A DNA stretch of 62,652 nt, counting the filler, from Sphaeroforma arctica JP610 (Eukaryota): assembly GCF_001186125.1 (NCBI RefSeq). It is 6 parts of 3 records of this genome, joined end to end, with 100 filler letters (N's around TTAATTAATTAA, not from the genome) between each part and the next. Parts side by side here need not be neighbours in the genome. Positions count along the whole stretch, not along the records: positions 1 to 12,659 come from NW_014040556.1; positions 12,760 to 26,591 come from NW_014040556.1; 4 more parts are not named here. One strand, 5' to 3'. Position numbers and translations under genes: made by a program. The stretch's first letter is position 1. Every line of letters starts with the position of its first letter. The notes under the pieces were generated by a model. The model searched no databases, had not been told where the DNA came from, and was given only the letters and a program-made list of their open reading frames with translations. Below are positions 1-62,652 of this stretch, piece by piece.

Positions 1-395
1 GAGAGCCTGGCACCGGTGCCGCCGATACGTTGACGTCCGCCATGGGGCGAGAGAGCCTGGCCCCGGGGCCAGGACGCCCGTCGTGGGTGCGAGAGAAGAG
101 CCTCACCTCTTTTACTAGTGACGATTAATATTTTGTGTTGTTGACCACAATGACGAGAGAGAACCCCCGGGACAGGACTGGCACCCCTGGTGGATGGTAT
201 TTGTGTTACTGAGCACAATGGCGAGCGGCGCAAGCCTGGTGGTGCGGAGTCTCTGAGACCCTGGTGGCGCGGGCTACGGGGTTGATGAAGCCGCCCAGGT
301 CCATGAAGGTCCAGTGCCGGGTGTCCACCAGACCCCTGCCCGCCAGCCCCGTCCCCCAGGCGTGGCTTGGAAAAATAAAAATCATACTTGGACTT

Positions 396-431
396 TTTTC
401 ATTTTCATTTTCATTTTCATTTTCATTTTCA
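396..431 (+). repeat. (TTTTCA)6 tandem repeat upstream of the 983-aa ORF
   Basis: Six exact copies read directly. Confidence 0.9.
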
Positions 432-534
432 TTTCGCCTATATAACCAGCTCCCCCAGACCCCAGAAAGTCACTTTTCACTTCTAGTGTAACTACAACTT
501 CCAAATCCACTCTACTATTCCATTCTATTCTACC

Positions 535-3486
535 ATGTCTGCCCAACAGGAATCCAAGTGGCTCGGCGGCAACGTCCAGCTCTTCAATATTCTCAAGGTC
601 CAGATGGTCGCTGCCCCTCAGCAGCGCGTGGTCCAGTTCGAGAACAAGGGCTGTGTGGACGCCTATGTCAGCACCGTCACCGAGGTCGCGGCCGCCGACC
701 CCGCGCTTGGCCAGATCCGCCACGTGGGCACCGTCGAGTACTACCACCGTCCCGAGGACCAGAGAGTCGTGCTCGCCGGCGGCGGCCACCGTTTCCACAT
801 TACCTTCTGCATCGCCATCGTGCTCCGCTACCTCGGACTCCGCGTCTACTCGCAGTACACGGCCGCCGTCGACGCCGGAGCCGCCACCGATGCCGCGATC
901 GAGGGCGCCATTGACCGGCTGCTCAGTCTCGTGAACGAGCTCGCCAGCTGCTTCGTCCAGCGCGACGACCGGGCCGGCAACTGCACCATGAACTACGTGT
1001 CCAACATGCGGGGCCAAAACCGGTTCCTCCGAGCCCTGGCCTTCTTCCGTCTGCCCGCGGACATGGACGCCGAGGACCTCGATGCCGTTGAGATGTACCC
1101 CCACATTAAGCCCAGCAGCAGGACCCACAACGCCGCCTTTGCCTCCAAGTACTGCCAGGCTTTCGAGGAGGCCTTTTGCGACTCGCGCATGCTGCAGTTC
1201 GCGACCTCGGCCATGTTTGGCTACCGACACTTTAGCATGCCAGTCACCTCGATGCTCAACTGCGACGCCGTCGTGGACATCCTGCACTTTCTCCGTACCG
1301 ACGAGCCCCGCTGGCTGGACGCCTGCGTGGCCACCAGCACCCTGGCCGCCGGCTGTGCCACCGCCATCAAGGTCGAGTCCCTCAAGATGAACCGGCCGTC
1401 GATAATGGACTCCAACAAGTTCCTGTCCCCCCTGACCCCCGCCTGCCGCATCCACTCTGCCATAGTGTCCCGCCTCGGCGCCGTCGCCGACAGCACCGCC
1501 ATCTGCCTCGAGATCAACACGTACATTGACACCATGACCTCGCTGGTGCCGTTCCAGGCGACCACCACCGGGCTGCCCATGGACGCCTCGCAGGTCCAGG
1601 TCATGTACCTGCACGCCTCGCTCTTCAAACACGTCCTGGCCAAGACCATGGCGCTGTCGATCTCGGAGTGCACGGCGCTGGAGAAGGCCAAGTCCACCCC
1701 CGCGGCCTGCGGCGCGTACATGCCCAGGAGCGACACTGCCTGCGAGTTCCTGGCCCTCCGGTACTGCAGCTCGGCCATGGCCGTCAGCTCTCTGATGGCC
1801 GGCGAGGTCCACCGCGGCTTTGCGAACGAGTACCTCTGGAACACGGCCAGCCTGGCGGACCTCGACGCTACGCTTGGCAAGCTGCGGGGCGGCAACTACC
1901 CCACCCTCGTCGCGCCGGTCCTGTCCCTGCTGGAGACCTTCTACTACCGGGTGACGGGTACCCGGACCCGCCTGTGCGCCGCCTACCGGGAGTTTGCCAT
2001 CACCGAGACCTGGGACTACCTGCAGACGCTGCTGGAGCACAGTAGCCATTTTGATGACGAGATCTTTGGTGCCGCACAGTCGGACGAGGACACCGCTGTG
2101 GCCGCCGCCCGCAAGCTCGCGGTCTCGCTGTACGGGGCCTACGAGAACGGACTCCGGAGCCTCGGGGGCAAGGTCTGCGCGTCGCTGCGACAGGCCGGGG
2201 TGGGCGCGCTCGTGGGCGCGGCCCGTCTCTGCGACCGAGACTCGGTGTTCTTCAGCTTTGAGGCCTTCAGGACGCACATCCGGCTGCTCCTGGGGCCCGA
2301 GCTCGCGACTGCGCCGCTGCGGGTGAAGACGGCGGACATTTCGGCCATGTGCGGACAGCTGGCCTCGGAGATTGAGGTTCTGATCAGCCTGGAGCTTGTT
2401 GTGTCCCTCAGTATGCCCCGCCGGGACGGCGACAACGTCAACACGCTCGTCGGGGACGCGCAGGACAAGAACTTCTCTCGGCCGACCCGCGAGCACCTGA
2501 CCTACCCGACCTGGGTGAAGTCCGTGCCGACCACCCAGAAGAGGGCGGTGATCCACCTGGACAGGCTCATGCAGCTGATGCCGTCTGCGAACTGGACCGA
2601 TGAGGACGGCCCAGAGGACGAGGACGACGAGAACACCTGGGGCCTGGACGGCCTCGACGACGGGGACGTGGAGGTCGGCGCTGCGGGGTACGACTTCCCG
2701 CTGCGGACGGCGGCGACGGCGATGATCCTGGCTGGACGCGACCGTGTCCTGGGACTGGCGGGCTTTGACCTCGCGGAGTCGCTGGGCGATGCGACCTACA
2801 AGCTGGCCGCCGAGTCCCTGGTGGCCATCAGCGTCTTCCGCCTCAACGCGTCCAACAAGGTGCTCTACAATGTGCTGCAGCGGGTGCCCGAATACGCCGG
2901 GTCCACCGAGAGCGGCGAGCTGCCCCGCCGCACCCAGGTGCTCAAGTGCGACAACGCCACGGTGACCCTGCCGAAGGGCCTGGCCACCTCGCCGCTCCCG
3001 GTGGGCGACTTTGTGATCCCGTACGACCTGCTGGTCCGCTCGGCTCTGATCCGCACTGGCCGCCGCCGGGACGAGGACTCTGCCGCCTACTGTGCCGTGA
3101 GGGCGCTGCCCATCGCGGACAGGTACGATGCGTTCATGCAGCACGCCCACGAGGCCGTCTCGGTCATCACGTGGGGCGTCTACCTGGAGCTCAAGCGCCT
3201 GTTTGTCTTTTCCTACGGGACCAAGTTTGCGGGCGAGGCCCGGCCGCCGCTAGGGGAGCTCGCGATGGCCAGCACCAGGCCCCAGCACCAAGGCAGGGCC
3301 AAGGCCAAGGCCAAGGCTCCGGCCGCCAGCCGCAAGCGCAAGGCCACGATGCCGGACGTCGAGACGGTGCACCAGCGGTCTCTGAAGGTCAAGCGCCGCA
3401 TCGTGGAGTCGTCGGACGAGGCGAGCGAGGCCGAGGAGGACAGCGACAGCGACTGCGAGGAAATTGGCGAGACGGACAGCGAGTAG
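535..3486 (+). CDS. Large viral hypothetical protein (983 aa); possible remote GmrSD/DUF262-like N-terminus; basic NLS-like then acidic C-tail
   Basis: Long ATG-started ORF with G/C-ending codons, flanked by AT-rich spacers; RKRK and KVKRR followed by D/E tail. The CDS is secure, the function is speculative. Confidence 0.85.
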   Translation: MSAQQESKWLGGNVQLFNILKVQMVAAPQQRVVQFENKGCVDAYVSTVTEVAAADPALGQIRHVGTVEYYHRPEDQRVVLAGGGHRFHITFCIAIVLRYLGLRVYSQYTAAVDAGAATDAAIEGAIDRLLSLVNELASCFVQRDDRAGNCTMNYVSNMRGQNRFLRALAFFRLPADMDAEDLDAVEMYPHIKPSSRTHNAAFASKYCQAFEEAFCDSRMLQFATSAMFGYRHFSMPVTSMLNCDAVVDILHFLRTDEPRWLDACVATSTLAAGCATAIKVESLKMNRPSIMDSNKFLSPLTPACRIHSAIVSRLGAVADSTAICLEINTYIDTMTSLVPFQATTTGLPMDASQVQVMYLHASLFKHVLAKTMALSISECTALEKAKSTPAACGAYMPRSDTACEFLALRYCSSAMAVSSLMAGEVHRGFANEYLWNTASLADLDATLGKLRGGNYPTLVAPVLSLLETFYYRVTGTRTRLCAAYREFAITETWDYLQTLLEHSSHFDDEIFGAAQSDEDTAVAAARKLAVSLYGAYENGLRSLGGKVCASLRQAGVGALVGAARLCDRDSVFFSFEAFRTHIRLLLGPELATAPLRVKTADISAMCGQLASEIEVLISLELVVSLSMPRRDGDNVNTLVGDAQDKNFSRPTREHLTYPTWVKSVPTTQKRAVIHLDRLMQLMPSANWTDEDGPEDEDDENTWGLDGLDDGDVEVGAAGYDFPLRTAATAMILAGRDRVLGLAGFDLAESLGDATYKLAAESLVAISVFRLNASNKVLYNVLQRVPEYAGSTESGELPRRTQVLKCDNATVTLPKGLATSPLPVGDFVIPYDLLVRSALIRTGRRRDEDSAAYCAVRALPIADRYDAFMQHAHEAVSVITWGVYLELKRLFVFSYGTKFAGEARPPLGELAMASTRPQHQGRAKAKAKAPAASRKRKATMPDVETVHQRSLKVKRRIVESSDEASEAEEDSDSDCEEIGETDSE

Positions 3487-3537
3487 TTGGTTGGGTTTTT
3501 GTAGAGTTGATGTTAATAAAAAAAATGTTTGCAAACC

Positions 3538-3680
3538 AAAGTCTTTTGCGCTGTAGTCGGGTATACTTTGTGAATCAATAACTCAATCACTATCAAAGTC
3601 TTTTGCATANNNNNNNNNNNNNNNNNNNNGTCGGTATACTTTGCGAATCAATACACCCAATCACTATGATAAGTCTTTTG
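3538..3680 (+). repeat. Imperfect direct repeat (GTCG(G)GTATACTTTG..AATCAATA..CAATCACTAT..AAGTCTTTTG) either side of a 20-N gap
   Basis: Two similar copies seen; may partly be an assembly overlap. Confidence 0.6.
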
Positions 3681-3783
3681 AGGCACGCCTGCGGGGCTTT
3701 CTCAATAAAGGTCAACATTATAATAATAATAAGAATAATAATAAAAATAATAATATCCCACAAGTCTACTAGTTTATTTTTCA

Positions 3784-4653
3784 TCATGTACACACTAGCA
3801 GGTCGAGGAGGTCGTCACACATGGTGAGGCCGCTTCTGTGTCGTATAATTTCCACCAGGGGCACGTCCGCGACACCGACCCCCAGCCGCCCCCGCGGCAG
3901 GTCGCCGAGGTACAGCGGCAGCTTCGACACCTCCACCGAGACGCTCTCGTCGATTGGCGCAAGGTCCAGCGTGGCCACGTACGCGTCCATCAGCTCCAGA
4001 TGAAGCTTTGGGACATCCATCGGGTAGTGCTTGCTACACATCTGCGCGCAGAGGCCCAGGACCCACGTCGCCGCAATGCCTTTCTGGGGTACCGCACCAC
4101 AGACGTAGCACCTCGTCTCCTGCATCGCCCTCGCGTACTGCGTCCACGTCGCGTACCATGGTGGCATGATGGGGAGTGGGATGCCAAACGCGGCCCGGTG
4201 GTTGTACACGTAGCGCTCCACCGCAAGCGGCGGGGCATCGGGAAGCAGAAGCATAGCCGGAGTCAGCCCGGACCGCTGAATGAGGGCCTCGAGCGCCCAG
4301 TCAGCCACTTCAAACGGCCCCGGCGAGATACTGAGGTTGCACTTTGGCGCCCACGTCCAGAGCGCCTTTACGTGCTGGCCGAGCGCGTCCAAGAGGCCCG
4401 AGAGCTCTAGTCGGAGCTCGAGCCACTGGGCCACATCAAGGCTCGCGTAGCCGTGGTCCTGGAACACGGCCACCGCGTGTAGTGGGTCTTTCCCCGCCAG
4501 GCCCACGACGGCCGCCACGACCTGCGCGGGGAAGGGCACGTAGACGCCGAAGGGGCCGCCGTGGACGCGCTGGCTGTAGATGACCACCGAGCTCAGCGCG
4601 ACAACGCTGTCCACCGTGCACGGCCCGTCCGAACAGTGGAGTGTCATCTGCAT
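3784..4653 (-). CDS. Viral protein with SKP1/BTB-POZ-like N-terminus and a C-terminal Cys/His cluster
   Basis: TLHCSDG..VDSVVALSSVVI..VPFP..VVAAVV..LELSGLLDAL parallels SKP1 (KLQSSDG..VDVEIAKQSVTI..VPLP..ILKKVI..LDIKGLLDVT); CYVC...CAQMCSKH is a putative zinc site. Confidence 0.6.
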   Translation of the reverse strand: MQMTLHCSDGPCTVDSVVALSSVVIYSQRVHGGPFGVYVPFPAQVVAAVVGLAGKDPLHAVAVFQDHGYASLDVAQWLELRLELSGLLDALGQHVKALWTWAPKCNLSISPGPFEVADWALEALIQRSGLTPAMLLLPDAPPLAVERYVYNHRAAFGIPLPIMPPWYATWTQYARAMQETRCYVCGAVPQKGIAATWVLGLCAQMCSKHYPMDVPKLHLELMDAYVATLDLAPIDESVSVEVSKLPLYLGDLPRGRLGVGVADVPLVEIIRHRSGLTMCDDLLDLLVCT

Positions 4654-4724
4654 GCTGTCAATGTCTCCTGTGTAAAACTGACACGCAAGGTGAAATGTCC
4701 CCTGTGTAAAAAGAAAAAAAATAA

Positions 4725-6425
4725 TTAGTCAGAGTCGTCGTTTTCGCTCGCATAATCGCCATAGTTCCGGTCTCGCTTTCGCTCGCGTCGGCCGTGGCCA
4801 GAGGCCGCCATGGCCATAAAGTCCGCGTACATGTCGGGCAGTATGGTGCCCAGCCGGCCTCGGACCATCAGCTCGGCCGGGATGTCTAGCAGCATGAGCC
4901 ACCGCACGTCCATGTTTTTTGTCCTCTCCTGGTTCTCCCCGTACGTGATCAAGACACGGTCTTCGCTGACTGTGCTTGCAATAACCCGTACCAAGCGCGG
5001 GTCTCTGCCGGACACGACTCTGGCCCCAGGCACGAGGTAGGTCTCATAGGCCTCCGCAAACTCGTTGATGGCGCCGGCGTACGCGGTGATCGTCCTCTGG
5101 AGCTGGCGATGTGAGATCGACGCAAAGTAGTCGTGTATCTCGCCCATAGCCAGGTCTGGGAAGGCGACTCGGATGTGCAGGAACAGCATCGTCCACGCGT
5201 TGCAGAAGCCCTCATCCCTTGGATTCCTCAGCTGGGGCCCCGTGGTCGGGCAGGAAAGGTGCAGCGGGACATACCAGAAGCCGAGGTGGCTCAGGCGCTT
5301 CGCCACATAAGCCGACAGCTGGTCGTCCAGTTCCTGCTGCAAGACCCGGTTGTTGCACCCGTGCGGCTCAAAGCGCTCGATTTTCCCCGTGCGCTTATCG
5401 AGGATCAGGGTGTTGGCATGGTCCCAGTCACCTGGCTTGTGGAGATGCATGATTATAAAAATGTAGCGCACGCCATCTTGTGCGTTACACGCCCTTACTA
5501 GTCGCAGCATACCACCCCAGTTCGACAGCCGCCGCGTGTTGGTATTATAAAACAGCTCCAGGGTGCTCACGGACGCACACGCACTGGGGTAGAGTCGTCC
5601 GATAACGTCACGCCACCTGGTGGTGGCCCAGCTCGACGCGTACGTCTCCGCGGTAAGCGCCGTGAAATTCAACTGGTTGTATGTACCGGGAAGAATGGCC
5701 TGCAGCCCGTGCTGTACTGCAACCACGTGTGGCATCTGTAGGAAAACGGACCCCGGGGCTGGGCGCCAGTCGTCAGACACAACCTGTGGCAGTGGGGGTG
5801 AATCGCCGACGTTAACCACCTCGGTGCCGGGCACTGGGGGTTTCTTATACACGGCCTTGAATCTGTCCAGGGCAGCTCGGAATACCGATAAGCCCTTGCG
5901 CCCAACGTCCTCCAGGGCTCTGGTGGCCTCGTTGGGACTGAGAAGCAGCTCTTCTACGTACCTGAGCTGGTAGTAGAAGGTAATATAGGCAAGCGCATTC
6001 CGGGAGGCAAAGGGTGGTACAGTCACCAGGACAATGTTGAAGTCGCCGATCTCGAGCGGCAGGATGTCGTACAGTGCGTCAGCGACCGTCTCCTCCGAAA
6101 ACGGTAGCTCGCCCGAGGTGGGGACCAGGATCTCTATCGTTGCATCGGCGGCAGAGACCACCAGAAGCCCGGCTCGCCATTTCGGGCCACACTGGACCAC
6201 GAGTCTGATTGGGACAAACCGCGGCTCTTGTTCGAGGAACTGTGGGATCCGCCCCAGGAGCTGGGACGTTGTGTCGTCTAAGGGGGCAAACGATTCGAGG
6301 TTGTGTGGATACACGAGTTCTGTGGGGACCAGCGATTCGCGGTCACGCGGATACACGAGTTCTGCGAGAGCAAACCGCCAGAGCCGCGGATGGTGCATGA
6401 CTGCATATCTGGCGAGCGTGGACAT
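4725..6425 (-). CDS. Clan CE (Ulp1-like) cysteine protease, NCLDV type, paralog 1
   Basis: HANTLILD (H336), IERFEPHG (E353), CPTTGPQ (Q398), GFCNAW (C408): the His, acid, oxyanion Gln, Cys order of clan CE. Confidence 0.8.
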   Translation of the reverse strand: MSTLARYAVMHHPRLWRFALAELVYPRDRESLVPTELVYPHNLESFAPLDDTTSQLLGRIPQFLEQEPRFVPIRLVVQCGPKWRAGLLVVSAADATIEILVPTSGELPFSEETVADALYDILPLEIGDFNIVLVTVPPFASRNALAYITFYYQLRYVEELLLSPNEATRALEDVGRKGLSVFRAALDRFKAVYKKPPVPGTEVVNVGDSPPLPQVVSDDWRPAPGSVFLQMPHVVAVQHGLQAILPGTYNQLNFTALTAETYASSWATTRWRDVIGRLYPSACASVSTLELFYNTNTRRLSNWGGMLRLVRACNAQDGVRYIFIIMHLHKPGDWDHANTLILDKRTGKIERFEPHGCNNRVLQQELDDQLSAYVAKRLSHLGFWYVPLHLSCPTTGPQLRNPRDEGFCNAWTMLFLHIRVAFPDLAMGEIHDYFASISHRQLQRTITAYAGAINEFAEAYETYLVPGARVVSGRDPRLVRVIASTVSEDRVLITYGENQERTKNMDVRWLMLLDIPAELMVRGRLGTILPDMYADFMAMAASGHGRRERKRDRNYGDYASENDDSD

Positions 6426-6480
6426 TTTTTTGACTGTATTATTTTATTCCAGAGCTAAAAAGATAATTTGCGCGCCAACC

Positions 6481-8067
6481 CTAAAAAGTTAATGTTTTAG
6501 AGTCTAATGCAACAAAGTCCTCGTACACGTCTGGCAGTACTACTTCCAGCCGGCCCATCGCCATAAGCTCTGCGGGCGGATGTGAAAGCATCAGATGCCC
6601 GACCGGAACCGTCTTTGTCCTTCCGTTGCCTCTCTTTATCAATACCGTGTCATCGTCGCCACTGTACGCTGCTATCACCCACACGCGTGGCGGACCAAGG
6701 GGTAAGACAACTCTGGCCCCATGTACAAAGTGGGTCCTGTAGGCGCTCATAAACAGATTGATGGCCTCGGCGTACCTTGTGATGATGCCGTGTAGCCGGT
6801 GGCGTGAAACGGTATTGAAGAACTCGTGCAGCTCGTCAACCACAAGTCCGGGAAACGCGACCCGCACATGGATAAACAGCAGAGCCCAGGCATTGCAGAA
6901 CCCATTGTCCAAAGTGTCCCTACGCTGAGGGCCGATTCTGGGACAGGCCAGCTCTAGAGGTAGGTAGCGAAACCCAAGGTGGCCCATATACGCAGCAAGG
7001 CTATCCTCCAACTTGTCGATTTTGTAGCTGAACACGCGATGCCCGTGGGGCTCGAAGCGTTCCACGAACCGCGTCTGTGTATCGAACACAAGCATGTTTG
7101 CGTGGTGGGATTCGTTGGATGTGTGGATACTCAGGCTTATAAAGATGTAGCGAACTGCGTCTTGCGCATTACATGCCTCTACGGCTTGTACTGTACCACC
7201 CACGTCCACCAGCTCCTCACTAGTAAGATCATAATACAGCTCGAGATTTGTTATGTCGCGACATGTGCCGGGGTAGAGTTTGCAGATAACGTCAACCCAA
7301 CGTCGCGTGATGTAGGATTTAAAAGAGTCGTCGTCCGGGGACTTAAATTTTAGCACGTTGTAGGTGTCGGGCAGTATCACCTCCAAGCGGTACTGTGCGG
7401 CAAGGAATGCTGGTACCTGCGCAAGAACTGTACGCTCGTCGGTAAGCCAATTGTCCGGCCAGTCGTCTGACATCCTCACCGGCGCCAGCATTGGATGGCC
7501 AACCCGTACCACCGCAGTGTTGTTGACTGGTCGTATCGTATACATGGCCTTGAATCTGTCCAAGGCAGCTTGGAATACAGATAAGCCCTCGCGCCCAATG
7601 TCACCCAGGACTCTGGTGGCCTCGCCTGGACTCAAAAGCAGCTCTTCTACGTACCGGAGCTGGTAGTATAGGGTAATATAGGCAAGCGCGTTCCGTGCGG
7701 CAAAGGGTGGTACAGTCACCAGGACAATGTGTTTGTGCGACACTTCGATTTGCAGGCTACGAGCCAGGGCCCTTGCGATAGTGACCTTGCTAAAAGGTAG
7801 CTCACGCACGGTTGTGACAAGGATCTCAACGACTTTATCAAGGGCAGAGATTACCACGAGCCCGGCGCGCCATTTCCCGTTTATTTCAACTAGGAGTCTC
7901 ATCGGAACAAACCTTGGCTTCGTTTTGAGGTGTGGGCGTATGAACTGGACTACCGTGTCGTCGAAGGGAGCAAACGCCTCCTGGTCCCGCCGGTACACGA
8001 GCTCCGTCAGCGCAAGCTGCGAGAGCTTGGGGTGGTGCATGACTACATATCGCGTAAGGGTGGACAA
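6481..8067 (-). CDS. Clan CE (Ulp1-like) cysteine protease, paralog 2 (TTG at the paralogous start; first ATG at 8040)
   Basis: HANMLVFD, VERFEPHG, CPRIGPQ, GFCNAW; collinear with paralog 1 along the whole length, e.g. YQLRYVEELLLSP is identical. Confidence 0.8.
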   Translation of the reverse strand: MSTLTRYVVMHHPKLSQLALTELVYRRDQEAFAPFDDTVVQFIRPHLKTKPRFVPMRLLVEINGKWRAGLVVISALDKVVEILVTTVRELPFSKVTIARALARSLQIEVSHKHIVLVTVPPFAARNALAYITLYYQLRYVEELLLSPGEATRVLGDIGREGLSVFQAALDRFKAMYTIRPVNNTAVVRVGHPMLAPVRMSDDWPDNWLTDERTVLAQVPAFLAAQYRLEVILPDTYNVLKFKSPDDDSFKSYITRRWVDVICKLYPGTCRDITNLELYYDLTSEELVDVGGTVQAVEACNAQDAVRYIFISLSIHTSNESHHANMLVFDTQTRFVERFEPHGHRVFSYKIDKLEDSLAAYMGHLGFRYLPLELACPRIGPQRRDTLDNGFCNAWALLFIHVRVAFPGLVVDELHEFFNTVSRHRLHGIITRYAEAINLFMSAYRTHFVHGARVVLPLGPPRVWVIAAYSGDDDTVLIKRGNGRTKTVPVGHLMLSHPPAELMAMGRLEVVLPDVYEDFVALDSKTLTF

Positions 8068-8096
8068 TTTTTATTTTTTTTTGAACGTTTATTTAG

Positions 8097-9431
8097 TTAC
8101 CAAGGTAATTTTTCTACATACTGCCTAAAGTGCCACGTGTTCATCAAAAAGCGCCCCAGCTCGTCAATGCACGTGTGCCAGTCGGCGTCCGTCTCGGGGA
8201 GCACAAACATCTCCATGAGCTTCTCGTAGCTGGGTGGGACAGCGATTGTGTTTCTGACCGCCGGGCCAAAGCGGCGGCAGGTGGCGAGCAGGTCCATTTT
8301 CCGGCCATCCCAGGTCCGCCTGTCCAGGGGGCACAGCGATACGTAGGGGTTTGTTCCGTGAACAGAATTTCTGACAAAGACGCCAATGTCGGACAGTTTC
8401 TCCCGATCGCCCGGCGTCACGGGATCCATGTAGACCTCGTCCGCCCACCTGTCCTGGCTCGGGTCAAGGTACGCGCAGAAGCAGAGCACCTTGTCCAGGC
8501 CCTCGATCGTCGTCAGCGCCAGATAGCTGGGGAGCGGCAGGTCTCGGTAACGCGTGTACCACAGGACATAGAAGGGGCACCCCGTGGCCACGGCTATGCG
8601 GCCCAGCTGCAGCAGGATGCGGTTGTTGTCGAGATCGGCCTTCTGGAACAGCAGCACAAGGCGATGGTCGGGGGCCGCGATAACGGCTGTCCAGGCGGGG
8701 GTAACGAACGCGTCGTGGGCGGGGGCCGCGAGCACCGTGCTCCAGAGCTCCGCCAGCATGGCATGCTCCTCAAACAGGACCAGCGACTCTCGCACCACAG
8801 CCTCCCACTCTGCGGGCGTGTTCATGGTAAGCAGGCGGCGGTAGAGATACGGGACTCTGAGGTCCGCGTCCAGGTCGTGGCTGGACATGTGTAGGTAGGG
8901 CAGCAGGGCCCCGGGGAGCTTGGGGAGCTGCGTCGTATCGCCCAGTGGGCGGTTGTTTGCGTAGATCTCAGCGGCGATTTGGCGATCGGGTTCTATAGGA
9001 TAGTACTGCGTCACAACGGCGACACTGGCCGTGTAGACGGAGTCCAGCTCCGCGGCCGTGGCGGACGCGTAGTAGCCGCGGGCACGGGCGGCAAAGAAGA
9101 AGGCAAAGGCCCGGTGGTTCAGCACGGCTCTGAGGGTGGGCAGCATGCTCTGGGGCACCGGTGTACCGCCGGGGGCGAGCCGCTGTATGGCAATGTGCGG
9201 CTGGGACGCGCGGATCGCATTCGCAATGCACGAGGACGCGGAGGCCGGCCGTAAACGCTTCGGGGTCAGGCGTGGAGTCCAGACCGTCTGACACTTGCTT
9301 GGTGTGCCCGGGAACGATGTACCCGAGAGAGACCGCTGGGTGAGCTGACCGAGGGCTTCCTCGGCAGGGGGGAGTTCGGGGGTTGTGGAACGACTGGATC
9401 TGGGTCGAGTGCAGTCGATGGGCTCGGACAT
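8097..9431 (-). CDS. Viral hypothetical protein (444 aa) with S/T-P-rich N-terminus
   Basis: ATG-started ORF filling the space between neighbours, G/C-ending codons; no family recognised. Confidence 0.75.
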   Translation of the reverse strand: MSEPIDCTRPRSSRSTTPELPPAEEALGQLTQRSLSGTSFPGTPSKCQTVWTPRLTPKRLRPASASSCIANAIRASQPHIAIQRLAPGGTPVPQSMLPTLRAVLNHRAFAFFFAARARGYYASATAAELDSVYTASVAVVTQYYPIEPDRQIAAEIYANNRPLGDTTQLPKLPGALLPYLHMSSHDLDADLRVPYLYRRLLTMNTPAEWEAVVRESLVLFEEHAMLAELWSTVLAAPAHDAFVTPAWTAVIAAPDHRLVLLFQKADLDNNRILLQLGRIAVATGCPFYVLWYTRYRDLPLPSYLALTTIEGLDKVLCFCAYLDPSQDRWADEVYMDPVTPGDREKLSDIGVFVRNSVHGTNPYVSLCPLDRRTWDGRKMDLLATCRRFGPAVRNTIAVPPSYEKLMEMFVLPETDADWHTCIDELGRFLMNTWHFRQYVEKLPW

Positions 9432-9520
9432 GGTTGCTAGGGCTCGGTATAGAAGGCAAGACGTCGTGAATATGTAGATTGTACTACATGTACATATTCC
9501 GGATGTGCATCTGTGGTATT

Positions 9521-9537
9521 TATATATATATGCGCGC

Positions 9538-9611
<74 letters not shown>
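9521..9611 (+). repeat. Compound microsatellite (TA)5-(GC)n-(TG)35 inside the viral block
   Basis: Read directly, no gap on either side. Confidence 0.95.
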
Positions 9612-9612
<1 letters not shown>

Positions 9613-9667
9613 TTTTTTTTTTTTAGGGGCGATTGGTGAGGCCTGACTGATCGTCATTTCAGTTATT

Positions 9668-11389
9668 TCAATTGAAGTCTGTTACGGACTCATCATCCTC
9701 TGCAGACTCGGGCAATGGACTACTCTGGGATCTCCTTGAGGACGACTCCCCTCTGCTGGCGATTCGAGCCTGTGACCCCGCTCTGCGTGGTTTTGGTGAC
9801 TTTGGCGGCACGATATCTCTGCGACATTTTGACAGTTTTAGGGATGTCTTTTTTTGTTCTTCTATATTCACCTGGATGTCGCTTGTCAAGTCGTCGATAC
9901 GCATGTGACTCCTCAGACTGTTGGGTGAAGTGAGTACGTTCGCATACTGGTTTGGCTCCAAATTCATATTGTCTGCTACAGTTGGTTTGCAGCCGGTCTT
10001 GAGCTTGCGAGATACTTCAGAGGCCTTCACCTTGGTGCCCAACACGGCGCTCTTCTTTGTGGTTCTCTGGGACTGTGCCCTGGGTTTTGTTTTGTGCTGG
10101 AGAAAGTATTTGGGGCTGTCAACAAACCGCTCGAGCTTGTCGCGTACCTCGGGAGTAAGTTTTAGTTTCTGTTCCGACACCACGTCATCAACGGCGAAAC
10201 GCACGATCGCCTGGTCTCTGGTAAGTTTGATCTTCAGGTGGCGCACCTTCATCCACTTCAAGTATGGCGTTTTGTCGGGGCGACTGCGCTTCTGAAGGAC
10301 CATCATGTCGCCACCCGGTGTCAAGTCCAGCGTTCCGGCCTTTATAATATTTCCATCCAGAGATGGGGGGATCATCGACTTACCCAGACGCACACTGCGG
10401 TACAGCCGGCTCATTTCGCGCGACTTTTTGAAATCGGCGTTGGGATCGGTAAAGTCGAGGGAGTGTTGGATGGGTCGTGCGGTAAAGTCTCGCGTGTACA
10501 TATCTGGGTACAAACTGGCGGCTGCCAGCTTCTCCAAATCGTCCTCAATGTCCTCGTCTCTTATCATGCGGGCTACGATCATCCCCCCGTTCTTACCGAA
10601 CTGAGTTTCACGCCAGTCGAGTGCAAACGTGCGGGACTTATCGGACGACTTATGGTGTCTTCTCGAGAACTCCCTAAAGTCTGCGTGGGTGCACCCCTTG
10701 GTGGTGAAGTTGATCTCATTGGGCTTGGACCCAACCTTGGTATCGCCACACGACGCCTCTACAGGGATCTTTATCCACCTGTAGGTTTGTATCCCGTTCA
10801 GCATGTTCCCTTTTGCAACACGGAACATCGTGCCATTGGAGTGGATGTACATGAGCCGGTCGTCGTAGTCTTCCCGGCTTGGTGAAAAGAACGGCCGCAC
10901 TGCGGCACTCTTCCAGTTGAACTTGTAGCTTCGGCCGTTCAACATCACACGGTTCAGCTTACCCAAGGTGGGCTTGTTGGCGTTGTGCACATTGAACACA
11001 TAGGGCAATCCATCCATCCCAATGTACAACCCATTGACCATGGCGCTGCGAAAGCGCATCACGTCCGTTGGCGTTTTGAGAAGCTCCTTTTCTTCAGCTG
11101 AAATGGGTTTATCCTGAAAGCTCCGGGAAAGCGTCTGCACGATGTCTGATGAGATGGGCACCGGTAGGGTGTTTGGGACAAAGTACTGTTCGCTCACCGG
11201 GGCGATCTTGAAATTTTTGAAAAAGTCGTGCTCCTTGTAGAATTCCACCAGGGGTTCGGCTATAAGAAGGTATTCTGTATACGCCGCGTCAAAGGCCAGC
11301 CGCGCATCCCTTTGCTTGGCTTCTTCGCGCGCCTCTTCGATTTCCCCGCGGGTGCGTCTAATGTTCTCGCTATCTTCGGATACCGACAT
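9668..11389 (-). CDS. Viral hypothetical protein (573 aa from MSVSED) with three degenerate G.DG..Y/M....W.K-type motifs and a basic/Ser-rich tail
   Basis: Start reassigned to ATG 11389 because the upstream extension is poly-A/T spacer; motifs IGMDGLPY..NWKS, HSNGTMF..RWIK, TPGGDMM..KWMK. Confidence 0.8.
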   Translation of the reverse strand: MSVSEDSENIRRTRGEIEEAREEAKQRDARLAFDAAYTEYLLIAEPLVEFYKEHDFFKNFKIAPVSEQYFVPNTLPVPISSDIVQTLSRSFQDKPISAEEKELLKTPTDVMRFRSAMVNGLYIGMDGLPYVFNVHNANKPTLGKLNRVMLNGRSYKFNWKSAAVRPFFSPSREDYDDRLMYIHSNGTMFRVAKGNMLNGIQTYRWIKIPVEASCGDTKVGSKPNEINFTTKGCTHADFREFSRRHHKSSDKSRTFALDWRETQFGKNGGMIVARMIRDEDIEDDLEKLAAASLYPDMYTRDFTARPIQHSLDFTDPNADFKKSREMSRLYRSVRLGKSMIPPSLDGNIIKAGTLDLTPGGDMMVLQKRSRPDKTPYLKWMKVRHLKIKLTRDQAIVRFAVDDVVSEQKLKLTPEVRDKLERFVDSPKYFLQHKTKPRAQSQRTTKKSAVLGTKVKASEVSRKLKTGCKPTVADNMNLEPNQYANVLTSPNSLRSHMRIDDLTSDIQVNIEEQKKTSLKLSKCRRDIVPPKSPKPRRAGSQARIASRGESSSRRSQSSPLPESAEDDESVTDFN

Positions 11390-11582
11390 GTTGTATAATT
11401 GGTGGGTTTTGTTTTTCGTTCCCAACAAATCCGTTAATCTTTCATTGTGGTAATAAAAAAAAAAAATAAAAAAAAATTTAGAGGGTTCGCGAAATCTGTG
11501 GAAAAATGCGGGGGATTTTTTTTTTTTGGTTAAACGATGCACGCCTGCCAATGAAAGCAGGACAGTTTAGCAGACCAGCAGC

Positions 11583-12194
11583 ATGAACACAACCTACCTC
11601 ATGTACGCCGTGGTGCTTGCGGCTCTCGCGGGCGGCGTCTACTGGTACATGTACATGCGGAACCCCACCACGGAGGCCTACGTGCCGTACCAGACCCACC
11701 GGCAGATGCCGGCCCCCACAATCCCACAGAACACTCTGCGGTGCACAAAGGTCCCCGGCAGCAGGCCGTCCGACTGCCGGTACTCCACCACCGAGGTCGT
11801 GCAGCCGGCGGTCACGGGCGCGGACGCGCTCGTGGGCCAGATGGGACACACACCCATCGAGTACGGGTACGGCGAGCAGGCGCCCGGCGGCGGCTGCGGC
11901 GGCGGGTACGACCCGACGTGCGGCGTGCAGGACACCCAGGACATTATCATTGACCGGAACCTGGTGTCGCTGCCGCGGCGCTCGCGCAACTCGGCCGTGG
12001 CCGACTTCTTCAGGGGCGACATCCCGATCGAGCCCATCCACGCAAACCTCAAGGACCCCTCGTGCCCTATCGTCTGCCGGCCGCGCGCCGACCCCACCAG
12101 GGACCTGCACGCCGGGCTCGGGAGCGTGATCTACGATGCGGGGCTGGACCGGGAACGCCGTGCGCTCATTGACCGATACGAGCAAACGTGCTAG
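11583..12194 (+). CDS. N-terminally anchored conserved NCLDV-type protein (DUF5850-like, from memory)
   Basis: TM segment aa 5-24; IIDR...SR....DFFRGDIPIEP...RP...P..DLHAG resembles a D.IRGD.PI.P family I recall from irido/marseille-like viruses. Confidence 0.65.
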   Translation: MNTTYLMYAVVLAALAGGVYWYMYMRNPTTEAYVPYQTHRQMPAPTIPQNTLRCTKVPGSRPSDCRYSTTEVVQPAVTGADALVGQMGHTPIEYGYGEQAPGGGCGGGYDPTCGVQDTQDIIIDRNLVSLPRRSRNSAVADFFRGDIPIEPIHANLKDPSCPIVCRPRADPTRDLHAGLGSVIYDAGLDRERRALIDRYEQTC

Positions 12195-12293
12195 ACAACA
12201 GCAAAAAAAAAAAAAATAGAAAAGCGCGCGACACTTTTTAATTTCAGTCACACTCGCACTAGTGTATTACTAAGCACATCAAACTACCTAACA

Positions 12294-12659
12294 ATGGACA
12301 CCGCCACCACCACGACCGCCGCCGTCCCGGACGAGTGCAAGCTTGCCGCCATCCAGTGGTACATGGTAGTCGCGCCGCCCGTGGACATGCTGGCCGCGCT
12401 CGACGACCCCAAGGCCAAGCGGGCCCTCACCTGGCTCCCGCTGTGGTACCTCGCGACGCTCGGGCCCGTGTGCGAGGCCGAGGTCTCGCGCGTGCACGCG
12501 CAGCCCGAGCTCGTCGCGGAGCAGTTCGGGCGCATGCGCCGGCTGGCCACCGAGGTCCTGGAAACGTTCTACCCGGGCATGTACGCCCGGTCCAAGGGTG
12601 CAACACGCATTGAGCGGTGCATCGACTTTTACGCGACGCACTGCCTCTCGTGCAGGGCA
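12294..12659 (+). CDS. Viral hypothetical protein, 3' truncated by the spacer
   Basis: ATG after an A-rich leader, open frame to the gap. Confidence 0.7.
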
Positions 12660-12759
12660 NNNNNNNNNNNNNNNNNNNNNNNNNNNNNNNNNNNNNNNNN
12701 NNNTTAATTAATTAANNNNNNNNNNNNNNNNNNNNNNNNNNNNNNNNNNNNNNNNNNNN
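12660..12759. other. Artificial spacer N44-TTAATTAATTAA-N44
   Basis: Exactly 100 nt, stops in all six frames, five identical occurrences. Confidence 0.97.
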
Positions 12760-13037
12760 TTGCCACGGCCGCTCGCCACGGCCCCGCTCGCCACGGCGCC
12801 GCCCCAGCGAGCCGGCGCCGGCGCCCCACGACAAGTGGCCCTCCCCCATGTCGGCGCCGCCGGCGCCGAGCGCGACGGCGAGCACGACCCGGGGGCTAGG
12901 GGCGCCTCCAGCTCGCTCTAGGAAGCTAGCTGACTCACGGAGCTGGAAAACAAAATTAATATATACATATATATGTGTTACAATTTTATTTTCAACTCAT
13001 TTCCACACTAACGTAGTTGCTGAAAGTATTTTTAATC

Positions 13038-13712
13038 ATGAAACGCTCGTCCGACGCCCGTTCGCCCCCCATGGCAAAATCCGCCCGTCTGACTGGGGCT
13101 GGGCCGCCTGCTGGTGTGCCGCCTGCTGGGCTGCTGTCTGATGCGATGAGTGGCTCTGACCCGGGTGCTGGCCCTGGCACGCCTCCTGGTGTGCTGCCTG
13201 CTAGACTGCTGCCTGCTGGGCTGCTGCCTGCTGGGCTGCTGCCTGCTGGGACTGCTGGTGGCCTCTCTGGCTCCTCTAACTCTTCTGGCTCCTCTAGATC
13301 TTCTGGCTCTGACCCGGGTGCTGGCCCTGGCACGTCTCCTGGTGTGCTGCCTGCTGGGCTGCTGCCTGCTGGGACTGCTGGTGGCCTCCCTGACTTGGGC
13401 TCTGACCTAGGTGCTGACCAGGCCGACGGCATGGACTCTGGCTTGGGCTCTGACCGCCCGGATGACGGGCTGCCTGCTGGGCCGTCTGCTGGGCTGGACG
13501 AACTGGCCTGCGAGTGGGGCACCTGTACTGAGCGATTTCATGACACCCCGGCCCTAGTCGAGCACTTGGAGCTGCACAAATTGGCCACAACGTGCTTCTG
13601 GCGAGGATGCTTTCATGTGGCGAATCGGAGACTACAGTGTTCGCCTGGGGCGCCTGGCCGGGACCAGCAACCAGGGGCTCGAGGCAACCGCCCTCGGCAG
13701 CACGGCTGGTGA
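13038..13712 (+). pseudogene. LLPAG-repeat protein with a C2H2 zinc finger, apparently truncated in a second finger
   Basis: Tandem CTGCTGCCTGCTGGG units; CEWGTC..F...ALVEHLELH is a complete finger, CFWRGC starts a second one, then the sequence switches to off-frame fibre repeats. Confidence 0.6.
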
Positions 13713-16700
13713 GACGGACCAGCACAAGCATGCCGTTGCCATTGGAAACAGCGCGGGCAATGCAAACCAGGGTATCCAGGCCGCGGCCCTGGGGTACAGT
13801 GCCGCGCACGACAGCCAGGGCGACGGCGCCGTGGCAATTGGGCGGCAGTCCGCGTATGCGAACCAAGGTACGGAGGGCGTTGCCATTGGGTCTAGCGCCG
13901 CATACACGGCCCAGGGCTCGGACGGGATCGCAATCGGCACCAGTGCCGGCAGCAACACACAGGGCACTTACGCCATTGCGCTCGGGCGCGAGGCCGGCAT
14001 GGTGACCCAGGCCACCGGCGGCATTGCGCTTGGTCGGCGGGCCGGCTATACCAGACAGGGCTACGGTGGCATTGGCATGGGCAGCTCGGCGGGCAACATG
14101 AACCAGGGCGAGTACGGCATAGCCATCGGCGACAACGCCGCCGCCTCGATGCAGGGCATCTACAGTGTGGCCGTTGGCACCGTCGCCGGGCGCACGAACC
14201 AGGGCCAGAGCGCCGTTGCGCTGGGCCGAGGTGCGGCCGAGACGACGCAGGGCGACCTCGCGACGGCTGTGGGCGCGTTCGCGGGCCAGTCGCAGCAGGG
14301 CGGCTCCGCTGTCGCTATTGGCAGCTCGGCCGGCCAGTCGCAGCAGGGCGGCTCCGCCGTGGCTATTGGACGGGATGCCGGTAAGACCGACCAGGGGGCC
14401 AATGCGGTGGCTATCGGCACCGCCGCCGGCGAGACGAGCCAGGCCGCGAGGAGTATCGTTGTCAACGCCAGTGGCGCCCCGCTGAACGCACCCGATCAGG
14501 GGTTCTACGTGTCGCCGATTCGCGCGACCGGAGCCACCCAAAACACGCTCTACTATGACGCGACTACAAAGGAGATCGTGTACGGTGCCACTATCACGTT
14601 ACCGGAAAGCGGCCCCGACGTGGAGTTTGGGACCTGCGTATCGGACTACTTGAGGTGGGACGGCACTGCGTGGGTAGCGGGCGGCTCCAGTGTGGCCATA
14701 GCCTGCGGAGCGGGCGGCTCCAACCAAGGTGGAAGCGCCGTGGCCGTCGGACAGAGCGCCGGGGCGACCGCGCAGGGGTCCGGGGCCGTGGCGCTGGGCC
14801 GGGAGGCCGGGCAGACCACCCAGGGGTACAGCGCCGTTGCGCTGGGCCGGGAGGCCGGTCGGATGTTGCAAGGGATGAACGCCGTGGCACTGGGTGCAGG
14901 AGCTGGGGCAAAGTCGCAGGGGGCGGACTCGGTGGCCATCGGAGGCCTCGCGGGCGCCTCAGACCAGGCTGCGGGAAGCATCATTATCAATGCGAGCGGC
15001 AAGGCTCTGAACGCTGCCTCGAAAGGACTGTACATGGACCCTGTGCGGTACGACAACACCGGGACCAGTGTACTGTACTACAACCCTGTGCTCAAGGAGA
15101 TTGTGTATGGCAACCGGGGCCCAGATATCGGGAGCGGGACGTGTGTGTCAGACTACTTGCGCTGGAACGGCACAAGCTGGGTGGCGGGCGGAAGCAGGGT
15201 GGCGCTCGCGTGCGGCGCTGGCGCTATGGGCCAGGGCGATGGTGCCGTAGCCGTCGGACAGGACGCGGGCGCCGCTGGCCAGGGGTCTGGTGGGGTCGCG
15301 CTGGGCATGGGTGCCGGTAAGACGAACCAGGGCTACAACGCAGTGGCGATCGGCAGCGCGGCCGGACAGACGAACCAGGCAGCAAGGAGTATCGTTGTCA
15401 ACGCGAGCGGGGTCCCGCTCAACGCACCGGGGAGAGGGCTGTACGTGGACCCCATCCGCAATGCCGGTGCGACGGCAAACACGCTGTACTACGACCCCGA
15501 CCTCAAGGAGATTGTGTATGGCGACAGTGGTCCAGACGTTGAATCTGGGACCTGTGTGTCGGACTACCTGCGCTGGAACGGCACCGCGTGGGTGTCGGGC
15601 GGCTCCAGGGTGGCGCTCGCGTGTGGGGCTGGGGCCGCAAACCAGGGCGATGGCGCCGTGGCCGTCGGACAGGACGCCGGGGCCACGGGCCAGGGTGACG
15701 AGAGCATAGCCATCGGGACCAGCGCTGGCCACAACACACAGAAAAGGTATGCCATAGCCGTCGGCCACGAAGCCGGGATGGAAAACCAGGCCATCAACGG
15801 CATTGCGATTGGACAGCGGGCGGGCCACACGAACCAGGAATATGGAAGTATAGGAATAGGCTACTTGGCTGGCAACACAGACCAAGGCGGATACGCGGTA
15901 GCCATCGGCGAGGACGCCGCAGCATCTGCACAGGGCGACTACAGCGTCGCCATTGGCAACCGCGCATGTACTACCAGTCAGGGTGCTGATTCAGTTGGCG
16001 TGGGGCGCAGTGTCGCCATGACGGCCCAGGGCGATCTCGCCACTGCGGTGGGTGCATATGCCGGACAGGACACACAAGGCGATTCTGCAGTTGCCGTGGG
16101 CGGCCAGGCCGGACAGTCTAAGCAAGGAGCCTCATCTGTAGCCGTCGGTTATGGTGCTGGCAACAAAGACCAGGGAGCCTCATCTGTGGCCGTCGGTATG
16201 GGCGCCGGAAGGACCAGTCAAGGTGCCAACGCGGTAGCTATCGGCAACTCGGCCGGCGATCTGAATCAGACGGCCGGCAGTATCGTTATCAATGCCAGCG
16301 GGGCTCCGCTCAACGCGCCCGAGGCGGGACTGTACGTGGACCCCATCCGAAATGCGGATGCCACACCGAACGTGCTGTACTACGATCCTGTACTCAAGGA
16401 GATTGTGTACGGCGAAGCTGAAGCCCCCATTACCGATGGCGGGTGTGTGTCCGACTACCTGCGATGGGACGGAACAGACTGGGTGCGTGGGGCGGACAAG
16501 GTAGCCATTGGCTGCGGCTCGGGGGCCATGGACCAGGGTGTGGACTCGGTGGCCATTGGCAAAAACGCTGGTACATCAGGACAGGGTTCATCCTCTGTTG
16601 CAATGGGACCGGGCGCCGGCGCAACAAATCAGGGGACTGGTTCGGTGGCAATTGGTTGGAATGCTGGTACAACGGACCAGTCATCTGGAACTTATAAACC

Positions 16701-17790
16701 CTGGGTAGCCGGTACTGGTAGTGTAGCGATTGGACAAGATGCTGCGGAGACCGCACAGGGTAAGAGCGCCGTAGCCATCGGTCCTTTGGCGGGGAACACC
16801 AATCAGGGTGGGGCGTGTATTGCAATAGGAGAGAACGCCGGGACTGTAAACCAGGGTACTTGGTCAGTATCTGTTGGATCGGCCTGTGGTGCGGATGAAC
16901 AGGGTATTTACTGTGTTGCTGTCGGGATAGAGGCCGGACGACGATCTCAGGGTCCTGAATCAGTTGGAGTTGGTTACTTCGCTGGAGAGAACAATCAGGG
17001 TACCCAGTGCGTATCCATAGGAAGCCGCGCCGCAGCAGTTGATCAGGGTGACTTCTCTATTGCACTGGGGGGCTACAGTGGCTTCGAACGCCAGGGGGCA
17101 GGATGCATTGCAATCGGGATGCGTGCGGGAGTGTATGATCAGCATGCGCGCACAACGGTTCTGCATGCCAACGACACGGACGCAGACGCGAATATTCTAA
17201 ACACCACACAAACAGACTCGTTCTTCGTCTCCAGCATCCGCAACGCCGCGGGCCCACACACGCTGACCTACAACCCCGCCACCAAGGAGATTTCGTACTC
17301 CACGTCCAACTCGGAAACCAAGGAAAACATTGTGCCGATCGACAACTCGTTTATTCTAGCGCTCGAGAACCTCCCCGTCTACCAGTTTAACTACAAGAAC
17401 AAGAACAAGTACCTTGTGGACTCGGAGCAGCCGGCGGCGGTAAGCTTTGCAGATTGGGCGGCAGAGCACGATGAGACGGACGACGACGACAAGGGCGCGT
17501 ACGAGGCGTACCTTGAGGAGCAGGCGTCAACCCATGTCCCCCCGGTGCCAGTCGAAAAGGAGGAAACGCACTTTGGCATGATGGCCGACGAAGTGCAGGC
17601 GCTCGCCCCCGAGCTCGTGTACGATGACCTGGACGGCAAGGCGCACGACATTAAATGGAACAGCATCATTTCGCTGCTAGTACTGCAGTGTCAGCTGCAG
17701 GAGAGGCGGATCGACGAGCTGGAGTACGAGTCGCAGCTGCAGCGGGCGCGCATCGATGATTTGGAATATAGGTTATCCTACGAAGATTAA
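13615..17790 (+). CDS. Trimeric fibre/adhesin-like protein: YadA-head-like repeats plus C-terminal intramolecular chaperone (Peptidase_S74/ICA)
   Basis: Dozens of 14-aa AVAIG..AG...QG repeats; five connectors (SI..NASG..LNA...G.YV.PIR...LYY....KEI.Y); SNSETKENI (S1231, K1236), FGMMADEVQALAPELV, terminal coiled coil. Confidence 0.88.
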   Translation: MWRIGDYSVRLGRLAGTSNQGLEATALGSTAGETDQHKHAVAIGNSAGNANQGIQAAALGYSAAHDSQGDGAVAIGRQSAYANQGTEGVAIGSSAAYTAQGSDGIAIGTSAGSNTQGTYAIALGREAGMVTQATGGIALGRRAGYTRQGYGGIGMGSSAGNMNQGEYGIAIGDNAAASMQGIYSVAVGTVAGRTNQGQSAVALGRGAAETTQGDLATAVGAFAGQSQQGGSAVAIGSSAGQSQQGGSAVAIGRDAGKTDQGANAVAIGTAAGETSQAARSIVVNASGAPLNAPDQGFYVSPIRATGATQNTLYYDATTKEIVYGATITLPESGPDVEFGTCVSDYLRWDGTAWVAGGSSVAIACGAGGSNQGGSAVAVGQSAGATAQGSGAVALGREAGQTTQGYSAVALGREAGRMLQGMNAVALGAGAGAKSQGADSVAIGGLAGASDQAAGSIIINASGKALNAASKGLYMDPVRYDNTGTSVLYYNPVLKEIVYGNRGPDIGSGTCVSDYLRWNGTSWVAGGSRVALACGAGAMGQGDGAVAVGQDAGAAGQGSGGVALGMGAGKTNQGYNAVAIGSAAGQTNQAARSIVVNASGVPLNAPGRGLYVDPIRNAGATANTLYYDPDLKEIVYGDSGPDVESGTCVSDYLRWNGTAWVSGGSRVALACGAGAANQGDGAVAVGQDAGATGQGDESIAIGTSAGHNTQKRYAIAVGHEAGMENQAINGIAIGQRAGHTNQEYGSIGIGYLAGNTDQGGYAVAIGEDAAASAQGDYSVAIGNRACTTSQGADSVGVGRSVAMTAQGDLATAVGAYAGQDTQGDSAVAVGGQAGQSKQGASSVAVGYGAGNKDQGASSVAVGMGAGRTSQGANAVAIGNSAGDLNQTAGSIVINASGAPLNAPEAGLYVDPIRNADATPNVLYYDPVLKEIVYGEAEAPITDGGCVSDYLRWDGTDWVRGADKVAIGCGSGAMDQGVDSVAIGKNAGTSGQGSSSVAMGPGAGATNQGTGSVAIGWNAGTTDQSSGTYKPWVAGTGSVAIGQDAAETAQGKSAVAIGPLAGNTNQGGACIAIGENAGTVNQGTWSVSVGSACGADEQGIYCVAVGIEAGRRSQGPESVGVGYFAGENNQGTQCVSIGSRAAAVDQGDFSIALGGYSGFERQGAGCIAIGMRAGVYDQHARTTVLHANDTDADANILNTTQTDSFFVSSIRNAAGPHTLTYNPATKEISYSTSNSETKENIVPIDNSFILALENLPVYQFNYKNKNKYLVDSEQPAAVSFADWAAEHDETDDDDKGAYEAYLEEQASTHVPPVPVEKEETHFGMMADEVQALAPELVYDDLDGKAHDIKWNSIISLLVLQCQLQERRIDELEYESQLQRARIDDLEYRLSYED

Positions 17791-17888
17791 GGCGCCCCCG
17801 CCCTTGGTGCGCGCGGGTTTTTAGGGTTTTGTCTGTGGGGCGATCCGAGCGGGCTGCGACTCTACGTAGTTACGCTGAGGGGAATACG

Positions 17889-18004
17889 TTTTATTTACAT
17901 ATCTCCTATACAATATTCTATATACAATTTTGTATGTACAATGTTCTATATACAATTTTCGTATAATAAGTTTTATTTACATATCTCCTATACAATATTC
18001 TATT
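17889..18004 (+). repeat. AT-rich direct repeats (TTTATTTACATATCTCCTATACAATATTCTAT x2) between convergent genes
   Basis: Read directly; a role in termination is inference only. Confidence 0.7.
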
Positions 18005-18022
18005 TTTTTTTACCATGTACTA

Positions 18023-21000
18023 TCACGCCCGGATCTTCGGGAAAATCTTCGTGGTCACACCCAGCGCCGCCAGGTTGTGCATCAGCAGCTTGAACACGTA
18101 CGGGATGACTATCCGGACTGTCTGCGAGGTATCGCAAATCGCACAGCTGTCCCGTTGCGAGTTGACTATGTTGCCGCACACTGAGCAGATCACCATCGAG
18201 TACTTGTCGCTGCACTCGAGCGCCTTGTCCACTAGCATTGACGACGCCCCGTGCGCTGACAAGCAACTCAGTTCCATTTCCCCCAAGCGGAGCGCGCCGT
18301 TGCTCGACCGCCCGCTCAGCGGCTGGCGCGTAATGGCCTTGACCGACCCCACCGACCGGCTGTAGATCTTGTCCGCCACCAGGTGCTTGAGTCGGTGGTA
18401 GAAGGTCGGCGCCATGAATATCGGGGTCTCAATCTTCTGCCCCGTCGTCCCGTCGTACATGATGCACGTCCCCTCGGAACTGTACCCGGCGGCCACCAGC
18501 TCCTCCTTTGCACTCTCCACATAGTTCTCGGTCCCGTTCCAGGCCGTCTTGTTCACGCGGCTGATCCCCGCTGTCAGCGCCGCAATGCTGTGCGCGCCCT
18601 CGAGGATCTGGCTCAGCGTCATGCGCGACGGCAGCGCGCACGGGTTGAGGATGAGGTCGGGGATCACACCGTCCGCCGTAAAGGGCATGTCCTCGTGCGA
18701 CACAATCAGCCCGATGGTGCTCTTCTGCGCCGATCGCGAGCAGAACTTATCGCCGACCTCCGGAACGCGCAGCTCACGGATGATAACCTTGACACAGCTG
18801 TTGCCCTTGCGCGTCTTGAACGTGATCGTGTCGTGCACGACGGGGAACCGGTCCTTGGTCGTGAAGGCCACCGACTTGTCTGTGATCACATCCCCGACCC
18901 GCGCGTAGCGGCCCACGAGCACCGTGTCGACCTGCAGCCTGGTCCCGATCCGCACTATGCCCGTGTCCGGGTCCAGCGCGCTAAAGTCCAGGTGCTTCTT
19001 GCGGTAGGTCTCTGGGGGCACCCCGATGGTCACGCTCTTCTCCTGGGCGAGCGAGATGTCGTCAGCTGCAATTGTGCGCATCGTGTATGCGTAGAACATC
19101 CCCTTGTCAATAGCGGACTTGGAGATGATGATGGCATCCTCCTGGTTGAACCCCATGTACGGTGCCACCGCTACCATCGCGTTGTTGCCCGAGACCATGC
19201 GGTCCAGGTACAACGCACTGGAAACGTCGCTGTCCACGATGGGGACCTGGCCATTGACCAGGTAGTGCGTGGTGGTCTCGCACGCGTCCTCGAGGCTGTC
19301 GTACAGCCACGAGATGGCCTGCTTGCCCATGTTGGAGTAGTAGGTGACGCGCGGCGACTGGTTGGTCTCCACGAACGGCACAATTGAGCTCATGACCCCG
19401 AGCAACGCGGCGGGGTGTATCTCCATGTACCGCGTCGCATCGGTGATATCGTTCGCCACCATGGCGACGACCTCGTTCTCGAGTTCACACACGGTCCGGT
19501 ACACGATGACGCCCTCGGCCACGAGCTCGTCAAACAGGTCGTCGGTTTTTTCCCAGACCACTCTGGGCCTGTCCCGGTCCATAATGTCCTTGAGCCGCTG
19601 GCGGGCGCCAATGTCAACCAGCGGGCGGATCATGCGCCCCTCGTCGCACAGGACGCTGATGGTCCGTCGGCCGTCCATGTGCACGGACGTGTGTGGGTGG
19701 ACGAGCTTGCGGGTGCGCCAATCGCGAAAGACCGCCAGGAAGGCGTCCGGGGAGTCGTCGAGCGCAAACACGGGCCGGTTGTTGAGCGTCACGACGGTGG
19801 TCCCGGCCTCTATCGCGCCCGGGGCGGTGCGCTCGGTGCCGAGGCCGTCCACCAGCCGCCGCAGCGTCATCAGGACGTGCGTAAAGTTCTGCTCCTCCGT
19901 CACCTCGGTGGTCAGCGCAAAGTTCTTGACGAGGCCGACGGTGGCGCCCTCGGGCGTCTCGCAGTGGTCAATGAAAAAGTTTCCCGAGAAGTGCACGCTG
20001 CGCACGTCCGAGTTCTTGAGCTCCTTGCTGCACGGCTGCACGACGCGCTTCATGTAGCTCAGGGCGCTCGTGTAGCTTATGCGACCCAAGATCTGCGAGA
20101 CGCCCGCCCGCACGTACGTCGAGCGGATCGCGCACCAGTTGCCGGTGCTGAAGCTGTACTGGATGCACTTGGTCAGGTTGTTGTACCGACTAAGGATGTT
20201 GGCGAGCGAGATGTTTGCGTTGCTGGAGGTCGCAATGTTGCGCGCGAAGCGCTTGAACGAGATCTTGAACAGGCTCTTGAGCAGCGTGCCCGAAACTTCT
20301 ATTCGTTTGTTCGCATAATGATCCCGGGAGTCGGGCGGCCGCGCGCCGATCAGGGTCTTGAACCCGCGGTTGAACATGTCCAGCACCGCGATCACGCAGT
20401 CGCCCCGCTTGATGTACTGCCCGAGGTGCGGGAACAGCTCCTCCTCGACCACGCGCTTGATCTCAATGTTGGTCCTTGCGCCCTTGGTGCAGGTCGGGTG
20501 CGGCGCGCCGGCCTCGAGGTGCAGCGTGTACCCGCGGACGAAGCGCTCCAGCAGCACGCGGTTCTTCTGGTCCACGGGCCGATCAACGTGGGCCCAGAAC
20601 TCGTCGACGCCAATGTCCAGCATGCCCAGGAGCTGGTACATGTCAATGGTCTGGTTGACACACGGGACAACGTAGGTCGCACTGAGGCTAAAGTCCTTGA
20701 CGCACAGCAGCATCTTGTTAAGGGCGCTGTGCGACGTAGCACTGGACATGCTGCGCATCTCCACGGTCACCGCGCCGTGCTTGAGCAGGCACAGAGGGAC
20801 GTTGTAGGCCATGCGCTCCTGCGACACGAGCACGCGCTCCTTGCCCCGGATGATAAAGTAGCCCTTGAGGTCGGTCTCGGACACGGTGGGCAGCGTGGCG
20901 TAGCGCGTGTTGCACAGCTTGGAGCCGACCATGATGGGCAGTTTCATGAACGGGTAGCGGCAGACCTGGCCGACGTTGTCGCGACTGGTCTGTATGCGTA

Positions 21001-21274
21001 TGTCCACGTACACGGTGCCGTCATAGGAGATGTCGCGCATCTTGGCCTCGCGGGGTGTCAGGTAGTGGATCTTGCGGTTGTCGTCGACAATGGTCGGGCG
21101 CTCGACGACAATGTTCGTAAATGCAAAGTCGCAGTTCTTGTTGTCGGCGCGAATGACGTTGCGGGTCTCGGTCTCAATGACGTTCCGCAGACCCTCCGAC
21201 ACAAACAGGTCAAACGAGCTCAGGTGGACCTCGTAGACGGACCGCGTGTGCAGATAGCTCTTGAGAATCTCCAT
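18023..21274 (-). CDS. RPB2: DNA-directed RNA polymerase second-largest subunit, viral
   Basis: GYFIIRGKERV, ETPEG, NQSPR, FNQEDA, GDKFCSRSAQK, PDLILNP...PSRMT, YHRLKHLVADK, TRQP..GR...GALRLGEME, C-terminal CxxC..CxxC; intronless, 1083 aa. Confidence 0.97.
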   Translation of the reverse strand: MEILKSYLHTRSVYEVHLSSFDLFVSEGLRNVIETETRNVIRADNKNCDFAFTNIVVERPTIVDDNRKIHYLTPREAKMRDISYDGTVYVDIRIQTSRDNVGQVCRYPFMKLPIMVGSKLCNTRYATLPTVSETDLKGYFIIRGKERVLVSQERMAYNVPLCLLKHGAVTVEMRSMSSATSHSALNKMLLCVKDFSLSATYVVPCVNQTIDMYQLLGMLDIGVDEFWAHVDRPVDQKNRVLLERFVRGYTLHLEAGAPHPTCTKGARTNIEIKRVVEEELFPHLGQYIKRGDCVIAVLDMFNRGFKTLIGARPPDSRDHYANKRIEVSGTLLKSLFKISFKRFARNIATSSNANISLANILSRYNNLTKCIQYSFSTGNWCAIRSTYVRAGVSQILGRISYTSALSYMKRVVQPCSKELKNSDVRSVHFSGNFFIDHCETPEGATVGLVKNFALTTEVTEEQNFTHVLMTLRRLVDGLGTERTAPGAIEAGTTVVTLNNRPVFALDDSPDAFLAVFRDWRTRKLVHPHTSVHMDGRRTISVLCDEGRMIRPLVDIGARQRLKDIMDRDRPRVVWEKTDDLFDELVAEGVIVYRTVCELENEVVAMVANDITDATRYMEIHPAALLGVMSSIVPFVETNQSPRVTYYSNMGKQAISWLYDSLEDACETTTHYLVNGQVPIVDSDVSSALYLDRMVSGNNAMVAVAPYMGFNQEDAIIISKSAIDKGMFYAYTMRTIAADDISLAQEKSVTIGVPPETYRKKHLDFSALDPDTGIVRIGTRLQVDTVLVGRYARVGDVITDKSVAFTTKDRFPVVHDTITFKTRKGNSCVKVIIRELRVPEVGDKFCSRSAQKSTIGLIVSHEDMPFTADGVIPDLILNPCALPSRMTLSQILEGAHSIAALTAGISRVNKTAWNGTENYVESAKEELVAAGYSSEGTCIMYDGTTGQKIETPIFMAPTFYHRLKHLVADKIYSRSVGSVKAITRQPLSGRSSNGALRLGEMELSCLSAHGASSMLVDKALECSDKYSMVICSVCGNIVNSQRDSCAICDTSQTVRIVIPYVFKLLMHNLAALGVTTKIFPKIRA

Positions 21275-21327
21275 TCTGTTTTATTTTCGAGTACAACCAC
21301 ACTCAGGCACAGGTGGAGTTTCGGTAT

Positions 21328-21335
21328 TCAATTTT
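21328..21335 (-). promoter_or_regulatory. AAAATTGA, NCLDV early-promoter-like octamer about 55 nt upstream of RPB2
   Basis: TCAATTTT on the plus strand; exact match to the mimivirus early promoter motif at a plausible distance; single instance in an AT-rich tract. Confidence 0.5.
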
Positions 21336-21405
21336 TTATTTTACCACGCGTGACAAAATAAAAAAGTATAAAAGGGGCGCGCACAAGCAAAAACGCTCAC
21401 AACTC

Positions 21406-22083
21406 ATGTGCACATCTACAGAACACATCAGTCTCGACATGGCCAACCTCACCAAGTTCTCGGTCTTTGGCTCGTGTGGGCGCCTGCTGCTCAGCACCAA
21501 CCGGATGTCCACGGAGCTGCTGCAGAACCTGCTAAAGACCAGGCCCACGTACATTGACTGCCGCGAGTTTATGGACGACTGCCCTCCGGAGATGACGGCA
21601 ACGTCTGTGGTGCCAACCGAGCCCGACAAGTGGGAGTTTGTGGTCGCGTCGAACACGGCCGAGCTGCCGCCGAACCGCACGTTCCCGCAGTTTGGGGGCC
21701 CGGTGATTGTAGCCCGCAAGCTGGCCTACGACCCGCTGCAGGTCCAGTTCCGCAAGCGTGTCAAGGCGCTGCACGAGCGGCGCATCCGGCCGGTCTCGCG
21801 AAAGTTTCGGATCCCGCCCACGGTGGGGCGCCGCCTCTCGACGGTCTACGAGACGTTCCACGAGCTGCACGAGGGGTCGCTGAAGCAGGGGGTCCCAGAG
21901 ATCCGCATCTCCTGCTATGACGGGCCGCTGGTCATTCCAGTGGAAGCCATCCCGCTGCCAGTGGAGGTGGCGGACTCAAAGGTCGAGTCGCCCGTGGAGG
22001 TGCCGGACCTCGGAGAGAATGTGGACACTCGCGATTGCTGGTACGGGGTGACACACGCAAAGCTGCAGTACGCCTCTATGTAA
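21406..22083 (+). CDS. Viral hypothetical protein (about 225 aa; alternative ATG 21439)
   Basis: G/C-ending codons, divergent from RPB2, stop followed by a poly-A tract. Confidence 0.75.
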   Translation: MCTSTEHISLDMANLTKFSVFGSCGRLLLSTNRMSTELLQNLLKTRPTYIDCREFMDDCPPEMTATSVVPTEPDKWEFVVASNTAELPPNRTFPQFGGPVIVARKLAYDPLQVQFRKRVKALHERRIRPVSRKFRIPPTVGRRLSTVYETFHELHEGSLKQGVPEIRISCYDGPLVIPVEAIPLPVEVADSKVESPVEVPDLGENVDTRDCWYGVTHAKLQYASM

Positions 22084-22117
22084 ATAAAAAAAACAATAAA
22101 AATAATACATTTAAAAA

Positions 22118-23062
22118 CTACACGTACACTGCATCAGACACCACCTTTGATATTTTCTTTGCGTAACCAGCACCCTTGTACTCGCGCAGCACGTTGCCGG
22201 ATAGATAGATGCGGGTTGTCGGGAACGCCACAATGTCCTGGTTGAGGTCCTGGTATTTTGCGTTGACCAGTGCGAATCGCACATTGTCGCCGTACCGCTC
22301 GGTCTGTGTAAGGGCCACCTGCTCAAGACCGGGCAAGAAGGTCGCACAGGCGCTGCAGCCGTCCATCGTGTGTGTCACAACCACCACCTTGTGGGAGCTC
22401 AGCACCGCGGCCAGCTGTTCATGGGTCTCCAGCATCAGGAAGGGGCCGTTGGTTGCGATCTGGGGCGTATTGGTCAGCGTGGACGGGTCCTGTGTCGCGT
22501 AGTTGAGGCCCCCTTGAGAGGTCGAGTACTGGGGGTTCGAGTACGACGGGCCCGAGTACGTGTTGGGATGCTGGCCGCCGTCGGGCGTGGGGTACTTGTT
22601 GGTATTTGGTCGCGAAGGATGGTGTGTGGTGCTTGGTTGCGAAGTATACGGTACTGTGGTGCTTGGGTCGGCGGTCATGTCCAGCGCCCGGATGGAGACG
22701 CCCCCGTTGACGCGCCGGTCGCCGGCGGCCATGGGCGTCGTGCGGTCGTTGACGCCGTACTGGGTGCGCTCAGCCTCGGTCATCCGCACAATCTTGCCGC
22801 CCCGCAGCTCCTTGGGCAGGTACTTTTCAAACTCCGAGTAGTCGCCCGTGTCCTGGAAGAGCGTGTCGTTGGGCGCGTACGGTGCGGCACTCCCCCCCGT
22901 CATGTCATGGTGGACCTTTTGCTGTTGTACATTGTGGTACTGGTACTGCCCCTCCTGCGTGTGCTGTCGCTGGTTGTCCTGCATATCGTACATGGCGTTT
23001 CGGCGCTCGTCGTTGCGGACTGGCTCAGGCGCGTTGCGCACGTCGCCGATTTTCTTGTACAT
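22118..23062 (-). CDS. Thioredoxin-domain protein with long low-complexity N-terminus
   Basis: VVVTHTMDGCSACATFLP (CxxC), VRFALVN, IVAFPTTRIYLSG (cis-Pro loop). Confidence 0.85.
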   Translation of the reverse strand: MYKKIGDVRNAPEPVRNDERRNAMYDMQDNQRQHTQEGQYQYHNVQQQKVHHDMTGGSAAPYAPNDTLFQDTGDYSEFEKYLPKELRGGKIVRMTEAERTQYGVNDRTTPMAAGDRRVNGGVSIRALDMTADPSTTVPYTSQPSTTHHPSRPNTNKYPTPDGGQHPNTYSGPSYSNPQYSTSQGGLNYATQDPSTLTNTPQIATNGPFLMLETHEQLAAVLSSHKVVVVTHTMDGCSACATFLPGLEQVALTQTERYGDNVRFALVNAKYQDLNQDIVAFPTTRIYLSGNVLREYKGAGYAKKISKVVSDAVYV

Positions 23063-23116
23063 GTTGCCGTTGTTTGTGCATAGCCCCGGGCCTCTTAAAC
23101 CAAATTTTGTCTTTGC

Positions 23117-23857
23117 CTAGTAAAACATCATCGGGTTGGCCTTTGGCTTCCGCATGGCCACTGCAACAACAATGATGATGAAAAACAGGAACAGGGTCAC
23201 CCCGCCGCCTATAAAGAGCCACGTCTGCAGCCTCAGGGGGCCGTACTCCTTGTCCAGGGCGCTGACCTCCTCTGCCCCCGTTTCGGTGGCCCCAGCGGCT
23301 GGCACTGCACCCGCGGCTGCACCCGCGGCTGGCGCGGCTGCGCCTGCGACCGGTGCCACGGGCGCCTGCACGCAGGCGAACGGGCCCGTGGCCGAGTCAA
23401 ACGTCAGCACGACCTGGGTGATGGGCGTGGCCTCTGCGTCCACGACCAGCTCCGCCGTCAGCGGGTCCAGCCCCAGCACGTCCGTGGTGCCGGTGATCCC
23501 AATCCCGGTGGCCGTGGCCGTGGCCGTGGTGGCCGTCGTGTTGTTTGCAACCACAACGCCCTTGAGGGTGAGCAGGATCCCCTGTGTTGTGGGAGTATCT
23601 ATCTCTGGCACGATGCGGTTTTCGACACGCTTCATAAGGTAGGTCACCACGGGGGTTGCGGCAGTTGTGGCCAGCATGCGCACATTGAACTCACAGGCCG
23701 TTCCACTGGCAGTCGCCGGATCGCCCTCGAACACAAACTTGGACGCCACGAGGGTCGCCCCCGTCCGCGTGGTTGTCTCAAACATGGTCTTGTCAGCACT
23801 AAGATCCAGGGCCTGACCATTGATGGTGAGCGTAAAGGTCGCCAGGGTCGACGCCAT
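23117..23857 (-). CDS. Thr/Ala-rich protein with C-terminal transmembrane helix (candidate virion membrane protein)
   Basis: WLFIGGGVTLFLFFIIIVVAVAM followed by RKPK. Confidence 0.75.
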   Translation of the reverse strand: MASTLATFTLTINGQALDLSADKTMFETTTRTGATLVASKFVFEGDPATASGTACEFNVRMLATTAATPVVTYLMKRVENRIVPEIDTPTTQGILLTLKGVVVANNTTATTATATATGIGITGTTDVLGLDPLTAELVVDAEATPITQVVLTFDSATGPFACVQAPVAPVAGAAAPAAGAAAGAVPAAGATETGAEEVSALDKEYGPLRLQTWLFIGGGVTLFLFFIIIVVAVAMRKPKANPMMFY

Positions 23858-23957
23858 GGTGTTTTGTTATCTTGGAAATAAAAATATTAAAAAATCGTAT
23901 AAGTACCGTGTTTTTATTATTGTCAGTTCACAACTACAGAGAGGAGCAACAGACAAC

Positions 23958-24362
23958 ATGGTCGCAACTACCACTACCCCCGAGCCGTTCCACATCAAGA
24001 CCTTCACGCGGGAGCGCCTCAGCGGCGTGGAGGCCATCGCCGCCTGCAAGTCGCACCACTACGTCTTTGTCCGCGGCGGGCGTGCAGACGGACCCGGTGC
24101 CGTGGACTGGGGTGTCCTCAGCGACGTGTTTACAATGCACTCGGGCATCTCGCAGCGCAAGTTTGTCCTCGTCGTTGTCAGCCCCGACATCGTCTCGTCC
24201 CACGCGTCACTGGCCCAGAGCGTGCACGCCGCCGATGCACCCCTCGCCCGCTTCCACGTGCTGCTGGTCGGGTACACGCAGGGTACCCTGGACGCGCTCT
24301 GCCGCGACGAGGGCGCGCACATCGAGGACCTGGTCTCGCTCTCGAGCGCCGAGGTTGTTTAG
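23958..24362 (+). CDS. Viral hypothetical protein (134 aa)
   Basis: ATG in ACAACATG context after an AT-rich spacer; G/C-ending codons. Confidence 0.65.
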   Translation: MVATTTTPEPFHIKTFTRERLSGVEAIAACKSHHYVFVRGGRADGPGAVDWGVLSDVFTMHSGISQRKFVLVVVSPDIVSSHASLAQSVHAADAPLARFHVLLVGYTQGTLDALCRDEGAHIEDLVSLSSAEVV

Positions 24363-24375
24363 GTCTCGACATGAT

Positions 24376-24867
24376 CTACCAGAGCACACTCTGCGTGGAC
24401 CGGTTCCTAAACATGCCCATGTCGAGGTGGCCACTGGATACCGGGGCATCCAGAGAGTCGCTGAGGGTGGTCAGGATTAGGCGGGGCGTCTCACGCAGGC
24501 GGATGTCGGACGGTCGGACCCGGGCTACGAGGTGGGGGTTCGTGGGCTTGCTGGACGTGGTGCGATCGAATCGCCGGGAGGTGTACGGGGACCCGTACCT
24601 GTAGAGGTGCTCAAAGTTTGTCGTGGATCGGGTGGCGGTCGGGTACTGTGGTACAGGTGTGGACGGCGACTGGCGGCGCGACGGGCGAGTGCGGTTGCCT
24701 TGCTCGTCCGGCAAGTCATTGTAGTCCACTGTGTATATGGACGACTGCCGGCGCCGGGACTGGCGGGACTGGCGGCGGACGGCATCGTCGCTGCTACTAT
24801 CCGTGTATTTGTCCTTGGACTGTTTCCCGGGCGTCAGGGCCTTCTTGAGTTTCTTGAATATACCCAT
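24376..24867 (-). CDS. Basic Ser/Arg-rich viral protein (163 aa, MGIFKKLKK...)
   Basis: Start reassigned to the ATG after an A-rich leader; RRQS repeats. Confidence 0.6.
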   Translation of the reverse strand: MGIFKKLKKALTPGKQSKDKYTDSSSDDAVRRQSRQSRRRQSSIYTVDYNDLPDEQGNRTRPSRRQSPSTPVPQYPTATRSTTNFEHLYRYGSPYTSRRFDRTTSSKPTNPHLVARVRPSDIRLRETPRLILTTLSDSLDAPVSSGHLDMGMFRNRSTQSVLW

Positions 24868-25209
24868 GGCGGCTTTTTGTTTCTCACATATAATGCGCCA
24901 AATGTGTTTCACGGGTCGGATAACGTGTCGTGAACCAGCAAACCGAAAATCAAGCTTTGGATAATGGTCTGCAGAATAAATAAATAAAATATAAAATGGA
25001 CAAGTGTACTTTGTGCTCGCCCGTAGGTTCTTGCACCATCGCGCGCGCGTGTGTTTCAGGGGCTGGCCCCGCCCCCCGTCCAATTGTCTCGTTCTGCCCG
25101 TCGCTTGCCGGCTCCGAGGTGTTCTTCTACTACCCGCGGAGCCCCGACCCTCCCGTTAGACGGGCGCCATTGAGAAAAGTCCTGTGCGCCGCGCGCCGCG
25201 GACCAGAGA

Positions 25210-25881
25210 CTAGTCCAGTGGCAGCAGATCTCTATAGGTGTAGTAATGCATGTGGAACATTTTCCCCTCGTACCCGTGAATGTCCTTGACAATTGCGTTT
25301 GCGGCCCGGTAGAACGCAAACCTCGGCGACTCGGGGTCGGTGTCAGCCACCAGGGTGTTTGCTCTGAGTGGCTCAAAGGCCTTGAAGGTCTTGATGATGA
25401 ACCGTTCAATCTTGCTGCGCCGCTCGGGTGACACCTGCATCACAAAGTCCACAAACTGTCGGTCTACGCTGAGTAAAAACATGCCCACCGGGGCGATGAG
25501 CACATGGTACTTGAGCCCGTCCGTGATCGTTGCCTGCAACGTGTACAGAAAGTCCGTGCCCGAGAACCACCCGTACGGCATCGCGGCCTTTGTGGTCTGC
25601 GGGTGCGTGTGGAAGACCAGCTTCTCATACCGGGGCATGTGGACCTCGCCCATGGTGCCATAGTTTGTCGGCTCCACCCAGACCTCGTGGGGCCCGTTGC
25701 CGTCTCCCGGCACGCCGGACGTCGTCACGATCCCCGCGGTCTCCTCGGTGAGCAGCAGCAGCTCGATGCACTGCACAAGGGTCTCTTGCCGGATGTAGAA
25801 CGGCTTCCTGGTCCCCACGCGGTTCATCGGGCAGTTCGGGTCGCCACACAGGCCGTGCTTCACCTTGTCTAGATTCCCCAT
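25210..25881 (-). CDS. JAB/MPN+ (JAMM) metalloprotease, NCLDV type
   Basis: EETAG ... FHTHP ... GWFSGTD gives E, HxH, SxxD; HVLIAPVGMF downstream strand. Confidence 0.8.
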   Translation of the reverse strand: MGNLDKVKHGLCGDPNCPMNRVGTRKPFYIRQETLVQCIELLLLTEETAGIVTTSGVPGDGNGPHEVWVEPTNYGTMGEVHMPRYEKLVFHTHPQTTKAAMPYGWFSGTDFLYTLQATITDGLKYHVLIAPVGMFLLSVDRQFVDFVMQVSPERRSKIERFIIKTFKAFEPLRANTLVADTDPESPRFAFYRAANAIVKDIHGYEGKMFHMHYYTYRDLLPLD

Positions 25882-25985
25882 TTTTTTTTTATAGTTTCAT
25901 GAATGCAGAATAAAAAAAAATGAAATGCGCTGCGCACACATACTCGTACAGACCACCACACACACAAAAAAAAACAAGAATCACC

Positions 25986-26591
25986 ATGGGACTCGTCAAA
26001 GACTCGAGCAACATTTCCATAGGCACCGGGGCCGGGGGCGCCCGACAGGGGCGGGAGGCCATCGCCATAGGCACGGGCGCGGGCGCCGTGGAGCAGGGCG
26101 ACTTTGCCCTCGCGCTGGGCACGCGCGCCGGCGCAGCGGGGCAGGGGACCTGCGCTATCGCCATAGGCCCCAAGACCTGTGTCGAGCAGCAGCACAGCCA
26201 CAGCATCGTGCTCAACGCCAGCGGCCGCGACATCGCCTCCGTATGCGAGGGGGCACTGCACATTGCGCCCGTCCACGAGACCGAGTCGCCACATGCGCTG
26301 TACTACCGGCCGGCCACGGGCGAGATCGTGTCCTCCGGCAACGCGCTGCCGCTCGTCGACATCAAGAGCGCGACGGTGCTGGCCGGCGGCATGCTGGACA
26401 TTGAGCTGACCGACAACCAGCACCATCTGCTGAACCTGTCGCCAGAACCGGGTGCCCGGGGGCCCGCGGGCACCTCGGGCGGCTACCACCTCGAGACGCG
26501 GCAGCTCTGGGAGCTCAGCGCGCAGTGCCCGTCGGCGTACAAGCTCCCGCCGCAGGCGCCAACCACCGCACCCATTCCTTCCTCACCCTTC
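25986..26591 (+). CDS. Second, short YadA-like fibre paralog, 3' truncated
   Basis: Four AIAIG..AG...QG repeats, SIVLNASG..LHIAPV..ALYYRPATGEIV connector, short Gly-X-Y run. Confidence 0.8.
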
Positions 26592-26691
26592 NNNNNNNNN
26601 NNNNNNNNNNNNNNNNNNNNNNNNNNNNNNNNNNNTTAATTAATTAANNNNNNNNNNNNNNNNNNNNNNNNNNNNNNNNNNNNNNNNNNNN
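26592..26691. other. Artificial spacer at the virus/host transition
   Basis: N44-TTAATTAATTAA-N44. Confidence 0.97.
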
Positions 26692-26847
26692 ATATATATA
26701 CATATATACATATATATGAATGTATATATATATACATATATATAAATATATATATATACATATAAATAGATATAGATATAGATATAGATATAGATATATA
26801 TATAGATATATATGCATATATATATATATGACACACCACATCCATAC

Positions 26848-27497
26848 CGGATCCCTGCGCTTCTTCTTGTTGGGCAGTCCCACTCTGTTTATAGGGCACG
26901 TGGGTGGCGAGAGCTCTCGTTTACTTTGCTGAGTCTGTTGCTGATGTTCTCGTAGTTCCATTTGGGCGTCCAGGTTCTTCTTGGTTGGGGCCGATGATGA
27001 CCTGATAACGGGACAACCGCCGGTGGCGCTCTGTTGCATAATACCCAGGCCGCCCTACAGAGCGACGATTCACGTAATGGTTTTAGGCTTTAGGGTTATT
27101 CATAGGTAATGATGGGGGTGTACATATAGTACATATGAATGAATGGTCATATAATAGCGTCTCTTCTGCCTGAACACGGGTGTGTGTGTTCGGAGGTACA
27201 CCGTCCTCTTTACTTGATGATATGAATGTTGACGTGTATATATATATATATATAGTACGAACTTGTCCATCCCGCCTGTAGTTTGTATATTTACCTGTGA
27301 CCTGGATCGATGCGGTAGATTGTGCAGTGTTGATGTTACATACAGGATGCAGGTGCTTGCGCATGCGTTGATATCTAGGGTTTTAAGGTTTTTCTGTGCA
27401 AACCAATCGAAGTAGTAGTCATCCTGTACGACCGCCTCTATTGAAGTTGCTCGCCTCAGTACTAAATTGTACTAACAAGACTCACACTTGGGGGCCG

Positions 27498-27533
<36 letters not shown>

Positions 27534-28089
27534 GAGTGGCTCACATACGCATAGCATACACACGACCCACGTCATGTATACTTGCGTACACATAGTATGT
27601 GTGTATATGGGTATGTACTACCCAAATACACTAATTCTAGATACATACTCATATACACACACTCAATGTATACATATATACCTATATACACACATTCTAC
27701 GTACATACTCATATACACACATTCAACATACATACTCATTTACACACATTCTACATACATACTCATATACACACATTCTATACATACATACATAAAAAAT
27801 GTATACTCATATACACACATACCAATTCGCCCATAACATTACTCGCAATCCTATCGGCCGTCGCCGATCTCCGCGGGGCCGGTACCCCAGACGATGACCG
27901 TTCAGTACTATCACCCGCATGGAGACCCCCGCCCATGCCTCCATTGATACCGCTCACACCTGCTGCATTGGCTTTATGGGTCATAGACACGCGTGTGTGC
28001 ATGTCCTTCTCGTGGTCTTCTTTGGGAACTGCTTCTTCGTTGGAGATGGCGGCGAGCGCATTCATCATGAGCTGACCGGCCATGCGCAT
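26848..28089 (-). CDS. Unidentified spliced host gene, candidate exons 28089-27823, 27374-27295 and 27054-26848
   Basis: GC-richer islands bounded by YAG and GTATG/GTAAA among microsatellite introns; exon joining not resolved. Confidence 0.45.
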
Positions 28090-28682
28090 CTGGATAGGGT
28101 TGTAAGGTTTTGCAAGGATTTAGGGATGTAAAGTTTGGGGGTCGAGGTGGGACTATGTACGAGCATATGCAATGCTCATACATGCTTGAGTGCAATTTAC
28201 ATGTGCAAGTGTGTAAAGTGTAAATATGCATGCACACATATATATGTTTGAATGTATTTCGTATGTACTCGTGTAATACACACACACACACACGCACACA
28301 TATATATATATATATATATATATACGAATATATATATATATATCACGTGCGTGTAGTGTAAATATACATGCACACACGTACATGTTTGAATATATTTCAT
28401 ATGTACACGTATATATAGTGTATATGTGAGAAGTACTTTTTCCTGACTCGATTGCTCTGCATCAAACTTACCGCCAATCGCATGCTGACCAGCCAGATCT
28501 CGCAAAACAATCAATCAAGTCCTACTGATACTTACAATGCACAGAAGCACACATGATAAGTGCACATATACTCATAACTATAGAATATATATATATATAT
28601 ATACAGATATATGTATATATACGAGTATATATATAATATGTATAGTAAATATAATATATAATATATATAATAAAGTAATATA

Positions 28683-28726
<44 letters not shown>

Positions 28727-28763
28727 NATACTATAACTATATANNNNNNNNNNNNNNNNNNNN

Positions 28764-28836
<73 letters not shown>

Positions 28837-29683
28837 TATGTGCATATTTGTTTATATATATATATAAATGCCGAGATATGGTTTTATGCGAAATTGCAAA
28901 ATTATGAACCCATACTGAAGATGTCTTTGGTAGATATGTTATAGATGCATGATTGCGTTCATTTTCCTGTCGATCCGATCGCAAACTTGCATACCGTTTT
29001 CACTGCAATTATCATTGCTTTATTGTACACTAACACCGCAACTTATTATTTCCCGCTGAGATAGTATTAAGTAAATTATTATAACCATGTTTCTTCTTCG
29101 CGAGGTTTGTCAAAGTGTTGCTTATCAAATCCGTGTAACATGGGAAACTACATAACGTCCAGTCACGCTCCTTGTACTTTAAACATAGGTAAAATGTACA
29201 TATTTGCACTTTGCATATATTGCGCTTCGACCCAATAATGTTGGAAGCCTCAACACAATGGTATTTACACCTTAAGTACATCACTCCATATATTAGTCAA
29301 AGATATGCCGTGGTGAGGCTTTATCACAATGATATTCACATCTTAAGTACATCACTCCGTACACTAGACATAGATATACCGTGGTGAGACTCTCACACTA
29401 GCACATTGCATATTATGTCTGTTGATTTCGCTTCACACGTAGTCACACATCGACTTTGTTATGGCATAAGTTGCCCTAGAAATTGACTAGTACAGAATAT
29501 GGACATACATTGGCTTCCACCCATAACACAAATTAACGCGCAAAACTGACGACCGTGAGAAGTCGTTCGACATACATATCTCCGAATCCATGCATTGCCT
29601 CGGCAATCCGACCAGCAAGAGATGCCAACAGTATTTATTTTTCCACACAAGACCTTATTGTCTGATATATTCCACACGCACAG

Positions 29684-30853
29684 GACTTGGTGAGGAGGCA
29701 GCGGAAGTGTTTCAGCCACACCTCCGGTTTCGAATACGGATCAGACAAATTGATCAAGAGCAAAGGGCGGGGGATTAAACTTATCGTCGATGCTTTGCTA
29801 GATTACAATGTACAGGTATTGCTCGGTGCTCACACTGCTAGGCGAGTATTTGTGCAAGATTAATTGCATAGACTACGTATTGCTGTGACAGTACGTATTT
29901 GGTGGAGGAATGTATCTGCGGCCTTGGTGTGTTGCAAGTATGTTCATTATACATTGGATTTCGTGATCTACTGTGTGTCGCTCGTATGCGCACATAATTT
30001 TGCGTGCCTGATGACGCTGACAGATATTAGATTTTGTCTCTTCATCAAATTTGTTTGTAATCGCACTCCATCGGCACATCAATATTCGAGTCCGTGATCC
30101 AAGTATGTATCTCTCCTTAGTAACACCAATCCATAATAACCTGGTGCAAATTTGTGTATGGTAAATGATCTCGAAATGAAGAAAAGAATGCGGTTAGTAA
30201 GCCCTGGCTGTCCGGTTGGTCCGATCACTACGATATCTCATTGACTCGATAATAAAGCTGCAGTTTCTAGCCATGCCCGCTGCAGCATAGGAATAACATA
30301 TCAGCGTGTCATGGTTTAAGTGCAGAACTGCAAAAATGGGGGGGAATGTTTATGTTATTTAAATTGTGCTTGTTTCGTCCACGAAGGACTTTCAAATTTG
30401 GGAACAAATGCATCAATCTCAAATTTACACTCAACTTATATATTGATCTTAATAAAATGGATAACATCTTGCCCTTAAAAATACGGGACGCAGTATATAA
30501 CACAGTTCAATACTTCGTCATCATGCTGGGATCTGCAGGGAGCCCCTACAGGCACAGCGATGGAGTTGATTCAATGGGCGAACAAAATGGAGGCCCCTGT
30601 ACTCTCGCTAGACACACCCTCAGGTCTAGACAGCACCACTGGTGAGTCCGCAGGCGAGTGCATACATAGTACGTGGACTATGACATTGGCTCTGCCTAAA
30701 GCGGGACTATCTTCAGCAAAAGCAGGACAGGTGATACTAGCGGACGTAGGTATACCAGCCGGGTGTTATTCGATGCCCACGCTGGGGTTGCAGTATGTTA
30801 CACCGTTCGATAAGTGCGCGAGGATTCCTCTGCACGTGGCGAGAGTACAGTGA
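29684..30853 (+). CDS. nnrE: NAD(P)H-hydrate epimerase (YjeF_N), last two exons 29684-29815 and 30539-30853
   Basis: Phase-0 GT-AG intron joins KLIVDALLDYNVQ to GAPTGTAMELIQWAN..VLSLDTPSGLDSTTG..TMTLALPK..LADVGIP; 5' exons not located. Confidence 0.85.
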
Positions 30854-32343
30854 TAAAGAGGCACACATATATATGCTCGACAGTTCAGTGACAATACGTC
30901 CACATGTATATGCGCATATATTGTATTGTATGCCGCTATCAAGGCATATCTGCCGTCAAAAACAGGATATTTCATTCTGAACTCTTCTGTAGTGCGTTAC
31001 GGGGGTCGCACCTGGACAGTGATCATATGCCCTTTATTTATAACAATAGAAATTTGCCAGTGATCATCCAGATATCTGAATCTGTGGGGTACAGTGCCTT
31101 TCTTTACGTACGCAGTTGTCTAATACACTGAAAATAATTGAGTGGATTGGTATAGTTACTATCAGGGACACTTTCTGACACCCCTTGCACCCCTATACAA
31201 GCGAAATGGATTTATCATTGTCAGCGGTGTCTGAGTGTTTATCTCAGTGCAGGGAAGCCTCGGTGTGTCTTGCAAAAGGTTTCTATGCCATCGAATCCGA
31301 ACAATCGTTGTATCCCCCTGTCAGCAGTCGTAATTTCGCAGCAATTCGAATATGGAACTTAGTTTCACTTGTCCCTTGCGCGGTTGGGTGTATAGCTAAT
31401 TTTTCCATTGTGAGTATAGAAGGTTCCACCAGCTGTGCCATATTCATGTATATTACCTGGATTCGTTCCCGACATTGTGTAGAACCCTAGCTATTCGGTA
31501 CGCCCCTTGTACCGAAATCCAGTTCATTCCGTCTACATATGTTCTATAAATAGAAAAGGGGCGATTCTGGATTCACCACATACGTGAATTTTTATTTATC
31601 ACCCGGAATGACTGCTGAAGTACTCCACAGTCCAACACGGCCTATATTGTGTGAGACCGGAGGTAATGGAAAGAGTTTAGATTTAACGGCTCTATCAGCG
31701 CGCATACAGCATGCTTTGTGCCTCTGGGGTTCAGGTCTGCTCTACCGTGCGGTGCTCGTGCAACCTTGATCAAGGAGCTCAGAAATTATCAATTCTTTTA
31801 CAGAAAAAGCTGCGTGAGAGGAGTATTATAGCTGTCTTGTAGCACTATTGGCGTACATGTCTTATCTCAGCTACCCGGTCGTCACACCCAAATGCCAGGC
31901 ACGGTCAATATAAATTACACAGCAGATATGTGGATATAGATCACCAAACTCTGCAAAAACGCATGTCGGCTGCCGGTAAAGTCTGTTAATAATATATAGT
32001 TGGCTTTTCTCGCCGACAATATTGTCTCATATTCACAATGCCAATCACAACTAGTGGGAGTTCCAGAGCAAACATGCGGATAAGGACTAACCTCCTCACA
32101 TAAACCACACCATTAGAATACATCACTACTATAGAGTTATATGTATATATGTATATAGGTAGATACCTACACTCAGTACATACAGTAGCAGTCACGCAGC
32201 AGATATGTGATAAGAGTGAGTCAATCTTTTCAAAACACTGATTTAGCTGCTCCATAATACTTTGAGTACATGTATGTATTCTGCTTATTACTATATATGT
32301 ATTTTTAATTTTATTAGTATATCTTTATCCTATACTCGCTCAC

Positions 32344-35055
32344 CCAGGCGTCACATTCTCTCGGGTGCCAGCCACTGTCAATTGCAGACCCACACCGGAC
32401 GCGTGGCCTACTCCTCCCACCAACCTCTCGGGCTCTAGTGTTCTCTTATTAGCGCTTTCTGTATCCTCTGCCATATCAGTGCTGCATTCGGTCGTTCTGG
32501 AAATTCTTGTGGATCTCTCAGAACTTATTGAATACACTCTTCTCACATTCCCTTCGTCCTCACGCGAGGTCACGCAGACTGCGTCGTTACTTGAAATAAC
32601 AGCACTGTATGCGCTTGAGTCAGCTCCCGTTGTACAATCATTTGCAAGACTTGCGGTACTTGCGACAACAGGCTTATAGTTGCTTGCGCCACACCCATTA
32701 GTGCTGCTTGTGATTGTCTGGCGGGTGTTCGCACTCGCACTAGCAAGATTATGGGCCACCTGCGTGCTTTGCTCGTCTACAACAGTATTCACAACAGAAA
32801 CAATTCCGCCACTCCTACTTGAATCCCTGGTTGTACCAACCTTCTCCGCATCACCGGTGGTCGTGATTGTGTTCGTCACAGCAGAGGCCATACTGTTACT
32901 ACGTTCACCACCCACAATGTGTGTGGTCTCGCTATTCTCATCACATCTCTTCACAGACATACCCCTGTCAGCACTCACAGTCGTAACAACCACCGGCTCA
33001 CTCATAGCGCTGTTTTTGATAGTGGGTTTTTCTCCCTCATAGTGTAGAGTGCTACCCTCGCCTAAAGTATTGGCATCCCTAGCACCGCTTTTCTCCGTAA
33101 TTTGACGGTCTCCGGTATCGGTATTCTTGCTGCCACCACCACCTATATCACCAGCTTCGTCTTTAGAACTAACACCATTGCTCGTATCCCCGCCATTAGT
33201 ATTAGCACTGTTTTCTGTACAATCATCTCTCCTCGTTTCTCCGCCACCAGCCGTGTGCTTGCCCTCACTCTCATCCCCCGACTTTAGCGGAAAATCAAAC
33301 GCTCGTGCATGCGCAGCACACCGTTGGCCTTCAGGGAAACGCAGCACAGGCCTGTCACACAAAGGAAGCTTCTCTACGCCCTCGCACATGGCATCGTAGC
33401 GCGAAAGCACGTCTTTAGAAGTGTCAAATCCACACTGCACATACAACACTTGCTTGGTGTCGTATGCGATGTGCCGCTTACAGTAGCGGCTGGCAGTGAT
33501 AGGTGCGCGCGTGCACTTGACCTTCGTAGCGTGCGGGTACTTGTGCACCTTCTCTGTCGTGTAGTATCTCGGTGCAGCAAGTTGTGAGTGTGCTACATGT
33601 GTATCCCCACTCGTACCCGCATGACTTGGTGTATTGGCAAGTGTAGGTATGTTCTCGGTTGTGCAAACAGTGGAAAAGGCACAAGTAACCGGAGCGCCCA
33701 CACGCACCTCATTGAGCATCTGTCGTTGCATCTCGAGCTGTGCTTGAACTCCGCGTCGACGTTTATAACTGTGTGTCCGCAGAAGTGTATCAGATTAAAG
33801 AAGTTGCAAAAAAAATCGAAAACAAATCGCAGAAGCAGGCTCTAAAGAAGTGAAAGCGAGCTTTGTAACCTTAATTTCTGATTTTGCAATCAATTGACTG
33901 ACTTGGAAGTGATATAAATGTGGTAGCCGGTAGTGGTTATATTGTAGAAGAGTTATACGAAAACCAACACTCTGTGCAAACCCAACACTCGCTCATACCT
34001 TCGTATATTGTCTTCCAACTTCCTTTTCCTACTACATTCCTTCCGTTCTCCTGTATTGTCAGTACCGTCACGCGGTTGTCCGTTCGAGAGTGCTTCCGCA
34101 TGAGAACCTGTATGTGGTACGACTTTAGTCTCACGGTCGTCGTATTGAATCTCGTCGTCAGAATCACCCTCAGCCCATCGAAAGTACTCTTTGTGGTACA
34201 GATGTTGTACTCGCTCGATCTGATTTGCGTATAGTTCCTTGAGCTGTGGGGTGGAGACAAAATACGCAATAAATTAAGAGAATATTCAAGAGCAGATACT
34301 TATAGAGCATTCCGTGGGTAAAGATGATCAATGCAAATTATTCCTGAGCTATCGACTCCTGTAAATACGCGTATAAGTTGTGCACAGTGCTCGGAAAGAA
34401 AAGATGGTACGTTCACTAGCGAAATTTTCTTCTATCGTATATGTCATTGCCATTGGATCAGTCCTGTATAAAGGCCCCATGTGTCCATGACAGGCATACC
34501 GAGAGATTTCAAACGCAGTAATACTTTTACAATCCTCTTGTCTCCGCATTCCAGTCACGAATGAATCAGCGTTGGGCACAACCGACCTCACTCATTCACT
34601 CCACAGCTTGCAAACCCAACCTCAACATGCACGTACAATGCACAAGCAATCACACAGAGGGCACACATCATTTTAAATTGTACACATGCGCTACATGCTC
34701 ACACACAAGCATCATACGCATACGCATACTCTATACATACGCACAAGTTCAACCCACAAACCCTATTGAAGACTTTGACACGACGCTCTAGCAGCTCCTC
34801 TTTGGTCATGGCCGTCATAGGCGTGCTAAGTCCGCCATCACTCTCCACTCCAGTTAAGTCGCCATTGTCCGATATCCCGTATCCGAACCCCCACTCAGAA
34901 TGATCCACCAACTTCGGATCGTCACTCTCGTATTCCAAGGCAGACAGCGCCGGCTTTCCCGTCGGAACCATTGGGACAGGTTTGCTATTCTCTACACCAT
35001 TCACTCTCGGAGGTACCTCTGTGAGGCTGCTCCTCGTGTGCGTGTGTGTTTGTGT

Positions 35056-35088
<33 letters not shown>

Positions 35089-35946
35089 CGGGTGTGTATG
35101 CATGTTTACGCCATTGTTTGTGTGCGTGTGTATACTTATGCTGGTCGCAGCGCTTGGCTGAGTGATACCGGTGGTACTTGCAATACTGTGCTGATGTCTC
35201 CCGCGATTGCCTGTATCCCTGTCTACGTTGGCACTCACACTGTTCCTGGAATTGATACGCTTGGTTACACTGATAGTGGCACGTTTCCGTGTCGGTGGGG
35301 GTGCTTGTTGTTGTGCCTGTGACTGCGATTGGGCTTGTGCTTGGGCTTGGGTTTGGGCTTGTGCTTGTGCTTGTGCTTGTGCTTGTATTTGTAGTTGTGT
35401 ATGAGTTTGCCCGAGTGTCCCCTGCTGCACATTTGTGTCCTGAGCATGCACACCAGCGCCTGTGTATGTGAGTGGCTTCGACATGGTATCTACATAGCTG
35501 TCCATAACCGGTTGTGAGCTTCCATCCATCTGCGTGTGTACATGGCCCTGTGCATGTACCGTTGTGTCCGCATACTCATATCCAGGTTGCTGCCTTTGCG
35601 CTGGCGCTGGCTGCTCAGTTTCAACTGACGTTCCTTTATCTGTCCCGGTCGGGAACTGCACACAGACCTTCTGCGAATGTACTAGTTGTGTGTGGGGCGT
35701 ATCCGAGGGCACCTCTCCTGCTACAGTTGACTGCGCCACTGAGCCCTCCGATACTGGTAGCGTGCGTTGCTGTTGAGTAGTAGAGTGCACCTGAGAAGTA
35801 ACATGCTGACTAGGAACGTATGCAGGCGTAATATCGCGCGCTATAAGAAGTTTCCCGCTTTCGTTGACATCTGATGATACGGTAAGAGTAGAACAATGGG
35901 TCACCTGTGGCGAAATCCCTCCTACGCTATTGACTCCAGCGACCAT
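32344..35946 (-). CDS. KANSL2: KAT8 regulatory NSL complex subunit 2 / INO80D-like; exons 35946-34762, 34243-33999, 33768-about 32344
   Basis: Phase-consistent splicing gives TKEELLERRVKVFNR|LKELYANQIERVQHL...IRS|YKRRRGVQAQL; zf-C3Hc3H pattern C.....SRYCKRHIAYDTKQVLYVQC...CDRPV...CAAH. Confidence 0.75.
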
Positions 35947-36157
35947 CTAACAAAATTTTAGAAGTGAAAAAGTTGTCAATCACGAGTTGATGAATTAGAA
36001 ATGGGAATAGTGCAAGTGAAATAAGCAGTGTAAATTATAGACACCAATGAGGTGTGATCAAGAAGTATAAAGTACACGACAACTGAGAGTCATCGTACTA
36101 CTGGGTTCACCAAACGATCGAAAGGTATATATATATATACATGTGTGTGTGTGTGTA

Positions 36158-36188
<31 letters not shown>

Positions 36189-36288
36189 NNNNNNNNNNNN
36201 NNNNNNNNNNNNNNNNNNNNNNNNNNNNNNNNTTAATTAATTAANNNNNNNNNNNNNNNNNNNNNNNNNNNNNNNNNNNNNNNNNNNN
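36189..36288. other. Artificial spacer
   Basis: N44-TTAATTAATTAA-N44. Confidence 0.97.
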
Positions 36289-37080
36289 TTACTACATGCC
36301 GACGACGATAAATTCCGAAGAGTGTCCATGTCCAAGTGTAAATCCGCAGGTTCCAAAAAAATTATTACCAGGCGATTTCACCAGAGTTTTCAATTCCTGA
36401 TACCAATCCGGACCATTAGCCGGCATCTCATCAGGGGTCAGAATTGTTTGTGCCCGATTTTGAGCGTTCTTCAACAACCGCTCTCTGCAAGTAGCATGGA
36501 CATTGTCGTAAGGAGCCACCTGAGGTACAGGTTTCGTACGTCCAATTCTACGCTTCACCGGGCTAATTTGCTTTCACGTTATTAGCCCCGTTGTCAGGTA
36601 ACTGGATGGTGGGTGTCGACCCTGCCTGCGTTGGGTATTGAGGAGCCCAATGTGGTTGCACTATTGATGCGGCCTGGGACTCAGAAAAATCCTCATCCAC
36701 TGTCGCCTGGTCCGTGTCCTGGGGCGTAGACGTGTCAATATCTGCCAGTGACAATTCACGGAGTTGGCGGAGTTGCTCTTGAATGAGAGGAATATTTTCC
36801 GTGGCCTCCTGCACATGCATTATCGTATTCAAGTGTCCTTCTTGATCATAAATCCAGTCTGGGGACTGTCTAAGCCTGTCCAAGGTTGCGATTGATAATT
36901 GAGCCTCCGAAAGTAAACGGGTCAATTCCACATGGATTTCCACTTTCTTATCGTCTTCGGATGCAGGTTTCTTGGCAAGTGCTGTTTCCACCTTATTCCA
37001 TAGCACGGTTAAACGGCAAAGAGCTCCAATCAATCGTCTCGGCAGCCGTAGTCAACGGTCTAGTCTTGGGTCCCGTCATC
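36289..37080 (-). pseudogene. Frameshifted intronless ORF remnants, probably transposon-derived (gag-like?)
   Basis: Two abutting ORFs (156 and 88 aa) next to a TE cluster; no diagnostic motif. Confidence 0.3.
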
Positions 37081-37888
37081 GTGGAAAAAATTAAAAGTAA
37101 ACTAAGTTGCTTTTTAGTTGATTTAATCTTTAAAGAACGTAGTATAATAAATACAGTAGCTTAGCCACTTAAAAATGTAGTCAAAACCGAGTTGCGCTTA
37201 GTCAAAAGTGTGAAGTCTGAAACAAGTAAACTCTGTCAGAAGTGCCGTTATGAACGGCGTGTCTGCTGTATTGATTAATCATGTTCCTATGTTGGACGAG
37301 ATCTTCTCTAACAACGGCAGATTGTGAAAAAATTCGTATCTAAGATTATGGTCTCCTAGTTACTAAACAATCATGATGTCTGATGAGTCATCATTCTCTC
37401 TCACTAAATTATATATTCTACTATCTGGTCCAGTCCTCGGGTCCAACCCTCAATCAAATCCTCTCAGGCCCGGTCATCTGTTACGGTCCTAAACAAATCC
37501 TCTTAGGTCCGGTCCTCTAGTCCGGTCCTAAATTCCTCTTGTCGGTCCGGACCTCTGATCCGCTCCTACATCTCCGTCTACGGTACTTTGTCCACAAACT
37601 CCACACCATATTGTTATCGTGTGCAAAAGTTTGCCACACAGCGCCAAATCGATATTAAAGATGTCCAATTTCTGACTGAGGAGAATGGCCAATGAACACC
37701 AGACGGTCGTACAGCTATCCGATCGGCTGCACCGGCCTCCTACAATATTCCCCCAGATTGATTCCTTGCATCTAGCGACCCGGATGTGATTGTCCTCTTT
37801 CAATGTCACATCACGCCACTGGGCCAGCTTATACCTGACGTCCAACAGGCAGACCTCACTCCTGAACCCTACGACGCTGGACTTCTTC

Positions 37889-38858
37889 TGTAGAAAAACG
37901 GCCTCCGGTCAGTCTAAAATATCAAGATCAATTGAGATAATACATTGGTTTTTATTTGTATTTTAAACAATTTAATACAAGCTCTTTTTCCAATATTTCC
38001 AAAGTGTTCTAAATNNNNNNNNNNNNNNNNNNNNNNNNNNNNNNNNNNNNNNNNNNNNNNNNNNNNNNNNNNNNNNNNNNNNNNNNNNNNNNNNNNNNNN
38101 NNNNNNNNNNNNNNNNNNNNNNNNNNNNNNNNNNNNNNNNNNNNNNNNNNNNNNNNNNNNNNNNNNNNNNNNNNNNNNNNNNNNNNNNNNNNNNNNNNNN
38201 NNNNNNNNNNNNNNNNNNNNNNNNNNNNNNNNNNNNNNNNNNNNNNNNNNNNNNNNNNNNNNNNNNNNNNNNNNNNNNNNNNNNNNNNNNNNNNNNNNNN
38301 NNNNNNNNNNNNNNNNNNNNNNNNNNNNNNNNNNNNNNNNNNNNNNNNNNNNNNNNNNNNNNNNNNNNNNNNNNNNNNNNNNNNNNNNNNNNNNNNNNNN
38401 NNNNNNNNNNNNNNNNNNNNNNNNNNNNNNNNNNNNNNNNNNNNNNNNNNNNNNNNNNNNNNNNNNNNNNNNNNNNNNNNNNNNNNNNNNNNNNNNNNNN
38501 NNNNNNNNNNNNNNNNNNNNNNNNNNNNNNNNNNNNNNNNNNNNNNNNNNNNNNNNNNNNNNNNNNNNNNNNNNNNNNNNNNNNNNNNNNNNNNNNNNNN
38601 NNNNNNNNNNNNNNNNNNNNNNNNNNNNNNNNNNNNNNNNNNNNNNNNNNNNNNNNNNNNNNNNNNNNNNNATCTAGTGAAAATTATTCAATAAAGAACA
38701 GCTAGAGGTACGCCCTGTGTGATCGAGGATATTTAGGCTCATAACAAGAGGCAGTCCCGATCATTCTTACACAAGCTACCACTGCTAAATCCTAACTGAC
38801 TAAATTGTATTTTTGTTTAATATAGTTTGAAACCTAGTAATTTCCATCGAAGTTTACA
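37889..38858 (+). mobile_element. Probable solo LTR family B (TGTA...TACA), centre in a gap
   Basis: First about 120 bp match 59155-59274; flanks CTTC/CCTC form a near 4-bp TSD. Confidence 0.55.
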
Positions 38859-39480
38859 CCTCCAGCTTGTCCCTCACCCACTATCAGCCCTGAGCCTTGA
38901 CCAACTGCCCTACCACCGGTAATTACCCCTCCACCCCAAACTACCCCAACGACTCTCGCACCCCCATATCAAACAACCACACCCATCGCGGCGGCTCTCT
39001 CCCACAGGATGTTGCTCAGACAACCCAGACGCACCCCACAACCATGTCAGCTACACCCCCCCCTTATACTCTCACACGAAATCCTGAACAACGTCCTCCC
39101 GTTACTGACCCCTTTCATACTCCGCCACCAATTTTTCTTACCCCACCGGACTCTCTTCCGCCATCATTCAATCAACCTCGACCCATGCGCCGACCGTCCG
39201 CCCCTACAACAGCCCAACAGCGCTCAGCACTACCTGCAACTTCCCACCCTGTCGACTCCATACCGCTTAAACGCATGTCACCACATACTACGACATCCTC
39301 CCAAGCTTCTCCCTCGGATGATCCGCTGAGCCCTCGATCGCCTGTCTTCGCGCCCTCCCTACATTTCTCCAAGCTGTTTGCTCCATCACATACCGCTCGT
39401 CCGGAGGTCACAACTACATGCTGCCTTTTACGACCCCAATGTTCCTAAATTAATTGCCTCGGCTCGTAAACCCCCCTTTT

Positions 39481-40242
39481 TGTAATAGCCGGGCCTCCAC
39501 ATTAGACTCTATGCTATAAACGTACTCTTAAGCAGTACGTAAACTATAAACGTACTCTTAATAGCACGAGGAACTTAAGTTTCCTAATATGGTTTTTAAT
39601 GGTTTTATTAATTAAACCTTTTTCATTTTACATCTCAGATATTTGGACAAGGTCTTTAAAAGGCCCCAGTAAAATACCAAACATAAGATTTAGTCTAGTT
39701 CCATTAATAGAACTATATTTACTTTCCAAATATATTTATATCTGAATACTTCGGTAGCGAGATGGCTCAACCGAACATAGGTTTCTAAGAACTATTAGCG
39801 TTGCTTAGTTTATCTCCCGTTCAGCCAACCAGATGTGCCAGTCTGATGAAGGATAAATCGTTAATTCTTGATAAGTGGCAAGTTATTGTTTAATGCAATA
39901 ACTAAGGACATCAGGAGTATTTTTCTTTTTTCTATTCTTTTTTTCTAAAGATATGATTTTATGAGTCTCTCGGATTCGCCCCAACGAAACGTACCATAGT
40001 TTCTATTAGAGCGACAACAAAACACTAAATAAAATCCCTTCGGCGAAAACAGTACTGAGAGGATTATATATAGGCAATGTCTCAGCCTCACAATCCCTCA
40101 GAGTATTGCTGTTTTCACGAGGCATACCTAACTTTACTAAAAGAGGGTTTTAATTTATTTCGAACTTAACTATACTTAGACTTAACCTAAGCGTTTAATT
40201 ACTCTAAGGCGATAATATCGCCATGATAGACCGAATCTTACA
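39481..40242 (+). mobile_element. Solo LTR family A (TGTAA...TTACA) with TTTT target-site duplication
   Basis: Inverted copy at 58390-59148; removing it plus one TTTT restores the Copia frame RKPPFWPSWAAAIE. Confidence 0.85.
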
Positions 40243-42229
40243 TTTTGGCCCTCATGGGCAGCCGCCATAGAAACTGAAAGAAGCAACCGACTGCGCAACG
40301 ACTTGGCAGATGTCATCCCCCTCACCAATGTCCCCCCAAGCCCCACCATATGTAATCATAGTAAATATATTTTTGCTCTAAAGCATGATGAACATAAAAA
40401 AGCTCACACGCTTCAAATGGTGGCCCGGAGGGACGAGCAACAAAACGGGGACAGTTCTACTGATACGTATGCTCCTGCCGCCCACTCCACGCCCCTCCAC
40501 CTTTTTGTTTTGCGAAGGCCGCATTTGAGCTAAAGGTCGTCCATCACACTTTGACGTGACGTCTGCCTACCACTACAGTGAACTGGACTTCCCAGTTTAC
40601 ATGTTTCCTCCCAAGGGCTCCGACCAACTTGGGCACTATCTACCAAACCATGTTCTCCGGTTGAAACGTGGTCGTTATGGATTGCGCCAGTTCAGGCATA
40701 CAACCTATGGGATTTCAACATCGGTGCTAAATTGACCGAAACAGGGTTCGTTCAATCTGAGGCCGACAAGTCAATTTGGATCCACAGCACTCGCGACATG
40801 GTAGTAATCTACGTTAATGAGATCCTCCCGGCAGTAGACCAATCCACGTCTGACGCCCCATCAACATGAATAATCTCGGCCTTGCTCACCATGTTGTTGG
40901 TTTTTGCGTTATTCAGAGGACCCTTCTGGCACAACATTCCTCCTCCAAGAGGCGTAGATTCAACGAATGATTGACTCCTTTCATGTACAAGACATCTCTA
41001 CCAAACCTCCTCCTGGTTCTAGTACCCACCCAGGCGCACTTACAGGTGACGCCTTCACCGGCAAAGGCCGCAGTCTCCTCGGGGCTCTTGGCTTTGTCGC
41101 TAACACAAATAGGGTGAACATTGCTTGCGCCATAAATAAGTTCGCAGCCTTTCCAGCCAACCCTCTCGTCCCTCACTATGACGCCCTCCTTTGCGTCTTA
41201 CTCTATCTTGCTGGCACTATTACTTTTCTTCTCTCACCCGAACATCCGATCAAACCCTCTATTATCCGGGTCTTAGTACAGAACCATCACATCTTGTAGT
41301 AACTTAGTGTAATAGCATAAACATAGTAAGTTACGAGTTAATCACAAAAGTGGTAGAAGCTCATAATACATAATATATAAATAAAGATATTATATCCACT
41401 TCTACTATGACTAAGGGATATTTATGTGTATTTCACCGGCAAAGACTGCAGTCTCCTCGGGGATCTCGGCTTTGCCGCAACATAACTAGGGTGAACATTG
41501 CTTGCGCCATAAATCAGTTCGGAGCCTTTCCAGCCAATTCTCTCGACCCTCACTATGACGCCCTCCTTTGCGTCTTACTCTATCTTGCCGGCACTATTAC
41601 TTTTCTCCTCACTGATCGCCCCCGAACATCTGATCAAACCCTAGATACAGCTCTTTTATCGTATAGCGATTCTGACTGGGCCTCATGCCCTCTCACTTGC
41701 AAATCACATACGGGCGCGCTGATCTTTTTTAATTCTAAGCCAATTTACTGGTGATCTCAAAAGCAGACGACCGTTTCCATTAGCTCTGGGAAAGCGGAGT
41801 ATATCGCGGGATCGGAAACCACGCGATCGATTGCTTGGATTCGTAACCTGATGCATGCATTGGTCTACAAGCTTTCACTTCCCACACGTCTCCACATCGA
41901 TAACCAGATGCTATCAAATTGCTCTCGGCACAGGTACACCGAAGGGGCTCAAACGTATCGATATACGCCATCACCACATTCGGGATTGTCTTAGACAAAC
42001 AAGGTATGATCTACGCACGATAACCCTGCAGACCTTTTGACCAAAAGCCTCTAGCTCATCCGAAACATACTACTTTTCGAGATATGTTAATGTACGATTA
42101 ACACAATTAGCACGAGGACCTTAATAAATCGTCCCATGAGCAATACAATATGGTTTCATTATGTATAAATAGGGTTTTCACTTTATAATAAATAAACATA
42201 CAGTTACTAAGAAACATCGGACGAAGATG

Positions 42230-43720
42230 TCACTATATCAGCTTTCTGCGCTTATGGCTTCCATGGCTTCAGCTGGCGACACCCCCGCAACCGACTGGTG
42301 ATGTTTAAAACATTCATCCTATCCACGGCTACATATGGGCTGAACATTATTGCCTGGGCTCCGCCTATATAGAAGGATGCGTTGGACCCCCTATTCAAGC
42401 GCTTTAACTCAGCACTCATCCAAGCAGCAGCCATCATCACGGGCACTGAATACCCTCGGTTTCCCAAACATCAATCAAACTTACTTCACTGTTGCGGCCT
42501 GCTCCCCGTGCGACCATTCGCGGACTGCCTCGGAGGCTGCCTGGGAATACAACATGACTCAATGGCCAGTACAAATCCACTTACCCCTCTGACACAACCC
42601 ACCTGGGCCCACGATAAACCATCACTGCGCTTCCCGTACAGTATCTATGCTCACTTGAAAACTGTACACAAAACCACGGGCGGGCGTACACCCGACCATG
42701 TAGCCCTCCGCCAACGCTGTGACGACATCATGAAGAACTCAAGAAAACGTTGGTCCAACAAGGAGATCGCGGCAATGGCCCGGTGCCAATACTACTACCA
42801 ACTAGTTATGGGTAAATCGCCAACCTCAAACCGAGACACAGCGAGACACTACAGCTTCAATCGCTGCTTCGAGTCTACACCAATCCGGCTCTGTGCTATG
42901 ATTGTAACGAATACGTACATGTTCACATTGCTCGACTACCGCACCGATGGCTGTCTCTGCCCTGTCTGCCCCGGTAGCCACAAGTTCACTACCAGCCTTT
43001 ACCTGCATCCAACAACTGATTCGACGCATCCTGGTAGGTCCGAAACTGCCGCCCATTGGCCCTGACCTCCTTCAGCAATTACAGGAGTGCCACGACTTCC
43101 ACGGTATCTGGACCCTCCACAGACACCTTGGGTCTTTTCTCCAGTATGTTGAAGAACCACCGTACCCTCACCCGTCCCTGACACCTCAACAGATGTTCCC
43201 TACGCACCGGCTAATCATTCTGTTGAAGCATACTTCCAATATCGGTTCAAACCAAATCATCGCGCTTGTTGATTCCGACTATGACACTTCCGATCCAGGC
43301 CAGCCAACACATACCAAATTCATCCGTGGTCTGGTGCGGCATTGGCTTACCTCCATCCTCGCTTCTCGACCGGATTATGACGGATAACCTGGTCCTTCTC
43401 GGTACTTCGTACTCTGCACTAACCCATTCCGCGGTACTACACGGCGCAGATCCGATCCGTACCACAGAGGTGGGTACTCTACTTAGTAGGACAGCAAGCG
43501 AATATATGGAACATTCGATAGTAACAGTGTTTTGTCAACACCGGCCCGAATTGACTCAGCACTTATCTTCCATTGTCGACTCACTTGGCCCAAGCTTCAA
43601 ACGGGAATTTACTGACCACTTCTTCCCATCAATTTCCTGAACCACTACAGCGACTATGAGAGCCATACCATATGTTCATACATTGTATCATACATACTTG
43701 CCATTTTTGAAATAAATAGT
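42230..43720 (+). mobile_element. Degenerate non-LTR retrotransposon 3' part
   Basis: RLVMFKTFILSTATYGL (post-RT segment typical of LINEs), CPVC...H zinc knuckle, frameshifted ORFs, AATAAA near the end. Confidence 0.65.
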
Positions 43721-43842
43721 ATTATCCCTATATCAGGGCCTCAGGCCTCTGGATTCAGGACTTCAGGCCCTCAGCTCATCGCCTCATCCCCTACGGGGTA
43801 GATACATAAAAAAGACTTCAGCAGTGTGAACAACTGAACACT

Positions 43843-43945
43843 GATGACTGAACTGTGAACTCAACAAGTTCACAGTTCAGTGTTCAGTCCAAAAGGTTCA
43901 CAGTTCACAGTTCACAATTCACAAGTTCACAGTTCACAACTTCAC
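43843..43945 (+). repeat. AGTTCAC / GTGAACT heptamer repeats in both orientations
   Basis: Read directly; possibly subterminal repeats of a non-autonomous element. Confidence 0.55.
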
Positions 43946-45187
43946 ACTCACTATTTTTATTTGTTTTATCTTTTTGAAAATAAAATAAAATGGTGTTCTA
44001 TTTATGTATGGACTCTATATATTTATGGTTCATTGGTAATATTTGTTTTGTCTTTTAGAAGAAAAAAAAAACAAATTTCAAATACACGAGCCAGTTTTCA
44101 GTTTTCAGTTTTGTTTCAGGGGAAGCCGGGAAGGCCATGCTAAAAAAAAAGCTATGTAACATGCTTGTGGTCATTTTATAATTTTTACAAATACTAATAC
44201 CAGAGGTGAACTACTCACAACAGTCGGAGCACTCCAGAGGTCTAGAGGAATTCGATATTTTTAATATTATACAGTCATTGAATATGATTTGCCAATTTGA
44301 AAACTCAATATGTAGTTAATATTTAATAATAAGGCACCTCAAGTCCTCAAATCCTCACAAGTCAGCTGACCTCACACAACAACAAGAGTGAGTCAAGTCT
44401 TCTACACACACAAGAAGAGAAGAGGCTGAAGCATCAAGCCTGATCAAGGCTCAAGCTCGATTTTATCCGCAAATATCAAATATGAAATATCATAGTCAAA
44501 CCCATGTGTGATGTGGGCCTACATACGCCTGGCAGGCTGGCCGCCCTCTGGCGGGCCGCCTTGGGCCCTGGGGTTTGTTTCGCATATTTACATTTCAGTT
44601 GTCGGCTTTTTGTGGGTTTGCCTTATAGGGCCAGAGTGGGGGCATGGGGTTTATTATTTAGTGTTGGTATGAGAATACGACTGGTCTGTTCGCCTGTTCG
44701 GCGGTTCACTGTAACGACTGTGCGAGTGTTCGGCCTGCGGCGTCTGCATTCACACTCATCACAGCAGTGAGCAGGTGCACGGTTCAGAATCAGCATTCTT
44801 GAAGCCATTTGGGCCTTTGGCCATAAGTTGAAGGCCCGTGTATTTGATTTTTTATAAATAAATATTTTCCACTGGAATTTCCGAAATTCCGATGAGCGGA
44901 AATCTCAAATCCGGGGGACTGTCTCTGTCTACAGTGTCTACTTAGCCGAAGAAAAGTCAATGCATCACAAAGATGACATATCCTGAAAACCTCTCTAGAC
45001 TTTTGGAGTTCTGGACAGAGTCCATTTCTTCCCCAGCGATATTTCATATGCCTCTGAAAAAGATTGAATGCGGAATGGAATTATAGTATCTGAATAGTCA
45101 ATAGACAGGCAAAGTATAAATTGACCAACAAGTGATGTAGAATACTGCATTTTAAGCATAATTATAACAGCTTGATACAAGACAAAT

Positions 45188-46832
45188 ATGGTTAGTATTC
45201 CTGCCACACCAATTCATCTGATATCGTCTGATCGATCAACGAAAGCATGTGGACTTCCTAGCACTTCTCTAATAAGGGCGGCAGAATGGCGAGATAACAA
45301 TCCTATCAACTCCGAAATAGTAGAGAAGCCGGTGCATACAGAAGGCTGCAAAAACGATGCAGTCATCGTGGAGCCAGTGCCAATTCAAGATAGAGCAGAA
45401 TACACCGCTACCAAGCCTCGCAAGGTGCTCATATAGAGGCGCCGCAAAAGCGCAGCAGCTCCCGTCGAAACTGGTGTTCTAGCACCATCTAGGAATGCAC
45501 AGTTGAACAGCAGCCCAGTTAATCGCTTAGCTGACAAGTGTTCGGGGAACGGCGCAATACGACAATTTACTTCAATTGTAGATGAAGATATCATTCAAAA
45601 AGGTACTGGTTACAATGTTTCTCAGGATGAGTGTCCTATCAGGAGGAACAGTTATACAGGTCGGATGACTGGCAACGGTACAGGTTCCATGGTATCGCGC
45701 GACTTTGAGCAGAGAAAATCAGTGGTTTCATTGAACACAGCAGTGGGAATGCATCATTCTATCAAGCAGGCGAAGCGTGCGTCCTATATAGATCGTGCTG
45801 ATGAGTTAGTTACAGAATTTGCACTGGAACCAGCTAAAACATTAGACAGATTGGTGAGTTTTCTTCTAAACTCGAAACATGTCAGAGAGATAAAGCGGAA
45901 AACAGAAGAGCGCGTGAGATACAGCAAAATTATTTTATGTCGTCTGTAAGCACAGAAATCCGGGCGGGGTTAGAGCCAGGCCACGTTCCTTATGCATAGC
46001 AAATGAGTATGCAAGTACAACTAGTAGGGGTCGAAGACCAAGTTCTTTTGTGAGTCAGTCGCACCCGTCATCCCAGCAAAACTCTCTACAATTACCCTCA
46101 GCGACTGTTATAAAACCAAACTCGATCCGTAATCAGCCGTCTCCGCGTGTTTTCATATTTCCGGGCCAACCCCAAAGTTTGATCGCACAAACCTCCAATA
46201 GTGCAAAAAGCAGCGCTTGGCATGGAGGTAGGCAAAGCCCAGCTGAAACGCATGTTTTGAAGAATTCTCACAGGTATCAACACCAAGTGAGTGTGGATCA
46301 GGTCTCCCAGCGAATACCCCCCGCTGGGAATAGTACGTCATCGCTTCCGAAAGTGTTTCGAAGGATGAGCTTGCAGCCTAGCGTAAGATCGCAGGCTTTC
46401 CCTGAACAGTGTCAACCTATGCCACTCAATCTCAAATCGTCCACAGCTTCCCTATTGCCTACAAAAAACAAAGGAAGTCTAACTAACTTGTATAGGAACA
46501 ACGTTTCAAATAACGACGTAAGGATGAAGCCAAGAGTTTCATTTAATAGTATCGCCATGTTCGTGTCGACTTTTGGAGCAGAACAATATGACCGTACTAA
46601 ATTCAAGGAGAAGAAACGTGTGTTCAGGAAAGCAAAAAGAACCCCATGTCAATGGAAGATCTTGGAGAAGCTACTCAGGTTCAAAATAATAGAAATGCCC
46701 GTACACGACGAGAGCCGGAAATATACAGACTTGCATCTGGGCAACCTACAAAAGGAAGAATTGTTGGCCAGGAAGAATTTAATTGCGAAGATATTAGTAG
46801 AGAAAGGCTGTTTAAAAGCAGCTAGTAAGTAA
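45188..46832 (+). pseudogene. Phactr/Bni4-like PP1-binding protein, interrupted frame
   Basis: KPRVSF....STFGAEQYDR...FKIIEMPVHDESRKYTDLH matches the Phactr/Bni4 C-terminal PP1 module; in-frame TAG at 45434 and a frame change near 45950-46050. Confidence 0.65.
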
Positions 46833-47138
46833 TAAAGAGAGCGGACTGTCTCATACTCTTGCACAATCTGTACTTAATTTACGCATTGTATGATATCGGG
46901 TAATTTTAGCTTGTAATCTTGCATACCAAGCCTGCCGCATATTACAATAGTTTGAAATCATCGTAAAGCGATTAATAGAGTTGAAGATGTATATCCACAG
47001 CTAGAAAATTAGTTATTTGCAACCAAGGTAAGGGTAACACAACTACATCCCACTATAGTCATTCGTAATGATGTACACTCTGCTGCAATATTCCGAATTC
47101 TTTTATACCTGTATTATCACTCTGATGCACGTTACTTA

Positions 47139-47500
<362 letters not shown>

Positions 47501-47535
47501 TGCGGCCAAAATTCATATCGATTTGTCGGCGTTTA

Positions 47536-50120
47536 TTAAGGTTCGTCGAGACTTGTCGTACTTCCATCGTGATCGTTTAAGCCTAGATAATTCCTTAAAC
47601 CCTGAACAGCAGCCAAGTATTTCTCATCATTGCCTGCTAGAATGTTCAGATCCGGCATGCTCTGCATCACAACTGTAAAGTACAGAAACAAGATGTAGAT
47701 TTCGAAGGAGCGGTCTGCATTGACGAAATACTCATCACAAGGCTCAACTATAAGCACACGACCAATATCGCTCTCTCCCATTTAAGTGCAAAGCAGCTGC
47801 AGCACGAGTTTGAAAACTGTCTTTGAAAAGGTATCCAACTGGCAATCTATACTCTCTTACCACACTCGAGATATCAACTATGTTGTGCCAAGGCACTCTG
47901 AATCTCACATTCTCTTGTATTGATGAAAGAGCAAGGGGACATACGCGGTAGTTGTTTATACTCACGAACACGCTTGCGTCTGTACAATGACATTAATTGA
48001 CGAGATACATGATTTCATTGTACATCACTAGTGTGAACCAACAAACTTACAAATCGGATCGTCGAACAAGATTTTCCTGAAGAGTGCAAAAATTAAATCC
48101 TTGTTCTTCGGTCCCTTCTGTGCAATTACTATCGAGTCGAGAACGACCCCTATATACGGCAGCACAAGCTGAAGAGTATCACATACAGACAGAAACATAA
48201 GCGAATGGTATCATATGCTTGTGAGGAAATAGAATGCTCACCATGAGATGCACAATTTGATTCATCAAACCCAGAATACTATATATTCGCAGTCCGAATT
48301 CAGAAAATGAAGATATAGATCTGCGTCAATAGGATGTAACATGCGGTTGAGACACGTTGTTAGGTTGCACCCAAGTTTTTGACAAGGTTCACATAGAATC
48401 GGGACATAGGTTAATGACAGTTTTGTATATCGCTCTCATGTGAACGTCTACAAGCACCTGTGAAAAAACACAAACTTTATGCCCCAAACCGCCTCTTCAC
48501 ATGGTATAGTCACAAACCAATCGTTCTGTGATCAGCTCTCATCACTAACCTATGTATATGTTCAGTAACGGTCTCCATTATTTATTTGTACCAAAACTAG
48601 CGACACAGAATATACCATGCTGTAAAATCCTGAATGATTACAAAATGCAAATGCTCTGATACGCAAAAAAACAACAACAACTCAGTTGTACTCAGTTGTA
48701 CTTGGAGAGTGCTCATACATCCACACCATCAGACTTACGCAAGCTTTGTTCGTAGCCACGGTCACGAGTATATTCAAGATAGTATGGTCCAAGTGCCGAG
48801 GTGTTCCCAACAGCTTATAAGGTGCCACCAGGCCCGAGAGATTGGTTTCTATAGCCCTGGGGAGCACATCATACACTTTGGGCAGGACTTCTAGTAGTAC
48901 ATTGGGCGTGTCAGGTAGCTCGACATTGAGCCCAGCGGCGAGAATTTCGGCAATCTCTTCGCCGAGTTCTGTGATTACACGTAAAAAAATATTACTGGCT
49001 TCAGAAGCAATACAAGAGACATTCCTAAAAACTTGCAAGCAACCTCGTCACAAGAGTATTGCATATATACGTGAGAATTACAGGTAATAGTATGTTAAGT
49101 AAAGGTGGGGGACATTCACAATGGTTTATATTATGAAAGTTCCAATGCGAGTATCCTGAGCAAAGTAGTACTGTTCTGCTCCCCGTAGTCGACTTAATCG
49201 AAGTTCGCACATCATTGATTCATGAGCGGCAAAAGTAAATTTACAGCCATATGTATGTTTACATGATACCTGGAACCGACTCCATGCATCATGGTAAGCC
49301 CTAATACATGTACTAAATACCAGACCTTCGACTCTACATATATATACTGGCAGAAGAACGGCGATATAGTCACCAGACTTCCTATCTACGTGTAGAGACT
49401 TCACCGATTCGGGTATAAATATTCCCAACATGCTAGAACAATCGAAATATTTGATCATAAAGTATTGGGTAGTGGCCTTATTCTACACGAGTTAACGTTC
49501 GGCATCGGCATTCGACATATAATATTAAAACAAGCGAATACTGGGTCAATATTTAGCTAAACAACACGAACAAGTATCCTGTAGAGTGCGGCTTATGCAC
49601 AAGGGGTTTGCAGAAACTGCACATATGTTTGTGTAGCTTGAGTATCGATCTCAGATGTGAAGGGAGCTTACCATCAGGCCACTTTTCGGCCATTCGTAAT
49701 AGATTACACACCACTGCCTCCTTTATTCCATGGCTCGGTTTACTGATGTAGATCTCGAGGGCTGGAGCTAGTGCCATTGCTGCCGGCAGGTAGTCGCACT
49801 ATAATATTTTTAACAGTGTAGAACATTAAATAATCGTACAGAAAACCCGGTGTTCGATGGTTGCAGCGTAGACACTTTAGAGACAAATATCCTACATATA
49901 GGATTTGTGGTATGGATGTATTTCACTTTGCCTGCTCTGGGATGTATCAGATAGCACTTCCAAGCATGTGAGTGAGTTCAGCACCCCTGGAGGAATCCAA
50001 CTTGACTTTCAAACTACCCCGGACATACCGTGGCAAAGAGCTGTATAATTGTTAACACAAGTTCTCCGTGAGCAGTTTCCTCATGGCCTGCGGAAGCTTT
50101 GAATTCGAACTCTTGCCATT
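47536..50120 (-). CDS. Multi-exon host gene resembling the N-terminal region of VEPH1/Melted; limits approximate
   Basis: Exon 49024-48739 (TAG..GTAAGT) encodes NVS...LLEVLPKVYDVLPRAIETNLSGLVA...HTILNILVTVATNK, similar to VEPH1 RNMS...LLRVLPAVYEKQPQPINRHLTELLA...HLLRLLHVAAKK as recalled. Confidence 0.5.
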
Positions 50121-51018
50121 CCTACATCACAAAAATATATTTTTTATGCTTAGTTGCATATCCAAGTTTGGGTGAAAGTGGCATTTGAAGAACATTGTCA
50201 ACGTTGTCGAGTTTCGTAAGTACGAACAAAATGGTCGGTCTTCTTAGGGCTATATGTCTAGAGCATTTTGCTCACGCTATCGTTCTCACCGATTTGTAAT
50301 TCAAAGAGTTCGGTGAAGAGATCTAAGCATCAATAACCTTAACCATTATTGACACATATCATATACAAAGTAACCGCTTCAGTTGTTTATTATAACCGAC
50401 CCTTGAGTTTATGGATGAGTGCTTAAAGTTCAAGTAAGATGTGTGACAACTTCGAATATGCAACAGGGTATGTAGCGATACGAAAAAAGTATGCATGTAT
50501 CACGTAGAAGAATAGTAGCAAAGAAATGTACTTAAAATGTGAAAGTATGCATGTATCACGTAGAAGAATAGTAGCAAAGAAATGTACCTTAAATGTACAT
50601 ATTATAAGGTCTCATGTATATGCACGTCTTCACATAAAACTATCTAAGCTACACGAATCACGAATCAGAATCATACTTTCTCGCTTGTACCAAAAACTAG
50701 GATTAACTATATTGCACCTCAGGGAGCAATACATAACTGAAGAACAGAGTATATGCGAAGGTATTGACTAGGTGTTATGACACGTATGTCTTAGCATGGT
50801 GAAGAAACACAGTAAACCTAAATTTCCATATTTATATTCAACTAAAGCAACCAAAATTTGAATTGTGTTATTCATATAGAAACGCACTTATGAACATGAA
50901 TTGGTGTGGAAATACACACATACGCAGATGTATTCTGAATTCAAATAATTTACATATATACACAGATTAATTTTACATACTTTATAATACATATGTATGA
51001 TGTCTACAGACAGACATA

Positions 51019-51428
51019 CATTTTGCTTCAAGTAAACACACTGCCTTCACACAAACATGCATACCATATGTTTGGAATTACATTTTACCGGAAAGTCATG
51101 TATATATTGCTACACACAGTCAAGTACCAACGCAAGGTGTATGTTCGCCAAATGTCGAAAAGAATTTCTCTGAAACATTTGGCAACGTACATACACAGCA
51201 TCTGATTGCTTGCATCAAAGTTCATTTTGCTTCAAGTAAACACACTGCCTTCACACAAACATGCATACCATATGTTTGGAATTACATTTTACCGGAAAGT
51301 CATGTATATATTGCTACACACAGTCAAGTACCAACGCAAGGTGTATGTCCGCCAAATGTCGAAAAGAATTTCTCTGAAACATTTGGCAACGTACATACAC
51401 AGCATCTGATTGCTTGCATCAAAGTTCA
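51019..51428 (+). repeat. Near-perfect tandem duplication, 204-bp unit x2
   Basis: CATTTTGCTTCAAG at 51019 and 51223; identical translated frames. Confidence 0.9.
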
Positions 51429-52053
51429 GTCCAAGTAAGCACTTACAAGCAAACAATCGATGAAAAAACTGGCATTTGCATCTCGAACTGCTGCTATGCG
51501 TGAGGGCACACTGCCGATATGCAGAGCGTTGAGCATTGCTTCCACAACCACGCATTCTTGTGGCGACGTGCCATACTCTTCACTGGACGCTATTTGTTTG
51601 ACTTTATCGAGTATTAAGCATACCTGTGGGGCGTGAATATTTGCGATGTTAATAATTTAAATGTGGAAAATTGGCTTAAGAGATGACAACAGGGGGGGGT
51701 GCAGTTGATTATTGGTATTCTGTATACTTTACAGGCGTCATAAGTGATGTCATAAGCAAAGTAAAATCCTGGATTCGAGGCAATACTAACTTGCACAAGC
51801 ACAACCTGATTCACAGCATACACGCACACACTGTATATGGATGCGGTCCAAATCATAAACATGTCTTCGATAACAAGGCACAATCGTAACCACACACAAC
51901 CAAGCATATATAAACATATATCCAGACTACATATATGTAACTAGAGGAACGCATCAGTGAGATACAATACTCATTTGAATCGACTCACCAATTTACGTTG
52001 CAACCCATATTTTTAAATGAAAAACTTATATATACCACTAAATCAACGATCTC

Positions 52054-52153
52054 NNNNNNNNNNNNNNNNNNNNNNNNNNNNNNNNNNNNNNNNNNNNTTA
52101 ATTAATTAANNNNNNNNNNNNNNNNNNNNNNNNNNNNNNNNNNNNNNNNNNNN
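52054..52153. other. Artificial spacer
   Basis: N44-TTAATTAATTAA-N44. Confidence 0.97.
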
Positions 52154-54276
52154 TTATATTACCTGGATGATATGATACAGTACTATGCGAAGGCACAACT
52201 CTAAATGTGCATGCGTTGGATTCGGCTGAGAATACCCGCTTACATCAATTTCGGACAGTGTGGTGTAAATACCTAAATATCAACAATACGTCGTGATTGT
52301 GAAATCGTACACGATGTCATGGCAATGTGACGATATAAACTTTCGTGGGTTATTTTGACACTAGTCTAATACAGGTACAAATATTTGAACGGAAATACAT
52401 CCTGGTGTAAGTATCCATCACACAACCAGTAACAGAACGTAATGCCAATATGTGTACAAGCGGGGGATATTGCGATTACTTTGTAGGGTATTAAAGTAAT
52501 ACATATATTTATAGTTTTCTTACTGAACCACACACCGCATCACTTATTAGAGTAGCTCGCGCTGCACAGCGTTGAGAATATTTAGAGGTTAGTAAAGTAT
52601 CTCCAACATCTTTAAGATTCTGTACCGCGATCAGCAAACAGTTTACTTGTTATATGTAATCCATTTTTTTTTTGTAATATATGAAAGGTAATACGTTTGA
52701 TGGTGCCGAAGCACCGAATCAAACGAATTTAGACGCACACAAACTCATTTGAGGATGTGTAAGCGGGACCGTATGCCTCAGTGCAATGGCTAACGCTTCC
52801 CCCTTGGCGATTAGTGTGATTGAGCTCTAATAGCCCCGCCCAGGTAAGTAATGAACAATGAGATGTAGGTTCCCTATTTATATGAGAGCTTGATGTATAT
52901 AAAATTGTAGTCTTCAGTTGCCAAATTCTGACATCGATAATATTGTTCTTTTTTTCTGATTTTCACAACATGAACCCACACGCGCCACGCGTCAGCCCAA
53001 AGGTGTCGTTTTAATGTCACAAAAATGATGTCGTTTCATTGTCACAAAAAAGAATTACCATTTCAAATGGACATGGTCTATCTTTTTTTTTTAAACAAAA
53101 TATCACAACTACTACTTTAGGAGTCTAAAATAAGGCTCTCTTTCTTGAGAGAGTGGTGAAAAGTGACGACGAAGAAGTGTGTTAGGCTAAATACGAGTTT
53201 GGAAATATTCATATTTAGTTGAAAATCAGGGTGAACGACCAGGTTCTTCTGTGCCATAGCCTTCTCATCATGTCTAATTTACATTTAGGGGAATTTGTTT
53301 TCAAAAAACATAACGAACACTATGTATTTTTTTTCAAAAAATACCGGGGACAATATAATATTTATTTATTTATGATGTGATCCACAACTGACAAAGTATG
53401 GAGTTTGTTTCAATTGCAGTACTCAACTTTATAACACTGTAGTTGATATCTTCAGTTTATAAAGTATCGACTTGGGTACGCTTAGTCGCAATCATTACGC
53501 GATTGACTGTCCAATACTTGGGGTAGCTCTCCACAAGACAAATAACTTGTCACTATTTACCTCCGTTCATAATTACAGCGTCATAACAATTTTTCATATT
53601 AAACCATTCATGTCTATATTCTTCTGACGTCTAGTTTGATATTCATTCTGACGAAATGAGAAAAGGATATGCATAAAATATACTTCCTCACAATGAATAA
53701 GCTAAACAATATTTAGTGGTTCAATCGTTACCTGTTTTAATTGGTCATAGCAACAAACACTTTCGACCAGTGTAGCTGAAGTCATCACGCTATGTAGTAT
53801 ATCTGAATTTTCTCGAAGGTCTGCTTTCTTTTTTTTATCTACCTCAAACACCCCCGTTACGCACGATACTTCTTGCACAATATAATATTTCAGGTGGTCG
53901 AAGTAGTGATATATACATGCAAGTATCTGCTTCCATAGTCTTTTGAAATGGACACCGATAATGATCCATGATTCACATTGATTATAGACATAAGCATAAG
54001 CAGGAATTTACATGCCATCGTATTTAATAATACCGGTAGTTATTCTATCGCGCTACTCTACATTTCCCTGTTGTTGCATCAATATTTTAGATTGATGTGT
54101 ATTCAGTACACCGCAACTTGTTCGGCAACCACATAGATATTCTCATAGGAATATTATTTGAGCTAGATCCAAAAAAAACTTTCTTTTCTCAATGCAAATT
54201 GCCGACCTCGCTTTCTATCATATTTCACAGCATTCGGTAGTCATAAAACAAGTATTTAAATTGTCCTAGATTCTTC

Positions 54277-54418
54277 GATTTGTAATATATCTCTTGTACT
54301 GCACATTTGATCTGTAATATATCTTTTGTACTGCACATTTGATTTGTAATATATCTTTAGTACTGCACATTTGATTTGTATTATATGTTTTGACTGCACA
54401 TTCGATTTGTAATATATA
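54277..54418 (+). repeat. Minisatellite, about 31-bp unit x4.5
   Basis: GATTTGTAATATATCTTTTGTACTGCACATTT-like copies with no spacers. Confidence 0.85.
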
Positions 54419-54902
54419 GCGTTCAAATGCTAGGACAGTCACAGACGCACAGCCTCACAGACGGTCTCTCTCTACTTTTTATCTATTCGTGGACTTCTTG
54501 TGGTTATAATTCATCAGGAGGTTTATTAAATTTACATGCGTAAAATATTTGAAGCCACAGAGAGAATAAAACACATGACCCGCTGGAGGAGAAGGGTCAC
54601 GGCGCTCAGTATAGTTAACAGAGAGATTTGAGTACATGCGTGAGAGAGAGAGAGAGTCAGGGTCACTCGGGGCCAGGGCCCAGGGGCTCAGCTTCTCAGG
54701 CGGTCAGGCCTCAGGGAGAAGCGTCAGAAGACTGAGGAGACCAAGCAACAAGAATGAACACTGAAATCTTAACAGAGTCATGGAGACGTATGGTGCCAGT
54801 GCAGTCGCCTATAGATCACCCTCTAAAATAAAACTTCAAATGTCAGAAATTCATACACAGACTCCACAGAGTCCACACTCCACACTCGTAGACACTCACA
54901 CA

Positions 54903-55241
54903 GTGAGTCAGTGACGGATAGGGTGACTGCAAGTCCAAGAGGTGATGGACTGATGGACTGATGGCTACTGTAAGTGAGAGTGTGAGTCAGTGTGAGTCAG
55001 TGACGGATAGGGTGACTGCAAGTCCAAGAGGTGATGGATTGATGGACTGATGGCTGCTGTAAGTGAGAGTGTGAGTCAGTGACGGATAGGGTGACTGCAA
55101 GTCCAAGAGGTGATGGATTGATGGACTGATGGCTGCTGTAAGTGAGAGTGTGAGTCAGTGACGGATAGGGTGACTGCAAGTCCAAGAGGTGATGGATTGA
55201 TGGACTGATGGCTGCTGTAAGTGAGAGTGTGAGTCAGTGAC
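54903..55241 (+). repeat. Minisatellite, 79-bp unit x4
   Basis: GTGAGTCAGTGACGGATAGGGTGACTGCAAGTCCAAG... at 54903, 54992, 55071 and 55150. Confidence 0.9.
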
Positions 55242-55822
55242 TTCAGACTTGTCAGTTGTCAATTGTCAGTTGAGTAGTACTTATTGTCGTTTCCACCTAT
55301 TCTGTCAATCACCCCCTGGTTAGCGGCAACTAACAAGCCGAATTCAGCCGACGTAAACTTTCTGGATTTTGTGTCGGGCCTTGCTCGCGTATGGCGAAAA
55401 AAATAAAATTTATTTTAGGAAAACATCTTCATTGGCTTATGATCCAAAACCAAAATTGTTCGAGTTTTCAGGCAGTAGACGCTGAGCTGAGAACTCAGAA
55501 ACTCAAAGTTCAATACTGGTAGCTGATTGGCGAAGAGACTCTCATATTTTGAGTCCAGAATTTCAAATCAAGTTCATTATCCAGGTCTATCAGCGGTCCA
55601 AAAATTGAGCTGAATGAAATAGTCAAAAACATGTTCAGCGTTCAGTATTCATTTTCTCCTTTTTTTCTTTTTTTTTAAACACAAATATACACGGCTGGAC
55701 CACACAGCACACACAATTATTCATATGTCTGTATAAGTACGATGATTACACCAGAGATGCGTGGTTAGTTGTGATCGCACGATACTTCTATAGTCTCACA
55801 TATGTAGATATAAGATTGCACT

Positions 55823-58389
55823 TTGGCGTTTCAGAGCGAACAGCACGTAGATTTGTCCTACGCTCCTATAGATGAAAACACACCCGACACTTTCCGATTT
55901 GGCTCCACAAGCCCGCCTGCTCCGCCTGCAAAAAGACCGCGGTCACGGGCGCCCAATAGCAGCAGTGAGCCTCCCAGCTACCGCTCAAAAGTGGACAAAC
56001 CTGCAAAACCGAGCCCTAAAAAACGCCCGACCCCACCAGCTTCTCAGTCCCAATCGCAGCCGCCAGTACCCGAACACCTTTTGACGAAAGTGGTGGGCCG
56101 CCCGATGCCGGACAAAACTCTTCATGAAATGGATGACATAACTCCGGTATGGCTCTTCTTCTGAGCAATTTTACCTAACGGCAAGCCCCCATCCCAATCA
56201 GTATTTGAAAAATACTGGCATGCCCAACCAGCCCTCAATCGCCACCACTTTCTCTGGTATCTTCCGTCTAAATTGGTATCTCAGGAAGCTCCACCAGTTT
56301 CATCCGCCTTTGTGTTCCTAGCGACTCTGTCGCCCAGGTAAAACGACATGCAGTACTTACGTGGAAATGGCAGCTTGATGAAAACATCGACCCCCGCTCC
56401 CAACAACATCCCGACGCTACGAAAGCAGCTTTAATTCATTGTCTCCGCACCAAGCGGGAGGCCCGCTACACACATGAACGAGCGCCAAAAATTCTTGCCC
56501 GCAGCATGGATGCACTACTGGGCACACTTGTCAACTCCACTAACGCAGACATCCTTCAATCTACCGCGGACCGTCTCCAGAAGGCTTACCAAGCAAAGCA
56601 TGATGCAAACCTCGTCTCACTTAACCCGCGAATCCCGGTAAACGCTAAAGAATCAGCGCGTGCGGAACCCGGACGACTTCATATACCAACGGTCTCCCCG
56701 ACACAATCATCCGACACGATGGATAGCAATACGCAGCCTCAGCTTTCCACGACGGACTCTTCGACGACAGGCACTGATATAGAAATGGCTGACATCGTCA
56801 AAGAGCAGAGCCCAGTAGTATTGACTGATGATGAACAATGTTAGGACCAATGAGGATGACGCTCTTCAACCCACAAGGACTCAACATGGACAACGCAGCA
56901 CATACAGATAAGTGTTTGAACGTTATATCAATTTTAGGTCAGGTTGATGTTATGTGTGTTGTTGAAACCTGGCATAACACCACATTTCTACGCTCAAACA
57001 TACGCTATCATATACTACATCACATTACACGGCATAATATCTTACACCCTTCACACTGTGGTATTGGTAACTTTTCCAAACACCACCCATCAAATTTTCA
57101 ACTTGTACACTCTTCACCGTACGCGGTGCTCTTTGTGTGCTTTGGCATTCATATGGCCGTGTTCTATTTTCCACTCAAATCGCTTACTGAAGAAGATGTC
57201 AGGAGATACATGAATCCCCCCGAGATTGGCGGTTTCCAACCAGATATCGAAGTATGGCCACGCATCTACAAATTACGGACTACGTATGAAAACGATTAAG
57301 ACTACTCTGCGTAATACACTGAACATGCGTATCATCGACCTACCACCCCCGCCTCCCTCCAAACTTATAAGCTGACGAACTACGGTATCTGTGGTGACCA
57401 CACCTTTGGACTTGATCTCCAGATACCCCCCACGAATCAAATCCATCGGCTCCAACAAATACCAGAAATGCCGCCGCCTCCGGACCAACGCCCCATGGAT
57501 ATAACCGATATCAGCATCGATTGTATCACCTACGCAACAAATCCCGCGCGCGACTATTCCAAGCCGAAATCCGGGCGCATCATAACCTACTACGGTCGTA
57601 TTTCACTTTACATGGACCAGCGGAAGGGCTGCTACGAATCCTCGACCGCATCTGGCGCTATGCCACTAACCCACAAATTTTTGAATGGTTCTATTATGAC
57701 TTAAACAGACCTTGGGTTCAGCGGTTGCCAAACCACTCGTTCCGCCCACGTTTGACCGCCCAAAGCAATGCTCCAATGTTCAAAGATATTGCGTACCAAC
57801 GACGGTTTCCGCGCCAACCCTGCATACCGGGTACCGATGACACAGGCGCTACCCTCGCTGGCTACTTTGAGGCCCTATTCAACTCTACAAACCCGTACGT
57901 GGTTCCACCGGATACCGAACCCTCTCCTGATGTCACTTCCACCATACGCCCCGACGATGTAATGGAGGCAATACTATGCTATCCCAATAAGGGACCTGGC
58001 CCCGACGGGATCCACATCCTCCTCCTGAAGGCCGCAGTGGAGCGCTCTACCGAACGCCGGACATTAGGGCGCCCCGACGCCAATAGCCCACTGATTAGAC
58101 TCCTTGCCGAAGCATTCACTGAGCTACTGAAGGCGGGTACCTTCCCCGCAGCCCTGCACTGCTGCCTCCTGACAGCGCACCCAAAGAAAGCCGATTCAGA
58201 TATCACCTCCCCCGCCAACTTCCGCCCCATCACGCTTACGCAAATCGTCAGGAAAAGTGCTTTCTTAATCAGATTACGAGCCACCCCGGCTCTGCTACCC
58301 ATGCTACCCAAGCTGGCTTCAAATCACGGGTCATACCCAAGCACTTCCCGCCATGGAATCTGAGACACAGTCAGAAAAGGAGTGGAACG
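55823..58389 (+). mobile_element. Degenerate LINE: ORF1 remnant, APE endonuclease, RT N-terminus, cut by LTR A
   Basis: TLFNPQGL..DVMCVVETWH (APE); NKGPGPDGI, PKK...PANFRPITL..IVRK, QAGFK (non-LTR RT). Confidence 0.85.
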
Positions 58390-59148
58390 TGTAAGATTCG
58401 GTCTAATAAAGGCGATACTAATGCCTTGGAATAAATAAACGCCTTGGTAAATTCTAAATATCGTGTAAATATCGATATAAATAAACGAAATGAGACGTTT
58501 AATAGAGTTATGTTTGCCTCGTGAAAACAGCAATACTCTGAGGGATTGTGAGGCTGAGACATTGCCTATATATAATCCTCTCAGTACTGTTACCGCCGAA
58601 GGGATTTAATTTAGTGTTTCGTTGTCGCTCTATTCTGGGGCGAATCCGATAGACTCATAAAATCCTATCTTTAGAAGAAGAAGAAAAATTTACTCTTGAC
58701 GTCTTTAGTTACTGTCTTAACCAATAACTTTCCACTATCAAGAATTACTGACTTAGCCCTCATCAGACTGGCACATCTGGCTGGCTTATCAGAGGATCAA
58801 CTAGGTAACGTTAATAGTCCCTAGAAACCTATATTCGGTTGAGCCATCTCGCTACCGAAGTATTCAGATATAAATAAAATTGGAAAGTAAATAAAGCCCT
58901 ATTATTAGAACGAGACCAACTCTTTTATGTTTGGTATTTTACTGAGGCCTTTTAATGGCCTCATCCAAATATCTGATTTGTTAAATGGAAAGGGTTTAAT
59001 TAATAAAACCATTAAAACCCATTTTAGGAAACTTAAGTTCCTCGTGCTATTAAGAGCACATTTAGGAGACTTAAGTTCCTCGTACTATTAAGAGTACATT
59101 TAGGAAACTTAAGTTCCACGTACTGCTTAAGAAACCCGGCTTATTACA
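58390..59148 (-). mobile_element. LTR family A, second copy (inverted)
   Basis: Reverse-complement match to 39481-40242 including both termini; no TSD seen. Confidence 0.85.
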
Positions 59149-59154
59149 CAGCCC

Positions 59155-59274
59155 TGTAGAAATACGGCCTCCGATCAGTCTAAAATATCAAGATCAATTG
59201 AGATAATACATTGGTTTTTATTTGTATTTTAAGTAATTTAATACAAGCTCTTTTTTCCAATATTTCCAAAGTGT
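59155..59274 (+). mobile_element. LTR family B 5' end, second copy
   Basis: Near identical to 37889-38008. Confidence 0.7.
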
Positions 59275-59374
59275 NNNNNNNNNNNNNNNNNNNNNNNNNN
59301 NNNNNNNNNNNNNNNNNNTTAATTAATTAANNNNNNNNNNNNNNNNNNNNNNNNNNNNNNNNNNNNNNNNNNNN
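59275..59374. other. Artificial spacer
   Basis: N44-TTAATTAATTAA-N44. Confidence 0.97.
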
Positions 59375-60183
59375 CTGTAGGGTGTACGTATCTATTTATC
59401 ACTCCCATTACTTCACTGTGTGGACTGTAGGGTGTACGTATCTATTTACACCTCCGATTGTCTTCCTGTGTGGAATATAATGTGTACGTATCTATTTATC
59501 TCTCCCATTACTTTACTGTGTGGACTGTAGGGTGTACGTACCTATTTATATCTCCCATTGTCTTCTTGTGTGGACTGTAGAGTGTACGTATCTATGTATC
59601 TCCCATTCTCTCACTGTGCGGACTGTAGGGTGTAGGTGTCTATTTATATCTCCCATTGTCTTCCTGTGTGGACTGTAGGGTGTAGGTGTCTATTTATATC
59701 TCCCATTGTCTTCCTGTGCGGACTGCAGGGTGTACGTATCTATTTATCTCTCCTATTACTTTACTGTGTGGACTATAGGATTTACGTATCTATTAATCTC
59801 TCCCATTGTCTCACTGTGTGGACTGTAGGGTGTGCGTATCTATTTATATCTCCCATTGTCTTCCTGTGTGGACTGTAGCGTGTACGTGTCTATTTATGTC
59901 TCTCATAGTCTGACTGTGTGGACTGTAGGCTGTACGTATCTTTTTATATCTCTCATTACTTCACTATGTGGACTGTAGGGTGTACGTATCTATTTATCTC
60001 TCGCATTGTCTCACTGTGTGGACTGTAGGGTGTACTAATCTATTTGTATCTCCCATTGTCTCACTGTGTGGACTGTAGGGTATACGTGTCTTTTTATATC
60101 TCCCATTACTGCACTGTGTGGAGTGTAGAGTGCACGTATCCATTTGTATCTCCCATTACTTCACTGTGTTGACTGTAGGGTGT
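59375..60183 (+). repeat. Intronic minisatellite, 50-bp unit x about 16
   Basis: CTGTAGGGTGTACGTATCTATTTATCTCTCCCATT..CACTGTGTGGA units. Confidence 0.92.
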
Positions 60184-62004
60184 GAGAGACGTTATGATGC
60201 GCGTGGGAGGGCGTTCTATGTCAATCACAACACTCGCGCCACCTCATGGGATCCTCCAGCCGCAGCCAATAGTATGTCGCCATTCAGCGCAATCTATAAA
60301 TATAACTGGATGTTTTAGGGTTGTATATGCATGGATTGATCATGTGCGTGCGTGTGTGTTATCTATCGTGTGCGTGTGTGTCTGTTTACTATCGTGTCGT
60401 GTGTGTCTGTTTACTATCGTGTGCGTGTGTGTATGTTTACTATCGTGTGCGTTTGTGTGTGTTTACTATCTTGTGCGTGTGTGTGTTTACTATCGTGTGT
60501 GTGTGTGTGTGTCTACTATCGTGTGCGTGTGTGTGTGTTTACTATTGTGTGCGTGTGTGTCTGTTTACTATCGTGTGGGTTTGTGTGTGTTTACTATCGT
60601 GTGCGTGTGTGTCTGTTTACGGTCACGTGCGTGTTAATGTATATCCCACTTGACCCAACGCGTGAGTGCACATGTACGTCTGCGACGGTCGTCCGTCCGT
60701 GGCTCGTCTCCGGTGGTTGTGTTGGTGTGGCTGTGTCTGTGTGGTTGTGTTTTAGTCGACCGTATGTGTGTCTGTGAGTAGTACTCGATGGACGTGCTAG
60801 TGTGTGCTGTTGCATGAGCAATCATACTTGAGCCGTTGATCCCTTCACTTTCCTTTGGGGTTAAGCTGCACCTGTATCTGTATTTAAACGCTTATCGCTT
60901 ACAAACTTACACCAATTGACATTCAACCGTGCGCCCAGATGTTGCCCACGCCCACATTAGAGTTAACGTTAACGGTTACACTACCTATGATTGTTGTGGA
61001 CATCAACTCGAATACTACGATGTACACTAGAATCAACGTTAAATCTTATCCTACACGGGATTAACACTACCAGTAACACGTACACAACATAGCACTGTCA
61101 CCCAACACTTTAAGGTTTAGGGTTTACCCACGTGCTTGTCATTTTTTTTTATGTAACACTTTAGGGTTTAGGGTTCACCCTCGTGCTTATCATTTCTCTT
61201 CAGACGAATACGTCAGTAGAAACGGAGCCTCAGGCACATTACCACCCAACATAGAGGAACGACGAGACGCTAGCGGCAAAATATACTATGTTGACCATAA
61301 CAACCGCACCACCAGTTGGATCAGGCCAGGAACCAGCAATGGCATCAGTGATCGTATGTGAGTGTGTGGGGTTATATGGTGATGTACGTGTATACGGACG
61401 AATTGTAAGTGTATGTGCATGTGTATGTGTCCTCCACTTCAAAATGATGCGCATGTGCACTTGTCTCTTTCTCATACACACACTCTCTCTGTCTCTCACC
61501 ACACTCACTCACACTCTCTCACAAACACATATAAATATATATATATATATACCGTCCGCAGTGAGTGTCGAGTGGTCTAATCGTGACTTAGCGGCAGCAC
61601 GCGAGTCCTTTAACCGACGGACGAGTGTAGGCAACAGCACGGCCTCTGCGAGCCAATCAAACGGCGGCAATAGGCGGACGGACAGTCACCACCAATCACA
61701 TCACAGGAATACCAGTGGGGGCGCTCCAAGACAGTTGGCACGGCCGGCGTTGGAGGATGATCCTTTACCTGCTGGATGGGGTGAGTTCTATCTATAACCA
61801 TGTCCAATGTGTCACTATTACTATATATATATGCATAAACGATACTAGCACAATTACACTACTAATACTAACACAATAGCAATGTGATTCTAACACACTC
61901 ACATAACTGCGCTTTTCAGAGATGCGCCTGACGCCCACGGGACAGCCGTACTATATGGACCACAACAACAGGCGCACACAATGGGTAGATCCACGGTCAT
62001 ACGT
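60179..62004 (+). CDS. Three-WW-domain protein, probably NEDD4/Rsp5-family E3 ligase (partial); exons 60179-60271, 61204-61353, 61562-61780, 61920-62004
   Basis: Phase-1 GT-AG introns join [57 protein letters not shown] and [35 protein letters not shown] domain not seen in the window. Confidence 0.8.
60345..60620 (+). repeat. Intronic TG-rich minisatellite (GTGTGCGTGTGTGTCTGTTTACTATC-like)
   Basis: About ten imperfect copies; another TG-rich array lies at about 62015-62290. Confidence 0.85.
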
Positions 62005-62652
62005 GTAAGTGAGCAGTTGTGTGTGATATCATTTGTTATTCACATGTGTAGGCGTGTAGTTGTGTGTGTTGTTTATTTTTCTCATGTGTAAGTGTGTAGT
62101 TGTGTGTGTTGTTTATTATTCTCATGTGTAAGTGTGTAGTTGTGTGTGTTGTTTATTATCCTCATGTGTATATGTGTAGTTGTGTGTGTTATCATTTATT
62201 ATTCACATGTGTAAGTGTGTTGTTGTGTGTGATAATATTTGTTATTCTCATGTGTTTATGTGTAGTTGTGTGTGTTATCATTTGTTGTTTACATTAATGA
62301 ATTGTCGTGAATGATTGCAATATGAGTACCCTAAACCCCTAAATTCTTAAACTTTTAAAACCCTAAAGCAAGGTGGCTCTCCTGTTTATCCAACCTGATG
62401 CACACCAAAAGGTTGTATAGCATTTACAACTTGTACGTCAAAACTACACAAGCTCATACACTAGTCTACAGTATGAGCAACTGCTCGATACAACCTGTAT
62501 GACATATACGCGACTCAATCACCAGATACGCATATACGAACCTATGGTACTAACTTAAAACTTGTGCTTTCTATATATATATATATATATATATTCATGT
62601 TTATTTGTGTTTATATTTATATATATATCAGTGTGGATCTGCCGTTACCGCG

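What the first reader, a model, noticed from the sequence alone, without database searches (positions are those of the whole stretch)
1..26591. Probable endogenous giant virus of an unusual GC-rich lineage in a microsatellite-rich eukaryote
Seen: 26 kb of intronless viral-style genes including RPB2. Inference: the AQK variant of the RPB2 GDKF motif, the RGD.PI.P protein, the FHTHP JAMM and the thioredoxin suggest an irido/marseille-like (Pimascovirales) affinity, while the host genes (KANSL2-like, VEPH1-like) suggest a holozoan. That pairing could be a new virus-host lineage. The virus/host junction itself is an artificial spacer, so linkage is not shown.
Basis: partly seen in the sequence, partly recalled or inferred. 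Interest (0 to 1): 0.9.

Follow-up and report, generated by a model that had tools for sequence, protein, structure and literature searches.

The report
Giant-virus DNA kept in a protist
Two pieces (26 kb in all) of a giant-virus genome from a deep, unnamed branch of the order that holds iridoviruses turn up in 16 years of sequencing runs, in four of them at about 1.6 to 3.5 times the depth of the eukaryote's own DNA, so they are likely inherited as part of a host chromosome, although no join to host DNA is shown.

Summary
The viral DNA is real, but it is two unlinked contigs (1-12659, 12760-26591), not one block, and it meets host DNA only at a spacer. The 1083-aa RPB2 is intact. It sits with Pimascovirales anchors (PM_01 genomes, iridoviruses; 100/99). 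Grouping with cellular Pol II or Imitervirales is rejected (p-AU 1e-83, 3e-56), and so is a place inside the iridovirus clade (0.004). Its nearest relative is 39-42% identical. A P11-like capsid protein (DUF5850), a fibre, two Ulp1-like proteases and a JAMM-like protein have relatives beside Pimascovirales-type RPB2 genes. The DNA is in 20 of 24 listed runs (7 studies, 2009-2025). In four runs it lies at 1.6-3.5 times host depth, and five SNPs swap between runs in a way no clonal tree explains. This fits about two near-identical, stably inherited copies, likely integrated (0.6); a low-copy episome is the main rival (0.25). No call tested the host lineage. Irido/Marseille-type genes were reported in Sphaeroforma in 2017, so a holozoan pairing may not be new.

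The parts
1..12659 (.). Viral contig C1 (59% GC, 88% coding)
   Evidence: covered in 30 of 30 bins by each of 4 runs
12760..26591 (.). Viral contig C2 (61% GC, 92% coding)
   Evidence: stretch 17000-26500 held at half or more by 20 of 24 listed runs
1..70 (.). End of a collapsed 50-bp tandem array at very high depth; host satellite or viral repeat, not resolved
   Evidence: joint 'goes back 50'; bin 1-422 depth 5639 against about 211 in X10; one 49-bp contig at 2810 against about 84 in X9
535..3486 (+). 983-aa ORFan, GC3 0.90
   Evidence: no Pfam, NCBIfam or locus hit
3533..3760 (.). Collapsed short tandem repeat around a 20-N gap
   Evidence: loose ends and raised depth in all four runs
3784..4653 (-). 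289-aa ORFan
4725..6425 (-). Likely Ulp1-like (clan CE) cysteine protease of a giant-virus family, paralogue A
   Evidence: 51% identical to paralogue B; homologue in L136, E 5e-10; H, D/E, Q, C kept
6481..8040 (-). Likely Ulp1-like cysteine protease, paralogue B
   Evidence: L136 E 1e-13; Atlas nearest clusters mostly Nucleocytoviricota, feature score 0.88 (lead only), structure TM 0.74 by target
8097..9431 (-). 444-aa ORFan
9516..9620 (.). Host-type compound microsatellite with a (GT)36 core (9540-9611) in an intergenic gap between viral genes
   Evidence: 0 dinucleotide runs of 30 bp or more in 4.0 Mb of 384 fetched loci, 6 in 35 kb of host
9668..11389 (-). 573-aa ORFan
11583..12194 (+). 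DUF5850 protein, likely a P11-type minor capsid protein
   Evidence: Pfam E 1.4e-44; Atlas P11_C clusters at 0.92-0.93, 100% viral; weak homologue beside the RPB2 of L126
12294..12659 (+). ORF cut by the contig end
   Evidence: a contig of run X3 goes on about 2 kb past 12659
12660..12759 (.). Artificial spacer N44-TTAATTAATTAA-N44
13038..13712 (+). Low-complexity ORF with a weak C2H2 finger; overlaps the next gene by 98 nt
   Evidence: Zap1_zf1 E 0.033, under the cut-off
13615..17790 (+). 1391-aa repeat fibre-like protein (YadA-head-like repeats, C-terminal S74 chaperone domain)
   Evidence: Pfam; homologues in 4 loci, L024 E 2e-73, L062 (PM_01) E 4e-52
18023..21274 (-). Viral RNA polymerase second-largest subunit (RPB2), intact
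21406..22083 (+). 225-aa ORFan
22118..23062 (-). Thioredoxin-domain protein (CxxC)
   Evidence: Pfam E 4.8e-7
23117..23857 (-). 246-aa protein with a C-terminal membrane anchor
   Evidence: GG_III-CTERM E 3e-4, under the cut-off
23823..24362 (+). 179-aa ORFan
24376..24867 (-). 163-aa basic ORFan
25210..25881 (-). JAMM-like motif protein (E, HTH, SxxD)
   Evidence: one homologue, directly behind the RPB2 of L016, E 1e-7; no family or fold match
25920..26591 (+). Second fibre-repeat gene, cut by the contig end
   Evidence: 37-40% identical to repeats of 13615-17790
26592..26691 (.). Artificial spacer between viral and host contigs; not a junction

Best explanation
These are two contigs of one giant-virus genome from a deep, unnamed branch of Pimascovirales, likely integrated in the nuclear genome of a cultured, intron-rich eukaryote and likely present as about two near-identical copies that are passed on with the host. 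Shown: viral gene layout; RPB2 placement; persistence across runs; depth ratio; SNP pattern. Inferred: part or all of the viral genome entered a host chromosome, probably by non-homologous repair (no integrase was seen in these 26 kb), and was duplicated or inserted twice. Open frames, viral GC3 and no CpG loss point to a recent insertion. In the virus, RPB2 would be part of its own RNA polymerase, the P11-like protein and fibres part of the virion, and the protease pair and JAMM-like protein would remove ubiquitin-like tags (all predicted). The host is likely an ichthyosporean such as Sphaeroforma; this is a guess from genome traits and the literature, not a test.
For: RPB2 lies with PM_01 genomes and iridoviruses in a 14-row clade at 100/99, with P0394 at 100/100; same picture under LG+C20 with 44 rows (quick tree) and FastTree with 251 rows. 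AU rejects Pol II (1e-83), Imitervirales (3e-56) and the Allomyces-type RPB2 (3e-50). Anchors come from the S1 table of PMC8575486. Four further gene types have homologues near such RPB2 genes. C2 is held by 20 of 24 listed runs, 7 studies, 2009-2025. All 4 runs laid cover C1 in 30 of 30 bins at a near-flat depth in three of them. Viral/host depth: 2.19 (X10), 1.56-1.94 (X3), 1.64 (X9), 3.2-3.5 (X12). Five SNPs at 626-4719 differ between runs; 5 of 10 pairs show all four combinations, as expected if each assembly picks one of two co-existing copies; the host stretch showed no SNP. A (GT)36 run sits between viral genes. RPB2 keeps 88 of 95 near-invariant columns, like its relatives (88-94).
Against: No contig or read joins viral to host DNA. 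Depth is of assembled contigs, which the tool says is no copy number; GC differs (60% against 45-49%), so library bias can raise the ratio; the host comparison is only 0.9 kb in X10 and X9; X12 gives over 3 and varies twofold along C1; X10 may be the source of the window. C2 depth was not measured, and C1-C2 linkage rests on co-occurrence and composition. No decay, introns, transposons or CpG loss (CpG o/e 1.02-1.03), which fits a free or episomal genome equally well. The microsatellite control is biased because short-read assemblers break at such repeats. The SNP pattern also fits a mixed virus population or pooled strains. Placement rests on one long-branch, compositionally odd gene, with no marseillevirus or pithovirus reference; PMC13524828 warns of Imitervirales RPB2 paralogues that branch next to Pimascovirales. 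PMC11244446 found no reliable giant-virus hit in S. arctica.
Confidence: 0.6

Rival explanations
1. A persistent, non-integrated virus: the genome is kept as a low-copy episome or a carrier-state infection in the culture.
For: All long frames are open, viral GC is kept and no junction is seen. The ratio is not constant (1.6-3.5). Virion genes are present.
Against: A ratio near 2 in three studies and presence over 16 years need tight copy control; a (GT)36 run is host-like; no RNA holder was listed, which is no evidence either way.
Confidence: 0.25
2. One integrated copy, with the twofold depth and the SNPs coming from GC bias, ploidy or differences between strains.
For: GC differs by about 15 points; X3 gives only 1.56 against the long host contig; no SNP was listed between 4720 and 12659.
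Against: 5 of 10 SNP pairs break the four-gamete rule; the host stretch had no SNP in the run that covered it fully; depth does not rise with GC inside C1.
Confidence: 0.1
3. A contaminant: a virus of a co-cultured organism, or stray DNA in one library.
For: The contigs are unlinked to host DNA; composition differs sharply.
Against: Held by runs of 7 studies from 2009 to 2025 under three coded organism labels, and co-present with the host contig in all four runs laid.
Confidence: 0.04
4. A cellular origin: a divergent host Pol II/III subunit, or a bacterial or archaeal contig.
For: PDB matches score archaeal RpoB and Pol II alike (about 465 bits).
Against: AU rejects grouping with Pol II at 1e-83; DUF5850/P11 clusters are 100% viral; best matches among 1.84 billion representatives fall in the viral clade.
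Confidence: 0.01

Closest known systems
Iridoviridae/Marseilleviridae-cluster ('IrMa') core genes in Sphaeroforma arctica and S. sirkka (PMC5294986; Table 1 and sections 3.2, 3.3 read whole; Fig. S5 not seen)
   Same: Same viral order, in a eukaryote assembly; read there as inserts of larger viral fragments (2 of 5 markers in S. arctica, 4 of 5 in S. sirkka).
   Different: That study used PolB, MCP, ATPase, D5 and VLTF3, not RPB2, and described small islands amid host genes. Whether this window is the same element or the same host genus was not tested.
Pimascovirales family PM_01 and Iridoviridae PM_02 (PMC8575486; passages and S1 table rows)
   Same: RPB2 clade; fibre and DUF5850 homologues beside RPB2 in PM_01 genomes (L062, L126).
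   Different: The window's RPB2 forms its own 5-7-member clade of unnamed sequences (35-42% identity), outside the iridovirus clade; 59-61% GC against 27-58% for the PM_01 rows seen; PM_01 was known only from metagenomes.
Giant endogenous viral elements of the ichthyosporean Amoebidium appalachense (PMC11244446; passages, methods section 19, Table S4/S5 rows)
   Same: Intronless, gene-dense giant-virus blocks in an intron-rich genome of an animal relative.
   Different: Those are Mamonoviridae-related (pandoravirales) and silenced by 5mC. This one is Pimascovirales and shows no CpG loss.
PBCV-1 minor capsid protein P11 family (Pfam P11_C; PMC6344570 seen as search listing only)
   Same: Atlas feature neighbours of 11583-12194 at 0.92-0.93.
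   Different: Direct Pfam assignment is DUF5850; no PDB match by sequence.

Membership tests
Nucleocytoviricota | Own multisubunit RNA polymerase grouping with viral, not cellular, RPB2 | tested here: met
Nucleocytoviricota | Dense, intronless gene layout with many ORFans | tested here: met
   88-92% coding; 14 of 18 ORFs without a Pfam hit at E 0.01
Nucleocytoviricota | Phylum-specific virion protein | tested here: met
   DUF5850 / P11-like
Nucleocytoviricota | MCP, PolB, A32 ATPase, VLTF3, D5 primase-helicase | not testable with these tools
   none among the 18 ORFs of the window; no whole genome held
Pimascovirales | RPB2 inside the clade of PM_01 and Iridoviridae, apart from Imitervirales | tested here: met
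   100/99; AU against Imitervirales 3e-56; anchors
Pimascovirales | Placement by the 7-gene concatenated marker set | not testable with these tools
   only one marker gene lies in the window
Iridoviridae | RPB2 inside the iridovirus clade | tested here: not met
   p-AU 0.004; a sister position of the whole 5-member clade is not rejected, p 0.125
Marseilleviridae / pithoviruses | RPB2 inside these clades | not tested
   no named reference was returned; Foldseek ranking was not decisive
PM_01 | RPB2 nested among PM_01 genomes | tested here: inconclusive
   unresolved fork; PM_01 as one clade without the query is not rejected, p 0.20; sister to a PM_01 g120 clade only in FastTree at 0.89
Giant endogenous viral element | Physical junction with host DNA | tested here: inconclusive
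   window joins are spacers; no host-like extension shown; left end enters an unassigned high-copy array
Giant endogenous viral element | Depth close to host depth and stable between samples | tested here: inconclusive
   1.6-2.2 in three runs, 3.2-3.5 in one
Giant endogenous viral element | Inherited across independent samples and years | tested here: met
   20 of 24 listed runs, 7 studies, 2009-2025
Giant endogenous viral element | Host marks (introns, transposons, decay, CpG loss, microsatellites) | tested here: inconclusive
   one (GT)36 run; no introns, stops or CpG loss
JAMM/MPN+ metalloprotease | E...HxH-x7-S-x2-D motif on an MPN fold | tested here: inconclusive
   residues kept but spacing is 13-15, not 7 (canonical spacing recalled); no profile or fold match
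Holozoan (ichthyosporean) host | Host genes grouping with Holozoa | not tested
   only domain hits: zf-C3Hc3H, WW; the one host gene searched had bacterial best hits

The most novel reading that the evidence does not exclude
A complete or near-complete, still intact provirus of an undescribed Pimascovirales family sits in two copies in a laboratory-cultured close relative of animals, probably Sphaeroforma, which is reported to lack 5mC. It would give a metagenome-only branch next to the iridoviruses its first culturable host, could be induced to make virions, and would show that a giant provirus can be tolerated without cytosine methylation.
Probability: 0.17. Interest if true: 0.88.

Novelty: new member of a known kind. 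Interest (0 to 1): 0.56.

Why it matters
Most Pimascovirales diversity (PM_01, 64 genomes in PMC8575486) has no known host. A stably inherited copy in a much-sequenced cultured eukaryote ties one deep branch to a host and makes latency and silencing testable with existing cultures and reads. If the host is Sphaeroforma, it also bears on a conflict in print: viral core genes reported in 2017 (PMC5294986) against no reliable giant-virus hit in 2024 (PMC11244446), where lack of 5mC was linked to lack of such elements.

Tried and rejected
Whole-genome search for MCP, PolB, A32 and VLTF3: no genome held. One read-laying across viral and host contigs was not possible because of the spacer; viral and host stretches were laid apart. 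No RNA holder listed: no evidence on expression. Holes in host cover in X10, X12 and X9 are not read as absence. Four rows with 0.00-0.02 of the words are not counted. Naming close RPB2 relatives by cluster look-up: 30 proteins asked, no virus named. Foldseek on BFVD ranked a mimivirid, an ascovirus and pithoviruses alike. JAMM-like fold failed, pLDDT 33; no PDB match. Protease profile against PDB gave only E 0.7. DUF5850 scan of IMG/VR found nothing. No tRNA genes. A host exon chosen to place the host gave bacterial hits only. A published GC value for Sphaeroforma was not found. The careful LG+C20 tree did not finish; its quick tree is cited. Trees dropped rows under 70% cover and rows over 60-75% identical to a kept row (383 to 198, then 195 and 251 rows; 44 and 24 hand-picked for IQ-TREE). 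AQK as a diagnostic motif was rejected as not exclusive. Earlier scan notes: none on this genome or sequence; eight on other genomes, not used.

Full report
Layout. The window is six contigs joined by the spacer N44-TTAATTAATTAA-N44. The finding covers two of them: C1 (1-12659) and C2 (12760-26591). Their GC is 59% and 61%; the four other contigs are 43%, with introns, (AT)n and (AC)n runs and retroelement remains. Neither C1-C2 nor C2-host is a real join. No whole genome is held.

Genes. Eighteen long ORFs without introns cover 88% of C1 and 92% of C2, with AT-rich gaps (45% GC) and GC3 of 0.59-0.93. Four of 18 have a Pfam hit at E 0.01: RPB2, DUF5850, thioredoxin and a fibre-like protein with YadA-head repeats and an S74 domain. 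The DUF5850 protein's nearest Atlas clusters are P11-type minor capsid proteins, all viral. Two tandem paralogues (4725-6425, 6481-8040; 51% identical) keep His, Asp/Glu, Gln and Cys in clan-CE order (order recalled) and resemble a giant-virus Ulp1-like family. The FHTHP protein shares E, HxH, S and D with one homologue that lies directly behind the RPB2 of L016; its fold could not be modelled. Against 383 fetched loci, 6 of the 17 non-RPB2 ORFs had a tblastn hit at E 1e-3, in loci fetched for their RPB2; L062 and L126 among them belong to PM_01 genomes.

RPB2. It is whole: 1083 aa, zinc-finger cysteines present, 88 of 95 near-invariant columns kept, against 88-94 in eight relatives; the model has mean pLDDT 80.6. 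The best match among 1.84 billion representatives is P0394 (39% over the length, 42% in the trimmed alignment), an unnamed protein on a 5.4-kb contig. Named anchors came from matching loci to the S1 table of PMC8575486: eleven GVMAG loci are PM_01, two are Imitervirales, and three isolate contigs have the exact lengths of iridovirus genomes. In the careful 24-row tree the query joins P0394 (100/100), then P0422, L096 and P0397 (100/100), inside a 14-row clade with PM_01 and an iridovirus (100/99). The 44-row mixture-model quick tree and the 251-row FastTree agree on this. AU tests reject Pol II (1e-83), Imitervirales (3e-56), the Allomyces-type RPB2 (3e-50) and a place inside the iridovirus clade (0.004); they do not reject the small clade as sister of iridoviruses (0.125) or PM_01 as a clade without it (0.20). 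Limits: one gene, a long branch with odd composition, and no marseillevirus or pithovirus row. So: Pimascovirales, family open, not Iridoviridae.

Persistence and depth. The stretch 17000-26500 is held at half or more of its words by 20 of 24 listed runs from 7 studies, 2009-2025; one is marked as a possible source. Four of these runs (4 of 20, four studies) were laid on C1 and cover 30 of 30 bins, so C1 and C2 occur together. The same four were laid on host 28850-36150. Length-weighted ratios are 2.19 (X10), 1.64 (X9), 1.56 (X3; 1.94 against the piece shared by all runs) and 3.46 (X12). These are contig depths, the host side is only 0.9 kb in X10 and X9, and GC differs, so they show 'same order as the host', not a copy number. 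A lytic bloom or a one-off contaminant would not be expected to give this.

Two copies. Five single-letter differences at 626-4719 each appear in only some runs; 5 of 10 pairs show all four combinations, which one clonal tree cannot give. Two of the four coding ones are silent and none makes a stop. The host stretch showed none (full cover only in X3). The simplest reading is that each sample holds two near-identical viral copies and each assembly keeps one letter at random. This matches the twofold depth. A mixed virus population would look the same.

Host marks. A (GT)36 run lies between two viral genes. There is no dinucleotide run of 30 bp or more in 4.0 Mb of fetched loci, against 6 in 35 kb of host; assembler bias weakens this control. 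There is no CpG loss, no intron and no premature stop. C1 starts in a collapsed 50-bp array at tens of times the viral depth; it may be a host satellite at a junction or a viral repeat.

Host. No call placed it. zf-C3Hc3H and WW domains were confirmed, VEPH1 was not. Intron density, microsatellites and run assemblies of about 100 million letters fit the 84-121 Mb ichthyosporean genomes (PMC5560861, passages), but this is a guess.

Literature. PMC5294986 reports Iridoviridae/Marseilleviridae-cluster core genes in Sphaeroforma arctica and S. sirkka and reads them as inserts. PMC11244446 describes Mamonoviridae-related elements in Amoebidium, found no reliable ViralRecall hit in S. arctica, and reports that it lacks 5mC. 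Nine paper searches showed no paper that describes this element's gene content or lineage; unseen supplements may.

Verdict. A real giant-virus genome fragment of a deep Pimascovirales branch, stably kept with its eukaryote; likely integrated in about two copies (0.6), possibly episomal (0.25). It is a new member of a known kind of element, and the virus-host pairing may have been glimpsed in 2017. Interest 0.56.

Noticed in passing
window 30479-30853 (+): Host exon of an NAD(P)H-hydrate epimerase whose 120 listed hits carry only bacterial names where named (best 60-63%, many cyanobacterial): a likely bacterial gene transfer into the host.
   Followed up: partly
window 1-70: Collapsed GC-rich 50-bp tandem array at tens of times the viral depth; a second unique flank appears in run X10. 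Candidate junction or terminal repeat.
   Followed up: partly
window 13038-13712 and 13615-17790: A C2H2 finger ORF, with what looks like a cut second finger, overlaps the fibre gene start by 98 nt, and the fibre begins straight in a repeat: a possible rearrangement point.
   Followed up: partly
window 8066 and 11515: One-base differences in intergenic T runs, shown by all four runs: likely assembly errors of the window.
   Followed up: yes
window 40958-41754 and 56272-58363: Copia-like and LINE-like remains in host contigs (recognised by eye; no Pfam hit).
   Followed up: no
window 60079-61800 (+): Host gene with several WW-domain exons (two confirmed).
   Followed up: partly
window 32340-34273 (-): zf-C3Hc3H (KANSL2/INO80D-type) host gene.
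   Followed up: partly
L096 1636-4488 (-): The locus of a close RPB2 relative is 29% GC and has a 950-aa MutS-like gene (by eye) near RPB2; it shares no other gene with the window.
   Followed up: no
P0394: Nearest RPB2, from an unnamed NCBI contig of 5.4 kb; whether it lies in another eukaryote assembly could not be seen.
   Followed up: partly

What the first reader, a model, noticed from the sequence alone, without database searches (positions are those of the whole stretch)
3784..25881. Viral ubiquitin/Ubl-manipulation toolkit: SKP1/BTB-like adaptor, two CE proteases and a JAMM enzyme
Four of about 18 viral genes map to ubiquitin-system folds, three of them adjacent and co-oriented (3784-8067). 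CE proteases and JAMM enzymes are established Ub/SUMO/NEDD8 deconjugases and SKP1/BTB folds bind cullins, so a coordinated cullin-ligase hijack is plausible. CE proteases can alternatively process virion proteins.
Basis: partly seen in the sequence, partly recalled or inferred. Interest (0 to 1): 0.7.

Follow-up and report, generated by a model that had tools for sequence, protein, structure and literature searches.

The report
Common giant-virus proteases in a protist
A giant-virus DNA fragment in the genome assembly of the protist Sphaeroforma arctica carries two duplicated cysteine-protease genes and a likely zinc enzyme from families common in giant viruses; the protease pair lacks the residue that marks ubiquitin-cutting enzymes, so the genes likely do not form a coordinated ubiquitin-hijacking toolkit.

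Summary
All four ORFs are real and intact, in a GC-rich giant-virus island of Sphaeroforma arctica (an insertion reported in 2017).

- **Proteases (566 and 519 aa):** one tandem duplication (51% identical). CE fold confirmed (model pLDDT 80; Z 15 to ChlaDUB2), with an intact His-Glu-Cys site. They belong to a widespread giant-virus family that includes the virion-core protein MEL_206. The aromatic Gly-Gly gatekeeper is absent in 63 of 63 members but present in 19 of 19 maturation-type (C48) proteases from sampled giant-virus records. They therefore fit neither classic Ub/SUMO/NEDD8 proteases nor maturation proteases.
- **223-aa ORF:** has JAB-type catalytic residues. Its family touches Tox-JAB-2/DUF4329, a clade published as a predicted nuclease, not a JAMM deubiquitinase.
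- **289-aa ORF:** an orphan; BTB/Skp1 is only a weak lead.
- **Linkage:** the JAB gene lies 17 kb away and relatives show no conserved linkage.

The cullin-hijack toolkit is not supported. The scan found this protease family before, on other DNA.

The parts
1..26591 (.). Giant-virus (Nucleocytoviricota)-derived island in the Sphaeroforma arctica assembly: gene-dense, intronless, GC 0.60. The left end lies outside the window; the right end abuts scaffold gaps.
   Evidence: RPB2 by Pfam, best viral relatives only 27-30% identical. Organism name from P0002. Insertion noted in PMC5294986.
3784..4653 (-). 289-aa orphan ORF. Residues ~1-100 possibly Skp1/BTB-POZ-like (lead only). A CxxC...CxxxC possible zinc-binding motif at ~183-207 was seen by eye and not tested.
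   Evidence: Atlas features 0.83, with 10 of 10 named hits in one family or clan; Skp1_POZ row TM 0.26/0.60 over residues 1-84, under the bar. No Pfam hit; only itself found. AF2 single-sequence pLDDT 34. Pairwise tests not significant.
4725..6425 (-). CE-fold cysteine enzyme 1 (566 aa). Predicted catalytic His336, Glu353, Cys408 and oxyanion Gln398; Ala337 sits at the gatekeeper position.
   Evidence: (independent 61-sequence profile, E 5e-28).
5781..6398 (-). N-terminal half of CE enzyme 1 (residues 10-215): possibly a catalytically dead second copy of the CE domain (His replaced by Arg, no Cys). Suggestive only.
   Evidence: Register visible. Shuffle control 7 of 1000 and 0 of 1000 for the two paralogues. 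Against it: hhalign E 0.13 and real-protein control 326 and 124 of 831.
6481..8040 (-). CE-fold cysteine enzyme 2 (519 aa), tandem paralogue of enzyme 1. His313, Glu330, Gln372, Cys382; Ala314 at the gatekeeper position.
   Evidence: 51% identity; profile E 3e-31; sister to enzyme 1 with SH-aLRT 100 in a quick tree; dN/dS about 0.31 in the catalytic part.
18023..21274 (-). RNA polymerase second-largest subunit (RPB2), intronless and divergent; marks the island as a large DNA virus.
25210..25881 (-). 223-aa JAB-type (Tox-JAB-2/DUF4329-like) predicted zinc hydrolase of a widespread giant-virus family. E47, H91, H93, S107, D110 are present; the family-conserved Glu at 132 and Pro at 106 are replaced here.
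   Evidence: Atlas 0.96 to unnamed Nucleocytoviricota clusters. External profile E 9e-11 among 605 window frames..

Best explanation
This is likely an ordinary stretch of an endogenised giant-virus genome, in which a tandem-duplicated pair of CE-fold enzymes is predicted to act as virion-carried cysteine proteases that are not restricted to Gly-Gly ends, independently of a likely zinc-dependent JAB hydrolase 17 kb away and of an orphan protein that may be a BTB/Skp1-type adaptor. SHOWN: CE fold; the His336/Cys408/Gln398 set conserved across the family; Ala at His+1; duplication; family spread; lack of conserved linkage. INFERRED chemistry: Cys408 attacks an amide, His336 is the base, Glu353 orients it, and Gln398 forms the oxyanion hole. 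INFERRED specificity: without the aromatic lid the S2 pocket would admit a side chain larger than Gly, so the substrate is likely an X-Gly or other non-Gly-Gly bond. INFERRED from MEL_206 only: packaging in the virion core and action on core or host proteins early in infection. The JAB protein is inferred to act on nucleic acid or another non-ubiquitin substrate, following the published prediction for Tox-JAB-2.
For: Fold: AF2 on a 63-row alignment, pLDDT 79.9. The top 29 VIA rows (Z 8.9-15.0) are CE-fold or related effector enzymes, and the list then drops to Z 6.2. The closest viral structures are uncharacterised or ankyrin-labelled giant-virus proteins (E 3e-11 onward), while annotated viral Ulp1-like proteases rank 42-47. 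Gatekeeper: His+1 is Ala 53, Ser 6, other 4, aromatic 0 of 63, against Trp in 19 of 19 Peptidase_C48 proteins from the sampled records. PMC7391069 (sections 7 and 12 read) ties this residue to Gly-Gly selection and notes its absence in ATG8 and UFM1 proteases. MEL_206 shows the same motifs in the printed alignment, with His-Ala opposite His-Trp of Cdu1 and SENP1; it is a core protein at about 26 copies per particle. Spread: CE family in 28 of 36 records and JAB family in 23 of 36 (records were picked through one or the other family). Both occur in 15 of 36; where they share a contig they are 18, 62 and 144 kb apart. JAB lies within 8 kb of a CE gene in 0 of 79 loci, and CE within 5 kb of JAB in 9 of 120 loci, which are 2 of 38 sequence clusters. 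Tandem or paired CE genes occur in 10 of 79 loci.
Against: The best structural neighbours are true deubiquitinases (ChlaDUB2 Z 15.0, ChlaDUB1 14.1, SseL 14.0), and the only PDB sequence hits of the profile are a Simkania CE enzyme (E 0.18-0.24). The gatekeeper rule has exceptions (ZUFSP; mutants keep partial activity; PMC7391069). PMC13365592 proposes MEL_206 as a deubiquitinase and found di-glycine peptides on its cross-link partners. No substrate is known for any member. Packaging is inferred from one distant relative. The DUF4329 link rests on 5 of 45 members (best E 7e-5), not on this protein itself. Integration is not shown by contiguous sequence: the junction crosses N gaps.
Confidence: 0.6

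Rival explanations
1. The CE pair are deubiquitinases or Ubl proteases that select the Gly-Gly tail by other means, as proposed for MEL_206, acting on their own and not as part of a cullin module.
For: Closest solved folds are DUBs and deSUMOylases. An AF3 MEL_206-ubiquitin model (medium to low confidence by the authors' own legend) and di-glycine peptides on its partners. 15 of 36 sampled giant-virus records have a ubiquitin-family match. ZUFSP is a DUB without the motif.
Against: 0 of 63 have the aromatic gatekeeper. In the peer-review file of PMC13365592, a human ubiquitin-vinylsulfone pull-down from infected amoebae enriched no DUB. That test is inconclusive, because no DUB of any origin was enriched from those lysates.
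Confidence: 0.2
2. The CE pair are acyl- or acetyltransferases like YopJ/AvrA, which use the same His-Glu-Cys site.
For: The YopJ family lacks the conserved Trp residues (PMC4961225 passages). AvrA Z 11.9, HopZ1a 9.6, PopP2 9.6. The acid in the triad is Glu.
Against: DUB and protease structures score higher. PMC7391069 states that the aromatic position does not separate DUBs from acetyltransferases. No acetyl-CoA or IP6 site was tested.
Confidence: 0.1
3. One reading: a coordinated cullin-ligase hijack, with a BTB/Skp1 adaptor, Ubl proteases and a deneddylating JAMM enzyme working together.
For: The possible BTB gene is adjacent to the CE pair. The Atlas lead points consistently to BTB/Skp1. 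BTB and Skp1 genes are rare in the sampled records (2 of 36 each), so their presence would be somewhat notable.
Against: BTB is unproven. The CE enzymes lack the Gly-Gly gatekeeper. The JAB protein is Tox-JAB-2-like and 17,170 bases away. No conserved synteny. No cullin, RING, E2 or F-box gene was found by Pfam among the 16 island ORFs scanned.
Confidence: 0.06
4. The CE pair are the virus's Gly-Gly core-maturation proteases (pS273R, I7 or adenain type).
For: Fold similarity: pS273R Z 12.7, I7 12.3, adenain 10.1. The relative MEL_206 is in the virion core.
Against: Giant viruses carry a separate single-copy Peptidase_C48 gene (19 of 36 records) with His-Trp in 19 of 19. A profile of those finds nothing in the window (best E 0.34), and the CE-family profile scores them at E >= 0.05.
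Confidence: 0.04

Closest known systems
Melbournevirus MEL_206 (UniProt A0A097I1W2; PMC13365592) and the unnamed giant-virus CE family (His-Ala-Asn ... Phe-Glu-Pro-His-Gly ... Gly-x-Gln ... Gly-Phe/Tyr-Cys)
   Same: Same motif order and the same Ala after the catalytic His, read from the alignment printed in supplementary file 11 (compared by eye, not scored). CE fold with Chlamydia DUBs as structural neighbours.
   Different: Here there are two tandem paralogues of 566 and 519 aa with a long N-terminal half (possibly a dead CE copy) and a short C-terminal domain. MEL_206 is 388 aa. Many marine members are 700-800 aa, and several close structural hits are labelled ankyrin proteins.
Bacterial CE-clan deubiquitinases and deUblases (ChlaDUB1/2, SseL, SnCE1, OtDUB) and eukaryotic ULP/SENP/NEDP1 (MEROPS C48)
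   Same: Fold (Z 11-15), His-before-Cys order, oxyanion Gln.
   Different: 8-16% identity, no Pfam C48 hit, no His+1 aromatic, and Glu in place of Asp as the acid.
Viral maturation proteases pS273R, I7L, adenain, and the giant-virus Peptidase_C48 gene
   Same: CE fold; virion association of a relative.
   Different: Separate sequence family; the C48 proteins sampled keep His-Trp (19 of 19).
Tox-JAB-2 / DUF4329 (PF14220), reported in iridoviruses, mimiviruses and algal viruses (PMC3482391)
   Same: E, H[ST]H, S, D motif; 5 of 45 family members hit DUF4329; occurs in large DNA viruses.
   Different: This protein has no hit of its own. There are 13 residues from the second His to Ser here and 15 in all 111 relatives; the canonical JAMM value of 7 is recalled. 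The paper calls the viral versions secreted, whereas no strongly hydrophobic segment was seen here (maximum 1.29).
Skp1 / BTB-POZ cullin adaptors
   Same: Atlas feature and structure neighbours are BTB or Skp1_POZ; the N-terminal pattern looks Skp1-like by eye.
   Different: No significant sequence or structure score. The C-terminal two-thirds is unrelated and carries a possible zinc motif. No homologue was found anywhere.
Sphaeroforma NCLDV insertions of the Iridoviridae/Marseilleviridae cluster (PMC5294986)
   Same: Same species; viral genes grouped in a small island among eukaryotic genes.
   Different: That survey used five core markers. In the passages read it does not discuss these genes; whether it shows this very contig (its Figure S5) was not seen.

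Membership tests
Clan CE cysteine proteases | CE fold | tested here: met
   AF2 pLDDT 79.9; ChlaDUB2 Z 15.0, rmsd 3.4, 183 aligned; Foldseek E 3e-5. Only the catalytic domain of enzyme 1 was modelled.
Clan CE cysteine proteases | His-acid-Cys triad in His-before-Cys order with an oxyanion Gln | tested here: met
   His 63 of 63, Cys 63 of 63, Gln 62 of 63; none of these was in the search pattern. The Glu was in the pattern, so its invariance is not independent.
Gly-Gly-specific DUB/ULP proteases (Ub, SUMO, NEDD8) | Aromatic residue directly after the catalytic His | tested here: not met
   Ala in both paralogues; aromatic in 0 of 63; criterion from PMC7391069.
Gly-Gly-specific DUB/ULP proteases (Ub, SUMO, NEDD8) | Cleavage of or binding to a ubiquitin-like protein | not testable with these tools
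Giant-virus Peptidase_C48 / pS273R-type maturation protease | Match to the C48 profile and His-Trp | tested here: not met
   No Pfam C48 hit in 63 of 63 members; the viral C48 profile has no window hit; His-Ala.
JAB/MPN+ superfamily | Glu, HxH, Ser, Asp catalytic set | tested here: met
   E47, H91, H93, S107, D110 invariant in 45 of 45. Only E47 is independent of the DNA pattern used to collect the relatives.
JAB/MPN+ superfamily | JAB (deaminase-like) fold | tested here: inconclusive
   No model was folded. The profile has no PDB hit at E <= 10. The nearest named Atlas clusters are Prok-JAB 0.85, DUF4329 0.83 and Toxin-JAB1 0.82, which are leads only.
Eukaryotic JAMM deubiquitinases/deneddylases (Rpn11, CSN5, AMSH) | Sequence match to eukaryotic JAB/MPN profiles or solved JAMM enzymes | tested here: not met
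   No JAB/MPN family is among the 25 shown (of 33) Pfam families hit by the 45 members, except DUF4329. No PDB hit.
Tox-JAB-2 / DUF4329 | DUF4329 profile match with E, H[ST]H, S, D | tested here: inconclusive
   5 of 45 relatives match (best E 7.1e-5); the window protein itself does not.
Skp1/BTB-POZ adaptors | BTB/POZ fold at the N-terminus | tested here: inconclusive
   Atlas lead only; own model pLDDT 34; no Pfam hit; pairwise shuffles reached the observed score in 1063, 665 and 54 of 2000.
Skp1/BTB-POZ adaptors | Binds a cullin N-terminus | not testable with these tools
   No host cullin sequence was held, and the protein has no relatives to align.

The most novel reading that the evidence does not exclude
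The pair are virion-delivered CE proteases, each built from a dead and a live copy of the domain, whose open S2 pocket lets them strip non-Gly-Gly modifiers such as ATG8 (Phe-Gly) or UFM1 (Val-Gly). The whole unnamed family would then be a giant-virus anti-autophagy or anti-UFMylation enzyme class, kept intact in the genome of a close relative of animals.
Probability: 0.12. Interest if true: 0.7.

Novelty: new member of a known kind. Interest (0 to 1): 0.25.

Why it matters
As a locus it is ordinary: a known kind of viral insertion holding common giant-virus genes. Its value is as a caution and a handle. Fold alone labels these proteins deubiquitinases, yet a defining residue says otherwise for the whole family, including the published candidate MEL_206. 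Two intact paralogues in a culturable protist close to animals offer host-matched material to find what this widespread, uncharacterised protease family cuts.

Tried and rejected
- Pfam, PHROGs and NCBIfam scans and single-sequence PDB searches named none of the four ORFs.
- Three word-indexed homologue searches returned only the window's own proteins. The full HMMER search for the 289-aa protein returned only itself.
- Its single-sequence model (pLDDT 34) was too poor for a fold search.
- Direct searches with the 223-aa and 289-aa proteins in 21 virus records found nothing (17 handles were not held). A viral-contig scan with the 223-aa protein also found nothing.
- A viral Skp1 family could not be built (self only).
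- The dead N-terminal CE copy passes composition-matched shuffles but fails the real-protein control, so it is left as a lead.
- Complex prediction of the CE domain with ubiquitin was not available, so there is no result.
- No whole genome is held, so other viral islands of this assembly were not seen.
- Expression: no RNA holder was listed. The two runs guessed as RNA cover 6 kb of host DNA without a joint and behave as DNA.
- The tree is the quick version; the careful search did not finish.
- Seven paper searches listed no study that assays this CE family or the viral JAB family. Subscription papers are not covered. Two supplementary files of PMC13365592 were not searched, and supplements of the other papers were not read.
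Full report
Setting. Window positions 1-26.6 kb are gene-dense, intronless and GC-rich (0.60, against 0.43 for the rest). They hold an RPB2 gene whose best viral relatives are only 27-30% identical. A database record of the 25210-25881 gene names the organism as Sphaeroforma arctica JP610. PMC5294986 (passages read) already reports viral genes in small islands in this species and places them in the Iridoviridae/Marseilleviridae cluster. The right junction crosses scaffold gaps, so integration is not shown by contiguous sequence. It is supported indirectly: the stretch 3500-11500 is held by 20 listed runs of 7 studies; contig depth is about 1.5-4 times that of neighbouring host DNA in the 4 runs laid (a rough measure only); and a GT microsatellite sits between viral genes. 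In those 4 runs the two indels lie outside the ORFs, so the three clustered genes are unbroken.

The two proteases. They are 51% identical over 538 columns and sisters in a quick tree (SH-aLRT 100), with dN/dS about 0.31 in the catalytic part. They are therefore one duplication under purifying selection. A pattern scan of viral contigs found 128 related stretches among 198 pattern matches, and 79 loci were kept. I aligned 61 of them with the two window domains, dropping 17 near-duplicates and one locus with an internal stop. His336 and Cys408 are invariant and Gln398 is present in 62 of 63, and none of these was in the pattern. A profile built without the window proteins finds both at E 3e-31 and 5e-28 among 605 frames. 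The model (pLDDT 79.9, pTM 0.79) matches clan CE: ChlaDUB2 Z 15.0, SseL 14.0, pS273R 12.7, I7 12.3, Ulp1 11.9, AvrA 11.9, RavZ 10.9. The fold thus covers deubiquitinases, maturation proteases and acetyltransferases and cannot choose among them. Among viral models the closest are uncharacterised or ankyrin-labelled proteins of pithoviruses, mimiviruses, orpheovirus, marseilleviruses and medusavirus.

What they cut. PMC7391069 (sections 7 and 12 read) shows that an aromatic residue after the catalytic His restricts DUBs and SUMO/NEDD8 proteases to Gly-Gly tails, and that ATG8 and UFM1 proteases lack it. This family has it in 0 of 63. As an internal control, the separate Peptidase_C48 gene found in 19 of 36 giant-virus records has His-Trp in 19 of 19, and neither family's profile detects the other significantly. 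Melbournevirus MEL_206 shares the motifs as printed in a supplement of PMC13365592. It sits in the virion core at about 26 copies and cross-links to MEL_369 and MEL_280. The authors propose a DUB from fold and an AF3 model without an enzyme assay, and their ubiquitin-probe pull-down was uninformative. I therefore infer virion-carried proteases with a non-Gly-Gly or relaxed specificity. A DUB that works without the gatekeeper remains possible, since ZUFSP does so and DUBs are the top fold hits. The N-terminal halves align in register with the catalytic halves, with Arg in place of the His and no Cys. Shuffles support a dead second copy (7 and 0 of 1000), but hhalign (E 0.13) and a real-protein control (326 and 124 of 831) do not.

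The JAB protein. The Atlas places it with unnamed Nucleocytoviricota clusters at 0.96. Of these, 111 carry the motif in frame, and their profile finds the window ORF alone at E 9e-11. In a 45-row alignment (44 of the 111 plus the window protein), Glu47 is invariant although it was not in the pattern. The only Pfam family hit by more than one member is DUF4329 (5 of 45). PMC3482391 (passages) equates DUF4329 with Tox-JAB-2, reports it in iridoviruses, mimiviruses and algal viruses, says it lacks the residues lining the Ubl-tail tunnel, and predicts a nuclease. PMC3239186 (passages) gives the catalytic set and the RadC precedent. There is no PDB hit and no model, so the fold is probable, not shown. 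The window copy has lost two family-conserved residues (Pro106 and Glu132 positions).

The 289-aa protein. It has no relative in 5.8 billion clustered proteins by word search or in 1.84 billion representatives by HMMER. The Atlas gives BTB neighbours at 0.83, a score that shuffled proteins reach about a third of the time, and Skp1_POZ structural rows under the naming bar. Pairwise tests against one viral Skp1 and two viral BTB proteins were not significant. I put a BTB/Skp1-like N-terminus at roughly even odds; cullin binding is untested.

Is it a toolkit? The four genes reduce to three lineages, one of them unproven. The CE and JAB families were found in 28 and 23 of 36 virus records (chosen through one or the other family) and together in 15, without close linkage in those records. 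Among fetched loci, 0 of 79 CE loci have a JAB gene in their flanks. Nine of 120 JAB loci have a CE gene, and these are 2 of 38 sequence clusters. Paired CE genes are seen in 10 of 79 loci. No relative of the window's neighbouring genes was found in the CE or RPB2 loci. The window's JAB gene is 17,170 bases from the nearer protease. Nothing here exceeds what common gene families in a fragment of a giant-virus genome would give.

Earlier notes of this scan describe the same protease family on other DNA. One makes the same gatekeeper point, which I had measured before reading it; these notes are not independent support. Verdict: folds partly right, system not supported; a new member of known kinds; interest 0.25.

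Noticed in passing
window 13615-17790 (+) and 25986-26591 (+): A 1391-aa Gly-rich repeat protein with YadA-head-like 16-residue repeats and a C-terminal Peptidase_S74 chaperone domain: a likely trimeric fibre. A second, shorter paralogue runs into the scaffold gap.
   Followed up: no
window 25210-25881 (-): The database gene model SARC_00119 is 253 aa with a different C-terminus. The unspliced 223-aa ORF ends in a segment that aligns with the family's last strand, so the spliced model may be an annotation artefact; profile scores barely differ (42.4 vs 41.7 bits).
   Followed up: partly
window 9516-9631: A long GT microsatellite lies between two viral ORFs, a host-type repeat inside the island.
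   Followed up: no
window 5799-6037 and 7492-7730: The N-terminal halves of the two proteases share a 239-nt stretch at 84% identity, with lower synonymous divergence (0.58) than the catalytic halves (1.38): possible gene conversion.
   Followed up: partly
window ~4806-5030 (-) and ~6500-6700 (-): The C-terminal ~70 residues of both proteases look like a small beta-barrel (SH3/KOW-like) by eye; no Pfam support.
   Followed up: no
window 11583-12194 (+), 22118-23062 (-), 23117-23857 (-): A DUF5850 protein, a thioredoxin-domain protein and a protein with a C-terminal membrane anchor; 535-3486, 8097-9431 and 9668-11389 are long ORFs with no family hit.
   Followed up: no
L092, L125, L132, L134, L143, L149, L162, L170 and L133: Two giant-virus lineages keep a JAB-family gene about 4-5 kb from a CE-family gene.
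   Followed up: partly
L212:1198-1683 (-): A canonical 161-aa Skp1 gene in a giant-virus bin (G040), found only once in the viral contig scan.
   Followed up: partly
window 32340-33731 (-): A host-side ORF with a zf-C3Hc3H domain.
   Followed up: no
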